From positions 256,001 through 320,000 of the forward strand of contig CAXXVO010000007.1 in assembly GCA_963422645.2 (NCBI GenBank): a stretch of DNA of 64,000 nt, written 5' to 3'. This stretch comes from Alphaproteobacteria bacterium. Lineage in GTDB: Bacteria > Pseudomonadota > Alphaproteobacteria > UBA828. The translations under genes and the position numbers were made by a program. The notes under the pieces were generated by a model that was not told the origin of the DNA, did not search any database, and saw only the letters and a program-made list of their open reading frames with translations. Positions within the stretch are counted from its first letter, which is position 1. Every line of letters starts with the position of its first letter. Positions 1-64,000 of this stretch are shown here, one piece after another.

Positions 1-2
1 GC

Positions 3-410
3 TTCGGGCGCGGCCGGTTCGTCTACGATCCGTGGCATTACGTGCCGATCCTGACGCGGAAGCCCGGCGCGCTACGCAATGGCGCGCCCTTCAAGGACTG
101 GCAGTTGCCCAACGCGCTCGGCCGCCTGCGAACCCGGCTCGCGGGCCACGACGACGGCGACCGGCAGTTCGTCAAGGTGCTCGCGGCGGTGCTGGAGGAC
201 GGACTGGAGGCGGTTGAGGCGGCCTGTGCCGAGACGCTCGACTGCGGTGCCTGCAGCGCCGACGTGGTGCTCAACATCCTCGCCCGGCAGCGCCAGCCGG
301 CACCGCCGGCAATCATCCCGACGCCCGAGGGCCTGCAGCTTCGCCACAAGCCGGTAGCCGACTGTCAGCGCTACGACAGCCTGAGGGAGGCCGGTCATGG
401 AGCGTCATGA
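3..410 (+). CDS. istA: IS21 transposase IstA, C-terminal part (5'-truncated by window edge)
   Basis: Frame open from base 3: [30 protein letters not shown]...[10 protein letters not shown], typical IstA C-terminus; overlaps istB start. Confidence 0.9.
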
Positions 411-1125
411 TGTGCTGGAGATGATGACCCAGCTGAAGCTCGCAGGTATGCGCGCCGCTTACGACGACATCCTTGCCGACGGGCTCAAGCGCCGCCATCC
501 GGTGCAACAGATCATCGGTACGCTGCTGCAGGTCGAGATCGCCGACAAGAGGGCCCGCTCGATCAAGTACCAGATGGCCTCCGCCAAGCTGCCGACGGTC
601 AAGGAGCTGGCCGACTTCGACTTCGCCGCCTCGCCGGTCAACGAGCCCCTGATCCAGGAGCTCGCCGGCGGCGGCTTCCTCGAGGGCAAACGCAACATCG
701 TGCTGGTCGGCGGCACCGGTACCGGCAAGACCCATCTCGCCGTCGCCATCGCGCGGTCCTGCATCCGCAAGGGCGCGCGCGGCCGGTGCTACAACGTCGT
801 CGACCTGGTCAACCTCCTCGAGGCCGAGCTTCGCGCCGGACGCCAGGGCCGCACTGCAGACCAGCTCGTCCGCCGCGACTTCGTCATCCTCGACGAGCTC
901 GGCTACCTGCCCTTCGCCCAGGCCGGTGGGCAGCTGCTCTTCCATCTGATGAGCCGGCTCTACGAGCGCACCTCGATCGTCATCACCACAAACCTCGCCT
1001 TCGGCGAATGGCCATCCGTCTTCGGCGACCCCAAGATGACCACAGCGCTGCTCGATCGCCTCACCCATCATTGCGAGATCATCGAGACCGGCAACGAGAG
1101 CTGGCGCTTCAAGAACCGCTCCTGA
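397..1125 (+). CDS. istB: IS21 helper AAA+ ATPase IstB
   Basis: Walker A GGTGTGKT, Walker [33 protein letters not shown] motifs. Confidence 0.95.
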
Positions 1126-1328
1126 CCCGCCGCCGGCCTCCCTTGCGGCCCGGTTGCCCCGGTGGGCCAACAGGGACCCCCCACGCGGCTTCGCTCCGCG
1201 TAGCGCAGGGCGCCACACGAAGCCGCGCGGGTCCCCCCTATTGGCTACCGGGACAACCTCCGCCGTGCCACTCAGGGGGGTCAATTTTGCACGCCGATCG
1301 GGGGTCAGTATTGAAAGCCGATTGACAG

Positions 1329-1616
1329 CCCGCGCGCGCGGCCGGCCTGGCGGCGCGCGAATCGCAGGTCGCCGCACTCGGGGGAGAGCACGCCCGGCCT
1401 CTCGCGCCCGCCGAGACGCCCCGCGAGGGCGACGGCGTGCTGATGCACGCGGCCGGGCGGCGGCGGCGCATCGGCCACCATATCGGCCTCTGGTGCCGCA
1501 TCGCGGGCGAGCCCTGCGTGCTGCACTGCGCGGAGGGCGCGGGCACGATCGTGCACCCGATCCGCGAGCTGCCGCTGCGCGGCCTCGCGCTCGAGGGGGT
1601 CTACCGGTGGCTGTGA
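1329..1616 (+). pseudogene. Phage tail NlpC/P60 (lambda gpK-like) protein, C-terminal half, cut by IS21
   Basis: Not in ORF track; frame reads ...PREGDGVLMHAAGRRRRIGHHIGLWCRIAGEPCVLHCAEGAGTIVHPIRELPLRGLALEGVYRWL*, with NlpC/P60 GD..L, H.G and LH elements; directly upstream of the tail-tip gene. Confidence 0.7.
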
Positions 1617-4600
1617 CCCCGCCGGCGAGGGAACAGGGAAGAACCCCGCTCACCCTCTCCGCGTGGCCGCACCCGCTGACCGCCGAGGGCTGCGAGACCC
1701 GCCGCGTCGCGGTGCGCCCCGGCCAGACCCTCGAGGGCCTGGCGCGGGAGGAGGCGCGCCGCCTCGGCCTCGACATCGACCGTGTCGAGATCGCGCTCAA
1801 CGGCCTGTCCGTCGCCCGCGCGGCCTGGGCCGCGACGCCGCTCGGCGCCGGCGACCTCGTCATCCTCCGCGCGGTGGCGGGCAACTCCGGCCTCCTGCGC
1901 ATCCTCGGCACCATCCTGATCGTCGCCGCCGCCGCCTATATTCCGGGCGCGCTCGGCCTCACGGGCTGGGCCGCGACAGCCGCCAGCGCGGGCATCTATC
2001 TCGTCGGCGGCCTCGTGCTCAACGCTCTCGTACCCCCCGAGCTGCCGGGCGCGGAGGGCGGGGAGCAGCCCACGCCGGTCTACTCGCTCGGCGGCGGGGC
2101 GAACCGGGCCAGGCTCTACGAGCCGTTGCCGCTGGTGCTCGGCCGGCACCGCATGTTCCCCGACCTCGGCGCGGCGGAGCACACCGAGTACAGGGGCGGC
2201 GATCAGTATCTCGCCTCTCTCTTCAACTTCGGCCTCGGCGACCTGGAGGTCTCCGACCTGCGCATCGGGCCGACGCCGCTCTCGAGCTACGAGGGCGCGG
2301 GCGCGGACGGCGCGGTCGAAACCGAGTGGGCGGGCGCGGACGGCGCGATCGGCCTGGTGCCGGGCAACGTCGATACCGTCCACGGCGCCGCACTGGAGGG
2401 CACCGGCTGGGTCGAGCGCGTGGCGAAGGACACCGGCCGCATCGCCATCGACATCACCGGCAGGATTTTCCGGCTGCGCAAGGGCAGGACGGTCGAGCAC
2501 TCGGTCGACATCGAGATCGAGTGGCGCCTGCCCGGCCAGCCCGCTGCCGCCACATCGACCGTGACGCTGGCCAACGACAGCCAGACGCCGTTGCGCGAGA
2601 CCCTGGTCCGCGACCTGCCCTCCCGTGACGACTGGACGGTCCGCGTCCGCCGCACCACCGAGCCCGATGGCGACGAGTACGTCTACGACGACGTGACCTG
2701 GGGCGCGCTCCGCGCCTACCAGGCGGACGACGCCGACTACGCCGGCCAGACCAGGCTGGGCGCCCGCATCCGCGCCTCCGGCCAGCTCTTCGGCCGCCTC
2801 TCGGCCCTGGTGCAGCAGCGCGTCCCCGTCTACGCGGCGGGCGAGTGGGGAAGCGCGAACCTGCCGACCTCCAACCCCGCCGCAATCCTGCGCTGGTTCG
2901 CGCGCGGCATCCGCGTCGGCGGCCGTCTGCGCGCAGGCCTCGGCCTGCCCGACGAGCGCATCGACCACGAGGCGCTCGCCGCCTGGCACGACTGGTGCCA
3001 GGCGCAGAAGCTGCGCTGCGACTATGTCGTCCAGGGCTCCGACACGGCGCAGCGGGTCCTCGCGCTCATCGCCCGCTGCGGCCGCGCCGCCCCGACCTGG
3101 GCCACGGGCAAGCTCGGCGTCGTCTGGGAGGATGCCGACCGGCCGCCCACCGGCATGGTCACCCCCGGCAACGTCGTCGCCGGCTCCATGCGCGTCGTCT
3201 ACACGCCGGGCAAAATCGCCGACGAGATCGCCGTGCGCTACGTCGAGCCGGCCATGGACTGGCAGTGGAACACGGTGCGGCGCTCGCGGCCGGGGCTCGC
3301 CGGCACGCCGACCTCCACGGCGACGCTGACCCTGAAGGGCGTCACGACTGCGGACCGGGCGGCCGTCATGTGCAATCTCCATGCCGCCCGGCAGGAATAC
3401 CATCGACGCACGATCTCCTGGGAGATGGGGCCCGAGGGCCGCTACTACCCGCGCGGCAGCGTGGTGTGGATCACCCACGGGCTGATCGACGGCGGCATCG
3501 CCGGCCGGCTGGTCGCGGGCACGGCGGACCGGATCGTCCTCGACCGGCCGGTCGAGGTCGGCGACGACGCCTGGGTGCTGCTGCGCGCCGCCACCGGCGC
3601 GCTCGGCCAGTCGCCCGTGAGCGCGCCGGCCGGCGCCGCGGGGCAGACGCGCGAGCTCGTGCTCGACGCGGCGCTCGAAGATCCGCCGGCAGACGGCGGC
3701 TCGCCCTCCGACGTGCTCTGGCGCCTCTACGACGCGACCGAGCCGCCGCGCCGCGTGCGGATAATCGCCCACGCGCCGACCATGGAGGGGCGCTACCGGC
3801 TCACCGCCATCGACGAGGTCGCGGCCTACCACACGCTTGCGACCTCCGACCTCACAGCCCCCTTCCCCGCCGCCCGGCCCCGCACGCCGCGCGTGCTCCA
3901 GGCCGTCTTCATGCCCGAGCGCATCCGCATCGGGCAGGGCGACATGATCCGCCTGCACATCGCGCTGACCGTCGACGGCCCGTGGGAGGGCGGCATCGTC
4001 CGCGCCGGCCCCTCCTGGGACCGCCTCGAGCTGGTCGCCACGCTCACGGGCGGCGCCACGGAGACCTCCTGGATCGTGCCCCCGGGCCAGGGGCAGGCGG
4101 TCGAGATCGTGCCCGGCGCCGCCGACCGCGCCGCCGGCCCGCGCTGGCGCGGAACCTGGGGCTGGGAGACCGGACCCCTGCCGCCGCCGCCGACGCAGGC
4201 CGCGGTCTCCGAACGCCCCGACGGCATCCGGCTCTACACCTGGATACCGCCCGACATCCCCGACCTCGCCGGCATCCTGATCCGCCATACGGCCGGCGCA
4301 GGCTCGCAGGTGCCCTGGGCCGACATGACCCCGCTGCACGCCGGCTACCTCACGTCGTCGCCCTACGCCTCGGCCGACCCGCCCGGGGGGACGTACACCC
4401 TCGCCTTCCGCGCGCTCTCCACCGCCGGCGAGATGTCGGCGATCGTCCGCGTCGACGCCGCACTCGGCGAGCCCCACAGGCTCGTCGCGAACGTCTTCGA
4501 GGACGTGCGTGAGCAAGTCCTCAAGGCGATCCGCGACAATCCCGCGCTCGCCGGCCTCGACGCCGAGATCGCCAGGGCCCGCGCGCTGGCCGAGATCGCC

Positions 4601-5355
4601 TCGACCAAGGCCACCGAGGCGGCAACGTCCGCGAGCGCCGCCGCAGTCTCCGGGACCCATGCCGAGACCGCCTCGGCCGCAGCGAAGACGGAGTCGGTGC
4701 GGGCATCGGCGGCGCGGACCGCCGCACAGAACGCCGCCAGCGCTGCGAGGTTGTCGCAGACGGCTGCCGCCACGCTGGCCGACGATGCCCGCGAGGCGGT
4801 GGCAGGGCTGGAAGCGACGGTTACGGCCGAGGTCGACAAGGACCTCAGAAGCCGCTTCGCCGCCATAGTGGCGCTCCGCGCGCAGGCCGGATCGTCCGAC
4901 GCCGCGCTCGAGCTCGTCGCGCTCTCCGACGCATCCGGCGACAGGGCGGAGGGCATCATCAACGCCTCCCTCCGATCCGACCGCTACGTCCCGGGCGCCG
5001 CCGGATGGATCATCCGCCGCGACGGCAGAGCGGAGTTCGACGCCGCAGCCATCCGGGGAAGGCTGCAGGCGGCTCAAATCTCTTCGAACGTATTCAACGT
5101 CCGGCGCATTTTTTCCGGCTCGGCTGTATTTACCCGCGCGGGCACCCCCATAGTGACGAGCCCGCCGATCGATAATTTCGATACCTTGCTCCTGGGAGGC
5201 TCAGGGCACGGTGGACGGTTCTTGTGGTCGGTATCGGTGCGGGTGGCCGCGCTGAGCACAGCGCGGAAGCAGCTGCAGGGTGTCACCGGCGCCGATGCAA
5301 ACTGGTCGCCCACGCTTGGCCGGGCAAGCTTCAGCCGAGGGGTGCTCTCGCTTGC

Positions 5356-5826
<471 letters not shown>

Positions 5827-5840
5827 GAGATTCGACGGCG

Positions 5841-6464
5841 GTGCCCGGCGTGAGAGACCCCCGCGAATCAACCCCGGTCGAGCCCGGAGAGGGTTCCACC
5901 CCCCCCATTCGCGTCGTCCGCGCAGCCATCGGCCCTCGAGCAATGGCCGAGGTCGAGCGAGCCGTCAACGGGCTCGCGCTCGCGCGCCGGGGCCCCGGCG
6001 CGGACGACTGCTACGAGGCATGGCTGCCCGACGGGATGCTCCCGGCAGACTGCACCGACGCCCTGGACGCCCTCGCCCGCAACTACGCCCGCGAGGTGCT
6101 GAACGCATGCGCGGACACGCCCTCGCCCGCCGTCTGCAACTGTTACTTCGCAGGACAGGCCTGCCTCTGGCACGTCGACCAGTACGCAGGGCGGGGAGTT
6201 CCCGACACCCTCGACCGGACCGTCTCCGCAAGCCTCATCGTCGAACGCGCCGCAGCCGGCGGCGACATGGTCTTCCAGGACCCGGGCCGGAAACGCCGCC
6301 CCGTACGGATCGACCCGCCGCCGGGATCGCTCGTCCTCTTCCCCGCAGACTGGTGGCACAGGGTCGCACCCGCCACCGCCGGCATCCGCCGCTCGCTCGT
6401 GCGATGGTGGGCGCAGTCGAACGGAGAGAGGTTCTCGTCCCTCGCCCGGCCCGACGGAGGATGA
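5841..6464 (+). CDS. 2OG-Fe(II) oxygenase (prolyl-4-hydroxylase / PKHD-like), phage-borne
   Basis: WHVD (HxD), RTVSASL, GGDMVF, GSLVLFP, HRVAP (distal His), GIRRSLV (2OG-binding RxS); start uncertain (alternative ATG 5943). Confidence 0.85.
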   Translation: MPGVRDPRESTPVEPGEGSTPPIRVVRAAIGPRAMAEVERAVNGLALARRGPGADDCYEAWLPDGMLPADCTDALDALARNYAREVLNACADTPSPAVCNCYFAGQACLWHVDQYAGRGVPDTLDRTVSASLIVERAAAGGDMVFQDPGRKRRPVRIDPPPGSLVLFPADWWHRVAPATAGIRRSLVRWWAQSNGERFSSLARPDGG

Positions 6465-6468
6465 CACG

Positions 6469-6989
6469 GTGATCGACATCCAGGACGCGATCCGCCGGCT
6501 CATGCCCACGGCTTCCTGCCGGGCTCCTTCCCCGGCGGCATCGACACGATGTTCGACGAGGCGACATGGAAGGCCTACGGCTGGAACCCGATCCCCGGCC
6601 TGCCGGACTACGGCCCCGACCCGGACGCCAGCCCCAAGCCGGCATGGGCCATGATCGCCGAAGCGGGCGAGCGCGCCGCCGCCGAAGACCTCCGGCAAGA
6701 AAGGGCGCAAGGGGTCGACCGGGAGGCAACCCGCCGCATCCGGAAGGCCTACGGGGCGAGGAGCTGGGAGCACGAGGCCAGACGGCGGCTGCGCGGCGCC
6801 GCCACCGAGGAGCAGGACGCCGAACGCGACCGCCTGCGCCGGCTCTGCCGCGCGCTCCGCAAGCGCATCGAAACCATGGACGCGGGCGCGCTCGAGCGCT
6901 TCGACGCAGCCGACGACAGACACTGGCGCCCGCCCGAAGCCGGGCCCGCCCAGCCCCCCGCGCCCGAGGCGGAGGAGAAGGCGGAATAG
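6469..6989 (+). CDS. Small phage protein, possibly tail-fibre assembly/chaperone-like; frameshift near 6505
   Basis: GGAGG RBS then GTG 6469 (MIDIQDAIRRLMP); one more C in the CCC run at 6505-6507 joins it to HGFLPGSFPGGIDTMFDEATW... (ORF 6549..6989); position after tail fibre. Confidence 0.5.
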
Positions 6990-7041
6990 AACCCTTGCAG
7001 GGGCCGTGCACACCGAATTCCGCGCCCCTGAACGGCCCGTG

Positions 7042-7158
7042 CATGGCCGATGCAGAGGCCGTTTTTCCAGCCCGAATCAGCCCCGAAAATCAGCCTGTTT
7101 TCCAGGCCATTCGCAAAGACTTCTGGCCGCGATTCGCAAAGACTTCTGGCCGGCTACA
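7042..7158 (+). repeat. Element terminus copy 1 (putative transposase-binding sites and TGT/ACA end)
   Basis: Highly similar to 55882-55999; similarity stops exactly after ...GGCTACA in both copies. Confidence 0.9.
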
Positions 7159-7186
7159 CGGGCCAACATCGTTTGAGCTGCAGGAG

Positions 7187-7726
7187 CTAGTCCCGGGCCG
7201 GATACCAGTAGATCGGGTCCGGGCGCTGGTAGCCGTCGGGGCGGTAGATCAGCTCCAGCGTGGTCTTGAGCGCGTCCTCGGTCTGGAAGTAGCAGAAGCG
7301 CACGCCGCGCCAACCGCCGCTCATCACCCGCTGGAAGCCACGCGCCTCCATGTCGGCGATGCAGCCCTCCCAATCGAGCCCTGTATCCTGCAGCAGGAAG
7401 CCCACGTGCTGCAGCCCCTCGCCGTGCTCCTCGAGAAACTCGTGGTAGATGCTGGGCCCCTCCAGAGGCTCGATCACCTCCCAGTTGAGATCGCCGGTCC
7501 AGGCGAGCGCGAGGCGCATGGAGAACTGACCGGGGCCGCCGCGAAAGTGCCTCTCGTTCAGGTCCGGCGGCGCGTACTCTTGGACCCACCAGGGGCCGAT
7601 CCCCATGCGGTCTGCATAGTTGCGGATGCAGGCGTCGAGATCGCGGGTGACGATGCAGATCTGCCGGCTCTGGCCGATGAGGCTGTTGGGCAGGTCTGTG
7701 AAGACGTGGTCGAGCGAAACGGTCAT
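7187..7726 (-). CDS. VOC family protein (glyoxalase / methylmalonyl-CoA epimerase-like)
   Basis: QICIVTRDLD, GIGPW, WEVIEPLEGPSIYHEFLEEHGEGLQHVG, TTLELI. Confidence 0.88.
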   Translation of the reverse strand: MTVSLDHVFTDLPNSLIGQSRQICIVTRDLDACIRNYADRMGIGPWWVQEYAPPDLNERHFRGGPGQFSMRLALAWTGDLNWEVIEPLEGPSIYHEFLEEHGEGLQHVGFLLQDTGLDWEGCIADMEARGFQRVMSGGWRGVRFCYFQTEDALKTTLELIYRPDGYQRPDPIYWYPARD

Positions 7727-7832
7727 GGACGATACTCCCGTCGCGGTTGGATGCAGGTGCCGGTCGGCCGCTACCGGCCGGCCGGAGCGCGCGATCGAGC
7801 GGAGCGAGCGCCCGGCGCTTGAGGGATCAAGA

Positions 7833-10163
7833 TTAAACCGCTACGAGCGCGCGCCAGACGCGCTCCGGGGTGAGCGGCATGTCGATGTCGGTGACGCCGC
7901 GCTCCTTGAGCGCATCGAGCACGGCGTTCACCACGGCCGCAGGCGCGGGGATTGCCCCCGCCTCGCCGCAGCCCTTGATGCCGAGCGGGTTCTGGCTGGT
8001 CGGCACGCCCTTGGCGGCGAGCGCGAAGGGGGGCATGTCGTCGGCGCGCGGCATGCAGTAGTCCATGAAGGAGCCGGAGAGCAGCTGGCCGGATGCCTCG
8101 TCGTAGACGCAGTTCTCGAACACCGCCTGTCCCAGCCCCTGCGCCACGCCGCCGTGCACCTGGCCGTCGACCAGCACGGGATTGACGATGCGCCCAAAAT
8201 CGTTGACCGCGGCGTAGTTGACCAGATCCAGTGCGCCGGTCTCGGGGTCGACCTCGACCTCGCAGATGTGGCAGCCGTTGGGGAAGGTACCCTCAAGCGT
8301 CTCCGTCTTGCCGCTCGCGTCCAGCCCCGGCTCCATGCCCTCCGGCAGGTTGGCCGGTTCTTTCGCCTGCGCCGCCAGAGTCATGATGTCGATGGCGCGG
8401 TCGGTGCCGGCGATGGAAAAGTCGCCGTCGGCGAAGCGGATGTCCGCCGGCGCCACCTCCAGGATGTTGGCGGCGATCTGGGTGCCCTTGTCGATCACCT
8501 TGGCGGCGCCGTCATCGATCGCGAGCGCCACCATGTAGGTGGAGCGTGAGCCACCGCTGCCGCCGCCTCCGGGGAGGTCGTCGCTGTCCCCCTCGATGAG
8601 ATCGATGGCCTCGAAGGGTATGCCCAGGCTCTCGCTGAGCAGCTGGGCATAGGTGGTGACGTGACCCTGACCGGAGGCTTGGGTGCCGGCGCTCAGGCTG
8701 ACCCCGCCGTCGTCGCGGAAGCGGATGGCGACGTACTCGGCAGGATCGCCCACGGTCGATTCGACGTAGACCGCGATGCCGATGCCGCGCAGCTTGCCCC
8801 GCGCCGCCGCCTCCGCGCGCCGTCCGGCGAAGCCTGACCAGCCGGCGAGCGCCAAGCTGTCGTCGAGGATGCGGGCGTAGTCGCCCGAGTCATAGGTGAT
8901 GTCGAGCGGCGCCTGATAGGGCATCGCCGCCGCCGGAATCAGGTTGCGCCGGCGGATCTCGTCGGGCGCAAGGCCGAGCGTGGCCGCAGCCTTGTCCACC
9001 AGGCGCTCGACCACGTAGTTCGATTCCGGAATGCCGGCGCCGCGGTAGGCATCGGTGAAGACGGTGTTGGTGAGCACGCCTTCGACCTCGGCATGGATCG
9101 CGGGCGTGCGGTAGGCATTCGCGAGCATGCGCGTGTAGAGCAGGGTCGGCGAGATCGGCCCGAGGTTGGAGACGTAGGCGCCGAGGTTGGCCAGCGTGCG
9201 CACGCGCAGGCCCAGGAACTGCCCGTCCGCATCGAGCGCCAGCGCCGCCCGCGTGATGTGGTCGCGCGCCTGGGTGTCGCTCTGAAACCCCTCGATGCGC
9301 CCGCACAGCCAGCGCACCGGCCGCCCCAGCTTGCGCGCGGCCCAGCCCACGAGCACGTGCTCGTGATAGGTGAAGTACTTCATACCGAAGCCGCCGCCGA
9401 GGTCGTGGGAGAGGATGCGCAGGCGGTCTTCCTCGATGCCCAGGATGCCGGCGATGACGGCGCGCGCGCCGTGCACGTGCTGGCTGTTGATGTGGAGGGT
9501 GTAGCGCTCGCTCGCCGGGTCGTAGACGCCGAGCGCGCCGCGCGGCTCGATGGTGTTCACCACCACGCGGTTGTTGATCAGCTCGATTTCCACGGTGTGG
9601 GCCGCGGCCCGGAAGGCGGCCTCGGTGGCGGCTGCATCGCCCTGCGCCCAGACGCAGGAGAGGTTGCCGGGCGCCTCCGGCCAGATTTGCGGCGCGTCCG
9701 CCTCGCGCGCACGCCCGGCATCGACCACCGCCGGCAGCGGTTCGTAGTCCACGCTCACGAGCTCTGCCGCATCCTGCGCAGCAGCGAGGGTCTCGGCCAC
9801 GACCATGACCACCGCCTCGCCGACGTGGCGCACGCGATCCTCCGGCAGCATCGGGTTGGGCGGATAGCAGGCGGGGCTTCCGTCCGGACGCGTGAGCGGC
9901 ACGAAGGCATCGGCGATGCAGGGCAGCGTGCCGATGCCGGCCGCCGTCACGTCCGCGCCGGTGTAGACGGCGAGCACGCCATCGGCGGCCGCGGCCGCTG
10001 CTGTGTCGACCGCCCTTATGTCGGCATGGGCGAGGGGCGAGCGCACGAAGCAGGCATGCACCTCGCCCTCGAGCGAAACGTCGTCCTGGAACCGCCCGAG
10101 GCCTTTGAGCAGTACGTCGTCTTCCTTGCGCGGTGCCGATTGGCCGACGCCGAACCGTGCCAT
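7833..10163 (-). CDS. Xanthine dehydrogenase-family molybdopterin-binding large subunit (CoxL-like, not form I CODH)
   Basis: GQSAPRKED, LGGGFGMK, DAYRGAG, GQGHVTT, GQVHGGVAQGLGQA, NPLGIKGCGEAG, DMPLTPERVW. Confidence 0.92.
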   Translation of the reverse strand: MARFGVGQSAPRKEDDVLLKGLGRFQDDVSLEGEVHACFVRSPLAHADIRAVDTAAAAAADGVLAVYTGADVTAAGIGTLPCIADAFVPLTRPDGSPACYPPNPMLPEDRVRHVGEAVVMVVAETLAAAQDAAELVSVDYEPLPAVVDAGRAREADAPQIWPEAPGNLSCVWAQGDAAATEAAFRAAAHTVEIELINNRVVVNTIEPRGALGVYDPASERYTLHINSQHVHGARAVIAGILGIEEDRLRILSHDLGGGFGMKYFTYHEHVLVGWAARKLGRPVRWLCGRIEGFQSDTQARDHITRAALALDADGQFLGLRVRTLANLGAYVSNLGPISPTLLYTRMLANAYRTPAIHAEVEGVLTNTVFTDAYRGAGIPESNYVVERLVDKAAATLGLAPDEIRRRNLIPAAAMPYQAPLDITYDSGDYARILDDSLALAGWSGFAGRRAEAAARGKLRGIGIAVYVESTVGDPAEYVAIRFRDDGGVSLSAGTQASGQGHVTTYAQLLSESLGIPFEAIDLIEGDSDDLPGGGGSGGSRSTYMVALAIDDGAAKVIDKGTQIAANILEVAPADIRFADGDFSIAGTDRAIDIMTLAAQAKEPANLPEGMEPGLDASGKTETLEGTFPNGCHICEVEVDPETGALDLVNYAAVNDFGRIVNPVLVDGQVHGGVAQGLGQAVFENCVYDEASGQLLSGSFMDYCMPRADDMPPFALAAKGVPTSQNPLGIKGCGEAGAIPAPAAVVNAVLDALKERGVTDIDMPLTPERVWRALVAV

Positions 10164-10294
10164 CGCTCCCTCCCACTATCTGGTGCGGGCATGATAGGGA
10201 ACTCGGCCGCGGGCGTCATCCGGAGCGGTCAGCGAGGCGCCGCCAGCGCACAGAAGCCCTCGGCCTCTGCCCGAATCGGCCGCCTTTGTGCTAC

Positions 10295-10444
10295 CTAGAG
10301 CGTATCCGCTTTACGCGGAAACGCTCTAGCGTCTTGTCGCTCACGGCAGCCGGCCTGCGGCCGGCGCCTCCGCGAGGGCGCCGCTAACGCGGCGGGCCGC
10401 GGTCGCGGCCTGTCGCGCGTCCGTCAAAGACGGACGCGCTCTAG
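10295..10444. repeat. ~150-bp palindromic MITE/REP-like repeat, copy 1
   Basis: CTAGAGCG...CGCTCTAG inverted ends, internal hairpins; near-identical to 10956-11105. Confidence 0.88.
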
Positions 10445-10500
10445 CCGGAAGGGTCGGGGCGCCGGTGCGGGCGCCCGCGAGCGAGTCAGAGGAGGAAGCG

Positions 10501-10959
10501 ATGACGTTTGAGGAGAAGGTCGAGCGGCTCAACGCGATCGAGGACATCAAGCAGCTCAAGGCGCGCTACTGCCAGCTCTGCGACGCGGGCTACGACCCCG
10601 ACGGCATCGCGGCGATGTTCGTGGAAGACGGTGTGTGGGACGGGGGCGAAAACTTCGGCTGCCATGTCGGGCGCGAGGCGATCCACGGCTTCTTCTCAGG
10701 CATCTCCAACGACATCGTCTTCGCCGCCCACCTGGTGCTCAACCCGATCATCACGGTGGATGGGGATGCCGCCAACGGCAAGTGGTGGCTGATCATGCCC
10801 TGCACCACGGAGCTCGGCGGCGGGCCCAAGGAGGCGCGCTGGCTGCTCGCGGAATACGACGACGACTACGTGCGGGTCGACGGCACCTGGTACTACAAGC
10901 ACCTGCGCATCGACCTGAAGTTCTTCACCCCGCACAAGGACGGCTGGGTGGAGACTTAG
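10501..10959 (+). CDS. SnoaL/NTF2-like family protein (BaiE/LinA-like)
   Basis: RBS GAGGAGG then ATG 10501; IEDIKQLKARYCQLCD, MFVEDGVWD, GREAI, HLVLNPIITVDGDAANGKW, YDDDYVRVDGTW. Confidence 0.85.
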   Translation: MTFEEKVERLNAIEDIKQLKARYCQLCDAGYDPDGIAAMFVEDGVWDGGENFGCHVGREAIHGFFSGISNDIVFAAHLVLNPIITVDGDAANGKWWLIMPCTTELGGGPKEARWLLAEYDDDYVRVDGTWYYKHLRIDLKFFTPHKDGWVET

Positions 10960-11105
10960 AGCGTTTCCGCCCTTCACGGAAACACTCTGGCTGTTTGTCG
11001 CTCACGGCAGCCGGCCTGCGGCCGGCGCTTCCGCGATGGCGCCGCTAACGCGGCGGGCCGCGGTCGCGGCCTGTCGCGCGTCCGTCAAAGACGGACGCGC
11101 TCTAG
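10956..11105. repeat. ~150-bp palindromic MITE/REP-like repeat, copy 2
   Basis: TTAGAGCG...CGCTCTAG; its ends contain the TAG stops of both convergent flanking genes. Confidence 0.88.
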
Positions 11106-11494
11106 AACTTGCGGTACGCCCCGTTGAGGTCGGCCATGGGGTGGCGGGGGGACATCTGGAACTTCACCAGCAGCTCGCGGGCGAGCATGTCGCGCTCCTG
11201 CTGGTTGTCGGGCAGCTCCAGGTCCTCTGGCACCGAGACCCAGCCGTTGATGTTGCGGTCGAACACCGCGGGCCGGCCTTCCTCGTAGCCCATGTGGACG
11301 TCTTCCAGCCAGTTCAGGTCGGTCCAGCCCATGGTATCGATGTAGCGCTTGAGGAAGGGCGTCAGCCGCTCGTAATCGGGCACCAGGTTCACATCGTAGC
11401 GATAGCCGATGTGCTGGCCGATCTCCTTCTCGCGCTCGCTGTCGAGGCCGCTCTGGCTCAGGTAGTAGTCGACGTCGCCGGTCTTGTCGCTCAT
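11102..11494 (-). CDS. Hypothetical 130-aa protein, last gene of the methylamine-type operon
   Basis: ATG 11494 after GGAG; strongly host-like codon usage (MSDKTGDVDYYLSQ...GAYRKF); 23 bp downstream of the mgsC-like stop. Confidence 0.75.
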   Translation of the reverse strand: MSDKTGDVDYYLSQSGLDSEREKEIGQHIGYRYDVNLVPDYERLTPFLKRYIDTMGWTDLNWLEDVHMGYEEGRPAVFDRNINGWVSVPEDLELPDNQQERDMLARELLVKFQMSPRHPMADLNGAYRKF

Positions 11495-11517
11495 GGCGCT
11501 TCTCCGGTCCTGATCGC

Positions 11518-12885
11518 TTAGTAGCGGTTCATGTCGGGGCGGCCGACGGTGTGCTGGGAGCCTGCGAGCGGCACCTGGGCCATGGCCGAAGCCTCCATGG
11601 TGAGCGCGGCGAGGTCCTCGGGCTCCAGGCTGTGCACGTCGGTCTTGCCGCAGGCGCGCGCCATCATCTGGCATTCCAGCGTCAGCGTGTGGAGGAAGTT
11701 GTAGACCCGCTCCGCCGCCTCGTCCGGGTCGAGCCGCTTGCGCAGCTCCGGGTCCTGGGTGGCGACGCCCACGGGGCAGCGCCCGGTATGGCAGTGATAG
11801 CAGTAGCCGGCCTCGACCCCGATCTCGGACTCGTAGTCGGCTTCCGGGATGTCCTTGTTGCAGTTGAGCGCCATCATCACCGAATGCCCGATGGCGACCG
11901 CGTCGGCACCCAGCGCGAGCGCCTTGGCGATGTCGCCGCCGTTGCGGACGCCGCCGGCGTAGACGAGGCTGATGCTGCCGGTGGCGCCGAGGTCGTCGAG
12001 GGCCTTCCGAGCCTGGCGGATCGCCGCGATGCCGGGCACGCCGGTCTCCTCGGTCGCGAGGTGGGGGCCGGCGCCGGTGGAGCCCTCCATCCCGTCGATG
12101 TAGATGCTGTCCGGGCCGGTCTTGATCGCCATGCGCACGTCGTCGTAGACGCGGGCGGCGCCGAGCTTGAGCTGAATCGGGATCTCGGCGTTGGTGGCCT
12201 CGCGGATCTCGTTGATCTTGAGGGCGAGGTCGTCGGGCCCGAGCCAGTCGGGATGGCGCGCGGGCGAGCGCTGGTCGATGCCGGCGGGCAGCGAGCGCAT
12301 CTCAGCCACCTGGTCGGTGACCTTCTGCCCCATCAGGTGGCCGCCGAGCCCGACCTTGCAGCCTTGGCCGATGAAGAACTCGCAGGCATCCGCCAGCCTC
12401 AGGTGGTGGGGGTTGAAGCCGTAGCGGGACTGGATGCACTGGTAGAGCCACTTCTCCGAATAGCGGCGCTCGTCAGGGATCATGCCGCCTTCGCCGGAGC
12501 AGGTGGCGGTGCCGGCCATGGTGGCGCCGCGGGCGAGCGCGGTCTTGGCCTCGTAGGAGAGCGCGCCGAAGCTCATGCCGGTGACGTAGACGGGGATGTC
12601 GAGCACCAACGGGCGCTTGGCCTTGGGCCCGATCACCGTGGTGGTCGTGCACTTCTCGCGGTAGCCCTCGATGACGAAGCGGGTGAGCGTGCCCGGCAGG
12701 AAGGTGAGGTCGTCGAAGGTCGGGATGTTCTTGAAGAGCGAGAAGCCCCGCATCCGATAGCGGCCGAGCTCCGCCTTGATGTGGATGTCGTCGATCACCT
12801 CCGGCGAAAAGATACTGCTCCGCCCCAGGATGTGACGGTTGCGGCTGGGCCGGTTGGCGACGGCTTCGCGTCTGTCGCTGGCCAT
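11518..12885 (-). CDS. mgsC: FMN-binding glutamate synthase-like subunit (N-methylglutamate synthase C / GlxD)
   Basis: GMSFGALS, SGEGGM, GQGCKVGLGGHL, SPARHPDW, CYHCHTGRCPVGVATQDP; follows GXGXG and GATase-II genes. Confidence 0.85.
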   Translation of the reverse strand: MASDRREAVANRPSRNRHILGRSSIFSPEVIDDIHIKAELGRYRMRGFSLFKNIPTFDDLTFLPGTLTRFVIEGYREKCTTTTVIGPKAKRPLVLDIPVYVTGMSFGALSYEAKTALARGATMAGTATCSGEGGMIPDERRYSEKWLYQCIQSRYGFNPHHLRLADACEFFIGQGCKVGLGGHLMGQKVTDQVAEMRSLPAGIDQRSPARHPDWLGPDDLALKINEIREATNAEIPIQLKLGAARVYDDVRMAIKTGPDSIYIDGMEGSTGAGPHLATEETGVPGIAAIRQARKALDDLGATGSISLVYAGGVRNGGDIAKALALGADAVAIGHSVMMALNCNKDIPEADYESEIGVEAGYCYHCHTGRCPVGVATQDPELRKRLDPDEAAERVYNFLHTLTLECQMMARACGKTDVHSLEPEDLAALTMEASAMAQVPLAGSQHTVGRPDMNRY

Positions 12886-12923
12886 GACGGGCTCCTTACT
12901 GGGTCGCGAGAGGCCGCGCTCGC

Positions 12924-13775
12924 TCAGAGCGCGATCTTCTTCTCGGTCGGCTCGAGGTTGTCGTAGTTCCAAAGCTGCTTGCCAGCCACGATCTTGGTCA
13001 GGTTCGCGACGCCCTTGGGCGCCTCCATCCCATAGGTCGCGAGCTTCCTCTCGAGCCAGCGCGCCTCGACGTCGGTGATCTCGCCGGGCACGGCATCGAC
13101 GCCGAGGGAAGCGATGGTGCCGCCCACGAAGATCGTGCCGTCATAGAGCGAATCCCCGAGGTTGGGGCCCGCGTCGCCGAGGATGACGATACGCCCGCGC
13201 TGCATCATGAAGCCGGTGAAGGCGCCGGCGCGGCCGCCGATGATGATGGTGCCGCCCTTCATGTCGATACCGGTGCGGGAGCCGACATCGCCCTTGCAGA
13301 CGAGATCGCCGCCCCGCAGCGCGGCGCCGAAGGTGGATCCCGCGTTCTTCTCGATCACCACGACGCCTGCCATCATGTTCTCGGCGCAGGACCAGCCGAC
13401 GCGGCCCTTGATGTGGACGTTGGGGCCGTCGATCAGGCCGCAGCCGAAGTAGCCGAGGCTGCCCTCGAAATCGAGCTTGAGGCGGTTGAGGATGCCGACG
13501 CCGAGGGAGTGCTTGGCCAGCGGATTCTGCACCACGATGTGGCCGTAGCCCTCTTCCATCAGCTCACGGATGCGGAGATTGAGGGCGGGCCCCTCCATCT
13601 CCGCCGCGTCGATCGTCGCCTTCTTGGTGAAATCGACGTCGAAGCCTTCGGGATAGGTGTAGTTGTCGCCTTCCTCCGGGTAGAAGAAGACCTGCTGGGT
13701 GCGGCCGGCGAGCTGCTCCGCGTGCAGCCCCATGTCATGGGACTTGTGCCGGTCGGCAGGGCTCAGTTCTGCCAT
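12924..13775 (-). CDS. mgsB: GXGXG (GltB C-terminal-like) subunit (N-methylglutamate synthase B / GlxC)
   Basis: HSLGVG, GSLGYFGCG, AENMMAG, GSRTGIDMKGGTIIIGG beta-helix repeats. Confidence 0.85.
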   Translation of the reverse strand: MAELSPADRHKSHDMGLHAEQLAGRTQQVFFYPEEGDNYTYPEGFDVDFTKKATIDAAEMEGPALNLRIRELMEEGYGHIVVQNPLAKHSLGVGILNRLKLDFEGSLGYFGCGLIDGPNVHIKGRVGWSCAENMMAGVVVIEKNAGSTFGAALRGGDLVCKGDVGSRTGIDMKGGTIIIGGRAGAFTGFMMQRGRIVILGDAGPNLGDSLYDGTIFVGGTIASLGVDAVPGEITDVEARWLERKLATYGMEAPKGVANLTKIVAGKQLWNYDNLEPTEKKIAL

Positions 13776-14719
13776 ACCATGACCTCCCCTTCGTAGGGAT
13801 CCCAGGTGTCGATCTCGTCGGGCATGATGCCGCGGATCGCGACCTCCTCGGAGGCGAGGCCGACGAAATCGTCGCTTTCGTAGAGCACCATGGGCTTGGC
13901 CGCCATCGTGTCCTTGGCCATGCCCAGGCTGTCCGCCGTCGCCACCAGATAGGTGAAGACGCCGTCAAGCTCGCCCACCGAACGATCCATCGCGTCCTTG
14001 AGCGCGTCGCCCCGTTCGATGCGGTCGGCGAGGTAGACGGCGATCAGCTCCGAATCGCAGTTCGACATGAAGCGATGGCCCCGGTGCTCCAGCGCCCGGC
14101 GGAACTTCCAGTAGTTGGTGAGCTGACCGTTGTGGACCACGGCGACGTCGTTGAAGGGATAGGCCCAGTAGGGGTGGGCCGAGCGGATGTCGACGTCCGA
14201 TTCCGTCGCCATCCGGGTGTGGCCGATGGCGTGGGTGCCCTGGAAGCCGGCGAGGCTGTACTGCTCACTCACGATGCCGGCGTCGCCCAGGTCCTTGATC
14301 AGCTCCAGCGCGCGGCCGAGGGAGAGAATCTCCGCACCTTCGACATCTTCGATATAGTCGGCGAAGCGCTTGAGCCGCTGCTGGCCGCCGTCGTCGCCAG
14401 CGGGGAAGCGCAGGCCGTAGCGGAACGCATACTCGGTTGCCGCTTCCTCGCCGACGATCTCGACATCCATGCTGCGGATGCGCGAATCGACCTCGGCCTT
14501 GCGGTCCTTGATCTGCTGATGGATTTCGAAGCCTTTGCCGATGTCCTCCTGTTCCGCCACCTTGAAGCGCATCACGAGGTCGCTCTCGACCGGAATGCCG
14601 TAGATGGCGAAGCCGGTGGAATCCGGCCCGCGGTGCTTGAGCGCCTGGAGCATCGTGGTCATCTCCGCCCCGATGTCGCCGCTCGATCCGCGATGGATCA
14701 GTCCTGCTATCCCGCACAT
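13763..14719 (-). CDS. mgsA: Class II glutamine amidotransferase subunit (N-methylglutamate synthase A / GlxB)
   Basis: True start MCGIAG (Ntn Cys2) at 14719; HRGPDSTG, IGHTRMATES, AHPY, VHNGQLTN, CDSE. Confidence 0.87.
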   Translation of the reverse strand: MCGIAGLIHRGSSGDIGAEMTTMLQALKHRGPDSTGFAIYGIPVESDLVMRFKVAEQEDIGKGFEIHQQIKDRKAEVDSRIRSMDVEIVGEEAATEYAFRYGLRFPAGDDGGQQRLKRFADYIEDVEGAEILSLGRALELIKDLGDAGIVSEQYSLAGFQGTHAIGHTRMATESDVDIRSAHPYWAYPFNDVAVVHNGQLTNYWKFRRALEHRGHRFMSNCDSELIAVYLADRIERGDALKDAMDRSVGELDGVFTYLVATADSLGMAKDTMAAKPMVLYESDDFVGLASEEVAIRGIMPDEIDTWDPYEGEVMVWQN

Positions 14720-14742
14720 GGGCGCCTCGTCTTTCCAATTCG

Positions 14743-16212
14743 TTAGGGCAGGCAGTCGAGATAGGTCTCGACATCCCACTCGGTGACCGTGGACATGAAG
14801 CGCTCCCACTCGTCGCGCTTGTAGTGCAAGAAGACGCGGAGCATCTCGTCCGGCAGCGCGGACTTGATCACCTCGTCGCGCTCCAGCGCGTCGAGCGCGT
14901 CGCCCAGGGACATCGGCAACTTCTTCACCAGCTTGCCGGCCTCCATGGCCTGGTAGATGTTGCGCTCCTCTGGCTCGCCGGGGTCGAGGTCCCGCGAAAT
15001 GCCGTCGTCGAAGGCCTTGAGAATCGCGCTGGCCATCAGGTAGGGATTGACCATCGAATCCACCGAGCGGTATTCGAAACGGCCCGGCGCCGAGACACGC
15101 AGGCCGCAGGTCCGGTTCTGGTAACCCCAGTCGGCGAAAACCGGCGCCCAGAAGCCGGTGTCCCAGAGACGCCGGTACGAGTTGACCGTGGACGAGCCGA
15201 GGGCCGTGAGCGCGTCGAGATGCTCCATCACGCCGCCAATGCACTTGAGTCCGACCGGGCCAGGCTTGTGGGCGTCGATCGCGGGGTCCGGCATGAACAG
15301 GTTTTCGCCACCCTTCCAATAGCTGAAGGTGTCGTCCATGCCGGCGATCGGGTCCTGATGCAGCGTGTTGACTTGCTGCGCGCCGCCGCTCCAGAGCGAG
15401 ACGTTGTGATGGCAACCGCTCGCCGAGACCCCCATGAAGGGCTTCGACATGAAGCAGGCGATAACGCCGTGCTCGCGCGCGACCTGCGCGCAGATCTGAC
15501 GATAGGTGGTGAGCCGGTCGGCGGTTCTGAGCGCATCGTCGAAGTTGAAGTTGAGTTCCAGCTGGCCGGGCGCGTCCTCATGGTCGCCCTGGATCATGTC
15601 GAGCCCCATCGCCTGGGAATACTCGATCACCCGCATGAAGATCGGCCGGAGCTCCTCGAACTGGTCGATGTGGTAGCAGTTGGGCTTGGTCACGCCGCCG
15701 TCGGTCCCGCCGTCCGCGCCGCGCTTGAGCCACATCATCTCGGGCTCGGTTCCGTGGCGCATCTGCATCCCGTGCTTGGCCTGAAACTCGTCGTGCGCGA
15801 TCCGCAGGTTGCCTCGGCAGTCCGAGGTCAGATGGCCGCCCGGATTCTCACGCTCCTCCCGGTTGCGGAAGCAGGTGCAGAAGACGCGCGCGACGCGCTT
15901 GTCCCAGGGCAGCTGGGCGAAGGTCTCGGGGTCGGGGATGCCGACCAGTTCCGACGCTTCCGGCCCGTAGCCGATGTAGTTGGAGTGGCGGTCGGTGAAG
16001 AGGTTGGCGGTCGAGCCGTAGACCAGCTGGAAGCCGCGCGCGGCGATCTGTTCCCAGTGATCGGCCGGGATGCCCTTGCCAACGATCCGCCCGGTGACGG
16101 AGACGAACTGATAGTAGATGTAGGTCACGCCGAGCTCGTCGATCTTGGCGCGCACCTGCCGCACCAGCTCTTCGCGACCCTCCCGGTTCACATGGGCTTC
16201 AAGATCGGTCAT
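14743..16212 (-). CDS. gmaS: Glutamine synthetase-like ligase, probable gamma-glutamylmethylamide synthetase
   Basis: GS motifs GTEPE, DHEDAPGQLELN, FMSKP..G.SASGCH, NSYRRL, QNRT, RFEYRSVD..NPYL; GmaS role inferred from mgsABC context. Confidence 0.72.
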   Translation of the reverse strand: MTDLEAHVNREGREELVRQVRAKIDELGVTYIYYQFVSVTGRIVGKGIPADHWEQIAARGFQLVYGSTANLFTDRHSNYIGYGPEASELVGIPDPETFAQLPWDKRVARVFCTCFRNREERENPGGHLTSDCRGNLRIAHDEFQAKHGMQMRHGTEPEMMWLKRGADGGTDGGVTKPNCYHIDQFEELRPIFMRVIEYSQAMGLDMIQGDHEDAPGQLELNFNFDDALRTADRLTTYRQICAQVAREHGVIACFMSKPFMGVSASGCHHNVSLWSGGAQQVNTLHQDPIAGMDDTFSYWKGGENLFMPDPAIDAHKPGPVGLKCIGGVMEHLDALTALGSSTVNSYRRLWDTGFWAPVFADWGYQNRTCGLRVSAPGRFEYRSVDSMVNPYLMASAILKAFDDGISRDLDPGEPEERNIYQAMEAGKLVKKLPMSLGDALDALERDEVIKSALPDEMLRVFLHYKRDEWERFMSTVTEWDVETYLDCLP

Positions 16213-16245
16213 CTCCGGTTCCTCCCTGGCAATCGGCCGGTCTCG

Positions 16246-17589
16246 TCAGCTCCACGGGAAGGGGCTGTTGGAGACCGGGTGAAGGCGGCCCTCCGCAAAG
16301 CGTGAGAAGCGGAACGGCGCGAGCAGCGCACTCTCGCGGCCCATCAGCTCGTCCGCAACCAGCTTGCCGACGGCGAGCATCTTGTAGCCGTGGTTCGAGT
16401 CGGCGATCACGTAGCAGTTTTCGCGGAAGCGATCGAAGACGGGGAAGCTGTCGGCGGCAAAGGCGCCGATTCCGCCGGACGGCTCATCGAGCCAGCGGCC
16501 GATCTGGCCCTTGTAGCGGCCCTGGCAGAAGGCGAGCGCCGAGCACCACATCTCCCTGAACGCCTCGTCGACGACGAATTCCGGCGATTCCGGCCCGTAG
16601 GGATCGATCGCGACGTCGGGTACCGCAGTCTCCACCTTGTAGGGGGCGGCACCGCCCTGGACGCCGCCGAAGTTGAAGTCCGGCTTGTAGTAGATACCCC
16701 ACATCTCGTCTGTGATGAGCCTGCCGTCCACGTCGGAATAGAGCGGCTCGTCGGAATCGACGTGGATCACCGGCGGCATCGAGCCGTCGTCCGCCATGCC
16801 GTAGGAGGGCTCGACGGCGATCGTCCCTTCCTGGAGGCACCAGAAGCGCCACATCGCAACGTCGCGGTGCACCCTGCCTTCCAGATCCTTCACGTCGATG
16901 CGATCCGGCAAGTCGAGCATGTCCCAGATGCGCGGCACCCAGGGCCCGACCGCGACGATGACCTGGTCGACGCCGATGGAACCCTGATCGGTCTCGACCG
17001 ACGTCACCGCCTTGGAGTTGGCGCCGAAGCCGAAGCCCTTGACCTCGACCCCGGTGAGGATGCGCACGCCGGCACCCCTCGCCTTGTCCGCAAGCCCGTG
17101 GATGGAGGCCTTGTTGTGCGCGTATCCGCCCTTTTTCTCGTGCAGGACGGAGGTAACGCCCGGCGCCTGCCAGTCACTGAAGAGGCCCTGCATGTAGCGC
17201 GCACACTCGGCCTCGCCCTCGATGAACTCGGACTCGTAGCCGATCGCCCGCTGCTGATCGGCGATCTCGGCGATCTGGCTGCGCATGCTCTCGGGGCTGA
17301 TCTGCATATAGCCCACGGGATGGTAGTGGTAGGCCTCGGGGTCGCTCTCCCACTCCTCCACGCAGGCCGCCATCAGCTCGCGCATCGCCGGCTGATAGTA
17401 GTTGTTGCGGACCACGCCGCAGGCAATGCCCGAGGCGCCGGCGGCGATGTCGGTCTTGTCCACCACCAGAATGTCGGCAGCGGCGCCGTTGCCCTTTGCC
17501 TTGAGAGCGGATGCGAGATGATAGGCGGTGGCGAGGCCGTGGATTCCGGCCCCGATGATCAGATACTTGACGTGACCCGGAAGCGCCAT
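16246..17589 (-). CDS. FAD-dependent oxidoreductase, DAO / sarcosine oxidase beta-like (MgdA-like)
   Basis: IIGAGIHG dinucleotide motif, GASGIACGVVRNNY, VAVGPW, SNHGYKM; first gene of the operon. Confidence 0.8.
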   Translation of the reverse strand: MALPGHVKYLIIGAGIHGLATAYHLASALKAKGNGAAADILVVDKTDIAAGASGIACGVVRNNYYQPAMRELMAACVEEWESDPEAYHYHPVGYMQISPESMRSQIAEIADQQRAIGYESEFIEGEAECARYMQGLFSDWQAPGVTSVLHEKKGGYAHNKASIHGLADKARGAGVRILTGVEVKGFGFGANSKAVTSVETDQGSIGVDQVIVAVGPWVPRIWDMLDLPDRIDVKDLEGRVHRDVAMWRFWCLQEGTIAVEPSYGMADDGSMPPVIHVDSDEPLYSDVDGRLITDEMWGIYYKPDFNFGGVQGGAAPYKVETAVPDVAIDPYGPESPEFVVDEAFREMWCSALAFCQGRYKGQIGRWLDEPSGGIGAFAADSFPVFDRFRENCYVIADSNHGYKMLAVGKLVADELMGRESALLAPFRFSRFAEGRLHPVSNSPFPWS

Positions 17590-17662
17590 CTGCCCTCTCT
17601 CCTGGCGTCGCTCGGCCCTTGTTCGGGGGCGGACTCAAGCCGGGAGGTCCACATTTGTCAAG

Positions 17663-17738
17663 CCAATTGTGGCCCAATCGGAACGACCAATTATGAACCA
17701 ATATGAATGAATGGTTGTAAGATTGGTCAAAATTGATT
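17663..17738. promoter_or_regulatory. AT-rich divergent promoter with three CAATT..CCAAT putative GntR/FadR operators
   Basis: CCAATTGTGGCCCAAT, CCAATTATGAACCAAT and reverse-strand TCAATTTTGACCAAT between divergent genes. Confidence 0.55.
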
Positions 17739-17844
17739 AAAGCAAAGAGGCCCGCATACGGTCTGCGCCGTGACTTACGGCGTTTTGGGAGGCGACGGGG
17801 GCACGGACCGGCGGGCGGCGCGCAACAAAAAATGGGCGGGCGCC

Positions 17845-18564
17845 ATGGCGATCGAGGGCACACAGGTCGGTAACCAGAACGGTGGAATTCCGAGGCCGGC
17901 CGATTCGGCGGCCGATGTGATCGCGGCGCAGCTCTCGCGGCAAATCCTCGACGGGTCGCTCGCGATGGGCGACCGGCTGCCGCCGGAACGCAGTCTCGCC
18001 GAATCCTTCTCGGCCTCGCGCGGCACGGTGCGCGAGGCCCTGCGCTCGCTCTCGGCGCGCGGCCTGGTGGCGCGCCGGGTGGGCAGCGGCACCTTCGTCA
18101 TCTACGAGCCCGACGCCGGCGAGACCGATGTCTCCGAGATCACCTCGCCGCTGGAGCTGGTCGAGGTCCGCGCCGCCGTCGAGCCGCAGATGGCCCGGCT
18201 CGCGGTGCGCAACGCTACGGCGCGCGACATGGCCGCGCTGCAGCGTGCGGTCGCCGAGATGGAAGGGGTGCAGGACGCCGAGGGCTTTTCACTGGCCGAC
18301 GAGATGTTTCACCTGAGGCTGGCCGAGGCCACCCACAATCCCCTGATCGTCGAGATCTATCACCGGATCAACCACGTCCGAGCCCACCAGCAATGGGACT
18401 CGATCAAGAACAAGATCCTGACCCCGGAGCAGATCAGCGCCTACAACGCCGAGCACCGTGCGCTGCTCGCGGCGCTCTCCCGCCGCGATGCGGATCGCGC
18501 CGTCGAAGTGATCTCCCGTCACATGGACCGCGCCCGCGCCGACCTGCTGACCAGCGCCGCCTGA
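17845..18564 (+). CDS. GntR/FadR family transcriptional regulator
   Basis: wHTH GDRLPPERSLAESFSASRGTVREAL...GSGTFV plus FCD domain (D..FH..LAEATHN, EH). Confidence 0.93.
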   Translation: MAIEGTQVGNQNGGIPRPADSAADVIAAQLSRQILDGSLAMGDRLPPERSLAESFSASRGTVREALRSLSARGLVARRVGSGTFVIYEPDAGETDVSEITSPLELVEVRAAVEPQMARLAVRNATARDMAALQRAVAEMEGVQDAEGFSLADEMFHLRLAEATHNPLIVEIYHRINHVRAHQQWDSIKNKILTPEQISAYNAEHRALLAALSRRDADRAVEVISRHMDRARADLLTSAA

Positions 18565-18759
18565 ATCGACCGCTCCGCGAGGGGCGAATCTCCGCTCTCC
18601 GCGAATTCGGGGTGAGGCAGCGCCCCGATTGTGCTTAGATTGTCGTGATCGTCGCCTCCGCAATCCTGCGGAGAGCGGCCGGCGCGTCACGACCGATCGA
18701 TGCCGCCTTCGCGGGGCTGGACGCGGGCCTCGGCGCGCGGCGCCACAGGGGAGAAGACC

Positions 18760-19953
18760 ATGAACGAGGACAAACTTCTCAAGCAGATGATGAAGCGCGA
18801 CCCGGTGCGCGGCGCCTCCGCCACCAGGCGTCAGGTGCTTCAGGGTATCGGCGCGGGCGCGCTCGCGCTGGGTGCGGGCAGCGCCCTCGCGGGCCGGGCC
18901 CGAGCCGCTGACGAACTGACGATGCTGACGTGGGACGGCTACGTGGACCCGCGCGTGCTCGACGGCTTCACCGACCAGTACGACACGGGTATCAAGTACG
19001 AGCTGCACACCTCGGACCCGGACTCGGTCAACAAGCTCCGCGCCGGCGAGACCGCGATCTGGGACATCATCAACCTAAACAACCCGTGGGCGCGTGAGAT
19101 GATGTGGCCGGAGGGGCTCATCGTCGAGCTCGACCGGGCCCGTTTCGAGCCCTACTTCGATGCGATGCTGCCGATGTTCAAACCGCCCTACAAGTGGGCG
19201 ATGAGCCTCGACAACGAGCATCTGCTGGGGGTGTGCCAGCGGGTCGACACCTTCGACTTCGTGGTCAACACCGACGTCGTCTCGGCCGACATGGCGAAGG
19301 ACGAAGGCTGGGATCTCTTCAACAATCCCGACATGGCCGGCCGCTACGGCATCCTCGCCTACGACAACTGGAACATCATGCACATCTGCATGGCCGCCGG
19401 CCTGCACCCCTTCAAGGAGAAGACCGACGACCAGGTCGCGACCTTCGAGGAAGCCGCGCGGCGGCTCATCAACGGCGCGAAGATGGTCTCGGACGACTTC
19501 GTCGCGGTGAACCTCGCCGTGGTCAACGGCGAGATCGACTTGTACTTCGGCGGCGGCACCTACTCGATCTCGGCGGCGCGCCTCGACGGGCTCACCAACC
19601 TCTATCACGTGGTGCCGAAGAGCGGGCCTGCCGACGGCAAGGGCGGGATCAACTGGATCGAGCTCAGCTCGGTGGTCAACAATCCCGACCTCCACCCGAA
19701 GGCCTTCGACTGGATGGAATACATCCTCCAGCCCGACACCTCCTACGCGGTGGCGACCGCCGGCGGCTTCCTGCTCCCCGTGGGGCAGATGGCGCAGCCG
19801 GAGCTGCTCGACAAGTTCTCGGCGGAAGAGCTCGACTCCTTCCAGTGGGACGAGTTCGACTACCGCATCTCGCACTCCGTCGAGTACGACGTGGTGCCGG
19901 AATACAACCGGCTCTACGACATCTACACGGCGGCGCGCCGCGAGAAGACGTAA
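18760..19953 (+). CDS. PotD/PotF-type ABC substrate-binding protein, Tat-exported
   Basis: Twin-Arg TRRQVL signal, LTWDGYVD motif; upstream of ATPase and two permeases. Confidence 0.85.
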   Translation: MNEDKLLKQMMKRDPVRGASATRRQVLQGIGAGALALGAGSALAGRARAADELTMLTWDGYVDPRVLDGFTDQYDTGIKYELHTSDPDSVNKLRAGETAIWDIINLNNPWAREMMWPEGLIVELDRARFEPYFDAMLPMFKPPYKWAMSLDNEHLLGVCQRVDTFDFVVNTDVVSADMAKDEGWDLFNNPDMAGRYGILAYDNWNIMHICMAAGLHPFKEKTDDQVATFEEAARRLINGAKMVSDDFVAVNLAVVNGEIDLYFGGGTYSISAARLDGLTNLYHVVPKSGPADGKGGINWIELSSVVNNPDLHPKAFDWMEYILQPDTSYAVATAGGFLLPVGQMAQPELLDKFSAEELDSFQWDEFDYRISHSVEYDVVPEYNRLYDIYTAARREKT

Positions 19954-19971
19954 ATCCGGCCGGATGAAGTG

Positions 19972-20002
19972 GGGGCGCGCGGCGACCGAAGCGGCGCGCC
20001 CC
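19972..20002 (+). other. Intercistronic GC stem-loop after the binding-protein gene
   Basis: GGGGCGCGC ... GCGCGCCCC 9-bp stem, no U-tract. Confidence 0.45.
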
Positions 20003-20076
20003 TACCATGACCGCTCGCCCGGCCGGACCCGGCCGGGCGGCGGCGCATTTGCGGAGAGAGGATCGAGACGAACGCC

Positions 20077-21144
20077 ATGGTGGATGCCGCGCCACTCCTG
20101 CGCATGGTCAACCTGACCAAGCAGTTCGGTCGACTGGTCGCCGTGAACGACGTCAGCCTCGACATCCAGGAGGGCGAGTTCTTCACCATCGTCGGGCCCT
20201 CGGGCAGCGGCAAGACCACGCTGCTGCGCATGCTGGGCGGGCTGGAGAAGCCGACGGCCGGCGACATCTTCCTCCGCGAGGAGCGGGTCAACCAGGTGCC
20301 CGCCAACCGGCGCCCGACCTGCATGGTCTTTCAGTCGCTCGCGCTCTTCAATCACAAGACGGTCGGCCAGAACATCGAATTCTCGTTGAAGATGCGGGGC
20401 GAGAGCCGCCGCGCCCGCCGCGAGCGCGGCCTCTCGCTCATGAACGTGGTCCAGCTGCCCGAGGACTACTACGACAAGTCCGTCACCAAGTGCTCGGGCG
20501 GTGAGCGCCAGCGCGTGGCGCTGGCCCGCGCCTTGGCCTCCGACCCGGAAATCCTCTTCTTCGACGAGCCGCTGTCGGCCATCGACTATCGCCTGCGCAA
20601 GCTGCTCGAGGTCGAGCTCAAGGACCTCCACCGCACCACCGGCAAGACCTTCGTCTACATCACCCACAGCCTCGAGGAGGCGATGGTGATGAGCGACCGC
20701 ATCGGGATCATGCAGGAGGGGCGCCTGATTCAGATCGGCTCGCCCAACGAGATCTATCTCCGCCCCCGCAACAAGTTCGTCTCCGAGTTCATGGGCGAGG
20801 TGAACATCTTTTCGGTGCAGGCCGGCGCGGACGGCGCCATCGACTGCCCCGCCTTCGAGCGCCGCTTCACCAGCCCGGCCCGGCCGGAGGGCTTCAGCCA
20901 GGGCTATCTCGTGATCCGGCCCGAATCGATGCGTTTCCTCAACGATCCCTCGGAGGCGGAGAACCATCTGGAGGGATCGCTCTTCAACGAGTACGCACTG
21001 GGCTCCCGGGTGCAGTACCACGTGAGCGCCGGCGGCTCGATGTTCGTCGTCGAGAAGCTCCGCGAGCAGGCCTATCGGGGCGCGCTCAACGACGACGTCA
21101 TGATCGGCTGGGACGCCAAAGACAGCGTGCTCGTGACCGACTGA
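20077..21144 (+). CDS. PotA-like ABC ATPase
   Basis: GPSGSGKTT, SGGERQRVALARAL, FFDEPLS, YITH, C-terminal TOBE-like region. Confidence 0.93.
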   Translation: MVDAAPLLRMVNLTKQFGRLVAVNDVSLDIQEGEFFTIVGPSGSGKTTLLRMLGGLEKPTAGDIFLREERVNQVPANRRPTCMVFQSLALFNHKTVGQNIEFSLKMRGESRRARRERGLSLMNVVQLPEDYYDKSVTKCSGGERQRVALARALASDPEILFFDEPLSAIDYRLRKLLEVELKDLHRTTGKTFVYITHSLEEAMVMSDRIGIMQEGRLIQIGSPNEIYLRPRNKFVSEFMGEVNIFSVQAGADGAIDCPAFERRFTSPARPEGFSQGYLVIRPESMRFLNDPSEAENHLEGSLFNEYALGSRVQYHVSAGGSMFVVEKLREQAYRGALNDDVMIGWDAKDSVLVTD

Positions 21145-22058
21145 TGGTTGACCGCGCAGAGGCGCCGACACCGTTGATCCGGCAGCCCGGGGTCGGGTCG
21201 CTCCTGCTCGGCTGGCTGGGCTCGCCCGGCGTGCTCAGTGCCACGCCCGTTCTGATCTTCTTCCTGATCGGCTTCGTCGGCCCCCTGGTGATCGTGCTGG
21301 CCTTCAGCTTCACGCCTGAGCGCACCTTCGACCTCGGCGCCGGCTTCACCACCGAGAACTACGAGCACATCTTCACGGAGAGCTACTACATCTCCTTCAT
21401 CTGGTCGTTCGCGCTGGCAGCGCTCACCGTCGCCTGCAACCTGCTGATCGGCTACCCGATCGCCTACGGCCTCGCCAAGCTCTTCGGCCGCTGGGCGGCG
21501 CCGGTCATGCTGGTGCTCGTCATTCCCCTCTTCGTCTCCGAGAACGTGCGCCTCTTCGGCTGGTATCTCTTCCTGATCAAGGGCGGCGGCATCCTCGCGG
21601 GCGGCCTCAAGGTCGCCTTCGGCATCGACACCGGCACGATGCTCTACATGCCCGGCACCACACTGATGGGCATGATCTACGTCTATCTGCCCTTCACCCT
21701 CTTCCCCATCGTGCTCGGGCTCTCCATGGTGCCGCGCGATCAGGTCGAGGCCTCGCGCGACCTCGGCGCGAGCCGCTTCCAGATTTTCCGCGAGGTCGAG
21801 CTGCCGATCGCCATGCCGGGCATCCTGATCGGCGCGCTGCTGACCTTCGTGCTGGCGGTGGGTGCAATCTCGGAGGCCAAGCTGCTCGGTGGCCAGAATA
21901 CGCCGGTGATCGCCCAGGACATCCAGCACGAGTTCACCTATGCCCAGAACTGGCCGCTGGGATCGGCGATCTCGGTGCTGGCCATCGTGGTCACCGGTAT
22001 CCTTGTGGTGGTGGTGATGCGCCGGCTCGACCTCGACCGGCTGCTGGGCCGACGATGA
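21144..22058 (+). CDS. PotB-like ABC permease
   Basis: Multiple TM helices; EASRDLGAS (EAA loop), NWPLGSA. Confidence 0.9.
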   Translation: MVDRAEAPTPLIRQPGVGSLLLGWLGSPGVLSATPVLIFFLIGFVGPLVIVLAFSFTPERTFDLGAGFTTENYEHIFTESYYISFIWSFALAALTVACNLLIGYPIAYGLAKLFGRWAAPVMLVLVIPLFVSENVRLFGWYLFLIKGGGILAGGLKVAFGIDTGTMLYMPGTTLMGMIYVYLPFTLFPIVLGLSMVPRDQVEASRDLGASRFQIFREVELPIAMPGILIGALLTFVLAVGAISEAKLLGGQNTPVIAQDIQHEFTYAQNWPLGSAISVLAIVVTGILVVVVMRRLDLDRLLGRR

Positions 22059-22103
22059 TGCGCGCGCGCACGGCGGCACTCCTCAGCGGCGGGGGGCGCT
22101 GAG

Positions 22104-22910
22104 ATGGAAAACAAGCGCTGGGTCATATGCCTGATCGCGGTCTGGACCGGCGCGATCGCGCTCTTCCTCTACATCCCGATCTTCTCGGTCATCACGAGTT
22201 CGTTCGGCAAGTCGCGTTACTTCCGCTTTCCGGTGAAGGCGTGGAGCGACAAGTGGTACGACCAGACGCTGGGCGCCAACCTGACCACGGATCTGCACCT
22301 CACCTCGTTCTATGTCGCGGGCTGCGTCGCGCTGATCGCGGTCGTGCTCGGCTTCTTCGGCGCTCTGGCTTTCGCCCGCTACAACTGGCGCGGGCGCCAG
22401 TTCTACCAGCGCCTCATCATGCTGCCGATCTTCTTCCCCCAAGCCGTGCTCGGCCTGGCGCTCCTGCTCTGGTTCACCTTTGTCGGCGTGCTGCCGAGCT
22501 GGGAGGCAGCGGTCTTCGCGCATCTGGTCTGGATCGTGCCGATCGTGACGCTGGTGATCTCGATCCAGGTCTACGGCTTCGACGCAGCCCAGGAGGAAGC
22601 CGCCTACGACCTCGGCGCCAGCCGCTGGCAGGCCTTCCGCGAGATCACGCTGCCGGCGCTCGCCCCCGGCCTCTTCTCCGGCGCACTCTTCGCCTTCCTG
22701 CTCTCCTGGGGCAACTTCCCGCTCTCGACCTTCACCACGGGCGCCGACAGCACCGTGACCGAGTGGCTCTATACCAAGATGGGTTCGGGCTACACGCCGA
22801 TGATTCCGACCATGGGTGCGCTCTCGGTGTTCGGCGCCATCGTCATTCTCTTCGGCGGCTACATGTTCCTGATCGTCCAACGGCGGCGGCGGCTGGAGCG
22901 CACCGAATAG
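22104..22910 (+). CDS. PotC-like ABC permease
   Basis: EEAAYDLGASRWQAFREITLP EAA motif; TM helices. Confidence 0.9.
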   Translation: MENKRWVICLIAVWTGAIALFLYIPIFSVITSSFGKSRYFRFPVKAWSDKWYDQTLGANLTTDLHLTSFYVAGCVALIAVVLGFFGALAFARYNWRGRQFYQRLIMLPIFFPQAVLGLALLLWFTFVGVLPSWEAAVFAHLVWIVPIVTLVISIQVYGFDAAQEEAAYDLGASRWQAFREITLPALAPGLFSGALFAFLLSWGNFPLSTFTTGADSTVTEWLYTKMGSGYTPMIPTMGALSVFGAIVILFGGYMFLIVQRRRRLERTE

Positions 22911-23013
22911 GCCCGGGCACGGCGGCAACGGGGGTGTTGTCTCTCCCGGTGCTTCGCGTTCTAATCCCAGCGCTTTTGGGAACGCGCGGGCAGCGCGCGA
23001 CAGGGAGTAGCCG

Positions 23014-23316
23014 ATGGCCTACCAAGTCACGGAAAAGGACCTTTACGTCGTCGACGAGTTCATGGCCAAGCCGATTGGCCACCACAGCCCCGACCTGCAG
23101 CGGGTGCTCAACACGCTGAGGGGTGCCGACGTGAAGGGCAAGCATTGCCTGGTCTGCACCAAGCCCGGCCGCGAATGGCGCCTGGCCCAGCTCTCCGGCG
23201 TGCGCGGCAAGCCCGTCAAGCTGCTCGACAAGACCTTCGACAATATCGACGACGCCGAGCGCTACGTCTTTCGCCTGCGCTGGAAGCAGCACACCGGCAA
23301 GGCGCTGCCTGAGTAA
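23014..23316 (+). CDS. dmfA1: N,N-dimethylformamidase small subunit-like protein
   Basis: EFMAKPIGHHSPDLQRVLNTLR...AERYVFRLRW pattern; directly upstream of the large subunit. Confidence 0.75.
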   Translation: MAYQVTEKDLYVVDEFMAKPIGHHSPDLQRVLNTLRGADVKGKHCLVCTKPGREWRLAQLSGVRGKPVKLLDKTFDNIDDAERYVFRLRWKQHTGKALPE

Positions 23317-23379
23317 CCGCCGCGCGAGCGGCCTTCACGACGATCGAGAACCCGCCGTCCGGCGGTGAGGGAGCCTTAC

Positions 23380-25632
23380 ATGAACAGAATCGCGGGCTAT
23401 GCCGACCGCGTCAGCGTGACGCCGGGGGAGACCATCAACTTCATGGTGAGTTCCGAAGCCCCCTCCTACAAGTGCGACATCGTCCGCCTCATCTGCGGTG
23501 ACGAAAACGCCGACGGACCGGGCGTGAAGGAAGAGGTCGTCCGGACCAGCGCGAGCGGCACCTACAAGGGGCGCCGGCAGGTCTGCTACGACGGCTCCTT
23601 CATGGAGGTGCCGGCGCATCCTGCGATCCAGGGGCTGGAGAGCTTCACCTTTCAGGCTTTCATCTGGCCGACGACGCCCGATCGCGGAACCCAGGCGCTG
23701 ATCGCCAACTGGCGCGACCGCGACAAGGCGGGCGCTGCCCTCATCATCACCAAGCAGGACGGCTCGCTCGCGCTCTGCCTCGGCGACGGCGAGGGCAATA
23801 TCGAGGTGACCGCCACCAACCGTCCGCTGATTCCGCACCAGTGGTACTTCGTCGCAGCCTCCTACGACGCCGGCTCCAAGCAGATCACGCTGGTGCAGCA
23901 GCCGCTTAACGACTACCCCAACGTCAACCACGCCCGCGTCCTGAAGAAGAAGTCCGCCCTGAGCGGGCCGGGCAAGCACGATGCGCCGCTCACCATGGGT
24001 GCCTACTTCAAGCGCGTCGACAAGGGCCGGACCGTCTGCAGCGGCTTCTACAACGGACGCATCGACAGCCCGCGTGTCGCCAACCGCGTGCTGACCCCGG
24101 CGGAGCTGGAGCTGGCCAAGACCCGCCCGGTGGACGGCACGCTCGCCACCTCCATCGTCGGCGCCTGGGACTTCTCCCAAGGCATCAAGACGACGACGGC
24201 CACCGATCTAAGCGCCAACGCACTGCACGGCAGCCTGGTCAACCTGCCGACCCGCGCCGTCACCGGCTGGTGCTGGGACGGCAGCGAGATGAACTGGCAG
24301 AACGCGCCGGAGCAATACGGCGCGATCCACTTCCACGAGGACGACGTCTACGACGCGCGCTGGGAGGTCGACTTCTCGCTCACCTGCCCGAAGCGGCTGA
24401 AGAGCGGCGTCTACGCCGCGAGGCTCCGCGGCGAAGGTGGCGGCGAGGATTACATCCCCTTCGCGGTGCGCGCCCCGCGCGGCGCGCCCACCGCGAAGAT
24501 CTGCTTCCTGCTGCCCACCGCGAGCTACATGGCTTACGCCAACACCAACATGTCCACCAACATGGGCGCAGCACAAATTCTCACGGGCCGGCTCACGGTG
24601 CTGAACGAGAAGAACCTGCAGCGCAGCGAGCACCGCGAGTACGGCACCTCGCTCTACGACAGCCACATCGACGGCAGCGGGATCTGCTACTCCTCCCGCC
24701 TGCGCCCCGTCCTGAACTTCCGCCCGAAGGCGCTGGAGTGGATCGGCGGCACCGAATCCACGCTCTGGCAGTTCAACGCCGACACGCATCTCACCGAATG
24801 GCTGGAGGCGAAGGGCTTCGAGTACGACGTCGTCACCGACGAGGACCTGCACTACGAGGGCCTGGCGGCGATCCAGGACTACACGGTCGTGCTCTCCGGC
24901 TCGCACCCCGAATACCACTCGAAGGCGATGTGGGATGCGATGTACGCCTACCAGCAGCGCGGCGGGCGGCTCATGTACATGGGCGCCAACGGCTGGTACT
25001 GGCGCATCGCCTACCACACCGAAGTGCCGGGCTGCATCGAGGTGCGCCGCGCCGAGGACGGCATCCGCACCTGGATCGCGCGCCCCGGCGAGTACTATCA
25101 CAGCTTCACCGGCGAGTACGGCGGCCTCTGGCGGCGCAACGGCCGGCCGCCGCAGATCATCGTCGGCACCGGCTTCACCGCTCAGGGCTTCGACATCTCG
25201 TCCCACTACGTGCGCGAGCCGGACAGCTTCAAGAAAGAGGTCGCCTGGATCTTCGAAGGCATCGGCGAGGACGAGAAGATCGGCGATTTCGGGTTGATCG
25301 GCGGCGGTGCGGCGGGGCTGGAGCTCGACCGGGCCGACCCGCTGCTGGGCACGCCGCCCAACACCTACGTGCTCGCCTCCTCCAAGGAGCACACGGATCT
25401 CTACCTCGTGGTCTGCGAAGAGCTCGACGTCAATCGGCCCAATGCCGACGGCACGCAGGACCCGCTGGTGCGCGCCGACATCGTGTTCTACGAGACCGCG
25501 AAGGGCGGCGCCGTGTTCTCCACCAGCTCGATCGCCTGGTGTGGCAGCCTCGCCCACAACGACCACGACAACAACGTCTCGCGCATGACCGAGAACGTCC
25601 TGCGCCGCTTCGCCGATCCGACCCCGTTCTGA
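23380..25632 (+). CDS. dmfA2: N,N-dimethylformamidase large subunit family protein
   Basis: GYADRVSVTPGETINFMVS, LamG-like insert, YGAIHFHEDD, PTASYMAYAN, SLYDSH.DGSG, GSHPEY, GANGWYW, AAGLELD, GAVFSTSSIAW. Confidence 0.9.
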   Translation: MNRIAGYADRVSVTPGETINFMVSSEAPSYKCDIVRLICGDENADGPGVKEEVVRTSASGTYKGRRQVCYDGSFMEVPAHPAIQGLESFTFQAFIWPTTPDRGTQALIANWRDRDKAGAALIITKQDGSLALCLGDGEGNIEVTATNRPLIPHQWYFVAASYDAGSKQITLVQQPLNDYPNVNHARVLKKKSALSGPGKHDAPLTMGAYFKRVDKGRTVCSGFYNGRIDSPRVANRVLTPAELELAKTRPVDGTLATSIVGAWDFSQGIKTTTATDLSANALHGSLVNLPTRAVTGWCWDGSEMNWQNAPEQYGAIHFHEDDVYDARWEVDFSLTCPKRLKSGVYAARLRGEGGGEDYIPFAVRAPRGAPTAKICFLLPTASYMAYANTNMSTNMGAAQILTGRLTVLNEKNLQRSEHREYGTSLYDSHIDGSGICYSSRLRPVLNFRPKALEWIGGTESTLWQFNADTHLTEWLEAKGFEYDVVTDEDLHYEGLAAIQDYTVVLSGSHPEYHSKAMWDAMYAYQQRGGRLMYMGANGWYWRIAYHTEVPGCIEVRRAEDGIRTWIARPGEYYHSFTGEYGGLWRRNGRPPQIIVGTGFTAQGFDISSHYVREPDSFKKEVAWIFEGIGEDEKIGDFGLIGGGAAGLELDRADPLLGTPPNTYVLASSKEHTDLYLVVCEELDVNRPNADGTQDPLVRADIVFYETAKGGAVFSTSSIAWCGSLAHNDHDNNVSRMTENVLRRFADPTPF

Positions 25633-25666
25633 GCGAGAACCGGACCGGACATCACCGGGGGCCGCA

Positions 25667-26419
25667 ATGAGCGGCCCCGTTCTCGAGGTCGAGGCCCTCA
25701 CCAAGCGATTCGGCAAGTTCACTGCGGTCGATGCGGTGAGCTTCTCGGTCGCGCGCGGGGCAACCGCCGCCCTGCTCGGCGCCAACGGCGCCGGCAAGAC
25801 CACCACCATTGCGATGATCCTGGGCCTCCTGCTGCCGAGCACAGGCTCGGTGCGCATCTTCGGCAGCGATCTGGCGGCCGAGCGCTACGCGCTGCTGCCG
25901 CGCATGAACTTCTCCTCGCCCTACACCGACCTTCCGCACCGGCTCACGGTGCGTGAGAATCTGACCGTCTACGCCCGGCTCTACAGCCTTGACGGCGTCC
26001 GCCGGCGGATCGAGCGGATGGCCGAGATCCTCGATCTCGGCGACTTCCTCAAGCGGCCCACGGGCAAGCTCTCGGCCGGGCAACGCACCAGGGTCGCGCT
26101 CGCGAAGGCGCTGCTCAACGATCCGGAGCTCCTGCTGCTCGACGAGCCCTCGGCCTCGCTCGATCCCGATACCGCCGACTGGGTGCGGGGTGTGATCGAG
26201 CGCTACCGGGCCGAGACCGGCGCCACGATCCTGCTCGCCTCCCACAACATGGCCGAGGTCGAGCGCCTCTGCGACGACGTGTTGGTGATGGCGGGCGGGC
26301 GCATCGTCGAGAGCGGCACGCCCGAGGCCATGATCGAACGCCACGGCCGCAGCACGCTGGAAGAGGTCTTCCTCGAAATCGTGCGGGGCACCGGCAGCGT
26401 CGGGGAAGCGGCGCAATGA
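25667..26419 (+). CDS. ABC-2 type exporter ATP-binding protein
   Basis: GANGAGKTT, LSAGQ, LLLDEP, ASHNM. Confidence 0.92.
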   Translation: MSGPVLEVEALTKRFGKFTAVDAVSFSVARGATAALLGANGAGKTTTIAMILGLLLPSTGSVRIFGSDLAAERYALLPRMNFSSPYTDLPHRLTVRENLTVYARLYSLDGVRRRIERMAEILDLGDFLKRPTGKLSAGQRTRVALAKALLNDPELLLLDEPSASLDPDTADWVRGVIERYRAETGATILLASHNMAEVERLCDDVLVMAGGRIVESGTPEAMIERHGRSTLEEVFLEIVRGTGSVGEAAQ

Positions 26420-27246
26420 TGGGGAAGGGCGCCGCACGGGCCCTGCCGTGGCACGGTCCTGCGCAGCGGATCGGCGCACTCGTGCTGCGCCACACCTATC
26501 TGCTGCGGCGCTCCTGGCCGCGTCTGCTGGAGCTTACGTACTGGCCCACTGTGCAGATGATCATCTGGGGCCTGGTCACCATGTACCTCGTCACCAACAG
26601 CTCGTGGTTCGCACAGACGGCCGGGGTTCTGCTCGCCGGGGTGATCCTGTGGGACGTCATGTTCCGCGGGCAGATCGGGCTCTCTCTGGTGTTCATCGAG
26701 GAAATGTGGTCGCGCAATCTCGGGCACATCTTCGTGAGCCCCTTGCGCCCGTGGGAGCTGATCTGCGGGCTCATGCTGATCAGCCTGATCCGGACGCTCA
26801 TCGGGATGACAGGCGCGGTGGGCTTCGCCTTCCTGCTCTACGCCTTCTCGATCTTCGATCTCGGCTTCGCGCTGATCGGCTTCTTCGTGAACCTGATCGT
26901 GATGGGCTGGGCCGTCGGTTTCTTCGTGAGCGGCCTGGTGCTGCGCTACGGCCTCGGCGCCGAGAGCTTGGCCTGGTTCCTGATCTTCGCGCTGGCGCCC
27001 TTCAGCTGCGTCTACTATCCGCTTTCGATCCTGCCGGACTGGCTGGAGCCGGTGGCCGCCATCCTGCCGTCTGCCCATGTCTTCGAGGGGATGCGCGCGC
27101 TCCTGGTCGACGGTAGCTTCAGCGGCGATCACATGATGCGCGCGAGCCTGCTCAACATCGGCTGGTTGGCGGCGGGCATCGCGACCTTTCTCGCCTTCCT
27201 GCGCAGCGCCCGCGTTCGCGGCCTGCTGCATCAGATCGGCGAGTAA
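26416..27246 (+). CDS. ABC-2 type exporter permease
   Basis: About six TM helices, EEMWSRNL, YYPLSILPDWL; overlaps the ATPase stop. Confidence 0.9.
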   Translation: MMGKGAARALPWHGPAQRIGALVLRHTYLLRRSWPRLLELTYWPTVQMIIWGLVTMYLVTNSSWFAQTAGVLLAGVILWDVMFRGQIGLSLVFIEEMWSRNLGHIFVSPLRPWELICGLMLISLIRTLIGMTGAVGFAFLLYAFSIFDLGFALIGFFVNLIVMGWAVGFFVSGLVLRYGLGAESLAWFLIFALAPFSCVYYPLSILPDWLEPVAAILPSAHVFEGMRALLVDGSFSGDHMMRASLLNIGWLAAGIATFLAFLRSARVRGLLHQIGE

Positions 27247-27249
27247 CCC

Positions 27250-27384
27250 TTGGAGCGTTTCCGACTTAGACGGAAACGCTCTCGCATTTTGTCGCTCACG
27301 GCAGCCGGCCTGCGGCCTGCGCCGCAAAGCGGCGGGCCGCAGTCGCGGCCTGACGCGCGCTCGTCAGAGACGAACCCGCTCTAG
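27250..27384. repeat. Palindromic MITE/REP-like repeat, copy 3 (diverged, 135 bp)
   Basis: Shares GAGCGTTTCCG..CGGAAACGCTCT, TTGTCGCTCACGGCAGCCGGCCTGCGGCC and terminal CGCTCTAG; end contains the cobT stop. Confidence 0.85.
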
Positions 27385-28409
27385 TCTGCGGGCCCGCTGA
27401 CCCCGGCTGATTCGAAGGTCGCCATGCCCTTGTGCGCCGCCACTGCCATGCGCACGAGCGCGGCGGCGAGCGCGGCGCCCGATGCCTCGCCAAGGCGCAA
27501 GCCGAGATCGAGCAGCGGCACGAGCGAGAGCGCCTCCAGCAAGCGCCGATGCCCCGGCTCGGCCGAGCGGTGTGCCACCTGGGTGTGATCGAGGCCGTCA
27601 TCCCGTAGCTTCGCCATCACCGCCGCCGCAGCGGTGCAGGCGAAGCCGTCGAGCAGCACGGGCACACGGTGGTGCCGCGCCTGGACGACGGCGCCCGCGA
27701 TCGCCGCCAACTCCCGCCCGCCGACGCAGTTGAGCGCGACCAGAGGATCGCGGCGTGCTTCGGCGTGCCGCGCGAGCGCCGCATCGACCGCCGCGGCCTT
27801 GCGCGCGAGCCCGTCGGAATCCACCCCGGTGCCGGGGCCCACCCAGGAGGCGCCGTCGCCGCCAAAGAGTGCGGCCGCCATCGCGGCTGCGGCGGTGGTG
27901 TTGCCGATCCCCATCTCGCCCAGGCAGAGCAGGTCGGCGCCCTGGTCCACCGCCGCGATACCGGCCTCCAGCGCCGCGACGCACGCAGTCTCGCCGAGCG
28001 CGGGCGCTTCTGTCATGTCTTCGGTGGGCGTGTCGAGTTCGAGGGGCACGACCGTCAACGCCGCGCCCAGCACGTCGCAGAGCTGGTTGATCGCGGCCCC
28101 GCCCGCCTCGAAGTTGGCCACCATCTGCGCCGTGACCGCCGCGGGATAGGCGGAGACTCCGCGCGCCGCGACCCCGTGATTGCCGGCGAAGACGACGACC
28201 TGGATGCGCTCTGCGCGCGGCGGGTGGCGCCCCTGCCATGCCGCCGCCCAGGCGGCGAGCGATTCGAGCCGGCCGAGGGCGCCGGCAGGCTTGGTGAGCT
28301 GCGCATCGTGCGCCCTCGCCCGCTCCGCCGCTGCCTCGTCCGGCCCCGGCATGGCTGCAACGCGCGCGCGAAAGGCACTCAACGAGTCGAGTCGGACATC
28401 ATCGTGCAT
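27381..28409 (-). CDS. cobT: Nicotinate-nucleotide--dimethylbenzimidazole phosphoribosyltransferase
   Basis: LTKPAGALGRLE, FAGNHGV, GEMGIGNTT, GPGTG, LRLGEASGA, MATFESAGVS. Confidence 0.95.
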   Translation of the reverse strand: MHDDVRLDSLSAFRARVAAMPGPDEAAAERARAHDAQLTKPAGALGRLESLAAWAAAWQGRHPPRAERIQVVVFAGNHGVAARGVSAYPAAVTAQMVANFEAGGAAINQLCDVLGAALTVVPLELDTPTEDMTEAPALGETACVAALEAGIAAVDQGADLLCLGEMGIGNTTAAAAMAAALFGGDGASWVGPGTGVDSDGLARKAAAVDAALARHAEARRDPLVALNCVGGRELAAIAGAVVQARHHRVPVLLDGFACTAAAAVMAKLRDDGLDHTQVAHRSAEPGHRRLLEALSLVPLLDLGLRLGEASGAALAAALVRMAVAAHKGMATFESAGVSGPAD

Positions 28410-28529
28410 GGCGGTTCCGCATGCCGGTTGCTGCAGGAGGGAAAACGAGGGGTTTCTTGGCGTCGGCAGTGCACTGGCTTATAAGGCCGAAGGAGGATGC
28501 CGGGCCGGGGCAGCCCGGGCAAGAGGCAC

Positions 28530-29336
28530 ATGCGCTACGACGACGGCGACGAGGCTCCCCTCCAACAGAAGGCTTACCGCGCGGTGCGGGTCTGGCGGAG
28601 CGACCTTCGCACTGCCCTACTTTTCCTGACGCGGGTGCCGTTGAAGGCGGCGCGGCCGGAGGGCGACAGCCCGCCGCTCGGCCGCGCGGTTCGCGCCTTC
28701 CCCATCGTCGGCGCGCTGATCGGCCTCTTTGCCGGGATCGTCTACGCGATCGCCGCAGGAATCGGCCTGCCCGATATCGTGGCGGCGGTGCTCGCCGTGG
28801 GCGCAAGCGCGCTCGCCGCCGGCGCGCTGCACGAGGACGGCCTCGCCGACATGGCGGACGGCTTCGGCGGCGGGAGCACGCGGGAGCGCAAGCTCGCGAT
28901 CATGCGGGACAGCCGCATCGGCGCCTATGGCGTGATCGTGCTGGTGGTGGTGCTGGCGGCGAAGGTGGGCGCGATCGCCGACCTGGGCGGGACCGGCCTC
29001 GTGATCGCCGCCATGGTCGCCGCCGCAGGGGTCTCGCGCGCGGCGATGCCGGCGGTCATGCTCTGGCTGGATCCGGCACGGGCCGACGGCCTTGCTGCCG
29101 ACGCCGGGCGACCGCCGTCGACCCATGTATGGACCGGGGTCGCCCTGGCGGCGGTGCTCGCCGTCGGACTGCTCACCTGGAGCGGGTTGGTCGCCTTCCT
29201 CATCGCCGGTATCGGCGCCGCCGCAGCCGCCTGGCTTGCCGAACGCCAGGTCGGCGGTCACACTGGGGACGTGCTCGGCGGCGTCCAGCAGTTCGCCGAA
29301 GTCCTCTTCCTCCTTACGCTCGCGGCGGTGAGATGA
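28530..29336 (+). CDS. cobS: Adenosylcobinamide-GDP ribazoletransferase (cobalamin synthase)
   Basis: FLTRVP, GALHEDGLADMADGFGG, IMRDSRIGAYG, GGHTGDVLG. Confidence 0.95.
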   Translation: MRYDDGDEAPLQQKAYRAVRVWRSDLRTALLFLTRVPLKAARPEGDSPPLGRAVRAFPIVGALIGLFAGIVYAIAAGIGLPDIVAAVLAVGASALAAGALHEDGLADMADGFGGGSTRERKLAIMRDSRIGAYGVIVLVVVLAAKVGAIADLGGTGLVIAAMVAAAGVSRAAMPAVMLWLDPARADGLAADAGRPPSTHVWTGVALAAVLAVGLLTWSGLVAFLIAGIGAAAAAWLAERQVGGHTGDVLGGVQQFAEVLFLLTLAAVR

Positions 29337-29965
29337 CGACGAACACCATCGTGACCCGATGGTGGTGGGTGCGCCACGCGCCCGTCACCGACCATGGCGG
29401 CCGGCTTTACGGCCGCACCGACGTGCCCGCCAACACCAGCGAGCGGCCGCGCTTCGAGGCGCTGGCCCGCGCGTTGCCAGACGATGCCGTCTGGCTCACC
29501 AGCAACCTGCTGCGCACCCATCAGACCGCCGACGCGATTGCCGAGGCGGGCCACGCGGTGCCGGCTCGGTCCATTGAGGCGGATCTGGACGAGCAGGATT
29601 TCGGCGCCTGGCACGGCCTGACCTGGAGCGAGGTCGCCTCCGAGCGGGGCAGCAGCCTCGCCCACAAGTATTGGGTCGCGCCCGCGCACGTCACGCCGCC
29701 GGAGGGCGAGAGCTTCGTCCAGGTGGTCGAGCGGGTCACCGACGCCGTCACCCGCAGGACGGCGCAACACGCCGGCCAGGATATCGTGGCCGTGGCCCAC
29801 GGCGGCTCGATCCGCGCTGCGCTGGCGCTCGCGCTCGGCCTCGACGCGGAGCGTGCGCTCGCCTTCAGCATCGACAATCTCTCGATCACCTGCATCGACC
29901 ACGTTAACGGCCCCGCCAAGGGCCAAGCCTGGCGCGTCGCCGCCGTCAACCTGCCGCCGGTCTGA
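29333..29965 (+). CDS. Histidine phosphatase, probable alpha-ribazole phosphatase (CobC-like)
   Basis: [32 protein letters not shown]; ATGA overlap with cobS. Confidence 0.85.
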
Positions 29966-30024
29966 GCGCCGCTCGATACGCGACCGCGGCTGCACGGCGC
30001 GGGCGGAGCGCGTAGACTCGGGCC

Positions 30025-31380
30025 ATGAAGCCCCAGGACGCGCCGAGTCTCTTCGAGGACTCAGCACCTCGCCCGCTCGCGGACCGGCTGCGGCCGCGCA
30101 CGCTCGACGAAGTGGTGGGCCAGGACCACCTGCTGCGCCCCGACGGCCCGCTCGGGCGAATGGTGGCGAGCGGCGGCGCGCTGGCCTCGACCGTCCTCTG
30201 GGGGCCGCCAGGCTGCGGCAAGACCACCATCGCCCGCCTGCTCGCCGATCACACGGACATGCTCTTCGCGCCGCTGAGCGCGGTCTTCTCCGGCGTCGCC
30301 GACCTGCGCAAGATCTTCGACGAGGCGCGCTCGCGCCGCGCCGGGGGCAAGGGCACGCTGCTCTTCGTCGACGAGATCCACCGCTTCAACCGGGCGCAGC
30401 AGGACGCCTTCCTGCCCGTGGTCGAGGACGGCACCGTGATTCTCGTGGGCGCCACCACCGAGAACCCCTCCTTCGAGCTGAACGGCGCCCTGCTTTCACG
30501 CTGCGCAGTGCTGGTGCTCAACCGGCTCGACGACAACGCGCTGGAAACCCTGCTCACCCGCGCGGAGGAGGCGGAGGGCCGCACGCTGCTGCTTGAGCCC
30601 GATGCGCGGCCCATGCTGCGCGCCATGGCCGATGGCGACGGCCGCGCGCTCATCAACCTGGCGGAGGCGTTGTTTGCGGCCGGCGCCGCCGCACCGCTGG
30701 GTGACGAGGCGAGCGTACCGCTCGACGTGCCGCAGTTGATGGAGACCGTGCAGCGCCGCGCGCCGCTCTACGACAAGTCGCAGGAGGGCCACTACAACCT
30801 GATCTCGGCGCTGCACAAGTCGCTGCGCGGCTCGGACACGGACGCGGCGCTCTACTGGCTCGCGCGCATGCTGGCCGGCGGCGAGGACCCGCGCTACATC
30901 GCGCGGCGCCTGGTGCGTTTCGCGGTGGAGGACGTGGGGCTCGCCGACCCGGACGCGCTGCCGCAGGCACTCGCCGGCTGGGAGGCGTACGAGCGGCTGG
31001 GATCGCCCGAAGGCGAGCTCGCCATCGCCCAGACCGTGATCTATCTCGGCACCGCCGCCAAGTCGAACGCGAGCTACCGCGCGCACGGGCGGGCCATGCA
31101 GGCCGCGAAGGAGACAGGCTCGCTGATGCCGCCTAAGCACATCCTCAACGCGCCGACGCGGCTGATGAAGGAGCTCGGCTACAGCGAGGGCTACGTCTAC
31201 GACCACGACACCGAGGAAGGGTTTTCGGGCCAGAACTACTTCCCGGAAGAATTGCCGCGCCGCAGCTTCTACGAACCCAGGGAGCGGGGCTTCGAGCGGG
31301 AGGTGCGCAAGCGCCTCGCCTACTGGCAGAAGCTGCGCGAAGAGGCCGCGGCCGACGCGGGGACGGAGGACGACACGTGA
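30025..31380 (+). CDS. rarA: Replication-associated recombination protein A
   Basis: [53 protein letters not shown]. Confidence 0.96.
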
Positions 31381-31766
31381 AGGTCGCGCTCGCCATTGCG
31401 CTCGGCGGCGCATTGGGCTCGGTCGGGCGCTACTACGTCATGGGCGCGGCCGAGCGCTGGCTCACGGCGCTGATCGGCGGGGGCTTCCCCTACGGCACGC
31501 TCACGGTGAACGTCGCGGGCTCCTTTATCCTCGGCGCTCTGGTCCACGGCCTCGCGGTCGCATTCGACGCGGGCGAGGTGGTGCAGCGTTTCCTCTTCGT
31601 GGGCCTGCTCGGCGGCTTCACCACCTTCTCCGCCTTCTCCGCCGACAGTATCGGCCTGCTGGAGCGGGGCGAGGTCGGCCGGGCGCTGCTCTACATCGTG
31701 CTCTCGGTGGTGCTCTCGGTCGGCGGCTTCTATTGCGGGCTCAGGCTGGTGCGGGCCATCGTCTGA
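31377..31766 (+). CDS. crcB: Fluoride channel CrcB/FluC
   Basis: GGALGSVGRY, FPYGTLTVN, GLLGGFTTFS. Confidence 0.95.
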   Translation: MKVALAIALGGALGSVGRYYVMGAAERWLTALIGGGFPYGTLTVNVAGSFILGALVHGLAVAFDAGEVVQRFLFVGLLGGFTTFSAFSADSIGLLERGEVGRALLYIVLSVVLSVGGFYCGLRLVRAIV

Positions 31767-32758
31767 TGGCAGGCGTCGCTACGCTCGAGATCGCGCCCGA
31801 GGACGGCGACCAGCGGCTCGACCGCTGGTTCAGGCGGCACTACCCCGCCCTCGGCCACGGCCGCCTGGAGAAGCTGCTGCGTACCGGCCAGATCCGGGTG
31901 AACGGCAAGCGCGCCCGCGCCGGCACACGCCTTGCGCCCGGCGACCGGGTGCGCGTGCCGCCGCTCGGCGATGACGGAGAGAAGCGCGCATGGCGCCGAT
32001 CCGCCCCGCCGCTCGATGAGGCCGATGCCGAGATGGTGCGGGCGGCGGTCGTTTATCGCGATGCCGACATGATCGTGCTCGACAAGCCGCCGGGCCTCCC
32101 GGTGCAGGGAGGCAGCAAGGTCGGACGCCACCTCGACGGGCTGCTCGGTGCGCTCCGCTTCGATGCGGCTGAAGCACCCCGCCTGGTCCACCGGCTGGAT
32201 CGCGACACCAGCGGGATCCTCCTGCTCGCCCGCCACGCGGCGGCGGCGCGGGAACTCACGGCCCTGTTCCGATCGCGCAGCCTGCGCAAGCTCTATTGGG
32301 CGCTCGTCGTGGGCGTACCGAAGCCCCCACAGGGGCGGATCGATGCGCCGCTCGCCAAGCGGCAGGTGGGCGCGGGCGAGCGTGTGGTCGCGACCGCCGA
32401 AGGAGGCCAGCGCGCGATCACGGACTATGCGCTGATTGAAACAGCCGGCCGGCGAATCGCCTGGATTGCGCTCATGCCGCGCACGGGCCGCACCCATCAG
32501 CTCCGGGCCCACACCGCCTCGGTCTTCGGCCATCCCGTCGTGGGCGACGGCAAGTATGGCGGCGAGGCGGCGTTCCCGGCAGGCTTCGAGCCGCGCCTGC
32601 ACCTCCACGCCCGCGCGCTCGAACTGCCACGCGAGCGCCGGGCGCCGCTGGTCCTCACCGCGCCGTTGCCGCCGCACATGGTTGCCGCGTGGCGCTTTCT
32701 CGGCTTCGATCCGGCGCCCGCCGACGACCAGTTCGCACCCTTCGAGGACGCGCCGTGA
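31766..32758 (+). CDS. RluA/RluC family pseudouridine synthase
   Basis: S4 domain RLDRW, DKPPGLPVQGG, HRLDRDTSG, TGRTHQLR, GDGKYG. Confidence 0.94.
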   Translation: MAGVATLEIAPEDGDQRLDRWFRRHYPALGHGRLEKLLRTGQIRVNGKRARAGTRLAPGDRVRVPPLGDDGEKRAWRRSAPPLDEADAEMVRAAVVYRDADMIVLDKPPGLPVQGGSKVGRHLDGLLGALRFDAAEAPRLVHRLDRDTSGILLLARHAAAARELTALFRSRSLRKLYWALVVGVPKPPQGRIDAPLAKRQVGAGERVVATAEGGQRAITDYALIETAGRRIAWIALMPRTGRTHQLRAHTASVFGHPVVGDGKYGGEAAFPAGFEPRLHLHARALELPRERRAPLVLTAPLPPHMVAAWRFLGFDPAPADDQFAPFEDAP

Positions 32759-33465
32759 ACGCGGCCAAGCCGAAGCGCTTCTACGAGACAGCCGAGGCGG
32801 TCGAGGCCGCAGGCGGATACGGGATCGCGCTCGACGGCAAGCCGGTGCGCACACCGGCGGGCCGGCCGCTGGCGATGCCCGGCGCGGCGCTCGCGGGCGC
32901 TGTCGCCGAAGAGTGGGCAGCGCAGGGCGAGACCATCGATCGCGAAACCATGCCGCTGACCCGTCTCGCCTGCACCGCGCTGGACCTGGTGCCGGAGCGG
33001 CGGGCCGACATCGTGGCCGAGGTCGGATCTTACGCCGAGACCGACCTCGTCTGCTATCGGGCCGACGAGCCCCCGGCTCTCGCCCGCCGTCAGGCCGCCG
33101 CGTGGCAGCCGCTGGTGACGTGGGCTGCGGCACGCCACGGCGCCCACCTTGCGCTCACGAGTTCGATTACCCCCATTGCCCAGGCGCCGGAGGCGCTCGA
33201 AGCCCTGCGGGACGCGGTTGCGGGCGAGGACGATTTCGCCCTCGCCGGGCTCAGCCTCGCGACCCGCAGCTTCGGCTCGCTGGTGATCGCGCTCGCCATG
33301 CGCGGGGGCCGGCTCGACGCGCGGGCCGCCGCCGACGCTTCGCTGGTCGACGAGCGCTATCAGCTCGAGCGCTGGGGCGAAGACGCGGAGCTTGTCGCCC
33401 GCTGCGCCCGCGTCGCCCGAGACGCGGCCGATGCCGAACGCCTGTTTCGCCTGCTCGCTGACTGA
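32755..33465 (+). CDS. ATP12 family F1-ATPase assembly chaperone
   Basis: PKRFY, LDGKPVRTP, AEEWAAQ, MPLTRL, ETDLVCYRA, WGEDAE. Confidence 0.92.
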   Translation: MNAAKPKRFYETAEAVEAAGGYGIALDGKPVRTPAGRPLAMPGAALAGAVAEEWAAQGETIDRETMPLTRLACTALDLVPERRADIVAEVGSYAETDLVCYRADEPPALARRQAAAWQPLVTWAAARHGAHLALTSSITPIAQAPEALEALRDAVAGEDDFALAGLSLATRSFGSLVIALAMRGGRLDARAAADASLVDERYQLERWGEDAELVARCARVARDAADAERLFRLLAD

Positions 33466-33572
33466 CCGCATGCCTCGGATGGCGCGGTGATGCTTGCATC
33501 CGGCGGGCCCTGCGGATAGGGTGGCGCGCCGCCGGGCCGGGGCCGGTTCGGCTCACATGAGGAGTGCGACCT

Positions 33573-34010
33573 ATGGCACGCGTGACGGTCGAAGATTGCG
33601 TTGGCTTGGTGCCGAACCGCTTCGAGCTGGTGCTGCTCGCCGCGCAGCGCGCCCGCGATATTCGCTCGGGCGCGGACCTCACGGTCGAGAAGGACAACGA
33701 CAAGAACGCCGTCATCGCACTCCGCGAGATCGCCGAGGAGACCATCGATCTCGATACGCTCCGCCATGAGCTTGAGCATGGGCGTGAAGTGGACACCGAC
33801 ATCGATGAGCCGGACGAGGATTCAATGGCGGTGCTGGCGGCCGAAGCTGCTTGGGCCGGCGTGACCGGCCAGACCCCGCCCGTCGAGGAGGAGGCCGCAG
33901 CGCCCGTCGAGGAGGAGGCCGCGGCGCCCGACGCGAAGGGCGAGCCGGCAGAAGAGCCGGCGATCGAGCCAGAAGCGGTAGCGGAAACGGCGGCGGAAAC
34001 AGAGGAATAG
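33573..34010 (+). CDS. rpoZ: RNA polymerase omega subunit with acidic C-terminal extension
   Basis: [37 protein letters not shown]. Confidence 0.96.
33877..33930 (+). repeat. 24-bp tandem duplication in the rpoZ tail (PVEEEAAA x2)
   Basis: CGCCCGTCGAGGAGGAGGCCGCRG twice plus a partial third unit. Confidence 0.85.
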
Positions 34011-34095
34011 CGCCGGCCGGCGGCGCATCGGGCGCGGCAGGGCCGCCGCCCGCACTGGGGGTTTCCGCCGGCGCCGGCCGGGCGCGTCAGCGGAC

Positions 34096-36246
34096 GTGAT
34101 CCGGCAATACGAACTCGTTGAACGCGTCAAGAGCTACGAGCCCTCAGCGGACGAAGCTCTGCTGAACCGCGCCTACGTCTTCTCCATGAAGGCGCACGGG
34201 ACACAGACCCGCGCCAGCGGCGACCCCTATTTCGCCCATCCCATCGAAGTCGCCGGCATCCTGACCGAGCTCAAGCTCGACAGCACCTCGATCGCGACGG
34301 CGCTGCTCCACGACACCGTGGAGGACACGGTCGCCACCATCGAACAAATCAGCGAACTCTTCGGCGAGGACACGGCGCGGCTCGTCGATGGCGTGACCAA
34401 GCTGAGCCGGCTGGAACTGCAGTCCGACCAGGCGCATCAGGCAGAGAATCTGCGCAAGTTCCTGCTCGCGCTCTCGGAGGATATCCGCGTCCTCCTGGTC
34501 AAGCTCGCCGACCGGTTGCACAACATGCGCACGCTGCACTTCGTGCCCGACGAGAAAAAACGGCAGCGGATCGCCAGGGAAACCATGGAGATCTACGCGC
34601 CGCTCGCGGAGCGCATCGGGCTTCAGGCCTTCAAGGCGGAGCTCGAAGATCTCGCTTTCAAGGAGCTCAATTCCGACGGCTTCCACACCGTGGAGACACG
34701 GCTCAAGGCGCTCCGCGAAGAGGCCGGCGGCATGGTGGAGCGGGTCACCGAATCGCTCACCGGGACTCTCCGGAATCACCGATTGCGTGCCGCCGTCTCC
34801 GGCCGCGAGAAGCGTCCCTACTCCATTTGGGAGAAGATGCAGCGCAAGAAGCTGGCTTTCGAGCAGCTGACCGACATCGTCGGCTTCCGCGTCGTCACCG
34901 ACAGCGAGGAGGATTGCTACCGGGCGCTCGGCATCGTGCACCGCACCTACCCGATGGTGCCGGGCCGCTTCAAGGACTACATCTCGACGCCCAAACCCAA
35001 CGGCTACCGCTCGCTCCATACCGCCGTGATCGGGCCCGAGCAGCGGCGTATCGAGATCCAGATTCGCACCCGCGACATGCACGAGGAAGCCGAGTACGGC
35101 GTCGCCGCCCATTGGCTGTTCAAGCAGGCGGGCGACGTTCACGACAACCGTCAGCAGCGCTGGCTGCGCCCGCTGCTCGAAATCCTCGACAAGGCCTCGG
35201 GCCCTGAGGAGCTGCTCGAGCACGCCAAGCTCGAGATGTTTCAGGACGAGGTGTTCTGCTTCTCCCCGCGCGGGGCCCTGATCACGCTCCCACGCGGGGC
35301 GACGCCGGTCGACTTCGCCTATGCGGTGCATACCGATGTGGGCGACACCACGGTGGGCGCCAAGGTCAACGGGCGCATGGTGCCGCTCTGGACCCAGCTG
35401 GAGAACGGCGATCAGGTGGAAATTCTGCGCTCGAGCGTGCCGCAGCCGCAGCCCGCCTGGGAGAGTTTCGTCGCGACTGGCAAGGCGCGGACCTGCATCC
35501 GCCGCTTTACCCGGCTCAAGGAGCGGGAGCAGTTCATCACCCTCGGGCGGGCCGTCGCAGAAAAACTATTTCGCGGGGCCGGCGCCGACTATTCGGAAGC
35601 GCTGCTGGAGGACGCTCTCTCCCGCCTCAAGCAGCGCTCCGTTACCGATCTTTTGGCTGCCCTCGGACGCGGCGATCTCACCAGCGGCGAAGTCGAGGAA
35701 GCCCTCTTCCCCGCCCGCAGTCTCCAGGGCATCGCGCGCCGCGCGCTCTCGGTCGCGCGCGGCCGGCGCGGCGCCAAGGCCGGCGACGCCGGCATCCCCG
35801 TGCGCGGACTGATCCCCGGCATGGCCGTGCATCTCGCCGAGTGCTGCAACCCGCTGCCCGGCGAGCGCATCGTCGGCATCGTCACCACCGGCAAGGGTGT
35901 GACGATCCACACCATCGACTGCGACACGCTGGAAAGCTTCAGCGACACGCCGGAACGCTGGCTCGATCTGGCCTGGGAGGCGGACGCGGACGAGATGGGC
36001 ATCCACGTCGGCCGCCTCAACCTGGTGGTCGCGAACGAAACCGGCAGCCTCAGCAAGCTGACCACGGCGATCGCCAAGAACAACGGCAACATCAGCAATC
36101 TCAAGATCACCAACCGCTCGCTCGATTTCTTCGAGATGCTGGTCGATGTCGAGGTCAAGGACGCGAGACACCTCGGCAATATCGTGGCCGCCTTGCGGGC
36201 GGTGACGTCGGTGAGCAGTGTCGAGCGCGAGCGCGCGCGCCACTGA
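34096..36246 (+). CDS. spoT: Bifunctional (p)ppGpp synthetase/hydrolase (Rsh)
   Basis: Intact LLHDTVED hydrolase motif, KLADRLHNMRT, KDYISTPKPNGYRSLHT, TGS (DFAYAVHT), CCNPLPGE, ACT domain. Confidence 0.96.
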   Translation: MIRQYELVERVKSYEPSADEALLNRAYVFSMKAHGTQTRASGDPYFAHPIEVAGILTELKLDSTSIATALLHDTVEDTVATIEQISELFGEDTARLVDGVTKLSRLELQSDQAHQAENLRKFLLALSEDIRVLLVKLADRLHNMRTLHFVPDEKKRQRIARETMEIYAPLAERIGLQAFKAELEDLAFKELNSDGFHTVETRLKALREEAGGMVERVTESLTGTLRNHRLRAAVSGREKRPYSIWEKMQRKKLAFEQLTDIVGFRVVTDSEEDCYRALGIVHRTYPMVPGRFKDYISTPKPNGYRSLHTAVIGPEQRRIEIQIRTRDMHEEAEYGVAAHWLFKQAGDVHDNRQQRWLRPLLEILDKASGPEELLEHAKLEMFQDEVFCFSPRGALITLPRGATPVDFAYAVHTDVGDTTVGAKVNGRMVPLWTQLENGDQVEILRSSVPQPQPAWESFVATGKARTCIRRFTRLKEREQFITLGRAVAEKLFRGAGADYSEALLEDALSRLKQRSVTDLLAALGRGDLTSGEVEEALFPARSLQGIARRALSVARGRRGAKAGDAGIPVRGLIPGMAVHLAECCNPLPGERIVGIVTTGKGVTIHTIDCDTLESFSDTPERWLDLAWEADADEMGIHVGRLNLVVANETGSLSKLTTAIAKNNGNISNLKITNRSLDFFEMLVDVEVKDARHLGNIVAALRAVTSVSSVERERARH

Positions 36247-36337
36247 GCGGGGCACGGCCCGACCCGGCGCAAATTGTAAGATTGTGGCCCTGGCCCTATG
36301 ATCCAGCCCCCCGGCCGGCCGCGGGCACGGGGCAAAC

Positions 36338-37687
<1,350 letters not shown>

Positions 37688-37829
37688 CGATACGCCGAGA
37701 GAATGGCGTCCCCGGGGTTATCGAAACTATTCCAGGGGTTTCCGACGCACGATCCGGCGCTGGCCGCTTGATATCGCGTCGCCGCGGGGCGGCGTTCGCG
37801 CGGATGCCGCTTGTGGAGGATGCCGGCCC

Positions 37830-38543
37830 ATGATCGACGCCCATTACTGGCCGACGCCGAACGGGTGGAAGATATCCATCGCACTCGAGGAGATGAATCT
37901 CGACTACCGGATCGTCCCCGTCAACATCTACCGGGGCGAGCAGTACGAGCCCGACTTTCTCGCCATCAGCCCCAACAACCGGATGCCGGCGATCGTCGAT
38001 CACGATCCGCAGGACGGCGGCGAGCCGCTCGCGGTGTTCGAGTCCGGCGCCATCCTGATCTACCTGGCGGAGAAGACCGGCCGCTTCCTGCCGACCGACC
38101 TGCGCAGGCGCAAGACCGTGCTCGAATGGCTGTCATGGCAGCTGGGCGGCCTCGGCCCGATGATCGGCCAGGCCGGTCACTTCAAGCTTTATGCGCCGGA
38201 GCGGATTCCCTACGCCATCGAGCGCTATCGCAGCGAAATGCTGCGGCTCTACGGCGTGCTCGACCGCAGGCTCGAGGGGCGCGAGTACATTGCCGACGAT
38301 TACTCCATCGCCGACATGGCCTGCTGGCCCTGGGTCATCACCTACAAGGGGCAGAAGGTCGACCTCGACGCGTTCCCCAACGTAAAGCGCTGGTACAAGG
38401 CGCTGCAGCAGCGTCCATCGCTCAGGCGCGGCTACGACGCCGGCAAGGAGCTCGGCAAGCTCAAGATGGAGTGGGACGAGGAAACCAAGCGGAACCTCCT
38501 GCCCGGCTACCGGCCGGCAAAGGCATCGGAAAGCGCCGCCTGA
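37830..38543 (+). CDS. Glutathione S-transferase, YfcG/YghU-like
   Basis: WPTPNGWKI, SPNNRMPAI, VFESGAILIYLAEKTG, YSIADMA. Confidence 0.93.
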   Translation: MIDAHYWPTPNGWKISIALEEMNLDYRIVPVNIYRGEQYEPDFLAISPNNRMPAIVDHDPQDGGEPLAVFESGAILIYLAEKTGRFLPTDLRRRKTVLEWLSWQLGGLGPMIGQAGHFKLYAPERIPYAIERYRSEMLRLYGVLDRRLEGREYIADDYSIADMACWPWVITYKGQKVDLDAFPNVKRWYKALQQRPSLRRGYDAGKELGKLKMEWDEETKRNLLPGYRPAKASESAA

Positions 38544-38636
38544 CACACCACAGCTGACCCGGCCGAACGCGGGGCGTTCCGATCCGCTGCGCCGATCCGC
38601 TACTCCAATCCGCTGCGACGACCCGACAAGGCGCGC

Positions 38637-40472
38637 TCAGCCCGCGTCAGACCGCGCGGCGTCGATGGCGGCGAGGAAGGGTTCCGCGAACTGCTCCAGC
38701 TTGGCGGCGCCGACACCGTTGATCTCGGCGAACTCCTCTCTCGTTCCCGGCCGCCGGCGGACCATGTCGATCAGGGTGCGGTCGTGAAACACGGCATAGG
38801 CCGGCACATCGCGCTCCCTGGCCAGCTCTAACCGAAGCGCCTTGAGCGTGGCGAGCAGGCTTGCCTCTTCGTCGGTCAAGGCATCTCCGGGCTGTTCTTG
38901 CGTCTCGCCCTGTGCGGCCGAGGGGCGCCCGCCCACGCTATCGGCGCGGTAGTGGAAGGCGCCCTTGCCGCGCAAGAGGTCGAAACCCTCGTCGCTGATC
39001 GCGAGGCCGCCATAGCCCGCGATGTCGAGCCGCAGGAAGCCCGTCGCCACCAACTGGCGGATCAGCGAGCGCCAGTCGTTCTTGCCCCGACCGGCACCGA
39101 CCCCGAAGACCGGAAGCCGGTGATGGTTGAAGCGGACGATCTTCTCGGTCTCGCTGCCGCGCAGGATGTCGATCACGTGGGCCGCGCCGAAGCGCTGGCC
39201 GGAGCGCTGGACCGTCGACAGGATCGTCCGCGCCTCTTCGGTCCCGTCGCGGCGCTCGGCCGGGTGCAGGCAGCCGTCGCAGTTGCCGCACGCGCCGCTG
39301 CGCTCGCCGAAATACTCAAGCAGCACCACCCGCCGGCAGGCCGGCGCCTCGCAGTAGCCCAGCAGCGCGTCGAGGCGCTTGTGCTCGCGCCGCTTGCGCT
39401 CGGGCCCCGCGTCCTCCTGCTCGATGAACTGGCGGCGCATCCTGATGTCGTCGAGGCCGTAGAGCATGTGCGCCTCGGCCGGCGCGCCGTCGCGCCCGGC
39501 ACGGCCGATCTCCTGGTAGTAGGCCTCGACGCTGCCCGGCAGGTCGGTGTGGAAGACGAAGCGCACGTCCGCCTTGTCGATCCCCATGCCGAAGGCGATG
39601 GTGGCGACGATGACCACGCCGGGCTCGGTCATGAAGGCGTTCTGGTGGTCCTCCCGTTCATCCTTGCCCATGCCCGCGTGGTAGGGGAGCGCCCGCACGC
39701 CGTCTGTGGCCAGCATGGCGGCGGTTTCCTCCGTCTTTCGCCGCGACAGGCAGTAGACGATGCCGCTTTCGCCCTTATGGCGGGCGACGAAGCTGCGCAA
39801 CTGGCGCTTCCAGTCGCGCTTCATTTGCACCCTCAGCCTGATGTTGGGGCGGTCGAAGCCGAGCACAAACTGCTCGACCCGGCCGCCGAAGAGCTTGTCC
39901 GCGATATCGTCGCGGGTCACGACGTCGGCCGTCGCCGTCAGCGCCGCGATCGGGGTGCCGGGGAAGAGCGCGCGCAGCCGGCACAGGTCTTCGTATTCCG
40001 GGCGGAAGGCCGGGCCCCACTGGGAGATGCAGTGGGCCTCGTCGATGGCGAAGAGGACGACCGGCAGGCGGGCGAGCGCCTCCAGCATGCGCCCGGTCAT
40101 CAGCCGTTCGGGGGCCATGTAGAGCAGCCGCGTCTCGCGTGCCGCGGCGCGGCGCCAGGCGGCAACGTTTTGGCTGCGGTCATTCGCCGAGTTGATGCAG
40201 TCCGCCGCGACGCCCGCGAGCCTGAGCGCCGCCACCTGGTCCTGCATGAGCGCAATCAACGGAGACACGACGACGGTGAGCCCGTCCATGACCAGCGCCG
40301 GGATCTGGAAACAGAGCGACTTGCCCGAGCCGGTCGGCATGACGGTGAGCGCGTGGCGCCCGGCGAGCAGAGCAGCGATCACGGCTTCCTGGCCGGGCCG
40401 GAACTCCTCGAAGCCGAAGACCTCGCGCAGCACCCGGCGCGCCTCAAGAATGGGTTCTCCCGTCGTCGCCAT
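38637..40472 (-). CDS. recQ: ATP-dependent DNA helicase RecQ
   Basis: MPTGSGKSLCFQ, DEAHCISQWG, ATIAFGMGIDK, YYQEIGRAGRDG, Zn cysteines, RQC and HRDC domains. Confidence 0.97.
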   Translation of the reverse strand: MATTGEPILEARRVLREVFGFEEFRPGQEAVIAALLAGRHALTVMPTGSGKSLCFQIPALVMDGLTVVVSPLIALMQDQVAALRLAGVAADCINSANDRSQNVAAWRRAAARETRLLYMAPERLMTGRMLEALARLPVVLFAIDEAHCISQWGPAFRPEYEDLCRLRALFPGTPIAALTATADVVTRDDIADKLFGGRVEQFVLGFDRPNIRLRVQMKRDWKRQLRSFVARHKGESGIVYCLSRRKTEETAAMLATDGVRALPYHAGMGKDEREDHQNAFMTEPGVVIVATIAFGMGIDKADVRFVFHTDLPGSVEAYYQEIGRAGRDGAPAEAHMLYGLDDIRMRRQFIEQEDAGPERKRREHKRLDALLGYCEAPACRRVVLLEYFGERSGACGNCDGCLHPAERRDGTEEARTILSTVQRSGQRFGAAHVIDILRGSETEKIVRFNHHRLPVFGVGAGRGKNDWRSLIRQLVATGFLRLDIAGYGGLAISDEGFDLLRGKGAFHYRADSVGGRPSAAQGETQEQPGDALTDEEASLLATLKALRLELARERDVPAYAVFHDRTLIDMVRRRPGTREEFAEINGVGAAKLEQFAEPFLAAIDAARSDAG

Positions 40473-40532
40473 CAGCTGCACCGCGCCGCCCTCACGTCAA
40501 TCACCGACAGGCGGGGCGACGCTCGTCCGCGC

Positions 40533-41291
40533 TCACCCCCGATGATCCTCGGCGGCATCCTGCGGCGAGAAGCCCAGCACCTCTGCGGCGTGGGAGAGAT
40601 CGCGATAGCCCCACTTGTTGTCGGACTGGATGAAGAAGATGTCGTAGCGGATCGATTCGTCCAGGTCGACGGCGCGTTCGATGGCGTCCACGACATCCCG
40701 CTGACTGCACCACACCGAGAACGTCCGCGCATCCACCGGCCGGTCTTCGGCGTTGACGAAGCCGATGCGCAGCGCGATGACGGAGAGATCGAAGCTGTCC
40801 GCGTAGTAGCGCGCGAGCGCCTCACCCCAGATCTTGGTACTCGCGTAAGGGCCTTTGGGGCGCGTCGCCATGTCATGGCGTATCCGCACCCAGTCGGCGG
40901 GCAGGTCGTCGTAGCGGCCTTCGACCAGCGCGCGATAGGGCTCTTCACGCTCCCAGCCGGCGACGGTCGCGCCGGAGCTGGCGAAGACCACGCGCCTGCA
41001 GCCGGCGAGCCGGGCCGCTTCGAGCACGTTGCGGGTGCCGATGATGTTGGTGTCCCGCAACTCTTCCCACGTGTGGCCATCGCCGGCCTTCGCCGCGAGG
41101 TGGATGACGGTGTCCCGGCCCTCGAAAGCGGGTCGGATCGCGTCGAGATCGGAGAGGTCCGCACGCACCGTGGCGACGCCGGGGACGTCGCTCCGATTGA
41201 GGGCGGTGAGCCGCGCACGGGGTTCCAGACGCTCGCGTACGGCCGTCCCGATAAGGCCGCTCATGCCCGTAATCAGAATATCCTGGGCCAC
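40533..41291 (-). CDS. NAD-dependent epimerase/dehydratase (extended SDR, uronate dehydrogenase-like)
   Basis: ITGMSGLIG, VIHLAA, VFASS, YASTK (YxxxK), LRIG. Confidence 0.88.
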   Translation of the reverse strand: MAQDILITGMSGLIGTAVRERLEPRARLTALNRSDVPGVATVRADLSDLDAIRPAFEGRDTVIHLAAKAGDGHTWEELRDTNIIGTRNVLEAARLAGCRRVVFASSGATVAGWEREEPYRALVEGRYDDLPADWVRIRHDMATRPKGPYASTKIWGEALARYYADSFDLSVIALRIGFVNAEDRPVDARTFSVWCSQRDVVDAIERAVDLDESIRYDIFFIQSDNKWGYRDLSHAAEVLGFSPQDAAEDHRG

Positions 41292-41483
41292 GCTTGGTTA
41301 TCCTTCTCCGACGCCAATTCGGTGCTGGTTCCAGGGCACCTGCTCCTGGTGTCAGTGGAATCGCCCCCGATGTCGGACCATTCCAACTCCAAGCCCGGAC
41401 CACTTCAACAACGGCGTGGCGAGACCCAAGGAGAGAGTCTGAGGCATCGGCCCGCTGGCGAGGGCCGAGGCGGCACTCATCGT

Positions 41484-41525
41484 ATGATTCAGGTCAAACC
41501 GCATGACGTGCCGGGTATGTAGCAT
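41484..41525 (+). promoter_or_regulatory. Putative FNR/FixK-type box and -10 element upstream of the idr-like operon
   Basis: ATGAT-TCAG-GTCAA (41484-41497; 8/10 to TTGAT-N4-ATCAA) and TAGCAT (41520-41525) at class II spacing. Confidence 0.5.
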
Positions 41526-41615
41526 TTGTTTCATGCATCGGCAGGCAGGGCGGCGCTACAATCGTTAGCAATTGGATTCGGCCGTGCGCACTTGGTGCGG
41601 CGCTAAGGAACCAGG

Positions 41616-42713
41616 ATGCGTGCGATGACACGGATATTCGGGCTGATCGTCGCGGGCATCCTCGGGCTTGGCGTCGCGGGAAGCGCCGCGCTGGCGGATG
41701 CTGGAGGGGCGATCGCGCCCAAGGAGGCCCCGCCTGCGCTCGCCGAACTGGGCAAGCGCTTGTTCTATGACGAGCGGCTTTCCGGCGACACCTCGCTCGC
41801 CTGCGCGAGCTGCCACCAGCCGGAATACGCGTTTAGCGACGGCGAGGCGCTTTCCGCCGCGTACACGGGTGCGAGTCACTTCCGCAACACGCCGACCCTT
41901 GCCAATGCCGGCCACCGCGCCGCGTGGATGCACGACGGCCGTCTCGGCACGAATCTCAACGACGTGACGCGCGAGATGATCACCGAGACGTATTTGATGA
42001 ACATGGACATGCGGCTGATGCAGGAGCGCCTGAAGCAGGACCCGGTCTATGTCGAGATGTTCGGCGCCGCGGGTCTGGGCGAGCCCTCCAACGGCGGGGC
42101 CCGCAAGGCGCTGGCGGCGTTCGTCGGCACCATCGTCTCGCGCGGCGCCGCCATCGACTCAGGCACCATGTCGTCAGCGGCACAGCGGGGCGCACTGCTC
42201 TTCGAGGGCCGCGCCGGCTGCGTGCAGTGCCATGCGGGCGCGCGCTTCACCGACGACAGCCCGCACAACACCGGCGTTCCCGACAACCCCGAGATCTGGG
42301 CGGATCCGGAACGGCACTCGGCCTTCGTCACCTATGCCAAGTTCATGGGTGTCGAGAACTACATGAACCTGCGCGAGGACCTCGGCGCCTACGTGCGCAC
42401 GCACCGGGACGAGGACAAGCGCAGCTTCCTCACGCCGACGCTGCGCGAGCTCACTTGGACCGCGCCCTATATGCATAACGGGGTGTTCGGGACCCTGGAG
42501 GAGGTCGTGGACTTCTACGACGCAGGGGGCGGTGACGATCCTCTGAAAGACGCGCGACTGAAGCCGCTCGGGCTGGTGCCGAGCGAGAAGGCCGACCTCA
42601 TCGCCTTCCTCCAGGCGCTGAGCGGCGAGACCTTCGACACCGACGAATACGTCTGGCGCGCGGACGACTACGACTACGCGCTGATCGAGAACTGGCGCAA
42701 CGAGCCGAACTAG
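41616..42713 (+). CDS. idrP: Di-haem cytochrome c peroxidase/MauG-family protein (IdrP-like, first copy)
   Basis: Signal peptide, LGKRLFYDERLSGD, CASCH and CVQCH haem motifs, RNTPTL, TPTLREL..TAPYMHNG. Confidence 0.88.
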   Translation: MRAMTRIFGLIVAGILGLGVAGSAALADAGGAIAPKEAPPALAELGKRLFYDERLSGDTSLACASCHQPEYAFSDGEALSAAYTGASHFRNTPTLANAGHRAAWMHDGRLGTNLNDVTREMITETYLMNMDMRLMQERLKQDPVYVEMFGAAGLGEPSNGGARKALAAFVGTIVSRGAAIDSGTMSSAAQRGALLFEGRAGCVQCHAGARFTDDSPHNTGVPDNPEIWADPERHSAFVTYAKFMGVENYMNLREDLGAYVRTHRDEDKRSFLTPTLRELTWTAPYMHNGVFGTLEEVVDFYDAGGGDDPLKDARLKPLGLVPSEKADLIAFLQALSGETFDTDEYVWRADDYDYALIENWRNEPN

Positions 42714-42724
42714 GGGAAGCCGCC

Positions 42725-43905
42725 GTGACCCTGCCCCGCATCCTTCTCGCCGTCGCCGTCGCGGCCCTGCTCACCGTGCCCGCGATGGCGGTCCTGTTCG
42801 TCGCGCCCGCGATGGCGGACGACCTCGCCGCGCCCGCGATGGCGGGCGACCTGCGGCCTGCAAGCCTCGCCCCGCTCGGCCCGCCGCCGGTCCCGGCGGA
42901 CAATCCCATGTCGGACGAGAAGGTTGAGCTCGGCAAGATGCTCTTCTTCGATCCGATCCTCTCCGGCAACGCCGGCATGCCCTGCTCGGCCTGCCACCTG
43001 CCCGAGGCCGGCTGGTCCGTGCCCTTTGCGGTCAGCATCGGCTACCCCGGCAGCATTCACTGGCGCAACAGCCAGACCATCATCAACTCGGCCTATTACG
43101 GGAAGCTCTTCTGGGCGGGCGCATCCAAGTCACTGGAGGCGCAGGCGCGCTCGGCGGCGCGCGGTGCCGTCGCCGGCAATGGCGAGGACGACATGATGGA
43201 GGCGCGGCTCGCCTTCGTGCCCGAGTACCGCGAGCGCTTCCGCGACGTGTTCGGCGACGACTGGCCCAACGTCCGCCATGCCTACATGGCGATCGCGGCC
43301 TTCGAGCGGACCCTGGTGCAGACCGACACGCCCTTCGACCGCTACATGCGGGGCGAGGACGGCGCGCTGAGCGCCGCCCAGAAGCGCGGCCTCGCGCTCT
43401 TCGACGGCAAGGCGAACTGCACCACCTGCCACAACGGCCCGCTGCTGACGGACGAGCGCTTTTACTGGGTGTGCCGCCCTACGACGGCTGGGAAGACGAC
43501 GAGCTTGCGCAGATCACCTTCCGCTTCGAGCTCTATGCCAAGGGTTCGACCGAGGCCTTCTACCGCGCCACCAAGGACGACCCCGGCCTCTACTTCCGCA
43601 CCAAGGCGAAGGAGCATCTCGGCAAGTTCCGCACGCCGAGCCTGCGCTACACCGCGTACACGGCGCCCTACATGCACAACGGCATGCTGGAGACGCTGGA
43701 GGACGTGGTCGCGTTCTACAACCTGGGCGGCGGCGAGAACGAGTTCGCCGAGACCAAGACCTCCCTGATCCAGCCGCTCGGCCTCACGCAAGCCGAGATG
43801 GACGACCTGGTCGCCTTCCTCGAGAGCCTTTCGGGAGAGGAAATCCTGATGGAGGAGCCGGAGCTGCCCGAGATGGAGCCGCTCCCGCTCGCCGCGCGAG
43901 ACTGA
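42725..43905 (+). CDS. idrP: Di-haem cytochrome c peroxidase/MauG-family protein (IdrP-like, second copy); frameshift near 43465
   Basis: CSACH and CTTCH in ORF 42725; C-terminal GKFRTPSLRYTAYTAPYMHNG in ORF 43471..43905; frames join at ...DERFY/LGVPP. Confidence 0.85.
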
Positions 43906-43917
43906 GAGGCCTGCGCC

Positions 43918-44505
43918 ATGACGATCGATAGCCGCATCGCTGCAGGCGTGTCCGGCCCCAACGGCGCCGCCGCCGAGGAGACCGAGGGCACGCCCTGCCT
44001 GATGACCCGACGCAGCTTCCTGCTGCTCGGCGGGCTGACCACTGCCGTGGTCATGGTCGGCGTTCCCGGCCTCGCGCAGGCGGAGACGCCGGCGGTGGTG
44101 GCCACCTATCCCAAGAAGCTCATCGCCAAGTTCTCGTCGCTGATCGTCGACGAGCCGGTGGACTTCACCTACCCGGACGAGGGCGAGTATTCGGAATCGA
44201 TGCTGGTCAGGCTCGGGACCGAGGCGGGCGGCGGGATCGGGCCGGAGCGGGATGTCGTGGCCTTCAACTACACCTGCACCCACCAGGGCGGGCCGCTCTT
44301 CGGCACCTACAAGCCGCTAGACAAGGCGCTCGGCCCCTGCCCGCTACACCTCACGACCTTCGACCTGGTGCGCCACGGCATATTCATCTCGGGCCAGGCC
44401 TATCAGTCGCTGCCGCAGGTGCTGCTGGAGCTTGAAGGCGACGACATCTACGCGACCGGAATGTTCGGCCTGATTTACGGCCGCTTCGACAATCTTCAGG
44501 GCTGA
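43918..44505 (+). CDS. idrB: Rieske [2Fe-2S] small subunit with Tat signal (IdrB/AioB-like)
   Basis: TRRSFLL twin-Arg, CTHQGG...GPCPLH, GQAYQSLPQVLL. Confidence 0.85.
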   Translation: MTIDSRIAAGVSGPNGAAAEETEGTPCLMTRRSFLLLGGLTTAVVMVGVPGLAQAETPAVVATYPKKLIAKFSSLIVDEPVDFTYPDEGEYSESMLVRLGTEAGGGIGPERDVVAFNYTCTHQGGPLFGTYKPLDKALGPCPLHLTTFDLVRHGIFISGQAYQSLPQVLLELEGDDIYATGMFGLIYGRFDNLQG

Positions 44506-44517
44506 GGAAGCAGAGGC

Positions 44518-47193
44518 ATGGCCACCCCCTACTACGTGCCCGAAGAGAGCGTGCCGCTGCCGCCGCCGGACGCGGAGGTCATCTCGACCGCGTGCGACTA
44601 TTGCATCGTGGCCTGCGGCTACAAGGTCTATCGCTGGCCGGTGCGGGGCGGCAAGACGGGCGGACCCACCGCCGACCAGAACGCGCTGGATGCCGACTTC
44701 CCGGTCGAGCCGCTCGGCGCATGGGTCGCGCCCAACCAGCACAACATCGTGCTGCACGAGGGCGAGCCCCACCACATCGTCATCATCCCCGACAAGGACA
44801 CCGAGTTCGTCAACTACACGGGCAACTCCTCGATCCGCGGCGGCGCCATCGCGCAGAAGGTCTACAACCCGGAGACGCCCACGCGTGATCGCCTGAAGTC
44901 GCCGCTGATCAGGATGTTCGGCGTGCTCATGCCGGTGCCGTGGGACTTCGCGCTCGATATCGCTGCCCAGGTGGGCAACCACGTGCTCGATGCGCACGGC
45001 ACCAACGCCTACTGCGTCAAGACCTTCTCCTACGGCTACATGGAGAACACCTACGCCATCACCAAGTACGCGCTCCGCAACGTGCGGACCGCGAACTTCA
45101 CCTTCCACGACACCCCGTCGGACGTGACCTCGACACCCGGTTTCCGCGACGCAGGCTTCGACAATTTCGCGCCCTCCTACGAGGACTGGCGCGATGCCGA
45201 CGTACTGCTGATGTGCGGCACCGACCCTTACGAGACCAAGACCATCCTGTTCACCGACTGGATCATGCCCGGCATCCAGAACGGCCAGCGCGCGATCTTC
45301 CTCTTGCCGAGACGCACCGGCGGCGTCGCATACGCCGAAGACAACGGCGGGATGATGATCGACATCCTGCCCGGTACCGACCTGCCCGTCGTGCTCGCGA
45401 TCGCCCGCGTGATCGTCGAGAACAGCTGGGAAGACTCGGCGTGGATCCGCGACTGGGTCAACAACAAGTGGGAGAGCTCGTCGGGCTTCGGCCAGGGCAC
45501 CCGCAACACGCCGTGGCAGTGGCGTACCACCTGGGGCAAGTTCCAGACCGACGGCTTCGAGGACTGGAAGGCGTGGCTGCTGGCCCAGGACTACGCGGTG
45601 CCCGAGAAAGCCGCCGAGATCGCCCAGATCGATGTCCAGAAGATCTACACCGCCGCCGAGTGGATGGCGAAGCCGCGCGCCGACGGCTCCAGGCCCAAGA
45701 CCTCGATCATGATCGAGAAAGGCTTCTACTGGTCCAACAACACCGGCAACACCAACGCCATCTCGTCGCTGGGCATCATCTGCGGCTGCGGCGGTCGGCC
45801 GGGGCAGGTGATCGGCCGAGCCGGCGGGCACCAGCGGGGCGGGCTCAGGGGCGGCGGCTATCCCCGCAACCTGAGCCCCGAGAAGCTGCCCGGCCGGCGC
45901 CGGCGCGCGCTCGACACCGACCGCTACCTGATGAGCGGCCACACGCGGCTCGCCCACGTCATCGGCACGACCTGGGTGCAGGCGATGTGCGGCACGCAGT
46001 CGTTGCAGGCGAAGTTCGACGAGCTCACGACGCAGAACCCGCACCAGGTGCAGAGCTTCGATCCCGCCGACATCGTCGACACCCTCAAGCGGCGGGCCGA
46101 TTCCGGCGGCATGGTGGTGTGGAACCAGGACATCTACCTGGTCGACCCCATCGGCGCCCGCTACGCCGACATCGTCTTCCCCGCCGCCGGCTGGGGCGAG
46201 GAGACCTTCACCCGCGCCAATGGCGAACGGCGCATCCGCCTCTACCCGAAGTTCTACGACGCGCCCGGCGACGCGAAGCCCGATTGGTGGATCATCGCCC
46301 AGCTCGCCAAGAGGATGGGTTTCGAGGGCTTCGACTGGAGGGACTCCAACGAGGTGTTGGAGGAAGGCGCGCGCTTCTCGCGCGGCTCGCGCAAGGACTT
46401 CTTCATGGTCAAGGTCGCGGCCCAGCGCGAGGGCAAGACGCTCCACGAAAAGCTCCGCGAATTCGGAACCAACGGCATCCAGGGCCCGGTCCTGATGCGC
46501 CCGGACGGCACACTCGAGGAGACCAAGCGCCTCCACGACGTGTACCGAATTCTGCCGGAAAAAGGCCCTGCCGGCGGCACGGTCTTCAACAAGAAGCTCA
46601 CGCACTTCAATACCCAGACCGGCAAGTGCAATCTGCAGAAGGCGCCGTGGAGCCTCTTCTCCAGCTACTGGGAGTGGCTGAAGCCGCGCCAGGACGAGAT
46701 CTGGATCACCTCGGGGCGGATCAACGAGCGCTGGCAGTCGGGCTACGACGACCGCAGGCGCCCCTACATCGTGCAGCGCTGGCCCGAGAACTGGATCGAG
46801 CTTCATCCCGACGACGCCGGCGCGCGCGGCATCGAGTCCGGCGATTATGTGATGTGCTACTCCGACCGCGTGCCGGTGCAGACCAACACCATCATCGGCG
46901 TCGAGAGAGACGACTTCGACTTCTCCTCGCTGCTGCGCGAAGGCCATATCGAGCTGACGCGCGCCGCCATCACCGCCGTCGCCATCGTGACGCCGGCGAT
47001 CAAGCAGGGCGTCGGCTACATGGATTTTTTGCACACCAGCCAGCCCGCGAACGCGCTGGTGGGCCGCGTGGTCGATTGGATCAGCGGCAACTACAACTAC
47101 AAGATGGGCGTGGGACGGGTCCGGCGGCTCGGCGAGAGCCCCTACAAGCGCCAGTACCGCTCCATGTCGTTCGCACGCCGCGACATCGCCTGA
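44518..47193 (+). CDS. idrA: DMSO-reductase-family molybdoenzyme large subunit, IdrA/AioA-like (probable iodate reductase)
   Basis: VPLPPPDAE, CDYCIVACGY (Cx2Cx3C) and GNSSIRG [3Fe-4S] signature, EKGFYWSNN, RAGGHQ, RANGERR, GRINERWQS; two CCP genes upstream. Confidence 0.78.
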   Translation: MATPYYVPEESVPLPPPDAEVISTACDYCIVACGYKVYRWPVRGGKTGGPTADQNALDADFPVEPLGAWVAPNQHNIVLHEGEPHHIVIIPDKDTEFVNYTGNSSIRGGAIAQKVYNPETPTRDRLKSPLIRMFGVLMPVPWDFALDIAAQVGNHVLDAHGTNAYCVKTFSYGYMENTYAITKYALRNVRTANFTFHDTPSDVTSTPGFRDAGFDNFAPSYEDWRDADVLLMCGTDPYETKTILFTDWIMPGIQNGQRAIFLLPRRTGGVAYAEDNGGMMIDILPGTDLPVVLAIARVIVENSWEDSAWIRDWVNNKWESSSGFGQGTRNTPWQWRTTWGKFQTDGFEDWKAWLLAQDYAVPEKAAEIAQIDVQKIYTAAEWMAKPRADGSRPKTSIMIEKGFYWSNNTGNTNAISSLGIICGCGGRPGQVIGRAGGHQRGGLRGGGYPRNLSPEKLPGRRRRALDTDRYLMSGHTRLAHVIGTTWVQAMCGTQSLQAKFDELTTQNPHQVQSFDPADIVDTLKRRADSGGMVVWNQDIYLVDPIGARYADIVFPAAGWGEETFTRANGERRIRLYPKFYDAPGDAKPDWWIIAQLAKRMGFEGFDWRDSNEVLEEGARFSRGSRKDFFMVKVAAQREGKTLHEKLREFGTNGIQGPVLMRPDGTLEETKRLHDVYRILPEKGPAGGTVFNKKLTHFNTQTGKCNLQKAPWSLFSSYWEWLKPRQDEIWITSGRINERWQSGYDDRRRPYIVQRWPENWIELHPDDAGARGIESGDYVMCYSDRVPVQTNTIIGVERDDFDFSSLLREGHIELTRAAITAVAIVTPAIKQGVGYMDFLHTSQPANALVGRVVDWISGNYNYKMGVGRVRRLGESPYKRQYRSMSFARRDIA

Positions 47194-49431
47194 GCGCGCG
47201 CGGCCTCCGACATCGATCCCGCACAGACCATCGCGCCCTATCTCGCCGCGCCGGATGACGTCATCCGCTGCGCCGCCGCGCGCGCGCTCGGTGCGCTGGG
47301 CGGAGATGCTGCAGCTGCGCCGCTGGCGGGCCTGCTCATGGACCCCGACCCGGACCTCCGCGCGGATGCGATGGCGGCGCTCGCGCGCTGCGCCCGGCCC
47401 GAGGACGCCCCCGCCATCCGTCGCTCGCTGGCAGGCGACCCCGTGGGAGAGGTCAAGGTGGCCGCCATTCAGGCTCTTGCGCGGCTGAAGGACGGGGACT
47501 CGGTTCCGCTCCTGCGCGCTCTGGCGCTAAGCCGGTGCGAAACCGAGGTCGCGTGGGAGGAGCCGGGCAGCGGATGGGACGACTGGCTCGACGTCCAGGT
47601 GGCCGCGATCGGGGCGCTCGGCGCCATCGGCGCGGAGGAGGCGGTCGACGATCTGGTCCACGCCCGGGACGACGAGATGGGCCAGGACCTCGACCACGTC
47701 GTGTTCGCTGCGCTTGCCCAGCTTCCCGATCGCGGCGTTCCGGCGCTGCGCGGCTTTTTCCAACATGGCGATGCGCGCGTCCGCGAGCGCGCTTTCGATA
47801 CCTTGGCAGGCGCCGGGCGCGAGGCATTGACGCCGCTGCGCGAGACTCTGGTTCGAGACCGGAGCCCGGGCGTGCGGCGCCTCGCCGTCGACTGCTTCGA
47901 TGAAGACGCCGAGGCACTCGCCGCCCTCGCCTTGAAGGACCCGGACGCCGGCGTTCGCTGTGCCGCCCTCGCCCGCGCAATGCCGGCCCGCCCCGATGTC
48001 GGGCGCTCCGCGCTCCGCGACCCGGACGAGAGCGTGCGCGCAGTCGCGCTGGAAGCGCGCGAAAGCAAGCCTGCGGGCGATGACGAGCCCGATCTCGTCG
48101 CCAACGTGGAGGCGTGGCTGCGTAGCGCCGGCGTCTCGCTCGCGACGGTCTGCGCGGCCGTGCTGCCGACGCTTGCCGGCGCGCGATCCCTGCATGCGCT
48201 CGGCGAGACGGCCCACGACAGCGAGCGGCCGCCGGAGGTGAGAATCGCCGCCCTCCATTCCCTGGGACGGATCGGGACCGAGGAGAGCGTCGACCTGCTG
48301 CGCCACGCGGCCGTAGACGGCTCGCGTCAAGTGCGGCTCGCGGCGCTCACGTCGCTGGTCGAAATCACGCGGAGCGCACCGGCCGATATCGGGGATGGTG
48401 CGCGTGCGGTGCTGATGGAAGCGGTGCGCGGCGCCCTCGCGCCGGCGCTGCCTGCCGAGGAGGCGGGCACCGGGAGCGCCACCCCGAGCGCGCCTGTGGA
48501 TGCGGCGCCGGGCGAATCGGAGCAAGGCGCTCCGACGCCTGACGACGAGATGCCTCCCGCCCCGACGCCATCGGCCTCCGACGACCGGGCTTCGGACACC
48601 GCTTCGACCGAGCCGGCGTATCCCCGCTCGACGCTCGAAGCGATCGGCGGGCGCCCGGTCGCGGCGGCCCGGTCGGAGGCCGCGCCCTCCTCTTCGGACG
48701 GGGGCGCAGGGCCACCCGAGCGCAGGCCGAGACGGCGGCCCGGGCGGGTCGCGGTCGACGGTCCCGATGACTTCGGCCAGGACCTGCGACTGACTGCGCT
48801 CCGACTGGCGGCCGCGTGCAAGGGCGGCCAGTTCGATGATGCGTTGGCGGAGACGGCGGCGTCGACGACGCCGGCGCTGCGCGCTGCCGCCTTCGAGGCA
48901 ATTGCCCGGCGCGCCGCCGCGATGTCCCTCGCGCCCAGCCTGACCGATATTGTCGTGGTCGCCTTGAAGGACGGCGATCCGACCCTTCGCGCGGCCGCAG
49001 CGCGGGCGCTCGCCGCGCGGAGCGACGCGGCCCCTCACCTCGCCCCGCTGCTCGATGACCCTGACGACAGCGTGCGTGCGGTTGCGTTGAAGGCAGTTGC
49101 GGCGGCCGATCCCGAAGAGGCTGCCCGCGGCTTCGGCGATCCCTCGGCAATCGTCCGTGTTGCGGCACTGGACGCCGCCGCCGGATGCGGGCAGGACCAC
49201 CTCGTCGAGCAGGCCATAAGGGCGCTCGCCGAGGGCGGCTTCACGGACACGCTGCATCAGGCCTGCCGCCGTCACCCCTTCGCACGGCAGGCCCTGCTCG
49301 CGATGCTGCGCAAGGCCGACTCCCTTCCTCCGCAGCGCCTCCTCATGATCCTCCAGGCCCTGACCCACGCCGCCGCCGTCAATGCAGGTGTGGCGGCCGA
49401 CCGGGACACGGCAGCGCGGGAGGTCGTCTGA
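47194..49431 (+). CDS. HEAT-repeat protein; start unresolved (first ATG 47338)
   Basis: Repeated D.D..VR..A..AL units; HEAT-like sequence (DDVIRCAAARALGALG) extends upstream in frame to the idrA stop; Pro/Ser-rich linker mid-protein. Confidence 0.8.
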   Translation, partial: ARAASDIDPAQTIAPYLAAPDDVIRCAAARALGALGGDAAAAPLAGLLMDPDPDLRADAMAALARCARPEDAPAIRRSLAGDPVGEVKVAAIQALARLKDGDSVPLLRALALSRCETEVAWEEPGSGWDDWLDVQVAAIGALGAIGAEEAVDDLVHARDDEMGQDLDHVVFAALAQLPDRGVPALRGFFQHGDARVRERAFDTLAGAGREALTPLRETLVRDRSPGVRRLAVDCFDEDAEALAALALKDPDAGVRCAALARAMPARPDVGRSALRDPDESVRAVALEARESKPAGDDEPDLVANVEAWLRSAGVSLATVCAAVLPTLAGARSLHALGETAHDSERPPEVRIAALHSLGRIGTEESVDLLRHAAVDGSRQVRLAALTSLVEITRSAPADIGDGARAVLMEAVRGALAPALPAEEAGTGSATPSAPVDAAPGESEQGAPTPDDEMPPAPTPSASDDRASDTASTEPAYPRSTLEAIGGRPVAAARSEAAPSSSDGGAGPPERRPRRRPGRVAVDGPDDFGQDLRLTALRLAAACKGGQFDDALAETAASTTPALRAAAFEAIARRAAAMSLAPSLTDIVVVALKDGDPTLRAAAARALAARSDAAPHLAPLLDDPDDSVRAVALKAVAAADPEEAARGFGDPSAIVRVAALDAAAGCGQDHLVEQAIRALAEGGFTDTLHQACRRHPFARQALLAMLRKADSLPPQRLLMILQALTHAAAVNAGVAADRDTAAREVV

Positions 49432-49634
49432 CACGGATCGCGGGTCGCCCTGGCAGCCTTCCGACGGAGGGCACCGCCGGAAGGCATCGGAACGGCTCAG
49501 CCCCGCCGGCTGTCAGGGATCCAGGCGGACGACGCCGTCTGCCACCAGCACGCGGTCATCGAGGCGGACGGTCGGCCGGTAGATCACCATGTCGAGATGA
49601 ACGGGGCAGCGCACGGTGCCGCCGTAATAGATGT

Positions 49635-51514
49635 GTAACTGCCCAGGTCGTCTGATTTGTCATTTTGGGCCAGTGGATTGAGGCGTTTCTCGTTCGGAGT
49701 TGGTGGAAAGGGCTTGACGGGAATTTCGGGAAATGACTCAACAACGACATGAGCAATCCCGAGTCGCCGCGCGGCCCTTCGACGGGAGCAGCGCCCGAAA
49801 CGCCCGCGCAGAAGATCGCCCGCCTGGAGGAGGAGAACGCCCGGCTTCGGGAGGAAAATGCCTGGCTTCGGCAGCAGAACGCGCGGCTGGAAGAGCAAGT
49901 CGCGCGTCTCGTCGAGCGCATCGAGGAGTTGGAGCGCCGTCTCGGCCTCAACAGCGTCAAGCCGCCTTCGAGCGATGGGCTGAGGAAGCCGAATTCGAAG
50001 CGGCGAACCCGAAGCCTGCGCGGCAAATCGGGCCGCAAGCCCGGTGGCCAGCCCGGCCACAAGGGCAAGACGCTGCGCCGCGCCGATCACCCGGATCGGG
50101 TGAAGGATCACGTCCCGGCTTCCTGCAAGGGATGCGGTTCGCCGCTTTCGGACGCGGCCAGGGCGGGAACGCCCGTCGCCCGCCAGGTGTTCGATCTGCC
50201 CGAGCCGAGCCCCCTGGAGGTGACCGAGCACCGGGCGCATGCCAAGTGCTGCGGGCATTGCGGGACGGTGACCCGGGCGGCGTTCCCCGACGGGGTGTCG
50301 GCGCCGGTGCAGTACGGCCCGCGCATTGCCGGGGTGGCGGTCTACCTTCAGCACGCTCACTTCCTGCCGGAGGATCGGCTGTCGCAGGTGATGGCCGAGC
50401 TCTTCGGCGCGCCGGTGACGGCTGCGACGTTGGCGACGATGAGCGAGAGGGCGGCCGAGCGGCTTGCGGGACGCGGCCTTGCACATACAGGACCTGGCGG
50501 CGGGCACGGCGCGGGTGAAACACATGGACGAGACCGGCTTGCGGATCGGCGGTCAGACGCAGTGGCTTCATGTGATCTGCACGCCGCTGCTGGCGGCGTA
50601 CCGGGTCAGCGGCAAGCGCGGCGCCCTGCTCTCGGGTGTCTCCGGCATCGTCGTGCACGATCACTGGAAGCCGTACTTCGCGATGGAAGGGGTGGAGCAC
50701 GGCCTGTGCAACGCCCATCACCTGCGGGAGTTGCAGGCGCTGGTGGACATCGAAGGGGAGGCTTGGGCCCGGCGGATGCAGCAGCTCCTGCGCCGAGCCA
50801 ATCGCGCCGCCCGCATCGCGCTGGACAAGGATATCGCCGTTCCGGCGAGGCTTGTGGCGCTGATCGAGCGCCGATACGACGAGATCATCGCCGATGCGCT
50901 GGCCTTTCACGAGAGCCAACCACCGTTCTCGCCTGGCAAGAGGAAGAAGCGCCGGAAGCGAAGGATCGGTCACAATCCGGCCTTGAGGCTGCGCGACCAC
51001 AAATGCGCGGTGCTCCGGTTCCTGATCGACCTCGAGGTCGGGTTCACGAACAACGAGGCCGAGCGCGACCTTCGGATGATGAAGCTGCGCCAGAAGATCT
51101 CCGGGGGCTTCCGGTCCGCGCAGGGGGCCGAGAACTTCGCCATCCTGCGCAGCGTCATCACCACCGCCAGAAAGCAGGGCTGGAATATCATCGAAGCCCT
51201 GACCAGCCCATCGGATCGGCTCATCGCCACCGTCAAGTGCGCGTAAGCTCACCTGGCACGGGTTCTCCAACAGCGGAGCCATTCTCATAAACGATCATGG
51301 TCGACGCCGTGCTGGACCACCCCATAGAATGAAAATCGGTGCCCGTCGCGCGGGCGGACTTCGGGCCACATCGGGGTAGCTTACCGGTCGCAGTCCGCAA
51401 GAGGGGCATCGTGAGCTGTGAAACCCGGCGACCCCAGAGGAGCACACGGGCGTCGCGTGGGTAGCGTTGTGCCGAATCCCAGAGAATTTTCACAGCAAGA
51501 ACCTGGGCAGTTAC
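49635..51514 (+). mobile_element. IS66-family element (single-ORF ISBst12-type), complete
   Basis: 14-bp terminal IR GTAACTGCCCAGGT; 8-bp target duplication ATAGATGT at 49627-49634 and 51515-51522. Confidence 0.95.
49749..51246 (+). pseudogene. IS66 transposase, frameshift near 50463
   Basis: Coiled coil, KPPSSDG, KPGGQPGHKG, CxxC, RQVFDLP in the first frame; HMDETG, CNAHHLREL, FTNNEAERDLR, KISGGFRS in the second. Confidence 0.9.
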
Positions 51515-52605
51515 ATAGATGTTGTCTCCGAACGCGATGTGGACGTTGCCGCGCGCCTTCTTCTCTTCCTGGAAGCTGCCGTTCCTGAGGCTCGCGCCGT
51601 TGAGGCCGATCCCGAACTCCGCGATGTTGTCGGCTTCGGGCACCGTCTCCACGATGTGGCGCAGATGCTCGGCCTCAGGCCCCTCCCCGCTCACGCTCAC
51701 GGCCCTGCCGCCCCGCACCTCGACCCTGATCGGGGTTGCCGGCCGGGCGATGCCCGTGCCCGGTCCGTTGATCACGATCACGCCCTCGGCCTTGCCTTCG
51801 AGCGGGCGGGAGGAGACCTCCCCGTCCGAGAAAGCCGCGTTCCTGCCCGGCTCGGTGGCGTAGCCGCACTCCACGACCACCTCGTCCGCCCCGATCGGCG
51901 CCACGATATCGGTGCCCGCGTCGGTCGTGATGTGCATGGTGCGCCCGGCCGCCCAGATTGACGCCAGCGCCTGGCCTTCGGTGAGGAGCTCCCGGTAGTC
52001 GGCCAGCGCGCCGCCGCCGGTGAAATTGTCCAGGCCACGCATCACCATGGACATGGTGCGTATCCGCTTCGCCTTCAGCAGCTCCTTGACGCTCGCAGCG
52101 TAGGCTGGCGCGCCGCCGGAACCGGTCAGGCTGATCAACACGTCCGTCCTCTCGAACGCCGCCTCGATCATCGGGCTGAGCTCGTTCTTTCGCTCCGGTG
52201 GGCGCGAGGGCTGGTGCAGGATGGCGCATTCGGCTCCGATGCCGCCTGCAACGCTGGCCAGCGCATGGACCATCTCCATCGCGCTGTGATCGTCGATGAC
52301 GATCGCCACGTTCTCGCCGGGCCCGATCGCGAGCAGCTCCCGCCCGACGAGGCGGGCACTCTCCGCTACGCTGATGGTCGCCGACGTCACGGCTCCCCTC
52401 TCTGGATCACTCGTGGGCTCGAATGGCGGAAAAGCTGCTGCAGATCGCCATTCAGTGCCATGCGCCCCAAGGCTGGAGTCGATCGAAAGCGGCTCCCACT
52501 CTGCGAATCGATGCTACCGGTCCTCGCCCGGCATGCATAGAACGACCTATTCGATCTCTCGCACGAATGCGTCGCCAGTCACCTGATCGAGAAGTCTATT
52601 AGAAT

Positions 52606-52636
52606 GTAACTGCCCAGGTTCTTGCTGTGAAAATTC
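52606..52636 (-). mobile_element. 31-bp stub of the right end of the first IS66 type
   Basis: GTAACTGCCCAGGTTCTTGCTGTGAAAATTC is the exact reverse complement of 51484-51514. Confidence 0.9.
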
Positions 52637-53895
52637 GTAACTGCCCAGGTACCCCCTCTCTCTTATGGAACAAGCCAGTTCCTTTTGCGTCAACGCCCCC
52701 ACGCCGCGGGGGTGCCTACTCTCTTGAGCGCGAGAGGATGATGAACGCCGCGTCGCGAACAAGATGAGAGGACAGCGATACTCAGGATGAGCCGGAGAAG
52801 TTCAGGAGCGCAGTATAGGGATCAGCTGCATCGGTTCCGGGTGCGCCAGGATTTGCAGGATGTTCCAGCCTTGCTTTCGAGCGGTGACGATGACGCTGCG
52901 CATTCCGGCGAAGTTGCAGGCGCCTTGCAGGGAGCGGAAGCCGCCTGAGATCTTCTCATGCACTTTGTTCATACGGATGTCACGCTCCGCCTCGTTATTC
53001 GTGAACGGCGTGCGCAGGTCGGTGAGGAAGCGCAGGCAGCCCTCCTTATGCTTTTGAAGGCGGCGCGCGAGGTTGTGGCCGATGCGGCGTTTCTTTCGCC
53101 CTCGCTTTGCGATCTGGAGCGGCGGTTGGGCCTCATGGAAGGCGATGGCTTCTTCGAGGATACGGTCCCATGCCCTTGAGATGCGGGCCACCAGGGAGGC
53201 GGGGACTTGACGGTCTTTCTCACGGGCGAAGCGGGCGGCCCTGCGCGCGCGCTGAAGCAGGCGGTGCATGCTCGCCGCCCATTCCTCCTTCTCGATGTCG
53301 ATCAGGGCCTGGAGTTCGCGCAGGTGATGTGCGTTGCAGGCGCCGTGGCGGACGCCCTTGATGGTGAAGTAGGGGGCGAAGTCGTCGTGGACGAGGATGC
53401 CTTTCAGGTTCTTTTCGACATCGCCGCGTCCCTCGCCGATGCGCAGGACGGTGAGCAACGGGGTGCACAGCACATGGAGCCAGCGGGTACGGGCGGCGAT
53501 ACGCAGGCCGGTCTCGTCGAGGTGCTTGACCGGCGCCTGCGTGCGGATCAGATCGGCGACATGGTCGAGGAAGCCCTCGAAGCGCTGCGCTGTGCGCCGG
53601 CCCATGGCGGCGATCGTGGCAGTGGAGATGGACACCGCGAAGATGTCGCTCATGAGTTCGGCCAGACGCTTCTCGGGCACGAACTGGGCGTACAGCAGGT
53701 AACTCACCCAAGCGGTGATGCGAGGGCCGTACTGGACCGGGGCGGTGACGCCCGGCGGGAAGGCGGCTCGTGTCAGCGTGCCGCATGCGCCGCAGAGGCA
53801 GCGATGGGCGCGGTGTTCGGTGACCTCGAGAGGCTGCGGCTCGGGTACGTCGAAGACCTGCCGACAGGCGGGCGCGCCTTGCCGGTCGGCGTCCG
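52637..53895 (-). mobile_element. Second IS66-family element, left part deleted
   Basis: End GTAACTGCCCAGGTACCCC at 52637; transposase similarity stops near 53895 where phage DNA begins. Confidence 0.85.
52802..53895 (-). pseudogene. IS66 transposase, 5'-truncated
   Basis: RQVFDVPEP..EHRAH..CGACG..PVQYGP upstream of ORF 53707; HLDETG, CNAHHLREL, PFTNNEAERDIR, KISGGFRS. Confidence 0.88.
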
Positions 53896-54129
53896 GTGCT
53901 CGCCTGGGACTCCGACGCCGCCGTCCGGCCGACGGTGCGCGTGCGCGCCGCCGACTTCCGCGACGACCTCGCCTCCGCCGCCTGGACCGGCTACGCCGCC
54001 GGGGACAGGATTGCAGGACGCATGGTCCAGGTCGAGTGGACCTGGACCTGGGAGCGCGGGCAACTCCCCACCGTCAGATACCTCTGCTTCGGCCTCGCCC
54101 GCGCCCATATCGCCGCGCCGGCGGGCTGA
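53896..54129 (+). pseudogene. C-terminal fragment of a probable phage tail protein
   Basis: Coding-like VLAWDSDAAVRPTVRVRAAD...GRMVQVEWTW...* beginning at the deletion junction; upstream of the tail fibre. Confidence 0.45.
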
Positions 54130-54150
54130 GCAGGCGCGAAAGGAAACCCC

Positions 54151-54939
54151 ATGACCGCATGGCCCACCAGGAAGATCGACACCACCCACCTCGACCAGGG
54201 CAGCGATTCGCCCGCCCACGCCCGCGCCGCCATCAAGGCCATGGCCGACACCATAAACGCCATGATCGCCGCCGCCGGCGATCCGGGCGGCGTCGCCACC
54301 CTCGACGGCTCCGGCCTGCACCCCTTCCGCCAGATGCGGGGCGAGGTGTTCACCGCCGCCGAGCGCACGCGGCTGGCCAACCTCAGCGAGCGCGCGGCGC
54401 CGCCGCGTCCCGCGCCCGAGCCGGCGCCCCGGCCCACGCCGCGCGGGCGCAAGACCTTCACCACGCCCGGGTCCTTCACCTGGCGCGCGCCCGCGGGCGT
54501 GACCCGCGTGCGCGTGCAGTTGCGGGGCGGCAGCGGCGGCAGCGGCGGCAGCTATGCGACCCACGCCAACAACCCCGGCGCGCGCCGCATCACCTTCCGT
54601 GGCGGCAGCGGCGGCGACCCCGGCTTCGTCTACTTCGAGATCGCGGTCTCGCCGGGCACCTCCTACAGCTTGACCGCGGGAGGCAGCGGAGCGGACGGAG
54701 CGGACGGCGACGGCGGGGCTCGCGGGCGCGACGGCGCAGACGGCGAGGACACCGCCGCCTTCGGCGGCACGGCGCGCGGCGGCAAGGGCGGCCGGGGAGC
54801 GTATGACCGACGCAACGCCGCAGACGGCGCAGACGGAACCGCCTCCGCCCCCGCCGGCGCAAGCGGCGTCAGCCGCCAGACCCAGCTCACCGTGCCCTCC
54901 CCGGTCTCCGCCGGCTATATCGTCATCGAGTGGGGCTGA
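54151..54939 (+). CDS. Phage tail-fibre protein with glycine-rich C-terminal domain
   Basis: RBS AAGGA; TFTTPGSFTWRAPAGVTRVRVQLRGGSGGSGG...GGSGG...VSPGTSYSLTAGGSG...GYIVIEW pattern typical of phage Gly-rich domains. Confidence 0.8.
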   Translation: MTAWPTRKIDTTHLDQGSDSPAHARAAIKAMADTINAMIAAAGDPGGVATLDGSGLHPFRQMRGEVFTAAERTRLANLSERAAPPRPAPEPAPRPTPRGRKTFTTPGSFTWRAPAGVTRVRVQLRGGSGGSGGSYATHANNPGARRITFRGGSGGDPGFVYFEIAVSPGTSYSLTAGGSGADGADGDGGARGRDGADGEDTAAFGGTARGGKGGRGAYDRRNAADGADGTASAPAGASGVSRQTQLTVPSPVSAGYIVIEWG

Positions 54940-54944
54940 TCGCG

Positions 54945-55827
54945 ATGCGCCGCACCCTCGTCCCCGCAGGCGGCGGCATCGACAGCACCGCCCTCGCCCT
55001 CCTCGTCCTGCGCGAGACCGAAGACGAGGTCGTCCTCTCCTGCTACCGCGAGCCGGCCCGCGAACTCCCGGAGCGCATCGCCCGCGAGCAGGCCGCAAGC
55101 GAGGCCGTCGCAGACTGGCTCTCCCGCAACGTCCGGCCCGTGCGCCACGTCAGCCGCGACGCCCTGCGCGTGGAGACCGGCCCCCGCGCAAGATGGCCAA
55201 TTCGGGACGGGAGAGGATGGGAGGGCGTCTGCGACCCCACATTCGGCCCCTGGGGCATCGACCGATACGCAACCCACGCCGACGAGGCCGAGCGCCACCG
55301 CGCCGACCGGGTGATGCCCGGCATCACCTCGTGGGACACCGCCGACGACATGCACCGCATGTACTGGTATCCCGTCTACCGCGCGCGCACCGCCGTCCCC
55401 ATGGAAACTCCCCTTCTTCCCCGGCTGGGAGGACGGCGCGCAGTGGCCGCCGTCGCGGGACGCCCCCTTCGGACCCGTCGCCGGGCGCTTCATGCTCCAG
55501 GCCCTGCTCCCGCCCGGGCTGGAGGCGCTCACCTGGCGATGCACCGTCGCGGCAGAGCCCTGCGGACGCTGCCCCCGATGCCGCCTCAACGCCTTCTTCG
55601 AGCGCTTCTGCCGGGGACGCCCGGCGGACCAGGTCGCCCGCATCGACGACGCCCTCGAGCGACACCGCGGCGCAGGCCGGTGGTACGCCGACGCCGACCC
55701 CGGAAGATGGACCGGTCACGACGGATACGACGCCGCAGAACGCGCCGTCGAAGACCCCGAATGGTGGAAGGCCGAACTCGAACGCCCGTGCCGCCCCGGC
55801 GCCCGCCCCGGTCCCGACCGCGCCTGA
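54945..55827 (+). CDS. QueC-like PP-loop ATP pyrophosphatase; frameshift near 55405
   Basis: N-terminal LVPAGGGIDSTA (SGGxDS-like); removing one A from GGAAACTC gives MELPFF... into TWRCTVAAEPCGRCPRC (QueC-type four-Cys Zn site). Confidence 0.68.
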
Positions 55828-55881
55828 AACCCCCACGCACCGCCCGTGCACGGGCCCTGAACCCCCCGCGCAGCGCTCCTT

Positions 55882-55999
55882 CATGGCCCATGCACAGGCC
55901 GGTTTTTCCAGCCCGGTTCAGCCCCGAAAACCAGCCGATTTTCCAGGCCATTCGCAAAGACTTCCGGCCGCGATTCGCAAAGACTTCCGGCCGGCTACA
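55882..55999 (+). repeat. Element terminus copy 2
   Basis: Direct repeats ATTCGCAAAGACTTCCGGCCG at 55950-55970 and 55973-55993, then GCTACA. Confidence 0.9.
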
Positions 56000-56283
56000 G
56001 ACGATGGTGTCGTCGATCCCGATTTTCACGCCTTGGCCCGAGAAGCCCCCGGCGTAGGCATGGTGTGCGCCGATCTGCTCCAGCACGTCGGGGGCTGATG
56101 CGACGTGAAGCGGGCCGTGCCGAGGTGATATGCTGGGTCAGTGGTAGGGTCGGTTGGCGTCGGGTCGCCAGGCTCCGGCGTAGGCTGTGCCACGTTGGGC
56201 CGGTCGCCATCGCCACCACCACCGCCGCATGCGCCAAGCACCAGGAGCACGCTCAGAGCAGCAAATAAGATGTTTCTGCTCAT
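56000..56283 (-). pseudogene. S8 subtilase-like lipoprotein, 5' fragment cut by the prophage end
   Basis: Lipoprotein signal MSRNILFAALSVLLVLGA-CGGGGG, Pro-rich linker, then (frameshift in G-run 56090-56094) LEQIGAHHAYAGGFSGQGVKIGIDDTIV, the subtilase catalytic-Asp region. Confidence 0.7.
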
Positions 56284-56356
56284 CGACTTCTCCTGTCGTC
56301 TGGCAGACTCTTTGCCCGCCTCGCCATCGCCAGCGAAGGGTAACCGGCGGCGACGG

Positions 56357-57424
56357 TCAGGACTGGCGCTTGAGCGCGCCTTCGGCGGTGATGTCGCTCT
56401 TGAAGGGCCAGTAGAGCTCGGCGTTCCGGGTAATTCCGCTGCGGCGGAAGATGATGATCAGCATCATCACGATGCCGACCACAACCCAGGTGCTGCTGGT
56501 GGGCAGCGTGAAGCCGTCCCTGCCGAACATCCCGCTCTCGAGATTCTTGAGCAGGTCGATCACCACGGTCATCACCACGACACCGACCACGGCGCCGGAG
56601 AGGCTCTGCATGCCGCCGATCACCAGCATCGCCAGCGTGATCAGCGTCAGGTTGAGGAAGAAGGTGTCGACCGTCAGCATGCCGAGGAAATGGCCGAAGA
56701 GGCCGCCCGCCATGCCGCAGAAGAAGGCGCTGATGACGAAGGCGAGCAGGCGCTGGCCGATGACATTGACCCCGGCCGCCTTCGCCGCCACCTCGTCGTC
56801 CCGCGATGCGCGCAGCGCAAGGCCGAACTTCGAGCGCGAATACAAGAAGGCCGCGAGAATCGTGACCACCGCATAGCAGTAGGCGACCCAGGGCGACGTC
56901 GTCTGCGGCAGGCCGATCACCGAGCTCGCGCCCGAGGTCCAGGTGCTCCAGCGCAGATAGACCGAATACATGATCATCAGGAAGGCGAAGGTGCCGATCG
57001 ACGCCGCGATGCCCGATAATCGCATCAGCGCAATGCCCGCGATGAAGGCCACGAAGGAGCTGAGCAGCCCCGCGAGGAAGATCGCCAGCACGAAGTGGTG
57101 GCTGTTGTTCAACAAATAGTGCGGCAGCCCCGGCATGAACATCTCGCGGGTGAACTCGCAGCAGGTCTGCCAGCCGGTGGCGTAGGCGCCCACCATCATG
57201 AAGCCGATATGGCCGAAGGACATGATCCCGGAGTTGCCGATGAACATGTAGAGCGCCACCACGATCACGACCCGGATCAAGCCCTCGGTCAGCGTGCGGG
57301 CCATGATCCTGTCGTCGAGCGCGACCACGATCGCGGTGATGATGAGAAGACCGACGCAGAGATTGACCAGCGGCCAGAAGTGCCGGATGCGCTGCATGAG
57401 CGGGGTGGTGGCGTCGATCATCAC
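56357..57424 (-). CDS. livM: Branched-chain amino acid-type ABC permease (LivM-like)
   Basis: GIMSFGH, GLALRASRDDEVAAKAAGVN, LVIGGM..LSGAVVG. Confidence 0.88.
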   Translation of the reverse strand: MMIDATTPLMQRIRHFWPLVNLCVGLLIITAIVVALDDRIMARTLTEGLIRVVIVVALYMFIGNSGIMSFGHIGFMMVGAYATGWQTCCEFTREMFMPGLPHYLLNNSHHFVLAIFLAGLLSSFVAFIAGIALMRLSGIAASIGTFAFLMIMYSVYLRWSTWTSGASSVIGLPQTTSPWVAYCYAVVTILAAFLYSRSKFGLALRASRDDEVAAKAAGVNVIGQRLLAFVISAFFCGMAGGLFGHFLGMLTVDTFFLNLTLITLAMLVIGGMQSLSGAVVGVVVMTVVIDLLKNLESGMFGRDGFTLPTSSTWVVVGIVMMLIIIFRRSGITRNAELYWPFKSDITAEGALKRQS

Positions 57425-58338
57425 ACCCGTTCCTTGAACGCCCTGGTCGGCACCAGGCCTTGCGGCCGGGCCAGCAGGATCACCACCACCAGGCCGAACA
57501 CGAAGGCGTCGCGGAAGCCCCGCATCCCCTCCGGCAGAACCGCGATCAGGACGGTCGAGACGATCCCGACCACATAGCCGCCCACCACCGCTCCGATGAG
57601 GCTGCCCATGCCGCCGATCACGGTGGCGATGAAGGCGTAGAGCATCAGGAAGACGCCGCCGCGGAAGTTCAGGATGCCGGTCTGGGTGTGGTACATGAGC
57701 GCCATGATGCCGGCGAGCGCGCCTGAGATGACGAAGGCGAGCGCGATCACCCGGGTCGCGTTGACGCCGAGCATCCGCGCCATCCTGAAGTCTTCCGCCG
57801 CCGCCCGCATCTCGACGCCGATGGGCGTGCGCCTGAGGAAGAGCGTCAGCAGGATCAGCAGGATCCAGGTGACCGCCACGATCACGAGCTGCAGGATCGG
57901 TACCTGAAGCTTGCCGGAAAGCTGGATCACGCCGGTAAGCTCCGGCCAGAGGCCCACCGCTTTCGGCCGGCCGCTGTAGATCATGATGACCAGGTTCTGG
58001 ATCGAGAAGCTGAGCGCCACTGAGGCGATCATGAGGACGGCGGGAGGAGCCGTCTGAATGTGCCTGAAGAGCAGGAAGTAGGAGGCGAGCGCCCAGACGA
58101 TTACCACGCCCACCACGCAGACCATCAGCAGCACCGGATGGAAGTCCAGGAGCAAGGGGATCGCGACCACCGCCGTCGCGGGCACGATCAGCGAGAACCC
58201 GCCCACCGTGATGAAATCGCCGTGGGCGAAGTTGATCAGCCTGAGCACACCGAAGAGGAGGCCAATCCCGAGCGCTCCCAGGGCATAGAAGCTGCCGAGA
58301 CTCAGGCTCGAGATGATGGTTTGGACGACGACTTCCAT
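57421..58338 (-). CDS. livH: Branched-chain amino acid-type ABC permease (LivH-like)
   Basis: YALGALGIGLLFGVLRLINFAHGD, GVEMRAAAED...GVN, AFIATVIGGMGS, RPQGL. Confidence 0.9.
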   Translation of the reverse strand: MEVVVQTIISSLSLGSFYALGALGIGLLFGVLRLINFAHGDFITVGGFSLIVPATAVVAIPLLLDFHPVLLMVCVVGVVIVWALASYFLLFRHIQTAPPAVLMIASVALSFSIQNLVIMIYSGRPKAVGLWPELTGVIQLSGKLQVPILQLVIVAVTWILLILLTLFLRRTPIGVEMRAAAEDFRMARMLGVNATRVIALAFVISGALAGIMALMYHTQTGILNFRGGVFLMLYAFIATVIGGMGSLIGAVVGGYVVGIVSTVLIAVLPEGMRGFRDAFVFGLVVVILLARPQGLVPTRAFKERV

Positions 58339-59084
58339 CAGAATGCCACCTCGCCGGTGTGCTCCACCCCTTCGGTGAAACCGAAGTAAGCCTGCCTCAC
58401 CTTCTCGCCGTCCTGCAGCTCCACGGCGTCGCCCTCCAGCTGGATCTCGCCGCTCCGCAGCACGTAGATGCGGTCCGCCGCCTTGATCGCGCGCTCCGAG
58501 CTTTGCTCGACAATCAGCAGCGTGAGCCCGCGCGACTCCCTGAGCTCGAGCAGCACCTCGTACACCCGGTCCACCAGATTGGGCGCGAGCCCGAGGGAGG
58601 GCTCGTCGATGGTCATAATTCTGGGGTTGGTGAGCAGCGCGCGGCCGATCACCAGCATTTGCTGCTCGCCGCCGGAGAGCTTGCCCGCTGCCCCCTTGCG
58701 ACGTTCCGCCAGCACCGGGAAGAGCTCCAGCACCCGCTTGAAGTCGGCCTCGACCTCGCCGCGGTCGCGGCGCATCCGGGTGCCGAGCCGCAGGTTCTCC
58801 TCGACGCTCAGCGTGGTGAAAACGTGGCGCCCTTCCGGCACCTGGGAGATGCCGCGCCGCGCCACCGCTTCCGGCGTGAGGCCGATGATGGACTGGCCAT
58901 CGAAGGTGATTGCGCCTTGGGAGGGTCGCAACACGCCCGAGATCGTGAGCAGGGTGGTCGACTTGCCGGCGCCGTTGGGGCCGACGACGCAAACGATCTC
59001 ACCTTCGTTGACGCCGACCGAGACGCCCCGCACCGCAGGCACCCGGCCGTAATGCACATGGATGTCGTCCACCGAGAGCAACAT
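58338..59084 (-). CDS. livF: ABC ATPase (LivF-like)
   Basis: GPNGAGKST, VPEGRHVF, LSGGEQQM, DEPSLGLAP, VEQ. Confidence 0.92.
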   Translation of the reverse strand: MLLSVDDIHVHYGRVPAVRGVSVGVNEGEIVCVVGPNGAGKSTTLLTISGVLRPSQGAITFDGQSIIGLTPEAVARRGISQVPEGRHVFTTLSVEENLRLGTRMRRDRGEVEADFKRVLELFPVLAERRKGAAGKLSGGEQQMLVIGRALLTNPRIMTIDEPSLGLAPNLVDRVYEVLLELRESRGLTLLIVEQSSERAIKAADRIYVLRSGEIQLEGDAVELQDGEKVRQAYFGFTEGVEHTGEVAF

Positions 59085-59089
59085 CCGCG

Positions 59090-59845
59090 TCACTCGTGGC
59101 CCAGATAGGCGGCGATGACCGCTTCGTTGCTCTGCACCTCGGCAGGTGTGCCGCGGGCGATGGTGCGCCCGCTGTCGAGCACGTGGATGCGCTCGCAGAC
59201 GCCCATGATGACCCGCATGTTGTGCTCGATCAGCAGCACGCCGCAGCCGAAGCGGTCCGGTATCTCGCGCACCAGGTGCATCACGTCGTCGCATTCGAGG
59301 TCGGACATGCCCGCCGCCGGCTCGTCCAGCAGGACGAAGGCCGGGTTCATGGCGAGCGCGCGGGCAATGCCGACCCGGCGCTCGTCGGTATAGGGCAGGA
59401 CACCGGCGGGGTCTTGAGCCTGGTCGGCGAGGCCGATCCACTCCAGTATTTCCATCGCCTGCTTGTGCGCCTTGCGGCGGGAGAGGCCGAGGCTCACCGC
59501 AGCGACCTCGACGTTCTCGCTCACCGGCATATCGCGGAAGAGCCGCCCCGCCTGGAAGGTGCGGGCAACGCCGTGGCGCCGGATCCAGTGGGGCGTGAGC
59601 TTCGAGATCACCTTGCCGCTGAGCAGGACGTGGCCGGCGGCGGGAACCTGGAAACCGGTCATCGCGTTGACGAGGGTCGTCTTGCCGGCGCCGTTGGGAC
59701 CGATGAGGCCCAGGATCTCGCCCTGGTGCAGGGTTTCGTCGACGCTGTCGACCGCGGTCAGGCCCTCGAAGCGGACAGTCACCTCGCGCGCTTCCAGCGT
59801 CGCGCCCTTCTGTGCTGTCGTCTCGGATTCGGCGTCTTTTGACAC
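59090..59845 (-). CDS. livG: ABC ATPase (LivG-like)
   Basis: GLIGPNGAGKTT, GVARTFQ, LLDEPAAGM, IEHNM, VIAAYLG; GTG start 59845 after GGGAG. Confidence 0.92.
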   Translation of the reverse strand: MSKDAESETTAQKGATLEAREVTVRFEGLTAVDSVDETLHQGEILGLIGPNGAGKTTLVNAMTGFQVPAAGHVLLSGKVISKLTPHWIRRHGVARTFQAGRLFRDMPVSENVEVAAVSLGLSRRKAHKQAMEILEWIGLADQAQDPAGVLPYTDERRVGIARALAMNPAFVLLDEPAAGMSDLECDDVMHLVREIPDRFGCGVLLIEHNMRVIMGVCERIHVLDSGRTIARGTPAEVQSNEAVIAAYLGHE

Positions 59846-60114
59846 CAGCCACTCCCGCTGCCCTATGCGCTTCCACGCGCCGCCGCTCGCACGATGCGGC
59901 CGCACGGACGCAGTTCCCTCGTTAGCTACCGAACGCGGGGGCGCGAATCAACGGGGAAATCGCAGCGGCCCGTCGATCGGGCGTACGTTTGCCCCTGCAA
60001 TGGGGCTTGCAAATGATGGCGCCGCATTGACAATGCGGCCTTGGAGAGCGCCCGGCATGGAGCATGGCGCCCGCATCAGTGTACGGAATTTTCCAGAGGG
60101 AGGAGATCGGTCCG

Positions 60115-61332
60115 ATGAAGAGAGTGGTGTCACTAGCCGCGGCCGGCGCACTTGCGCTGGGCATGGCATCGGCCGCGCCGGCGGTGGCGGACGATCACGA
60201 GGTTGTCTTCGGCTTCGCCGCGTCGCAGTCGGGCTGGATGCAGGCCTACAGCGGTCCGTCGACCAATGCGGCGTTGATCGCGATCGACGACTGGAACGCC
60301 AAGGGCGGCCTCCTCGGCAAGCAGATTCGGCCGGTCTTCGCGGACGCCAAGACCGACCGGGCTGAGAGCGCCAAGGCCGGAATTTCGGTCATCAATGACG
60401 GCGCCATGGCGATGGCTGTGGACTGCGACTACGACTTCGGCGCGCCCGCCGCGCTGCAGGCGCAGAACTCAGGCCTCATCTCGATCTTCCTGTGTGCGGA
60501 GAGCGTGCTCGCCGGCATCCAGGGCATCGGCAAGTACTCCTTCTCGAGTTCGATCCTCGCCGCCGTCCAGGGCGCGACGATCGCCGAGTGGGGCTACAAG
60601 GTGAAGGGCTGGCGCACCGCCTACCTGCTGCTCGACGACGTGCTCGAGTACAACAAGGGCATCTGCTACGGCTTCGACTGGATGTGGCGCGAAGTGCTCG
60701 AAGCCGAGGTCGTCGGCCATGACGTCTACCAGAACGAGGATCCCAGCATCCAGGCGCAGGTCGACCGCATCCGGGCGCTGCCCGAAGAGCCCGACATCAT
60801 CGAGAACTGCAGCTACATCCCCGGCGGGGCGAGCGCGATCAAGCAGATTCGCGCGGCCGGCATCACGGCTCCGATCGGCGGCGGCAGCTCCATGACCGGG
60901 GTTTACTGGCAGGATTCGGTGCCCGGCCTCTCCGGCCACTTCGTGCCCGAGCAGGCCTCGATCTACGGTGACGATCCACGCCCGGCGGTTCAGGAGTTCC
61001 TCAAGAAGTACGAGGCCAAGTTCGGTGAAGCGGTGAACAACCAGTACGCCTTCCCCGGCTACGTGGTCTTCGAGATGTGGGCCAAGGCCGTCGAGAAGGC
61101 CGGCACCTTCGACTCCGACGCCGTGGTCGAGGTGCTGGAGAGCTTCCGCGAGGAGCCGGTGCTGGTCGGCACCCGGACCTTCACGGACCAGCTCCACCAC
61201 CAGAACTTCGCGCCTTATCTGATCGTGGAGACCACCAACAATCAGCCGGCCGTCGTCGACTCCTGGACCATTTCGGAGCCGGTGCCGATGGACGTGCTCT
61301 TCGGCAAGCGTTACGAGTACATCGCCCGCTAA
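60115..61332 (+). CDS. Liv-type ABC periplasmic substrate-binding protein
   Basis: Sec signal, NAKGGLLGKQI, DAKTD; divergent from the liv-like genes. Confidence 0.9.
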   Translation: MKRVVSLAAAGALALGMASAAPAVADDHEVVFGFAASQSGWMQAYSGPSTNAALIAIDDWNAKGGLLGKQIRPVFADAKTDRAESAKAGISVINDGAMAMAVDCDYDFGAPAALQAQNSGLISIFLCAESVLAGIQGIGKYSFSSSILAAVQGATIAEWGYKVKGWRTAYLLLDDVLEYNKGICYGFDWMWREVLEAEVVGHDVYQNEDPSIQAQVDRIRALPEEPDIIENCSYIPGGASAIKQIRAAGITAPIGGGSSMTGVYWQDSVPGLSGHFVPEQASIYGDDPRPAVQEFLKKYEAKFGEAVNNQYAFPGYVVFEMWAKAVEKAGTFDSDAVVEVLESFREEPVLVGTRTFTDQLHHQNFAPYLIVETTNNQPAVVDSWTISEPVPMDVLFGKRYEYIAR

Positions 61333-61426
61333 ACGGGCGTGGAGCTATAGCGCCCGCTAATCGGGTGTAACGACGGGAGGGAGCTGCAGCGCCAGCGCCG
61401 CAGCCTCGCTCCACCGAGTCGAGACC

Positions 61427-61463
61427 AACGCCCCGTCCGGGCAACCGGGCGGGGCGTTTCGTT
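61427..61463 (+). terminator. Stem-loop terminator after the binding-protein gene
   Basis: AACGCCCCGTCCGG-GCAA-CCGGGCGGGGCGTT followed by TCGTT. Confidence 0.65.
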
Positions 61464-61527
61464 GCCAGGCACTTGGGCGAACGCGTGCTATCGTCGCCTC
61501 GGAAATACTTGGGTTTGGAGAGCACCT

Positions 61528-62093
61528 ATGGCGCCGGTCTACTACCACACGGGCCGATTTCCGCCCGAGGAGCGCCTGGATTGGCCTGCGCTGATTCCGT
61601 TCATCGGTCCCGCTGCCGCCGCCGTGGCGCGCTACGACGGAACTCTCGCTGCCATTCCGAATACGCGCATCTTGCTGGCGCCTTTGACGACGCGGGAGGC
61701 GGTGCTTTCCTCTCGCATTGAAGGGACCCAAGCGACCATGGGCGAAGTCCTCGGGTTCGAGGCCGGACAGGAGCCCGAATCGCCCACGCGTCGCGACGAT
61801 ATCCTCGAGGTGCTCAACTACCGCACCGCAATGCAGCGGGCCGAAGCGCTATTGGGAGAACTGCCACTCTCTCAAAGGGTCATCCGGAAGGCGCACTCGG
61901 TGTTGCTGTCAGGGGTGCGAGGCGAGGGCAAGGCACCCGGCGAGTACCGGAAAACGCCCAACTGGATCGGTGCTCCCGGGTGTACAATTGAAGAGGCCAA
62001 GTTCGTTCCGATTGGGGCGGACAGGCTCCCGGATGCGATGAGCGAGTGGGAGCGTTACATCCACCAGGACACTCCCGACAAGTTGATAAAGCT
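61528..62093 (+). pseudogene. fic: Fic/DOC family protein, truncated before the catalytic motif
   Basis: REAVLSSRIEGTQAT, EVLNY, PGEYRKTPNWIG, FVP; stops at an IS66-like end before HPFxDGNGR. Confidence 0.87.
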
Positions 62094-62200
62094 GTAACTA
62101 CCCAGGTACCCCGCCGCCAGTTCTGAGTGCGTGCTGATGTTGCTTGCCGTCGGTGCCGTTTCGCCGTCGGCGCGTCGTTGATCCCCGCTTGACTGTATAG
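62094..62200. mobile_element. IS66-like terminal segment (right boundary approximate)
   Basis: GTAACTACCCAGGTACCCC, one mismatch from the end at 52637. Confidence 0.7.
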
Positions 62201-62335
62201 GTTCAGACTTCCTGACCTCGTGATGCTGGCTGTTCTGGGCAGCGTGCCGGGAACTCCTTGAATTCTGATACATTTCGGTTGTTTCAGGCGGTTTTTCGCT
62301 GGGTGTCGCGCCCGAGGTCTGATAGTATAATTTGA

Positions 62336-63386
62336 ACCGCTTATGCACATGGCTCCGGTTCGATCAACATGCTGTAGGTAAGGGGTTTTGCATTGGTGGC
62401 GATGCGGAAGAGCGAGCGGAAAGCAGCGTGGCGGGTTTTGCGGCGGTTGAAGCGAAAGGCGAACTCATCGAGATAGGCCTGCAGATGCTTGCGGCGCAGC
62501 CCGTGGTAGACGCCTCGCGCCCATCCTTTGAGGTTGGAGAAGACTTGGTGGATCCACGGCAGGACGAGGTGAGCGGCGGTCTTCCCGACGACATGGACAT
62601 TGTGGCGATCGGCGGGGACCGCAGCGTAGCCGGACCAGCCGTCGGTTTTCGCGATGGCGTCGGGATCGGCGGCGGTTTCGACGAAGTGTCCGAGGTCGGC
62701 GGCGCCGTAGGAGGAGATTTCGGCCAGCCGCAGGCGGCCCGGGATGGTTCCATCCCCCAGTTCGATGGCGCCGACGATGAGCATCTTGCCGTCGTGGCTG
62801 CGTCCTTGCCCTCCGGTGGGAGGATCGTCTTTGGTCCGGAATGGAAGGCTGGCCTCGTCGATTTCCACCAGGCCCGACAACGGGTTGCGCTCGGGGTCGA
62901 CCATGCTGGCGCGCAGCTTGTGGGCGAGCAGCCAAGCGCTGCGGTAAGAGCCGATACCGAGCTGTTTCTGGAGCTGCAGGGCAGAGATGCCGTTGGAGTG
63001 GGTCGCCATCAGGTAGGCGGCCCAGAACCAGACGGTGAGCGGCAGCTTGCTGGCGTGCAGGATCGTCCCGGCCGTCACCGAGGTCTGCCGGCGGCAGCCG
63101 GCGCACTCGAAGGTGTGTGCTTTTCTGCGCAGCGCCCATCCCTTTTCATGGCCGCACGCGGGACAGACGAAGCCGTCCGGCCAGCGCATTTCGATCAGCC
63201 AGGCGGCGCAGGCGTCATCGTCCGGGAACATGTGCTGGAAGGCGAGGAGGCTGTCGGCGACCTGTTTCATGTGGTGGCTCCGTCGGCAGGAACGTATAGG
63301 CAACATTCTACCCGTTCTCCCGCCCTAACCTCAACCTCAACATCTGGTGGCAAACTCTCGCGACCGGAGCCATGTGCATAAGCGGT
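62336..63386 (-). mobile_element. IS1595-family element, complete
   Basis: Perfect 24-bp IR ACCGCTTATGCACATGGCTCCGGT; 8-bp target duplication TAATTTGA at 62328-62335 and 63387-63394. Confidence 0.95.
62341..63270 (-). CDS. IS1595 (ISXO2-like DDE) transposase
   Basis: Zn ribbon RWPDGFVCPACG..ECAGC, AGTILH, VEIDE, TDGW, HLQAYLDEFAFRFNRR; stop codon lies inside the IR. Confidence 0.94.
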   Translation of the reverse strand: MKQVADSLLAFQHMFPDDDACAAWLIEMRWPDGFVCPACGHEKGWALRRKAHTFECAGCRRQTSVTAGTILHASKLPLTVWFWAAYLMATHSNGISALQLQKQLGIGSYRSAWLLAHKLRASMVDPERNPLSGLVEIDEASLPFRTKDDPPTGGQGRSHDGKMLIVGAIELGDGTIPGRLRLAEISSYGAADLGHFVETAADPDAIAKTDGWSGYAAVPADRHNVHVVGKTAAHLVLPWIHQVFSNLKGWARGVYHGLRRKHLQAYLDEFAFRFNRRKTRHAAFRSLFRIATNAKPLTYSMLIEPEPCA

Positions 63387-63416
63387 TAATTTGATACCAA
63401 TTGCACGGTCTCAACC

Positions 63417-64000
63417 ATGCCCAGTACCCTCCCAATGTGCCCTCCAGAGGCGGTCTCGATCGGCAACAGCTGCTTCGCCGTCCTGATCTCGGACGACACC
63501 TTCACCTACTTTTCCAACCTCATTCCCTTTGACAGCCACGCCGCCGATGACCGCACGGCCATGCTCTTGCGGATCGGCCGCCTCGCGGCGATCAGCGCGG
63601 TCTCGCCGCAGGAACTGGCTGACGCTTTCGCTGTCTCGCGCGCGACGGTGCAGCGCGCACGACGGCGCTACCTGGCCGAGGGCGAAGCGGGGTTCATGAA
63701 GCCCCGGCGCGGTCGCGGGCCGTCGGTGTTCACTCCGGAGTTGGCGGAGAAGGCGACGGCGTTGCTGGCATCGGGCCTGAGCGGCTCTGCGGCGGCCCGG
63801 GTTCTCGGCGTGTCAGCGCCATCGGTCAACAAGTGGCGCCGTCAGGGACTGATCGGCAACACGGAGGCGGATGGGGAGCCCGGACGCTCAGCGCTGGCTG
63901 CGCCGCCTGACGCGGGTGCGGCTCCTGAAGGCCGTGTCGATGAAGAGAGTACCGGTGCCCCGGGGCCGGAGACGGCGCCGGGGCTGGAAGCGCAGCCGCA
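63417..64000 (+). CDS. HTH-containing putative transposase N-terminus (runs off window)
   Basis: Not in ORF track; MPSTLP...TYFSNLIPFDSH..DD...ELADAFAVSRATVQRARRRYLAEGEAGF...AARVLGVS, two HTH motifs; no stop seen before the edge. Confidence 0.6.
   Translation, partial: MPSTLPMCPPEAVSIGNSCFAVLISDDTFTYFSNLIPFDSHAADDRTAMLLRIGRLAAISAVSPQELADAFAVSRATVQRARRRYLAEGEAGFMKPRRGRGPSVFTPELAEKATALLASGLSGSAAARVLGVSAPSVNKWRRQGLIGNTEADGEPGRSALAAPPDAGAAPEGRVDEESTGAPGPETAPGLEAQP

Follow-up and report, generated by a model that had tools for sequence, protein, structure and literature searches.

A plausible amide-to-amine catabolic island around a dimethylformamidase-like amidase in an alphaproteobacterial contig

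What does a relative of the solvent-degrading dimethylformamidase (DMFase) do when its gene shares a divergent locus with a polyamine-type importer and with genes that recall the N-methylglutamate pathway? The question is raised by a 64,000-nucleotide stretch of an alphaproteobacterial assembly (GCA_963422645.2, contig CAXXVO010000007.1, positions 256,001 to 320,000; here called the window). An amide-to-amine catabolic island is a plausible reading of the locus, and we hold at about even confidence that it is controlled by the GntR-family regulator and serves an imported amide. The island gives a testable clue to the natural role of DMFase relatives.

The genes listed in the first-pass annotation are all intact open reading frames (ORFs) with a third-position GC of 0.81 to 0.94, and their Pfam and NCBIfam families agree with the labels. 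The proposed divergent layout is also borne out, with the genes for the DAO-family flavoprotein (DAO), the glutamine synthetase (GS)-like ligase, the MgsABC-like subunits, and orf130 on one strand and those for the regulator, importer, and amidase on the other (Table 1). The plus-strand genes stand as listed, but the end of that unit does not: it very likely extends through the genes of an ABC-2 exporter to a terminator-like hairpin. The exporter genes start 34 bp after dmfA2, are 91 to 93% conserved in two related loci (L004 and L005), and are probably cotranscribed with the plus-strand operon, which the hairpin would close. NCBIfam matches for the exporter proteins are generic only.

The gntR product has an N-terminal GntR winged helix-turn-helix and a C-terminal FCD domain, which places it in the FadR/FCD subfamily, and its gene is followed by a terminator-like hairpin of its own (18607 to 18628). 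In L004 and L005, the divergent promoter region keeps its core but varies in its flanks, and a motif containing ATTGTG is conserved upstream of the binding-protein gene as well. L004 and L005 belong to two other species-level metagenome-assembled genomes, and the arrangement is no chance juxtaposition, because both keep the island order, with proteins 86 to 100% identical.

Table 1. Features of the island, with positions in the window.
Feature	Position	Strand	Evidence or remark
orf130	11102-11494	-	Last gene of minus-strand operon; no known family
mgsC-like FMN subunit (glutamate-synthase central domain)	11518-12885	-	PF01645, 296 bits
mgsB-like GXGXG subunit	12924-13775	-	PF01493, 57 bits
mgsA-like class-II (Ntn) amidotransferase subunit	13763-14656	-	GATase_6 + GATase_7 (Pfam)
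GS-like glutamate-amine ligase	14743-16212	-	Gln-synt_C, 282 bits
DAO-family flavoprotein, 447 aa	16246-17589	-	PF01266; first gene of minus-strand operon
Divergent promoter region, AT-rich, repeated CCAAT/ATTGG boxes	17590-17769	.	Sequence and repeats
GntR/FCD-family regulator	17770-18564	+	PF00392, 76 bits; PF07729, 96 bits
Tat-exported PotD/PotF-type binding protein	18760-19953	+	SBP_bac_8
potA-like	20077-21144	+	Pfam ABC_tran/TOBE_2 + BPD_transp_1 across potABC
potB-like	21144-22058	+	ABC importer subunit
potC-like	22104-22910	+	ABC importer subunit
dmfA1-like small subunit	23014-23316	+	Profile match to 6lvb_B
dmfA2-like large subunit (LamG-like domain + DMFA2_C)	23365-25632	+	PF20254, 344.5 bits
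ABC-2 type exporter ATPase	25667-26419	+	Pfam ABC_tran
ABC-2 type exporter permease	26416-27246	+	Pfam ABC2_membrane
Terminator-like hairpin	27252-27282	+	12-pair stem, 7 GC pairs, T-rich tail after

The amidase half resembles the solved Paracoccus DMFase (parDMFase; 6LVB/6LVV; pAMI2 dmfR-dmfA1-dmfA2) in having a small and then a large subunit gene, adjacent to each other. The large subunit far exceeds the PF20254 cut-off of 27 bits and aligns end to end with 6lvb_A (residues 9 to 753, E = 5.4e-186) and with 8huy_A at E = 1.2e-162. The iron ligands had been sought in the motifs SYMAYAN, SLYDSH, and HPEY, correctly so: Y391, Y431, and E516 align with Y399, Y440, and E521 of parDMFase. All six catalytic residues are kept (Y391, Y431, H514, E516, N542, and E653), corresponding to the Y/Y/E iron ligands (2-Tyr-1-Glu) and the essential H519, N547, and E657 defined for parDMFase (PMC7686228). 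Among 75 aligned homologues, Y399, Y440, E521, and E657 are invariant, with H519 present in 74 and N547 in 71. The small ORF matches 6lvb_B as a single sequence at only E = 0.017, but a profile built from 28 homologous small ORFs has 6lvb_B as its sole match (E = 7e-15), and by this homology we assign it as a true DmfA1-type subunit. A homologue occurs in 70 of 83 DMFase-like loci, starting a median of about 400 bp ahead of the gene for the large subunit. The amidase half of the earlier proposal, a full DMFase catalytic set with a DmfA1-type partner, thus stands.

The differences from the proven enzymes (pAMI2, Methylobacterium DM1, and parDMFase) are nonetheless considerable. The window protein is 43 to 45% identical to them, and in a quick LG+G4 tree it falls in a 36-row clade while they form a separate 29-row clade (SH-aLRT 99). 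The pocket gate F693 of parDMFase is a valine (V689), so that by clade and by pocket constriction the protein lies outside DMFase proper (EC 3.5.1.56), which hydrolyzes DMF to dimethylamine and formate. Over the 75 rows, the gate is F in 27, I in 18, V in 14, A in 5, and another residue in 11; Phe is found in L083, L084, L047, L052, L053, and L080. The small subunit has 100 aa, as against 132 aa in Paracoccus, and the LuxR-type DmfR there is replaced by a GntR/FCD regulator; the operon also includes ABC importer genes and probably those of an ABC exporter. Another family member, N-acetyl-(R)-beta-phenylalanine acylase (8HUY), likewise lacks Phe at the gate and extends the family beyond formamides. 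This acylase is a more remote relative than DMFase, and the window gives no hint of an amino acid product.

The gene called gmaS-like does not encode GmaS. Its product scores 318.6 bits against the TIGR03105 cut-off of 469.6, is about 30 to 31% identical to canonical GmaS, and is, as judged from its sequence, a paralogue; true GmaS proteins reach 612 bits in L015 and 636 bits in L070. The active site is nevertheless of the GmaS type, with GDHEDA in place of the SHHEV motif of true GS. Residues Q175, D177, E179, E186, and N188 of RhGmaS are kept, and QGDHEDAPGQLELN aligns with YQNDHEDANGQFEMN of 7cql; in RhGmaS, D177 (the amine-deprotonating Asp) and E186 are catalytic, and Q175, E179, and N188 line the pocket (PMC7948447). 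The protein is 81% identical to its counterpart in L052 and 66 to 67% to those in L047, L053, and L080. The closest plasmid relatives (52 to 55%) are the second GS of the tandem-GS clusters of Paracoccus sp. TOH p2 and a Ruegeria plasmid, and the window protein groups with these rather than with GmaS. There, genes for a P450, an aldehyde dehydrogenase, and a class I amidotransferase follow the ligase, whereas in the window a second GS is missing and MgsABC-like and DAO genes take their place. These tandem-GS gamma-glutamyl alkylamine clusters presumably resemble the isopropylamine Ipu pathway of Pseudomonas.

The three adjacent Mgs-type subunits have the MgsABC architecture of an Ntn-Cys amidotransferase (the mgsA-like product begins MCG), a GXGXG protein, and an FMN-binding glutamate-synthase domain. 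They are 31, 42, and 52% identical to MgsA, MgsB, and MgsC of Paracoccus aminophilus and 71, 70, and 90% to those of L052; the libraries searched hold no curated MgsABC model. Like the ligase, they appear from this divergence to be distant paralogues and not methylamine enzymes. Plasmid homologues of MgsC (252 records) are all below 60% identity, and none of these records has a homologue of the window DAO at E < 1e-40. As in canonical GmaS-MgsABC-MgdABCD clusters such as that of P. aminophilus pAMI6, the GS-family ligase adjoins the three subunits and an FCD regulator is adjacent (37% identical to the one adjoining glnT on pAMI6), but the window order places GS first and adds orf130.

The four sarcosine oxidase-like subunits of Mgd are replaced by a single DAO-family protein, and no GCV_T, SoxG, or SoxD domain was found among the window ORFs scanned. 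PF01266 spans only residues 9 to 228, sarcosine oxidases are the best matches among solved structures (E about 1e-7), and the likeness to P. aminophilus MgdA (28% over 211 aa) is confined to the N-terminal half. Its counterpart in L052 is 66% identical. Close homologues number at least 120, all 67 to 94% identical among the matches listed, and 3 of the 120 listed (67 to 71%) bear the JGI label “methylglutamate dehydrogenase subunit A.” The statement that the cluster has no dimethylamine dehydrogenase or monooxygenase holds: none of the scanned window ORFs belongs to a dimethylamine dehydrogenase, Dmm, Tmm, or Mgd family.

The binding protein carries a twin-arginine signal (RRQVLQG) and is 77% identical to that of L007 and 62 and 49% to orthologues on Antarctobacter and Agrobacterium plasmids, where the importer genes adjoin other amide hydrolases and a GS-family protein or an aminotransferase. 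The architecture is that of PotABCD, but all four subunits score below the equivalog cut-offs (PotA, 294.1 of 482; PotB, 148.2 of 348; PotC, 124.9 of 326; PotD, 37.7 of 582), so that these models do not place it among the spermidine/putrescine importers proper. A binding protein of the PotD type points to a cationic ligand and not to a small neutral formamide. Together with the GS-like ligase and the DAO-family flavoprotein, this importer also recalls the Puu and PotABCD systems of Escherichia coli. The gamma-glutamylputrescine pathway was rejected, however: the ligase fails the PuuA equivalog (NF045547, 239 against 650) at 26% identity, PuuC and PuuD are absent from the window, and the DAO shares only the FAD motif with PuuB, with no full-length similarity.

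From the genes present, the catalytic residues, the homology of the subunits, and the recurrent linkage, we infer the following substrates and steps. The Tat-exported binding protein and PotABC-like permease would import the amide, and the two-subunit Fe(III) amidase would cleave it to give an acid plus a small amine. The GS-like ligase would trap the amine on glutamate at the expense of ATP. The Ntn-Cys subunit of the MgsABC-like complex may then rehydrolyze the gamma-glutamyl amide, with the released amine passing to the FMN subunit to give an N-alkylglutamate. In place of MgdABCD, the DAO flavoprotein could oxidize this product to glutamate and an aldehyde, which would be formaldehyde if the amine is methylated. 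Most likely, it is methylated, as mono- or dimethylamine. The missing Dmd and Dmm can equally mean that the paralogous module itself takes dimethylamine. Family scans of the window ORFs found no gene for handling formaldehyde or C1 units; a hint of a C1 product comes from L052, where the orthologous module is led by a GFA formaldehyde-activating enzyme gene and a formamidase lies nearby.

Linkage was assessed in the fetched flanks of 83 DMFase-like loci collected through DmfA2. The association of the two halves recurs across genomes, but in a minority of the loci: GS-like genes flank 11 of them, in about six separate arrangements, while an mgsA-like gene and the 447-aa DAO occur in 4 each. At least one amine-handling neighbor (GS-like, class III/IV aminotransferase, or copper amine oxidase) is present in 27. 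The association of the GS-like clade with DMFase is ascertainment biased because the loci were collected through DmfA2. The GS-centered sample consists of plasmids only, with 8 records, none above 53% identity, and no DMFase gene was found in the 3 neighborhoods of these that were inspected. In L052, the DAO-GS-mgsABC-orf130 module and a DMFase-like pair from another clade (47% identical) are arranged divergently, and in L047, L053, and L080 the GS-like gene has DMFase-like gene pairs on either side. The L007 locus (68%) retains the binding protein-potABC-dmfA1A2 order, with a nonorthologous mgsABC and GS set 3 kb downstream; upstream of its importer lie genes for two class III aminotransferases and one SDR. 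In L015 and L070, the true GmaS is accompanied by sarcosine oxidase-like subunits beside DMFase-like genes. A single locus would understate how often the amidase half is coupled to the amine half. The mgs linkage is too rare for “the” native role of DMFase homologues at large to be read from it.

The first-pass annotation favored an N-monomethyl amide, such as N-methylformamide, that releases methylamine directly into an ordinary N-methylglutamate pathway. The catalytic set fits this proposal, as do the high rate at which parDMFase hydrolyzes N-methylformamide (PMC7686228), the GS and MgsABC architecture, the GFA gene in L052, and the true GmaS beside DMFase-like genes elsewhere. The part left unsupported is the ordinary pathway: the GS and Mgs proteins are apparently distant paralogues, which makes methylamine one of several candidate amines. 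With MgdABCD absent, a valine at the gate, and an importer of polyamine type, we regard this version as possible but improbable. Equally doubtful is an unmethylated amine, released from the N-acyl derivative of a diamine, an amino alcohol, or a short alkylamine (ethyl or isopropyl), which the GS-like, Mgs-like, and DAO proteins would deaminate via gamma-glutamyl and N-alkylglutamate intermediates. The Tat-dependent PotD/PotF-type importer, the aminotransferases and SDR of L007, the kinase and class III aminotransferase that adjoin the Agrobacterium importer orthologue, the plasmid relatives of the ligase, and the gate of the 8HUY acylase all point this way. Aldehyde dehydrogenase, class I amidotransferase, and aminotransferase genes are, however, missing from the window, neither the DAO nor the ligase is close to its Puu analogue, and the GFA and formamidase genes of L052 point to C1 chemistry.

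The two halves might instead be unrelated neighbors, with the GS, Mgs, and DAO proteins assimilating free environmental amines and the pot-dmf genes serving another purpose. Most DMFase-like loci lack the linkage. So does L010, the nearest relative (85%) once the L004/L005 group is set aside, in which the pot and mgs genes are both missing. The very large DAO family is probably far more widespread than the linkage, and gntR has its own hairpin. Such independence is nonetheless quite unlikely, given that the module or its GS-like core recurs beside DMFase-like genes of another clade in L052, L047, L053, and L080, that L007 has a nonorthologous set beside its pot-dmf operon, and that L004 and L005 keep the divergent layout around one regulator. 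A plain DMF degradation island of the known xenobiotic kind is the least probable reading, and we consider it very unlikely; the full-length homology, catalytic residues, and two-subunit layout favor it, but the identity, the separate clade, the gate valine, and the GntR and PotD-type genes in place of DmfR do not. The low identities and subthreshold scores of the GS-like, Mgs-like, and DAO proteins relative to characterized methylamine enzymes also count against the favored reading.

Two start codons on the minus strand were reassigned. The mgsC-like gene starts at the ATG at 12885, behind AAGGAG, and not at the TTG at 12972. Searches of Pfam and NCBIfam gave no family for orf130, and Atlas gave no usable match. 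Its true start is M61 of a 190-aa ORF, where homology to L052 begins, and it shares 66% identity over 137 aa with the ORF that follows mgsC in that locus.

The gene set, defined by an ORF listing with a third-position-GC filter, forms two divergent operons. The first-pass annotation described the gene content correctly, but the end of the unit probably lies ~1.6 kb further downstream than was proposed there, after an ABC-2 exporter and the sole strong terminator-like hairpin. The exporter gene is kept in the two closest relatives (comparison loci L004 and L005) and missing from locus L007; candidate roles are product export and tolerance. The G+C content of the window is ~65 to 74%, with that of the island (10 to 26 kb) slightly lower (0.65 to 0.675) than that of its flanks (0.695 to 0.74). 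There are no tRNA genes in the window that could mark island borders. A megablast search of the island against plasmids matched 18 records, each over ≤1% of the query and inside ABC ATPase genes, and found no related island. The product of orf130 had no usable match in the ESM Atlas.

Coordinates of the island's features (in the window) and of modules in comparison loci (in each locus)
Sequence	Feature	Coordinates	Strand	Family basis	Remarks
Window	orf130, 130 aa	11102-11494	minus		No family
Window	FMN glutamate-synthase-domain protein (mgsC-like)	11518-12885	minus	Pfam/NCBIfam	ATG start preceded by AAGGAG
Window	GXGXG protein (mgsB-like)	12924-13775	minus	Pfam/NCBIfam	
Window	Class-II amidotransferase (mgsA-like)	13763-14656	minus	Pfam/NCBIfam	MCG is the translation start
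Window	Glutamine-synthetase (GS)-family ligase	14743-16212	minus	Pfam/NCBIfam	
Window	DAO-family flavoprotein	16246-17589	minus	Pfam/NCBIfam	
Window	GntR/FCD regulator	17770-18564	plus	Pfam/NCBIfam	
Window	gntR's own hairpin	18607-18628			
Window	PotD/PotF-type binding protein	18760-19953	plus	Pfam/NCBIfam	Twin-arginine signal
Window	potA-, potB-, and potC-like genes	20077-22910	plus	Pfam/NCBIfam	
Window	Small ORF, 100 aa (dmfA1-like)	23014-23316	plus		
Window	LamG + DMFA2_C protein, 755 aa (dmfA2-like)	23365-25632	plus	Pfam/NCBIfam	
Window	ABC-2 exporter	25667-27246	plus		34 bp downstream of dmfA2
Window	Hairpin	27252-27282			12 pairs, T-rich tail; closes the exporter
L091 (Antarctobacter pSMS3-1)	Importer, 62/56/48/56% identity	8008-14734			Beside isochorismatase-family hydrolase, N-formylglutamate amidohydrolase, GS-family protein
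L092 (Agrobacterium pAtC58)	Importer, 49/57/55/55% identity	7524-15708			Beside isochorismatase-family hydrolase, kinase, class-III aminotransferase
L047	Alternative amine module	4920-9492			Tandem GS-like pair, PhyH-family dioxygenase, class-I amidotransferase
L053	Alternative amine module	4933-9441			As L047
L080	Alternative amine module	12845-15768			As L047

Over its full length, the large subunit aligns with the structurally solved N,N-dimethylformamidase of Paracoccus (DMFase; 6lvb_A; E = 5.4e-186), and an N-acetyl-(R)-beta-phenylalanine acylase is a further match (8huy_A; E = 1.2e-162). In the Paracoccus enzyme, Fe(III) is bound by Y399, Y440, and E521, and the residues H519, N547, and E657 are essential (PMC7686228); the window equivalents are Y391, Y431, E516, H514, N542, and E653. 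Among 75 aligned homologues (7 of 82 rows, with extracted ORFs of <650 residues, were excluded), Y399, Y440, E521, and E657 are conserved in all, H519 in 74, and N547 in 71. F693, contributed by the neighboring DMFase subunit, is a constriction that restricts substrate size in an enzyme that hydrolyzes formamide and N-ethylformamide as well as N-methylformamide, the last at a high rate (PMC7686228). This gate position is V689 in the window and varies over the 75 homologues (F in 27, I in 18, V in 14, A in 5, and others in 11); the acylase likewise has no Phe there.

The small ORF by itself only weakly matches the DMFase small subunit (E = 0.017), but a profile built from 28 homologous small ORFs has the DMFase small-subunit chain as its sole match (E = 7e-15). 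A DmfA1-like ORF is present in 70 of 83 loci (among L004 to L082), with a median start ~400 bp upstream of the large-subunit gene. This is far above the 41 genomes or metagenome-assembled genomes to which a KO-based preprint census assigned small subunits (10.1101/2021.03.18.435917), and divergent DmfA1-like subunits have probably been missed by annotation. In nine loci (L046, L047, L050, L052, L053, L071, L073, L074, and L080), an ORF of 127 to 150 aa with no Pfam family lies directly 3' of dmfA2. The sister clade of the proven DMFases conserves this ORF, which may encode a third component, and the window's clade lacks it.

Relatives of the DmfA2-like protein form a populous group in a large protein set (57 to 95% identity). 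Among 82 plasmid records, identity reaches 47% at best and is 44.5% for the proven DMFase of pAMI2. When one genome per species was scanned, 550 stretches matched and 515 of them encode a relative; the 80 best yielded 79 loci. In a quick LG+G4 tree of 81 rows (four short-match loci were skipped and L012 was left out; L014, L038, and L062 are ~11% filled and L029 is 49% filled), the window falls inside a 13-row clade (SH-aLRT 100) with L004, L005, L010, L007, and L008 (96, 93, 85, 68, and 66% identical to the window's DmfA2, respectively) and a gammaproteobacterial group. The proven DMFases, from pAMI2 (L083) and Methylobacterium DM1 (L084), are in a separate 29-row clade (SH-aLRT 99), where their sister group (SH-aLRT 90) comprises 11 rows, among them two Aminobacter niigataensis loci, L046, L047, L050, L052, L053, L070, and L080.

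The minus-strand genes had been read as a gmaS-like gene and mgsABC, of the N-methylglutamate pathway. They look instead like a set of paralogues: the ligase scores 318.6 bits on TIGR03105, below the cutoff of 469.6, and the MgsA-, MgsB-, and MgsC-like proteins are 31, 42, and 52% identical to canonical Paracoccus aminophilus MgsABC. L015 and L070 have true GmaS genes close to their DMFase-like genes (scores of 612 and 636 bits), and the window ligase is 30 to 31% identical to these GmaS proteins and to P. aminophilus GlnT. Its identity is 81% to the ligase of L052, 66 to 67% to those of L047, L053, and L080, and 52 to 55% to the second GS of tandem pairs from Paracoccus sp. TOH and Ruegeria plasmids. 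Because it retains the GmaS-type motif (GDHEDA...LELN; SHHEV in true GS) around D177 and E186, which have catalytic roles in GmaS (PMC7948447), it appears to ligate amines and not ammonia. Of the 252 MgsC homologues from plasmids, none reaches 60% identity to the window protein. A Puu pathway was ruled out by direct comparison with Escherichia coli PuuA (26% identical to the ligase) and PuuB.

The closest solved relatives of the 447-aa DAO-family flavoprotein are sarcosine oxidases (E ~1e-7), and its similarity to MgdA (28% identity) is restricted to the first 211 residues. Its family is very large and invariant in length, with 120 representatives, 67 to 94% identical, among the matches listed; a tblastn search of 72,556 plasmid records found no homologue at E < 1e-40. 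Among the matches listed, relatives carry generic names, except for three JGI labels of "methylglutamate dehydrogenase subunit A," which are a lead rather than a test. Nothing on single-subunit N-methylglutamate dehydrogenases was found in passages of PMC5023230. Two possible counterparts on pAMI6 were rejected: the 447-aa oxidoreductase beside glnT is unrelated to the window's flavoprotein, and the permease beside canonical mgsABC has no similarity to the APC permease of L052.

The binding protein is a remote relative of PotD (37.7 bits versus a cutoff of 582; E = 1.4e-7 to 8y5h) within a large family (56 to 95% identity) whose members are named PotD/PotF or spermidine/putrescine binding proteins by their sources. 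Its mature form would begin at about residue A69 of the 18700 ORF. Plasmid orthologues of the whole importer (L091 and L092) adjoin other hydrolases and no DMFase-like gene. The hydrolase thus looks to have been swapped nonorthologously around one importer type, which fits some hydrolyzable nitrogen compound as the cargo.

Linkage was compared across the 83 loci gathered through DmfA2, with window proteins mapped by tblastn, all ORFs clustered, and neighbors within the fetched flanks run through Pfam. L004 and L005 have the entire divergent arrangement. L007 retains the binding-protein, potABC, small-subunit, and large-subunit genes; a nonorthologous set of mgsA-B-C and GS genes lies 3 kb downstream of them, and two class-III aminotransferase genes lie upstream. 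L008 agrees with L007 over its 6-kb contig, and L010 has neither pot nor mgs. L052, from the other clade (DmfA2 47% identical, Phe gate), has an orthologous operon for formaldehyde-activating enzyme (GFA), DAO, GS, MgsA-B-C, orf130, and a permease, divergent from the small- and large-subunit genes, as well as a formamidase and a second DMFase-like pair. In L047, L053, and L080 (43 to 47%), duplicated DMFase-like gene pairs enclose a ligase of the window's GS-like clade, accompanied by another GS, a PhyH dioxygenase, and a class-I amidotransferase; L053 also has P450 and SDR genes there, and L047 has an Amt-family transporter. L015 and L070 (59 and 46%) have canonical GmaS with sarcosine-oxidase-like subunits, plus FolD and PurU in L070.

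The dmf-pot-mgs linkage that figured in the first-pass annotation is partly upheld: an mgsA-like neighbor occurs in just 4 of 83 loci, but in several unrelated arrangements. The dmf-mgs pairing is rare in the family yet arose or was retained repeatedly in this way. A GS-like neighbor is found in 11 loci and the 447-aa DAO in 4, and 27 have at least one of a GS-like protein, a class-III or class-IV aminotransferase, or a Cu amine oxidase. The wider theme, among loci sampled through DmfA2, is an amidase adjoining an amine-consuming enzyme.

Overall, the best-supported model is one in which an amide would be brought in by the importer and split by the DMFase-family Fe(III) amidase, and the released amine would be captured with ATP and then oxidatively removed through a paralogue of the N-methylglutamate route. 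A methylated amine is favored as the product by the GFA gene within the orthologous L052 operon, by the formamidase close to it, and by the association of the window's GS-like clade with Phe-gated DMFase-like enzymes. However, simple methylamine, the product originally proposed, is argued against by the paralogy of all four downstream enzymes to the methylamine set, the Val gate, the polyamine-type importer, and the lack of a C1 gene in the window. Other candidates are dimethylamine, ethyl- or isopropylamine, amino alcohols, and diamines.

A more specific reading, which we regard as unlikely, is that the DAO, GS-like, MgsABC-like, and orf130 proteins form an undescribed N-methylglutamate pathway paralogue dedicated to the amine of DMFase-family amidases, which could be dimethylamine. 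The amine would be trapped as gamma-glutamyl-dimethylamide and converted to N,N-dimethylglutamate, which a single flavoprotein would demethylate stepwise. If this is true, dimethylamine would have a third breakdown route, one that relies on neither Dmd nor DmmDABC. Such a route would account for islands that lack the genes for those enzymes; as the first-pass annotation had observed of the dimethylamine dehydrogenase and monooxygenase, no Dmd, Dmm, or Tmm family, nor Mau or Mgd, is found among the scanned window ORFs. It would also account for the occurrence of one GS-like clade beside the Phe-gated DMFase-like genes of L047, L052, L053, and L080, which belong to the clade sister to the proven DMFases. 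Full-text searches of the open-licence PMC and bioRxiv literature found no description of gamma-glutamylation of dimethylamine or of any linkage between a DMFase homologue and a GS-like/Mgs-like module.

The family of every part is known already; the combination and the paralogous DAO-GS-Mgs-orf130 module are new. Although DMF is a synthetic solvent, homologues of DMFase occur widely, and a preprint counted them in 924 of 20,762 complete genomes (10.1101/2021.03.18.435917). The island's importer, regulator, and downstream amine pathway are testable parts, all of which should recognize the native compound or its product. Furthermore, the paralogous GS/Mgs/flavoprotein module differs from the canonical methylamine enzymes and could represent a new way of oxidizing amines, which would bear on methylated-amine cycling.

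The AT-rich divergent promoter region (window 17590 to 17769) has four direct CCAAT boxes and an inverted ATTGG, and a CGATTGTGCTTAGATTG motif lies upstream of the binding-protein gene (18620 to 18650); both are kept in L004 and L005 and are candidate operator sites. An ATTGTG-containing motif common to the regions of both operons is too weak for a shared GntR operator to be claimed. A sigma-70 promoter scan found 2 matches, not above shuffled sequences (mean, 1.6).

The region has mobile DNA on either side. At 397 to 5392, a gene for a phage tail host-specificity protein of the TipJ family (1412 aa; 201.7 bits versus a cutoff of 140) follows an IS21 IstB helper gene, IS66 transposase pieces are at 50464 to 51246 and 52802 to 53707, and an IS1595 transposase is at 62341 to 63306. 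Genes for the small and large subunits of arsenite oxidase (43918 to 47193) exceed their NCBIfam cutoffs (110.1 versus 95.65 bits and 418 versus 359.05 bits). Upstream of these are two genes for MauG/MbnH-like di-heme enzymes (41616 to 43905), the second of which is seemingly split, with its C-terminal part (model positions 213 to 291) out of frame at 43471 to 43905 and overlapping 42725 to 43768, which a frameshift or a misassembly could explain.
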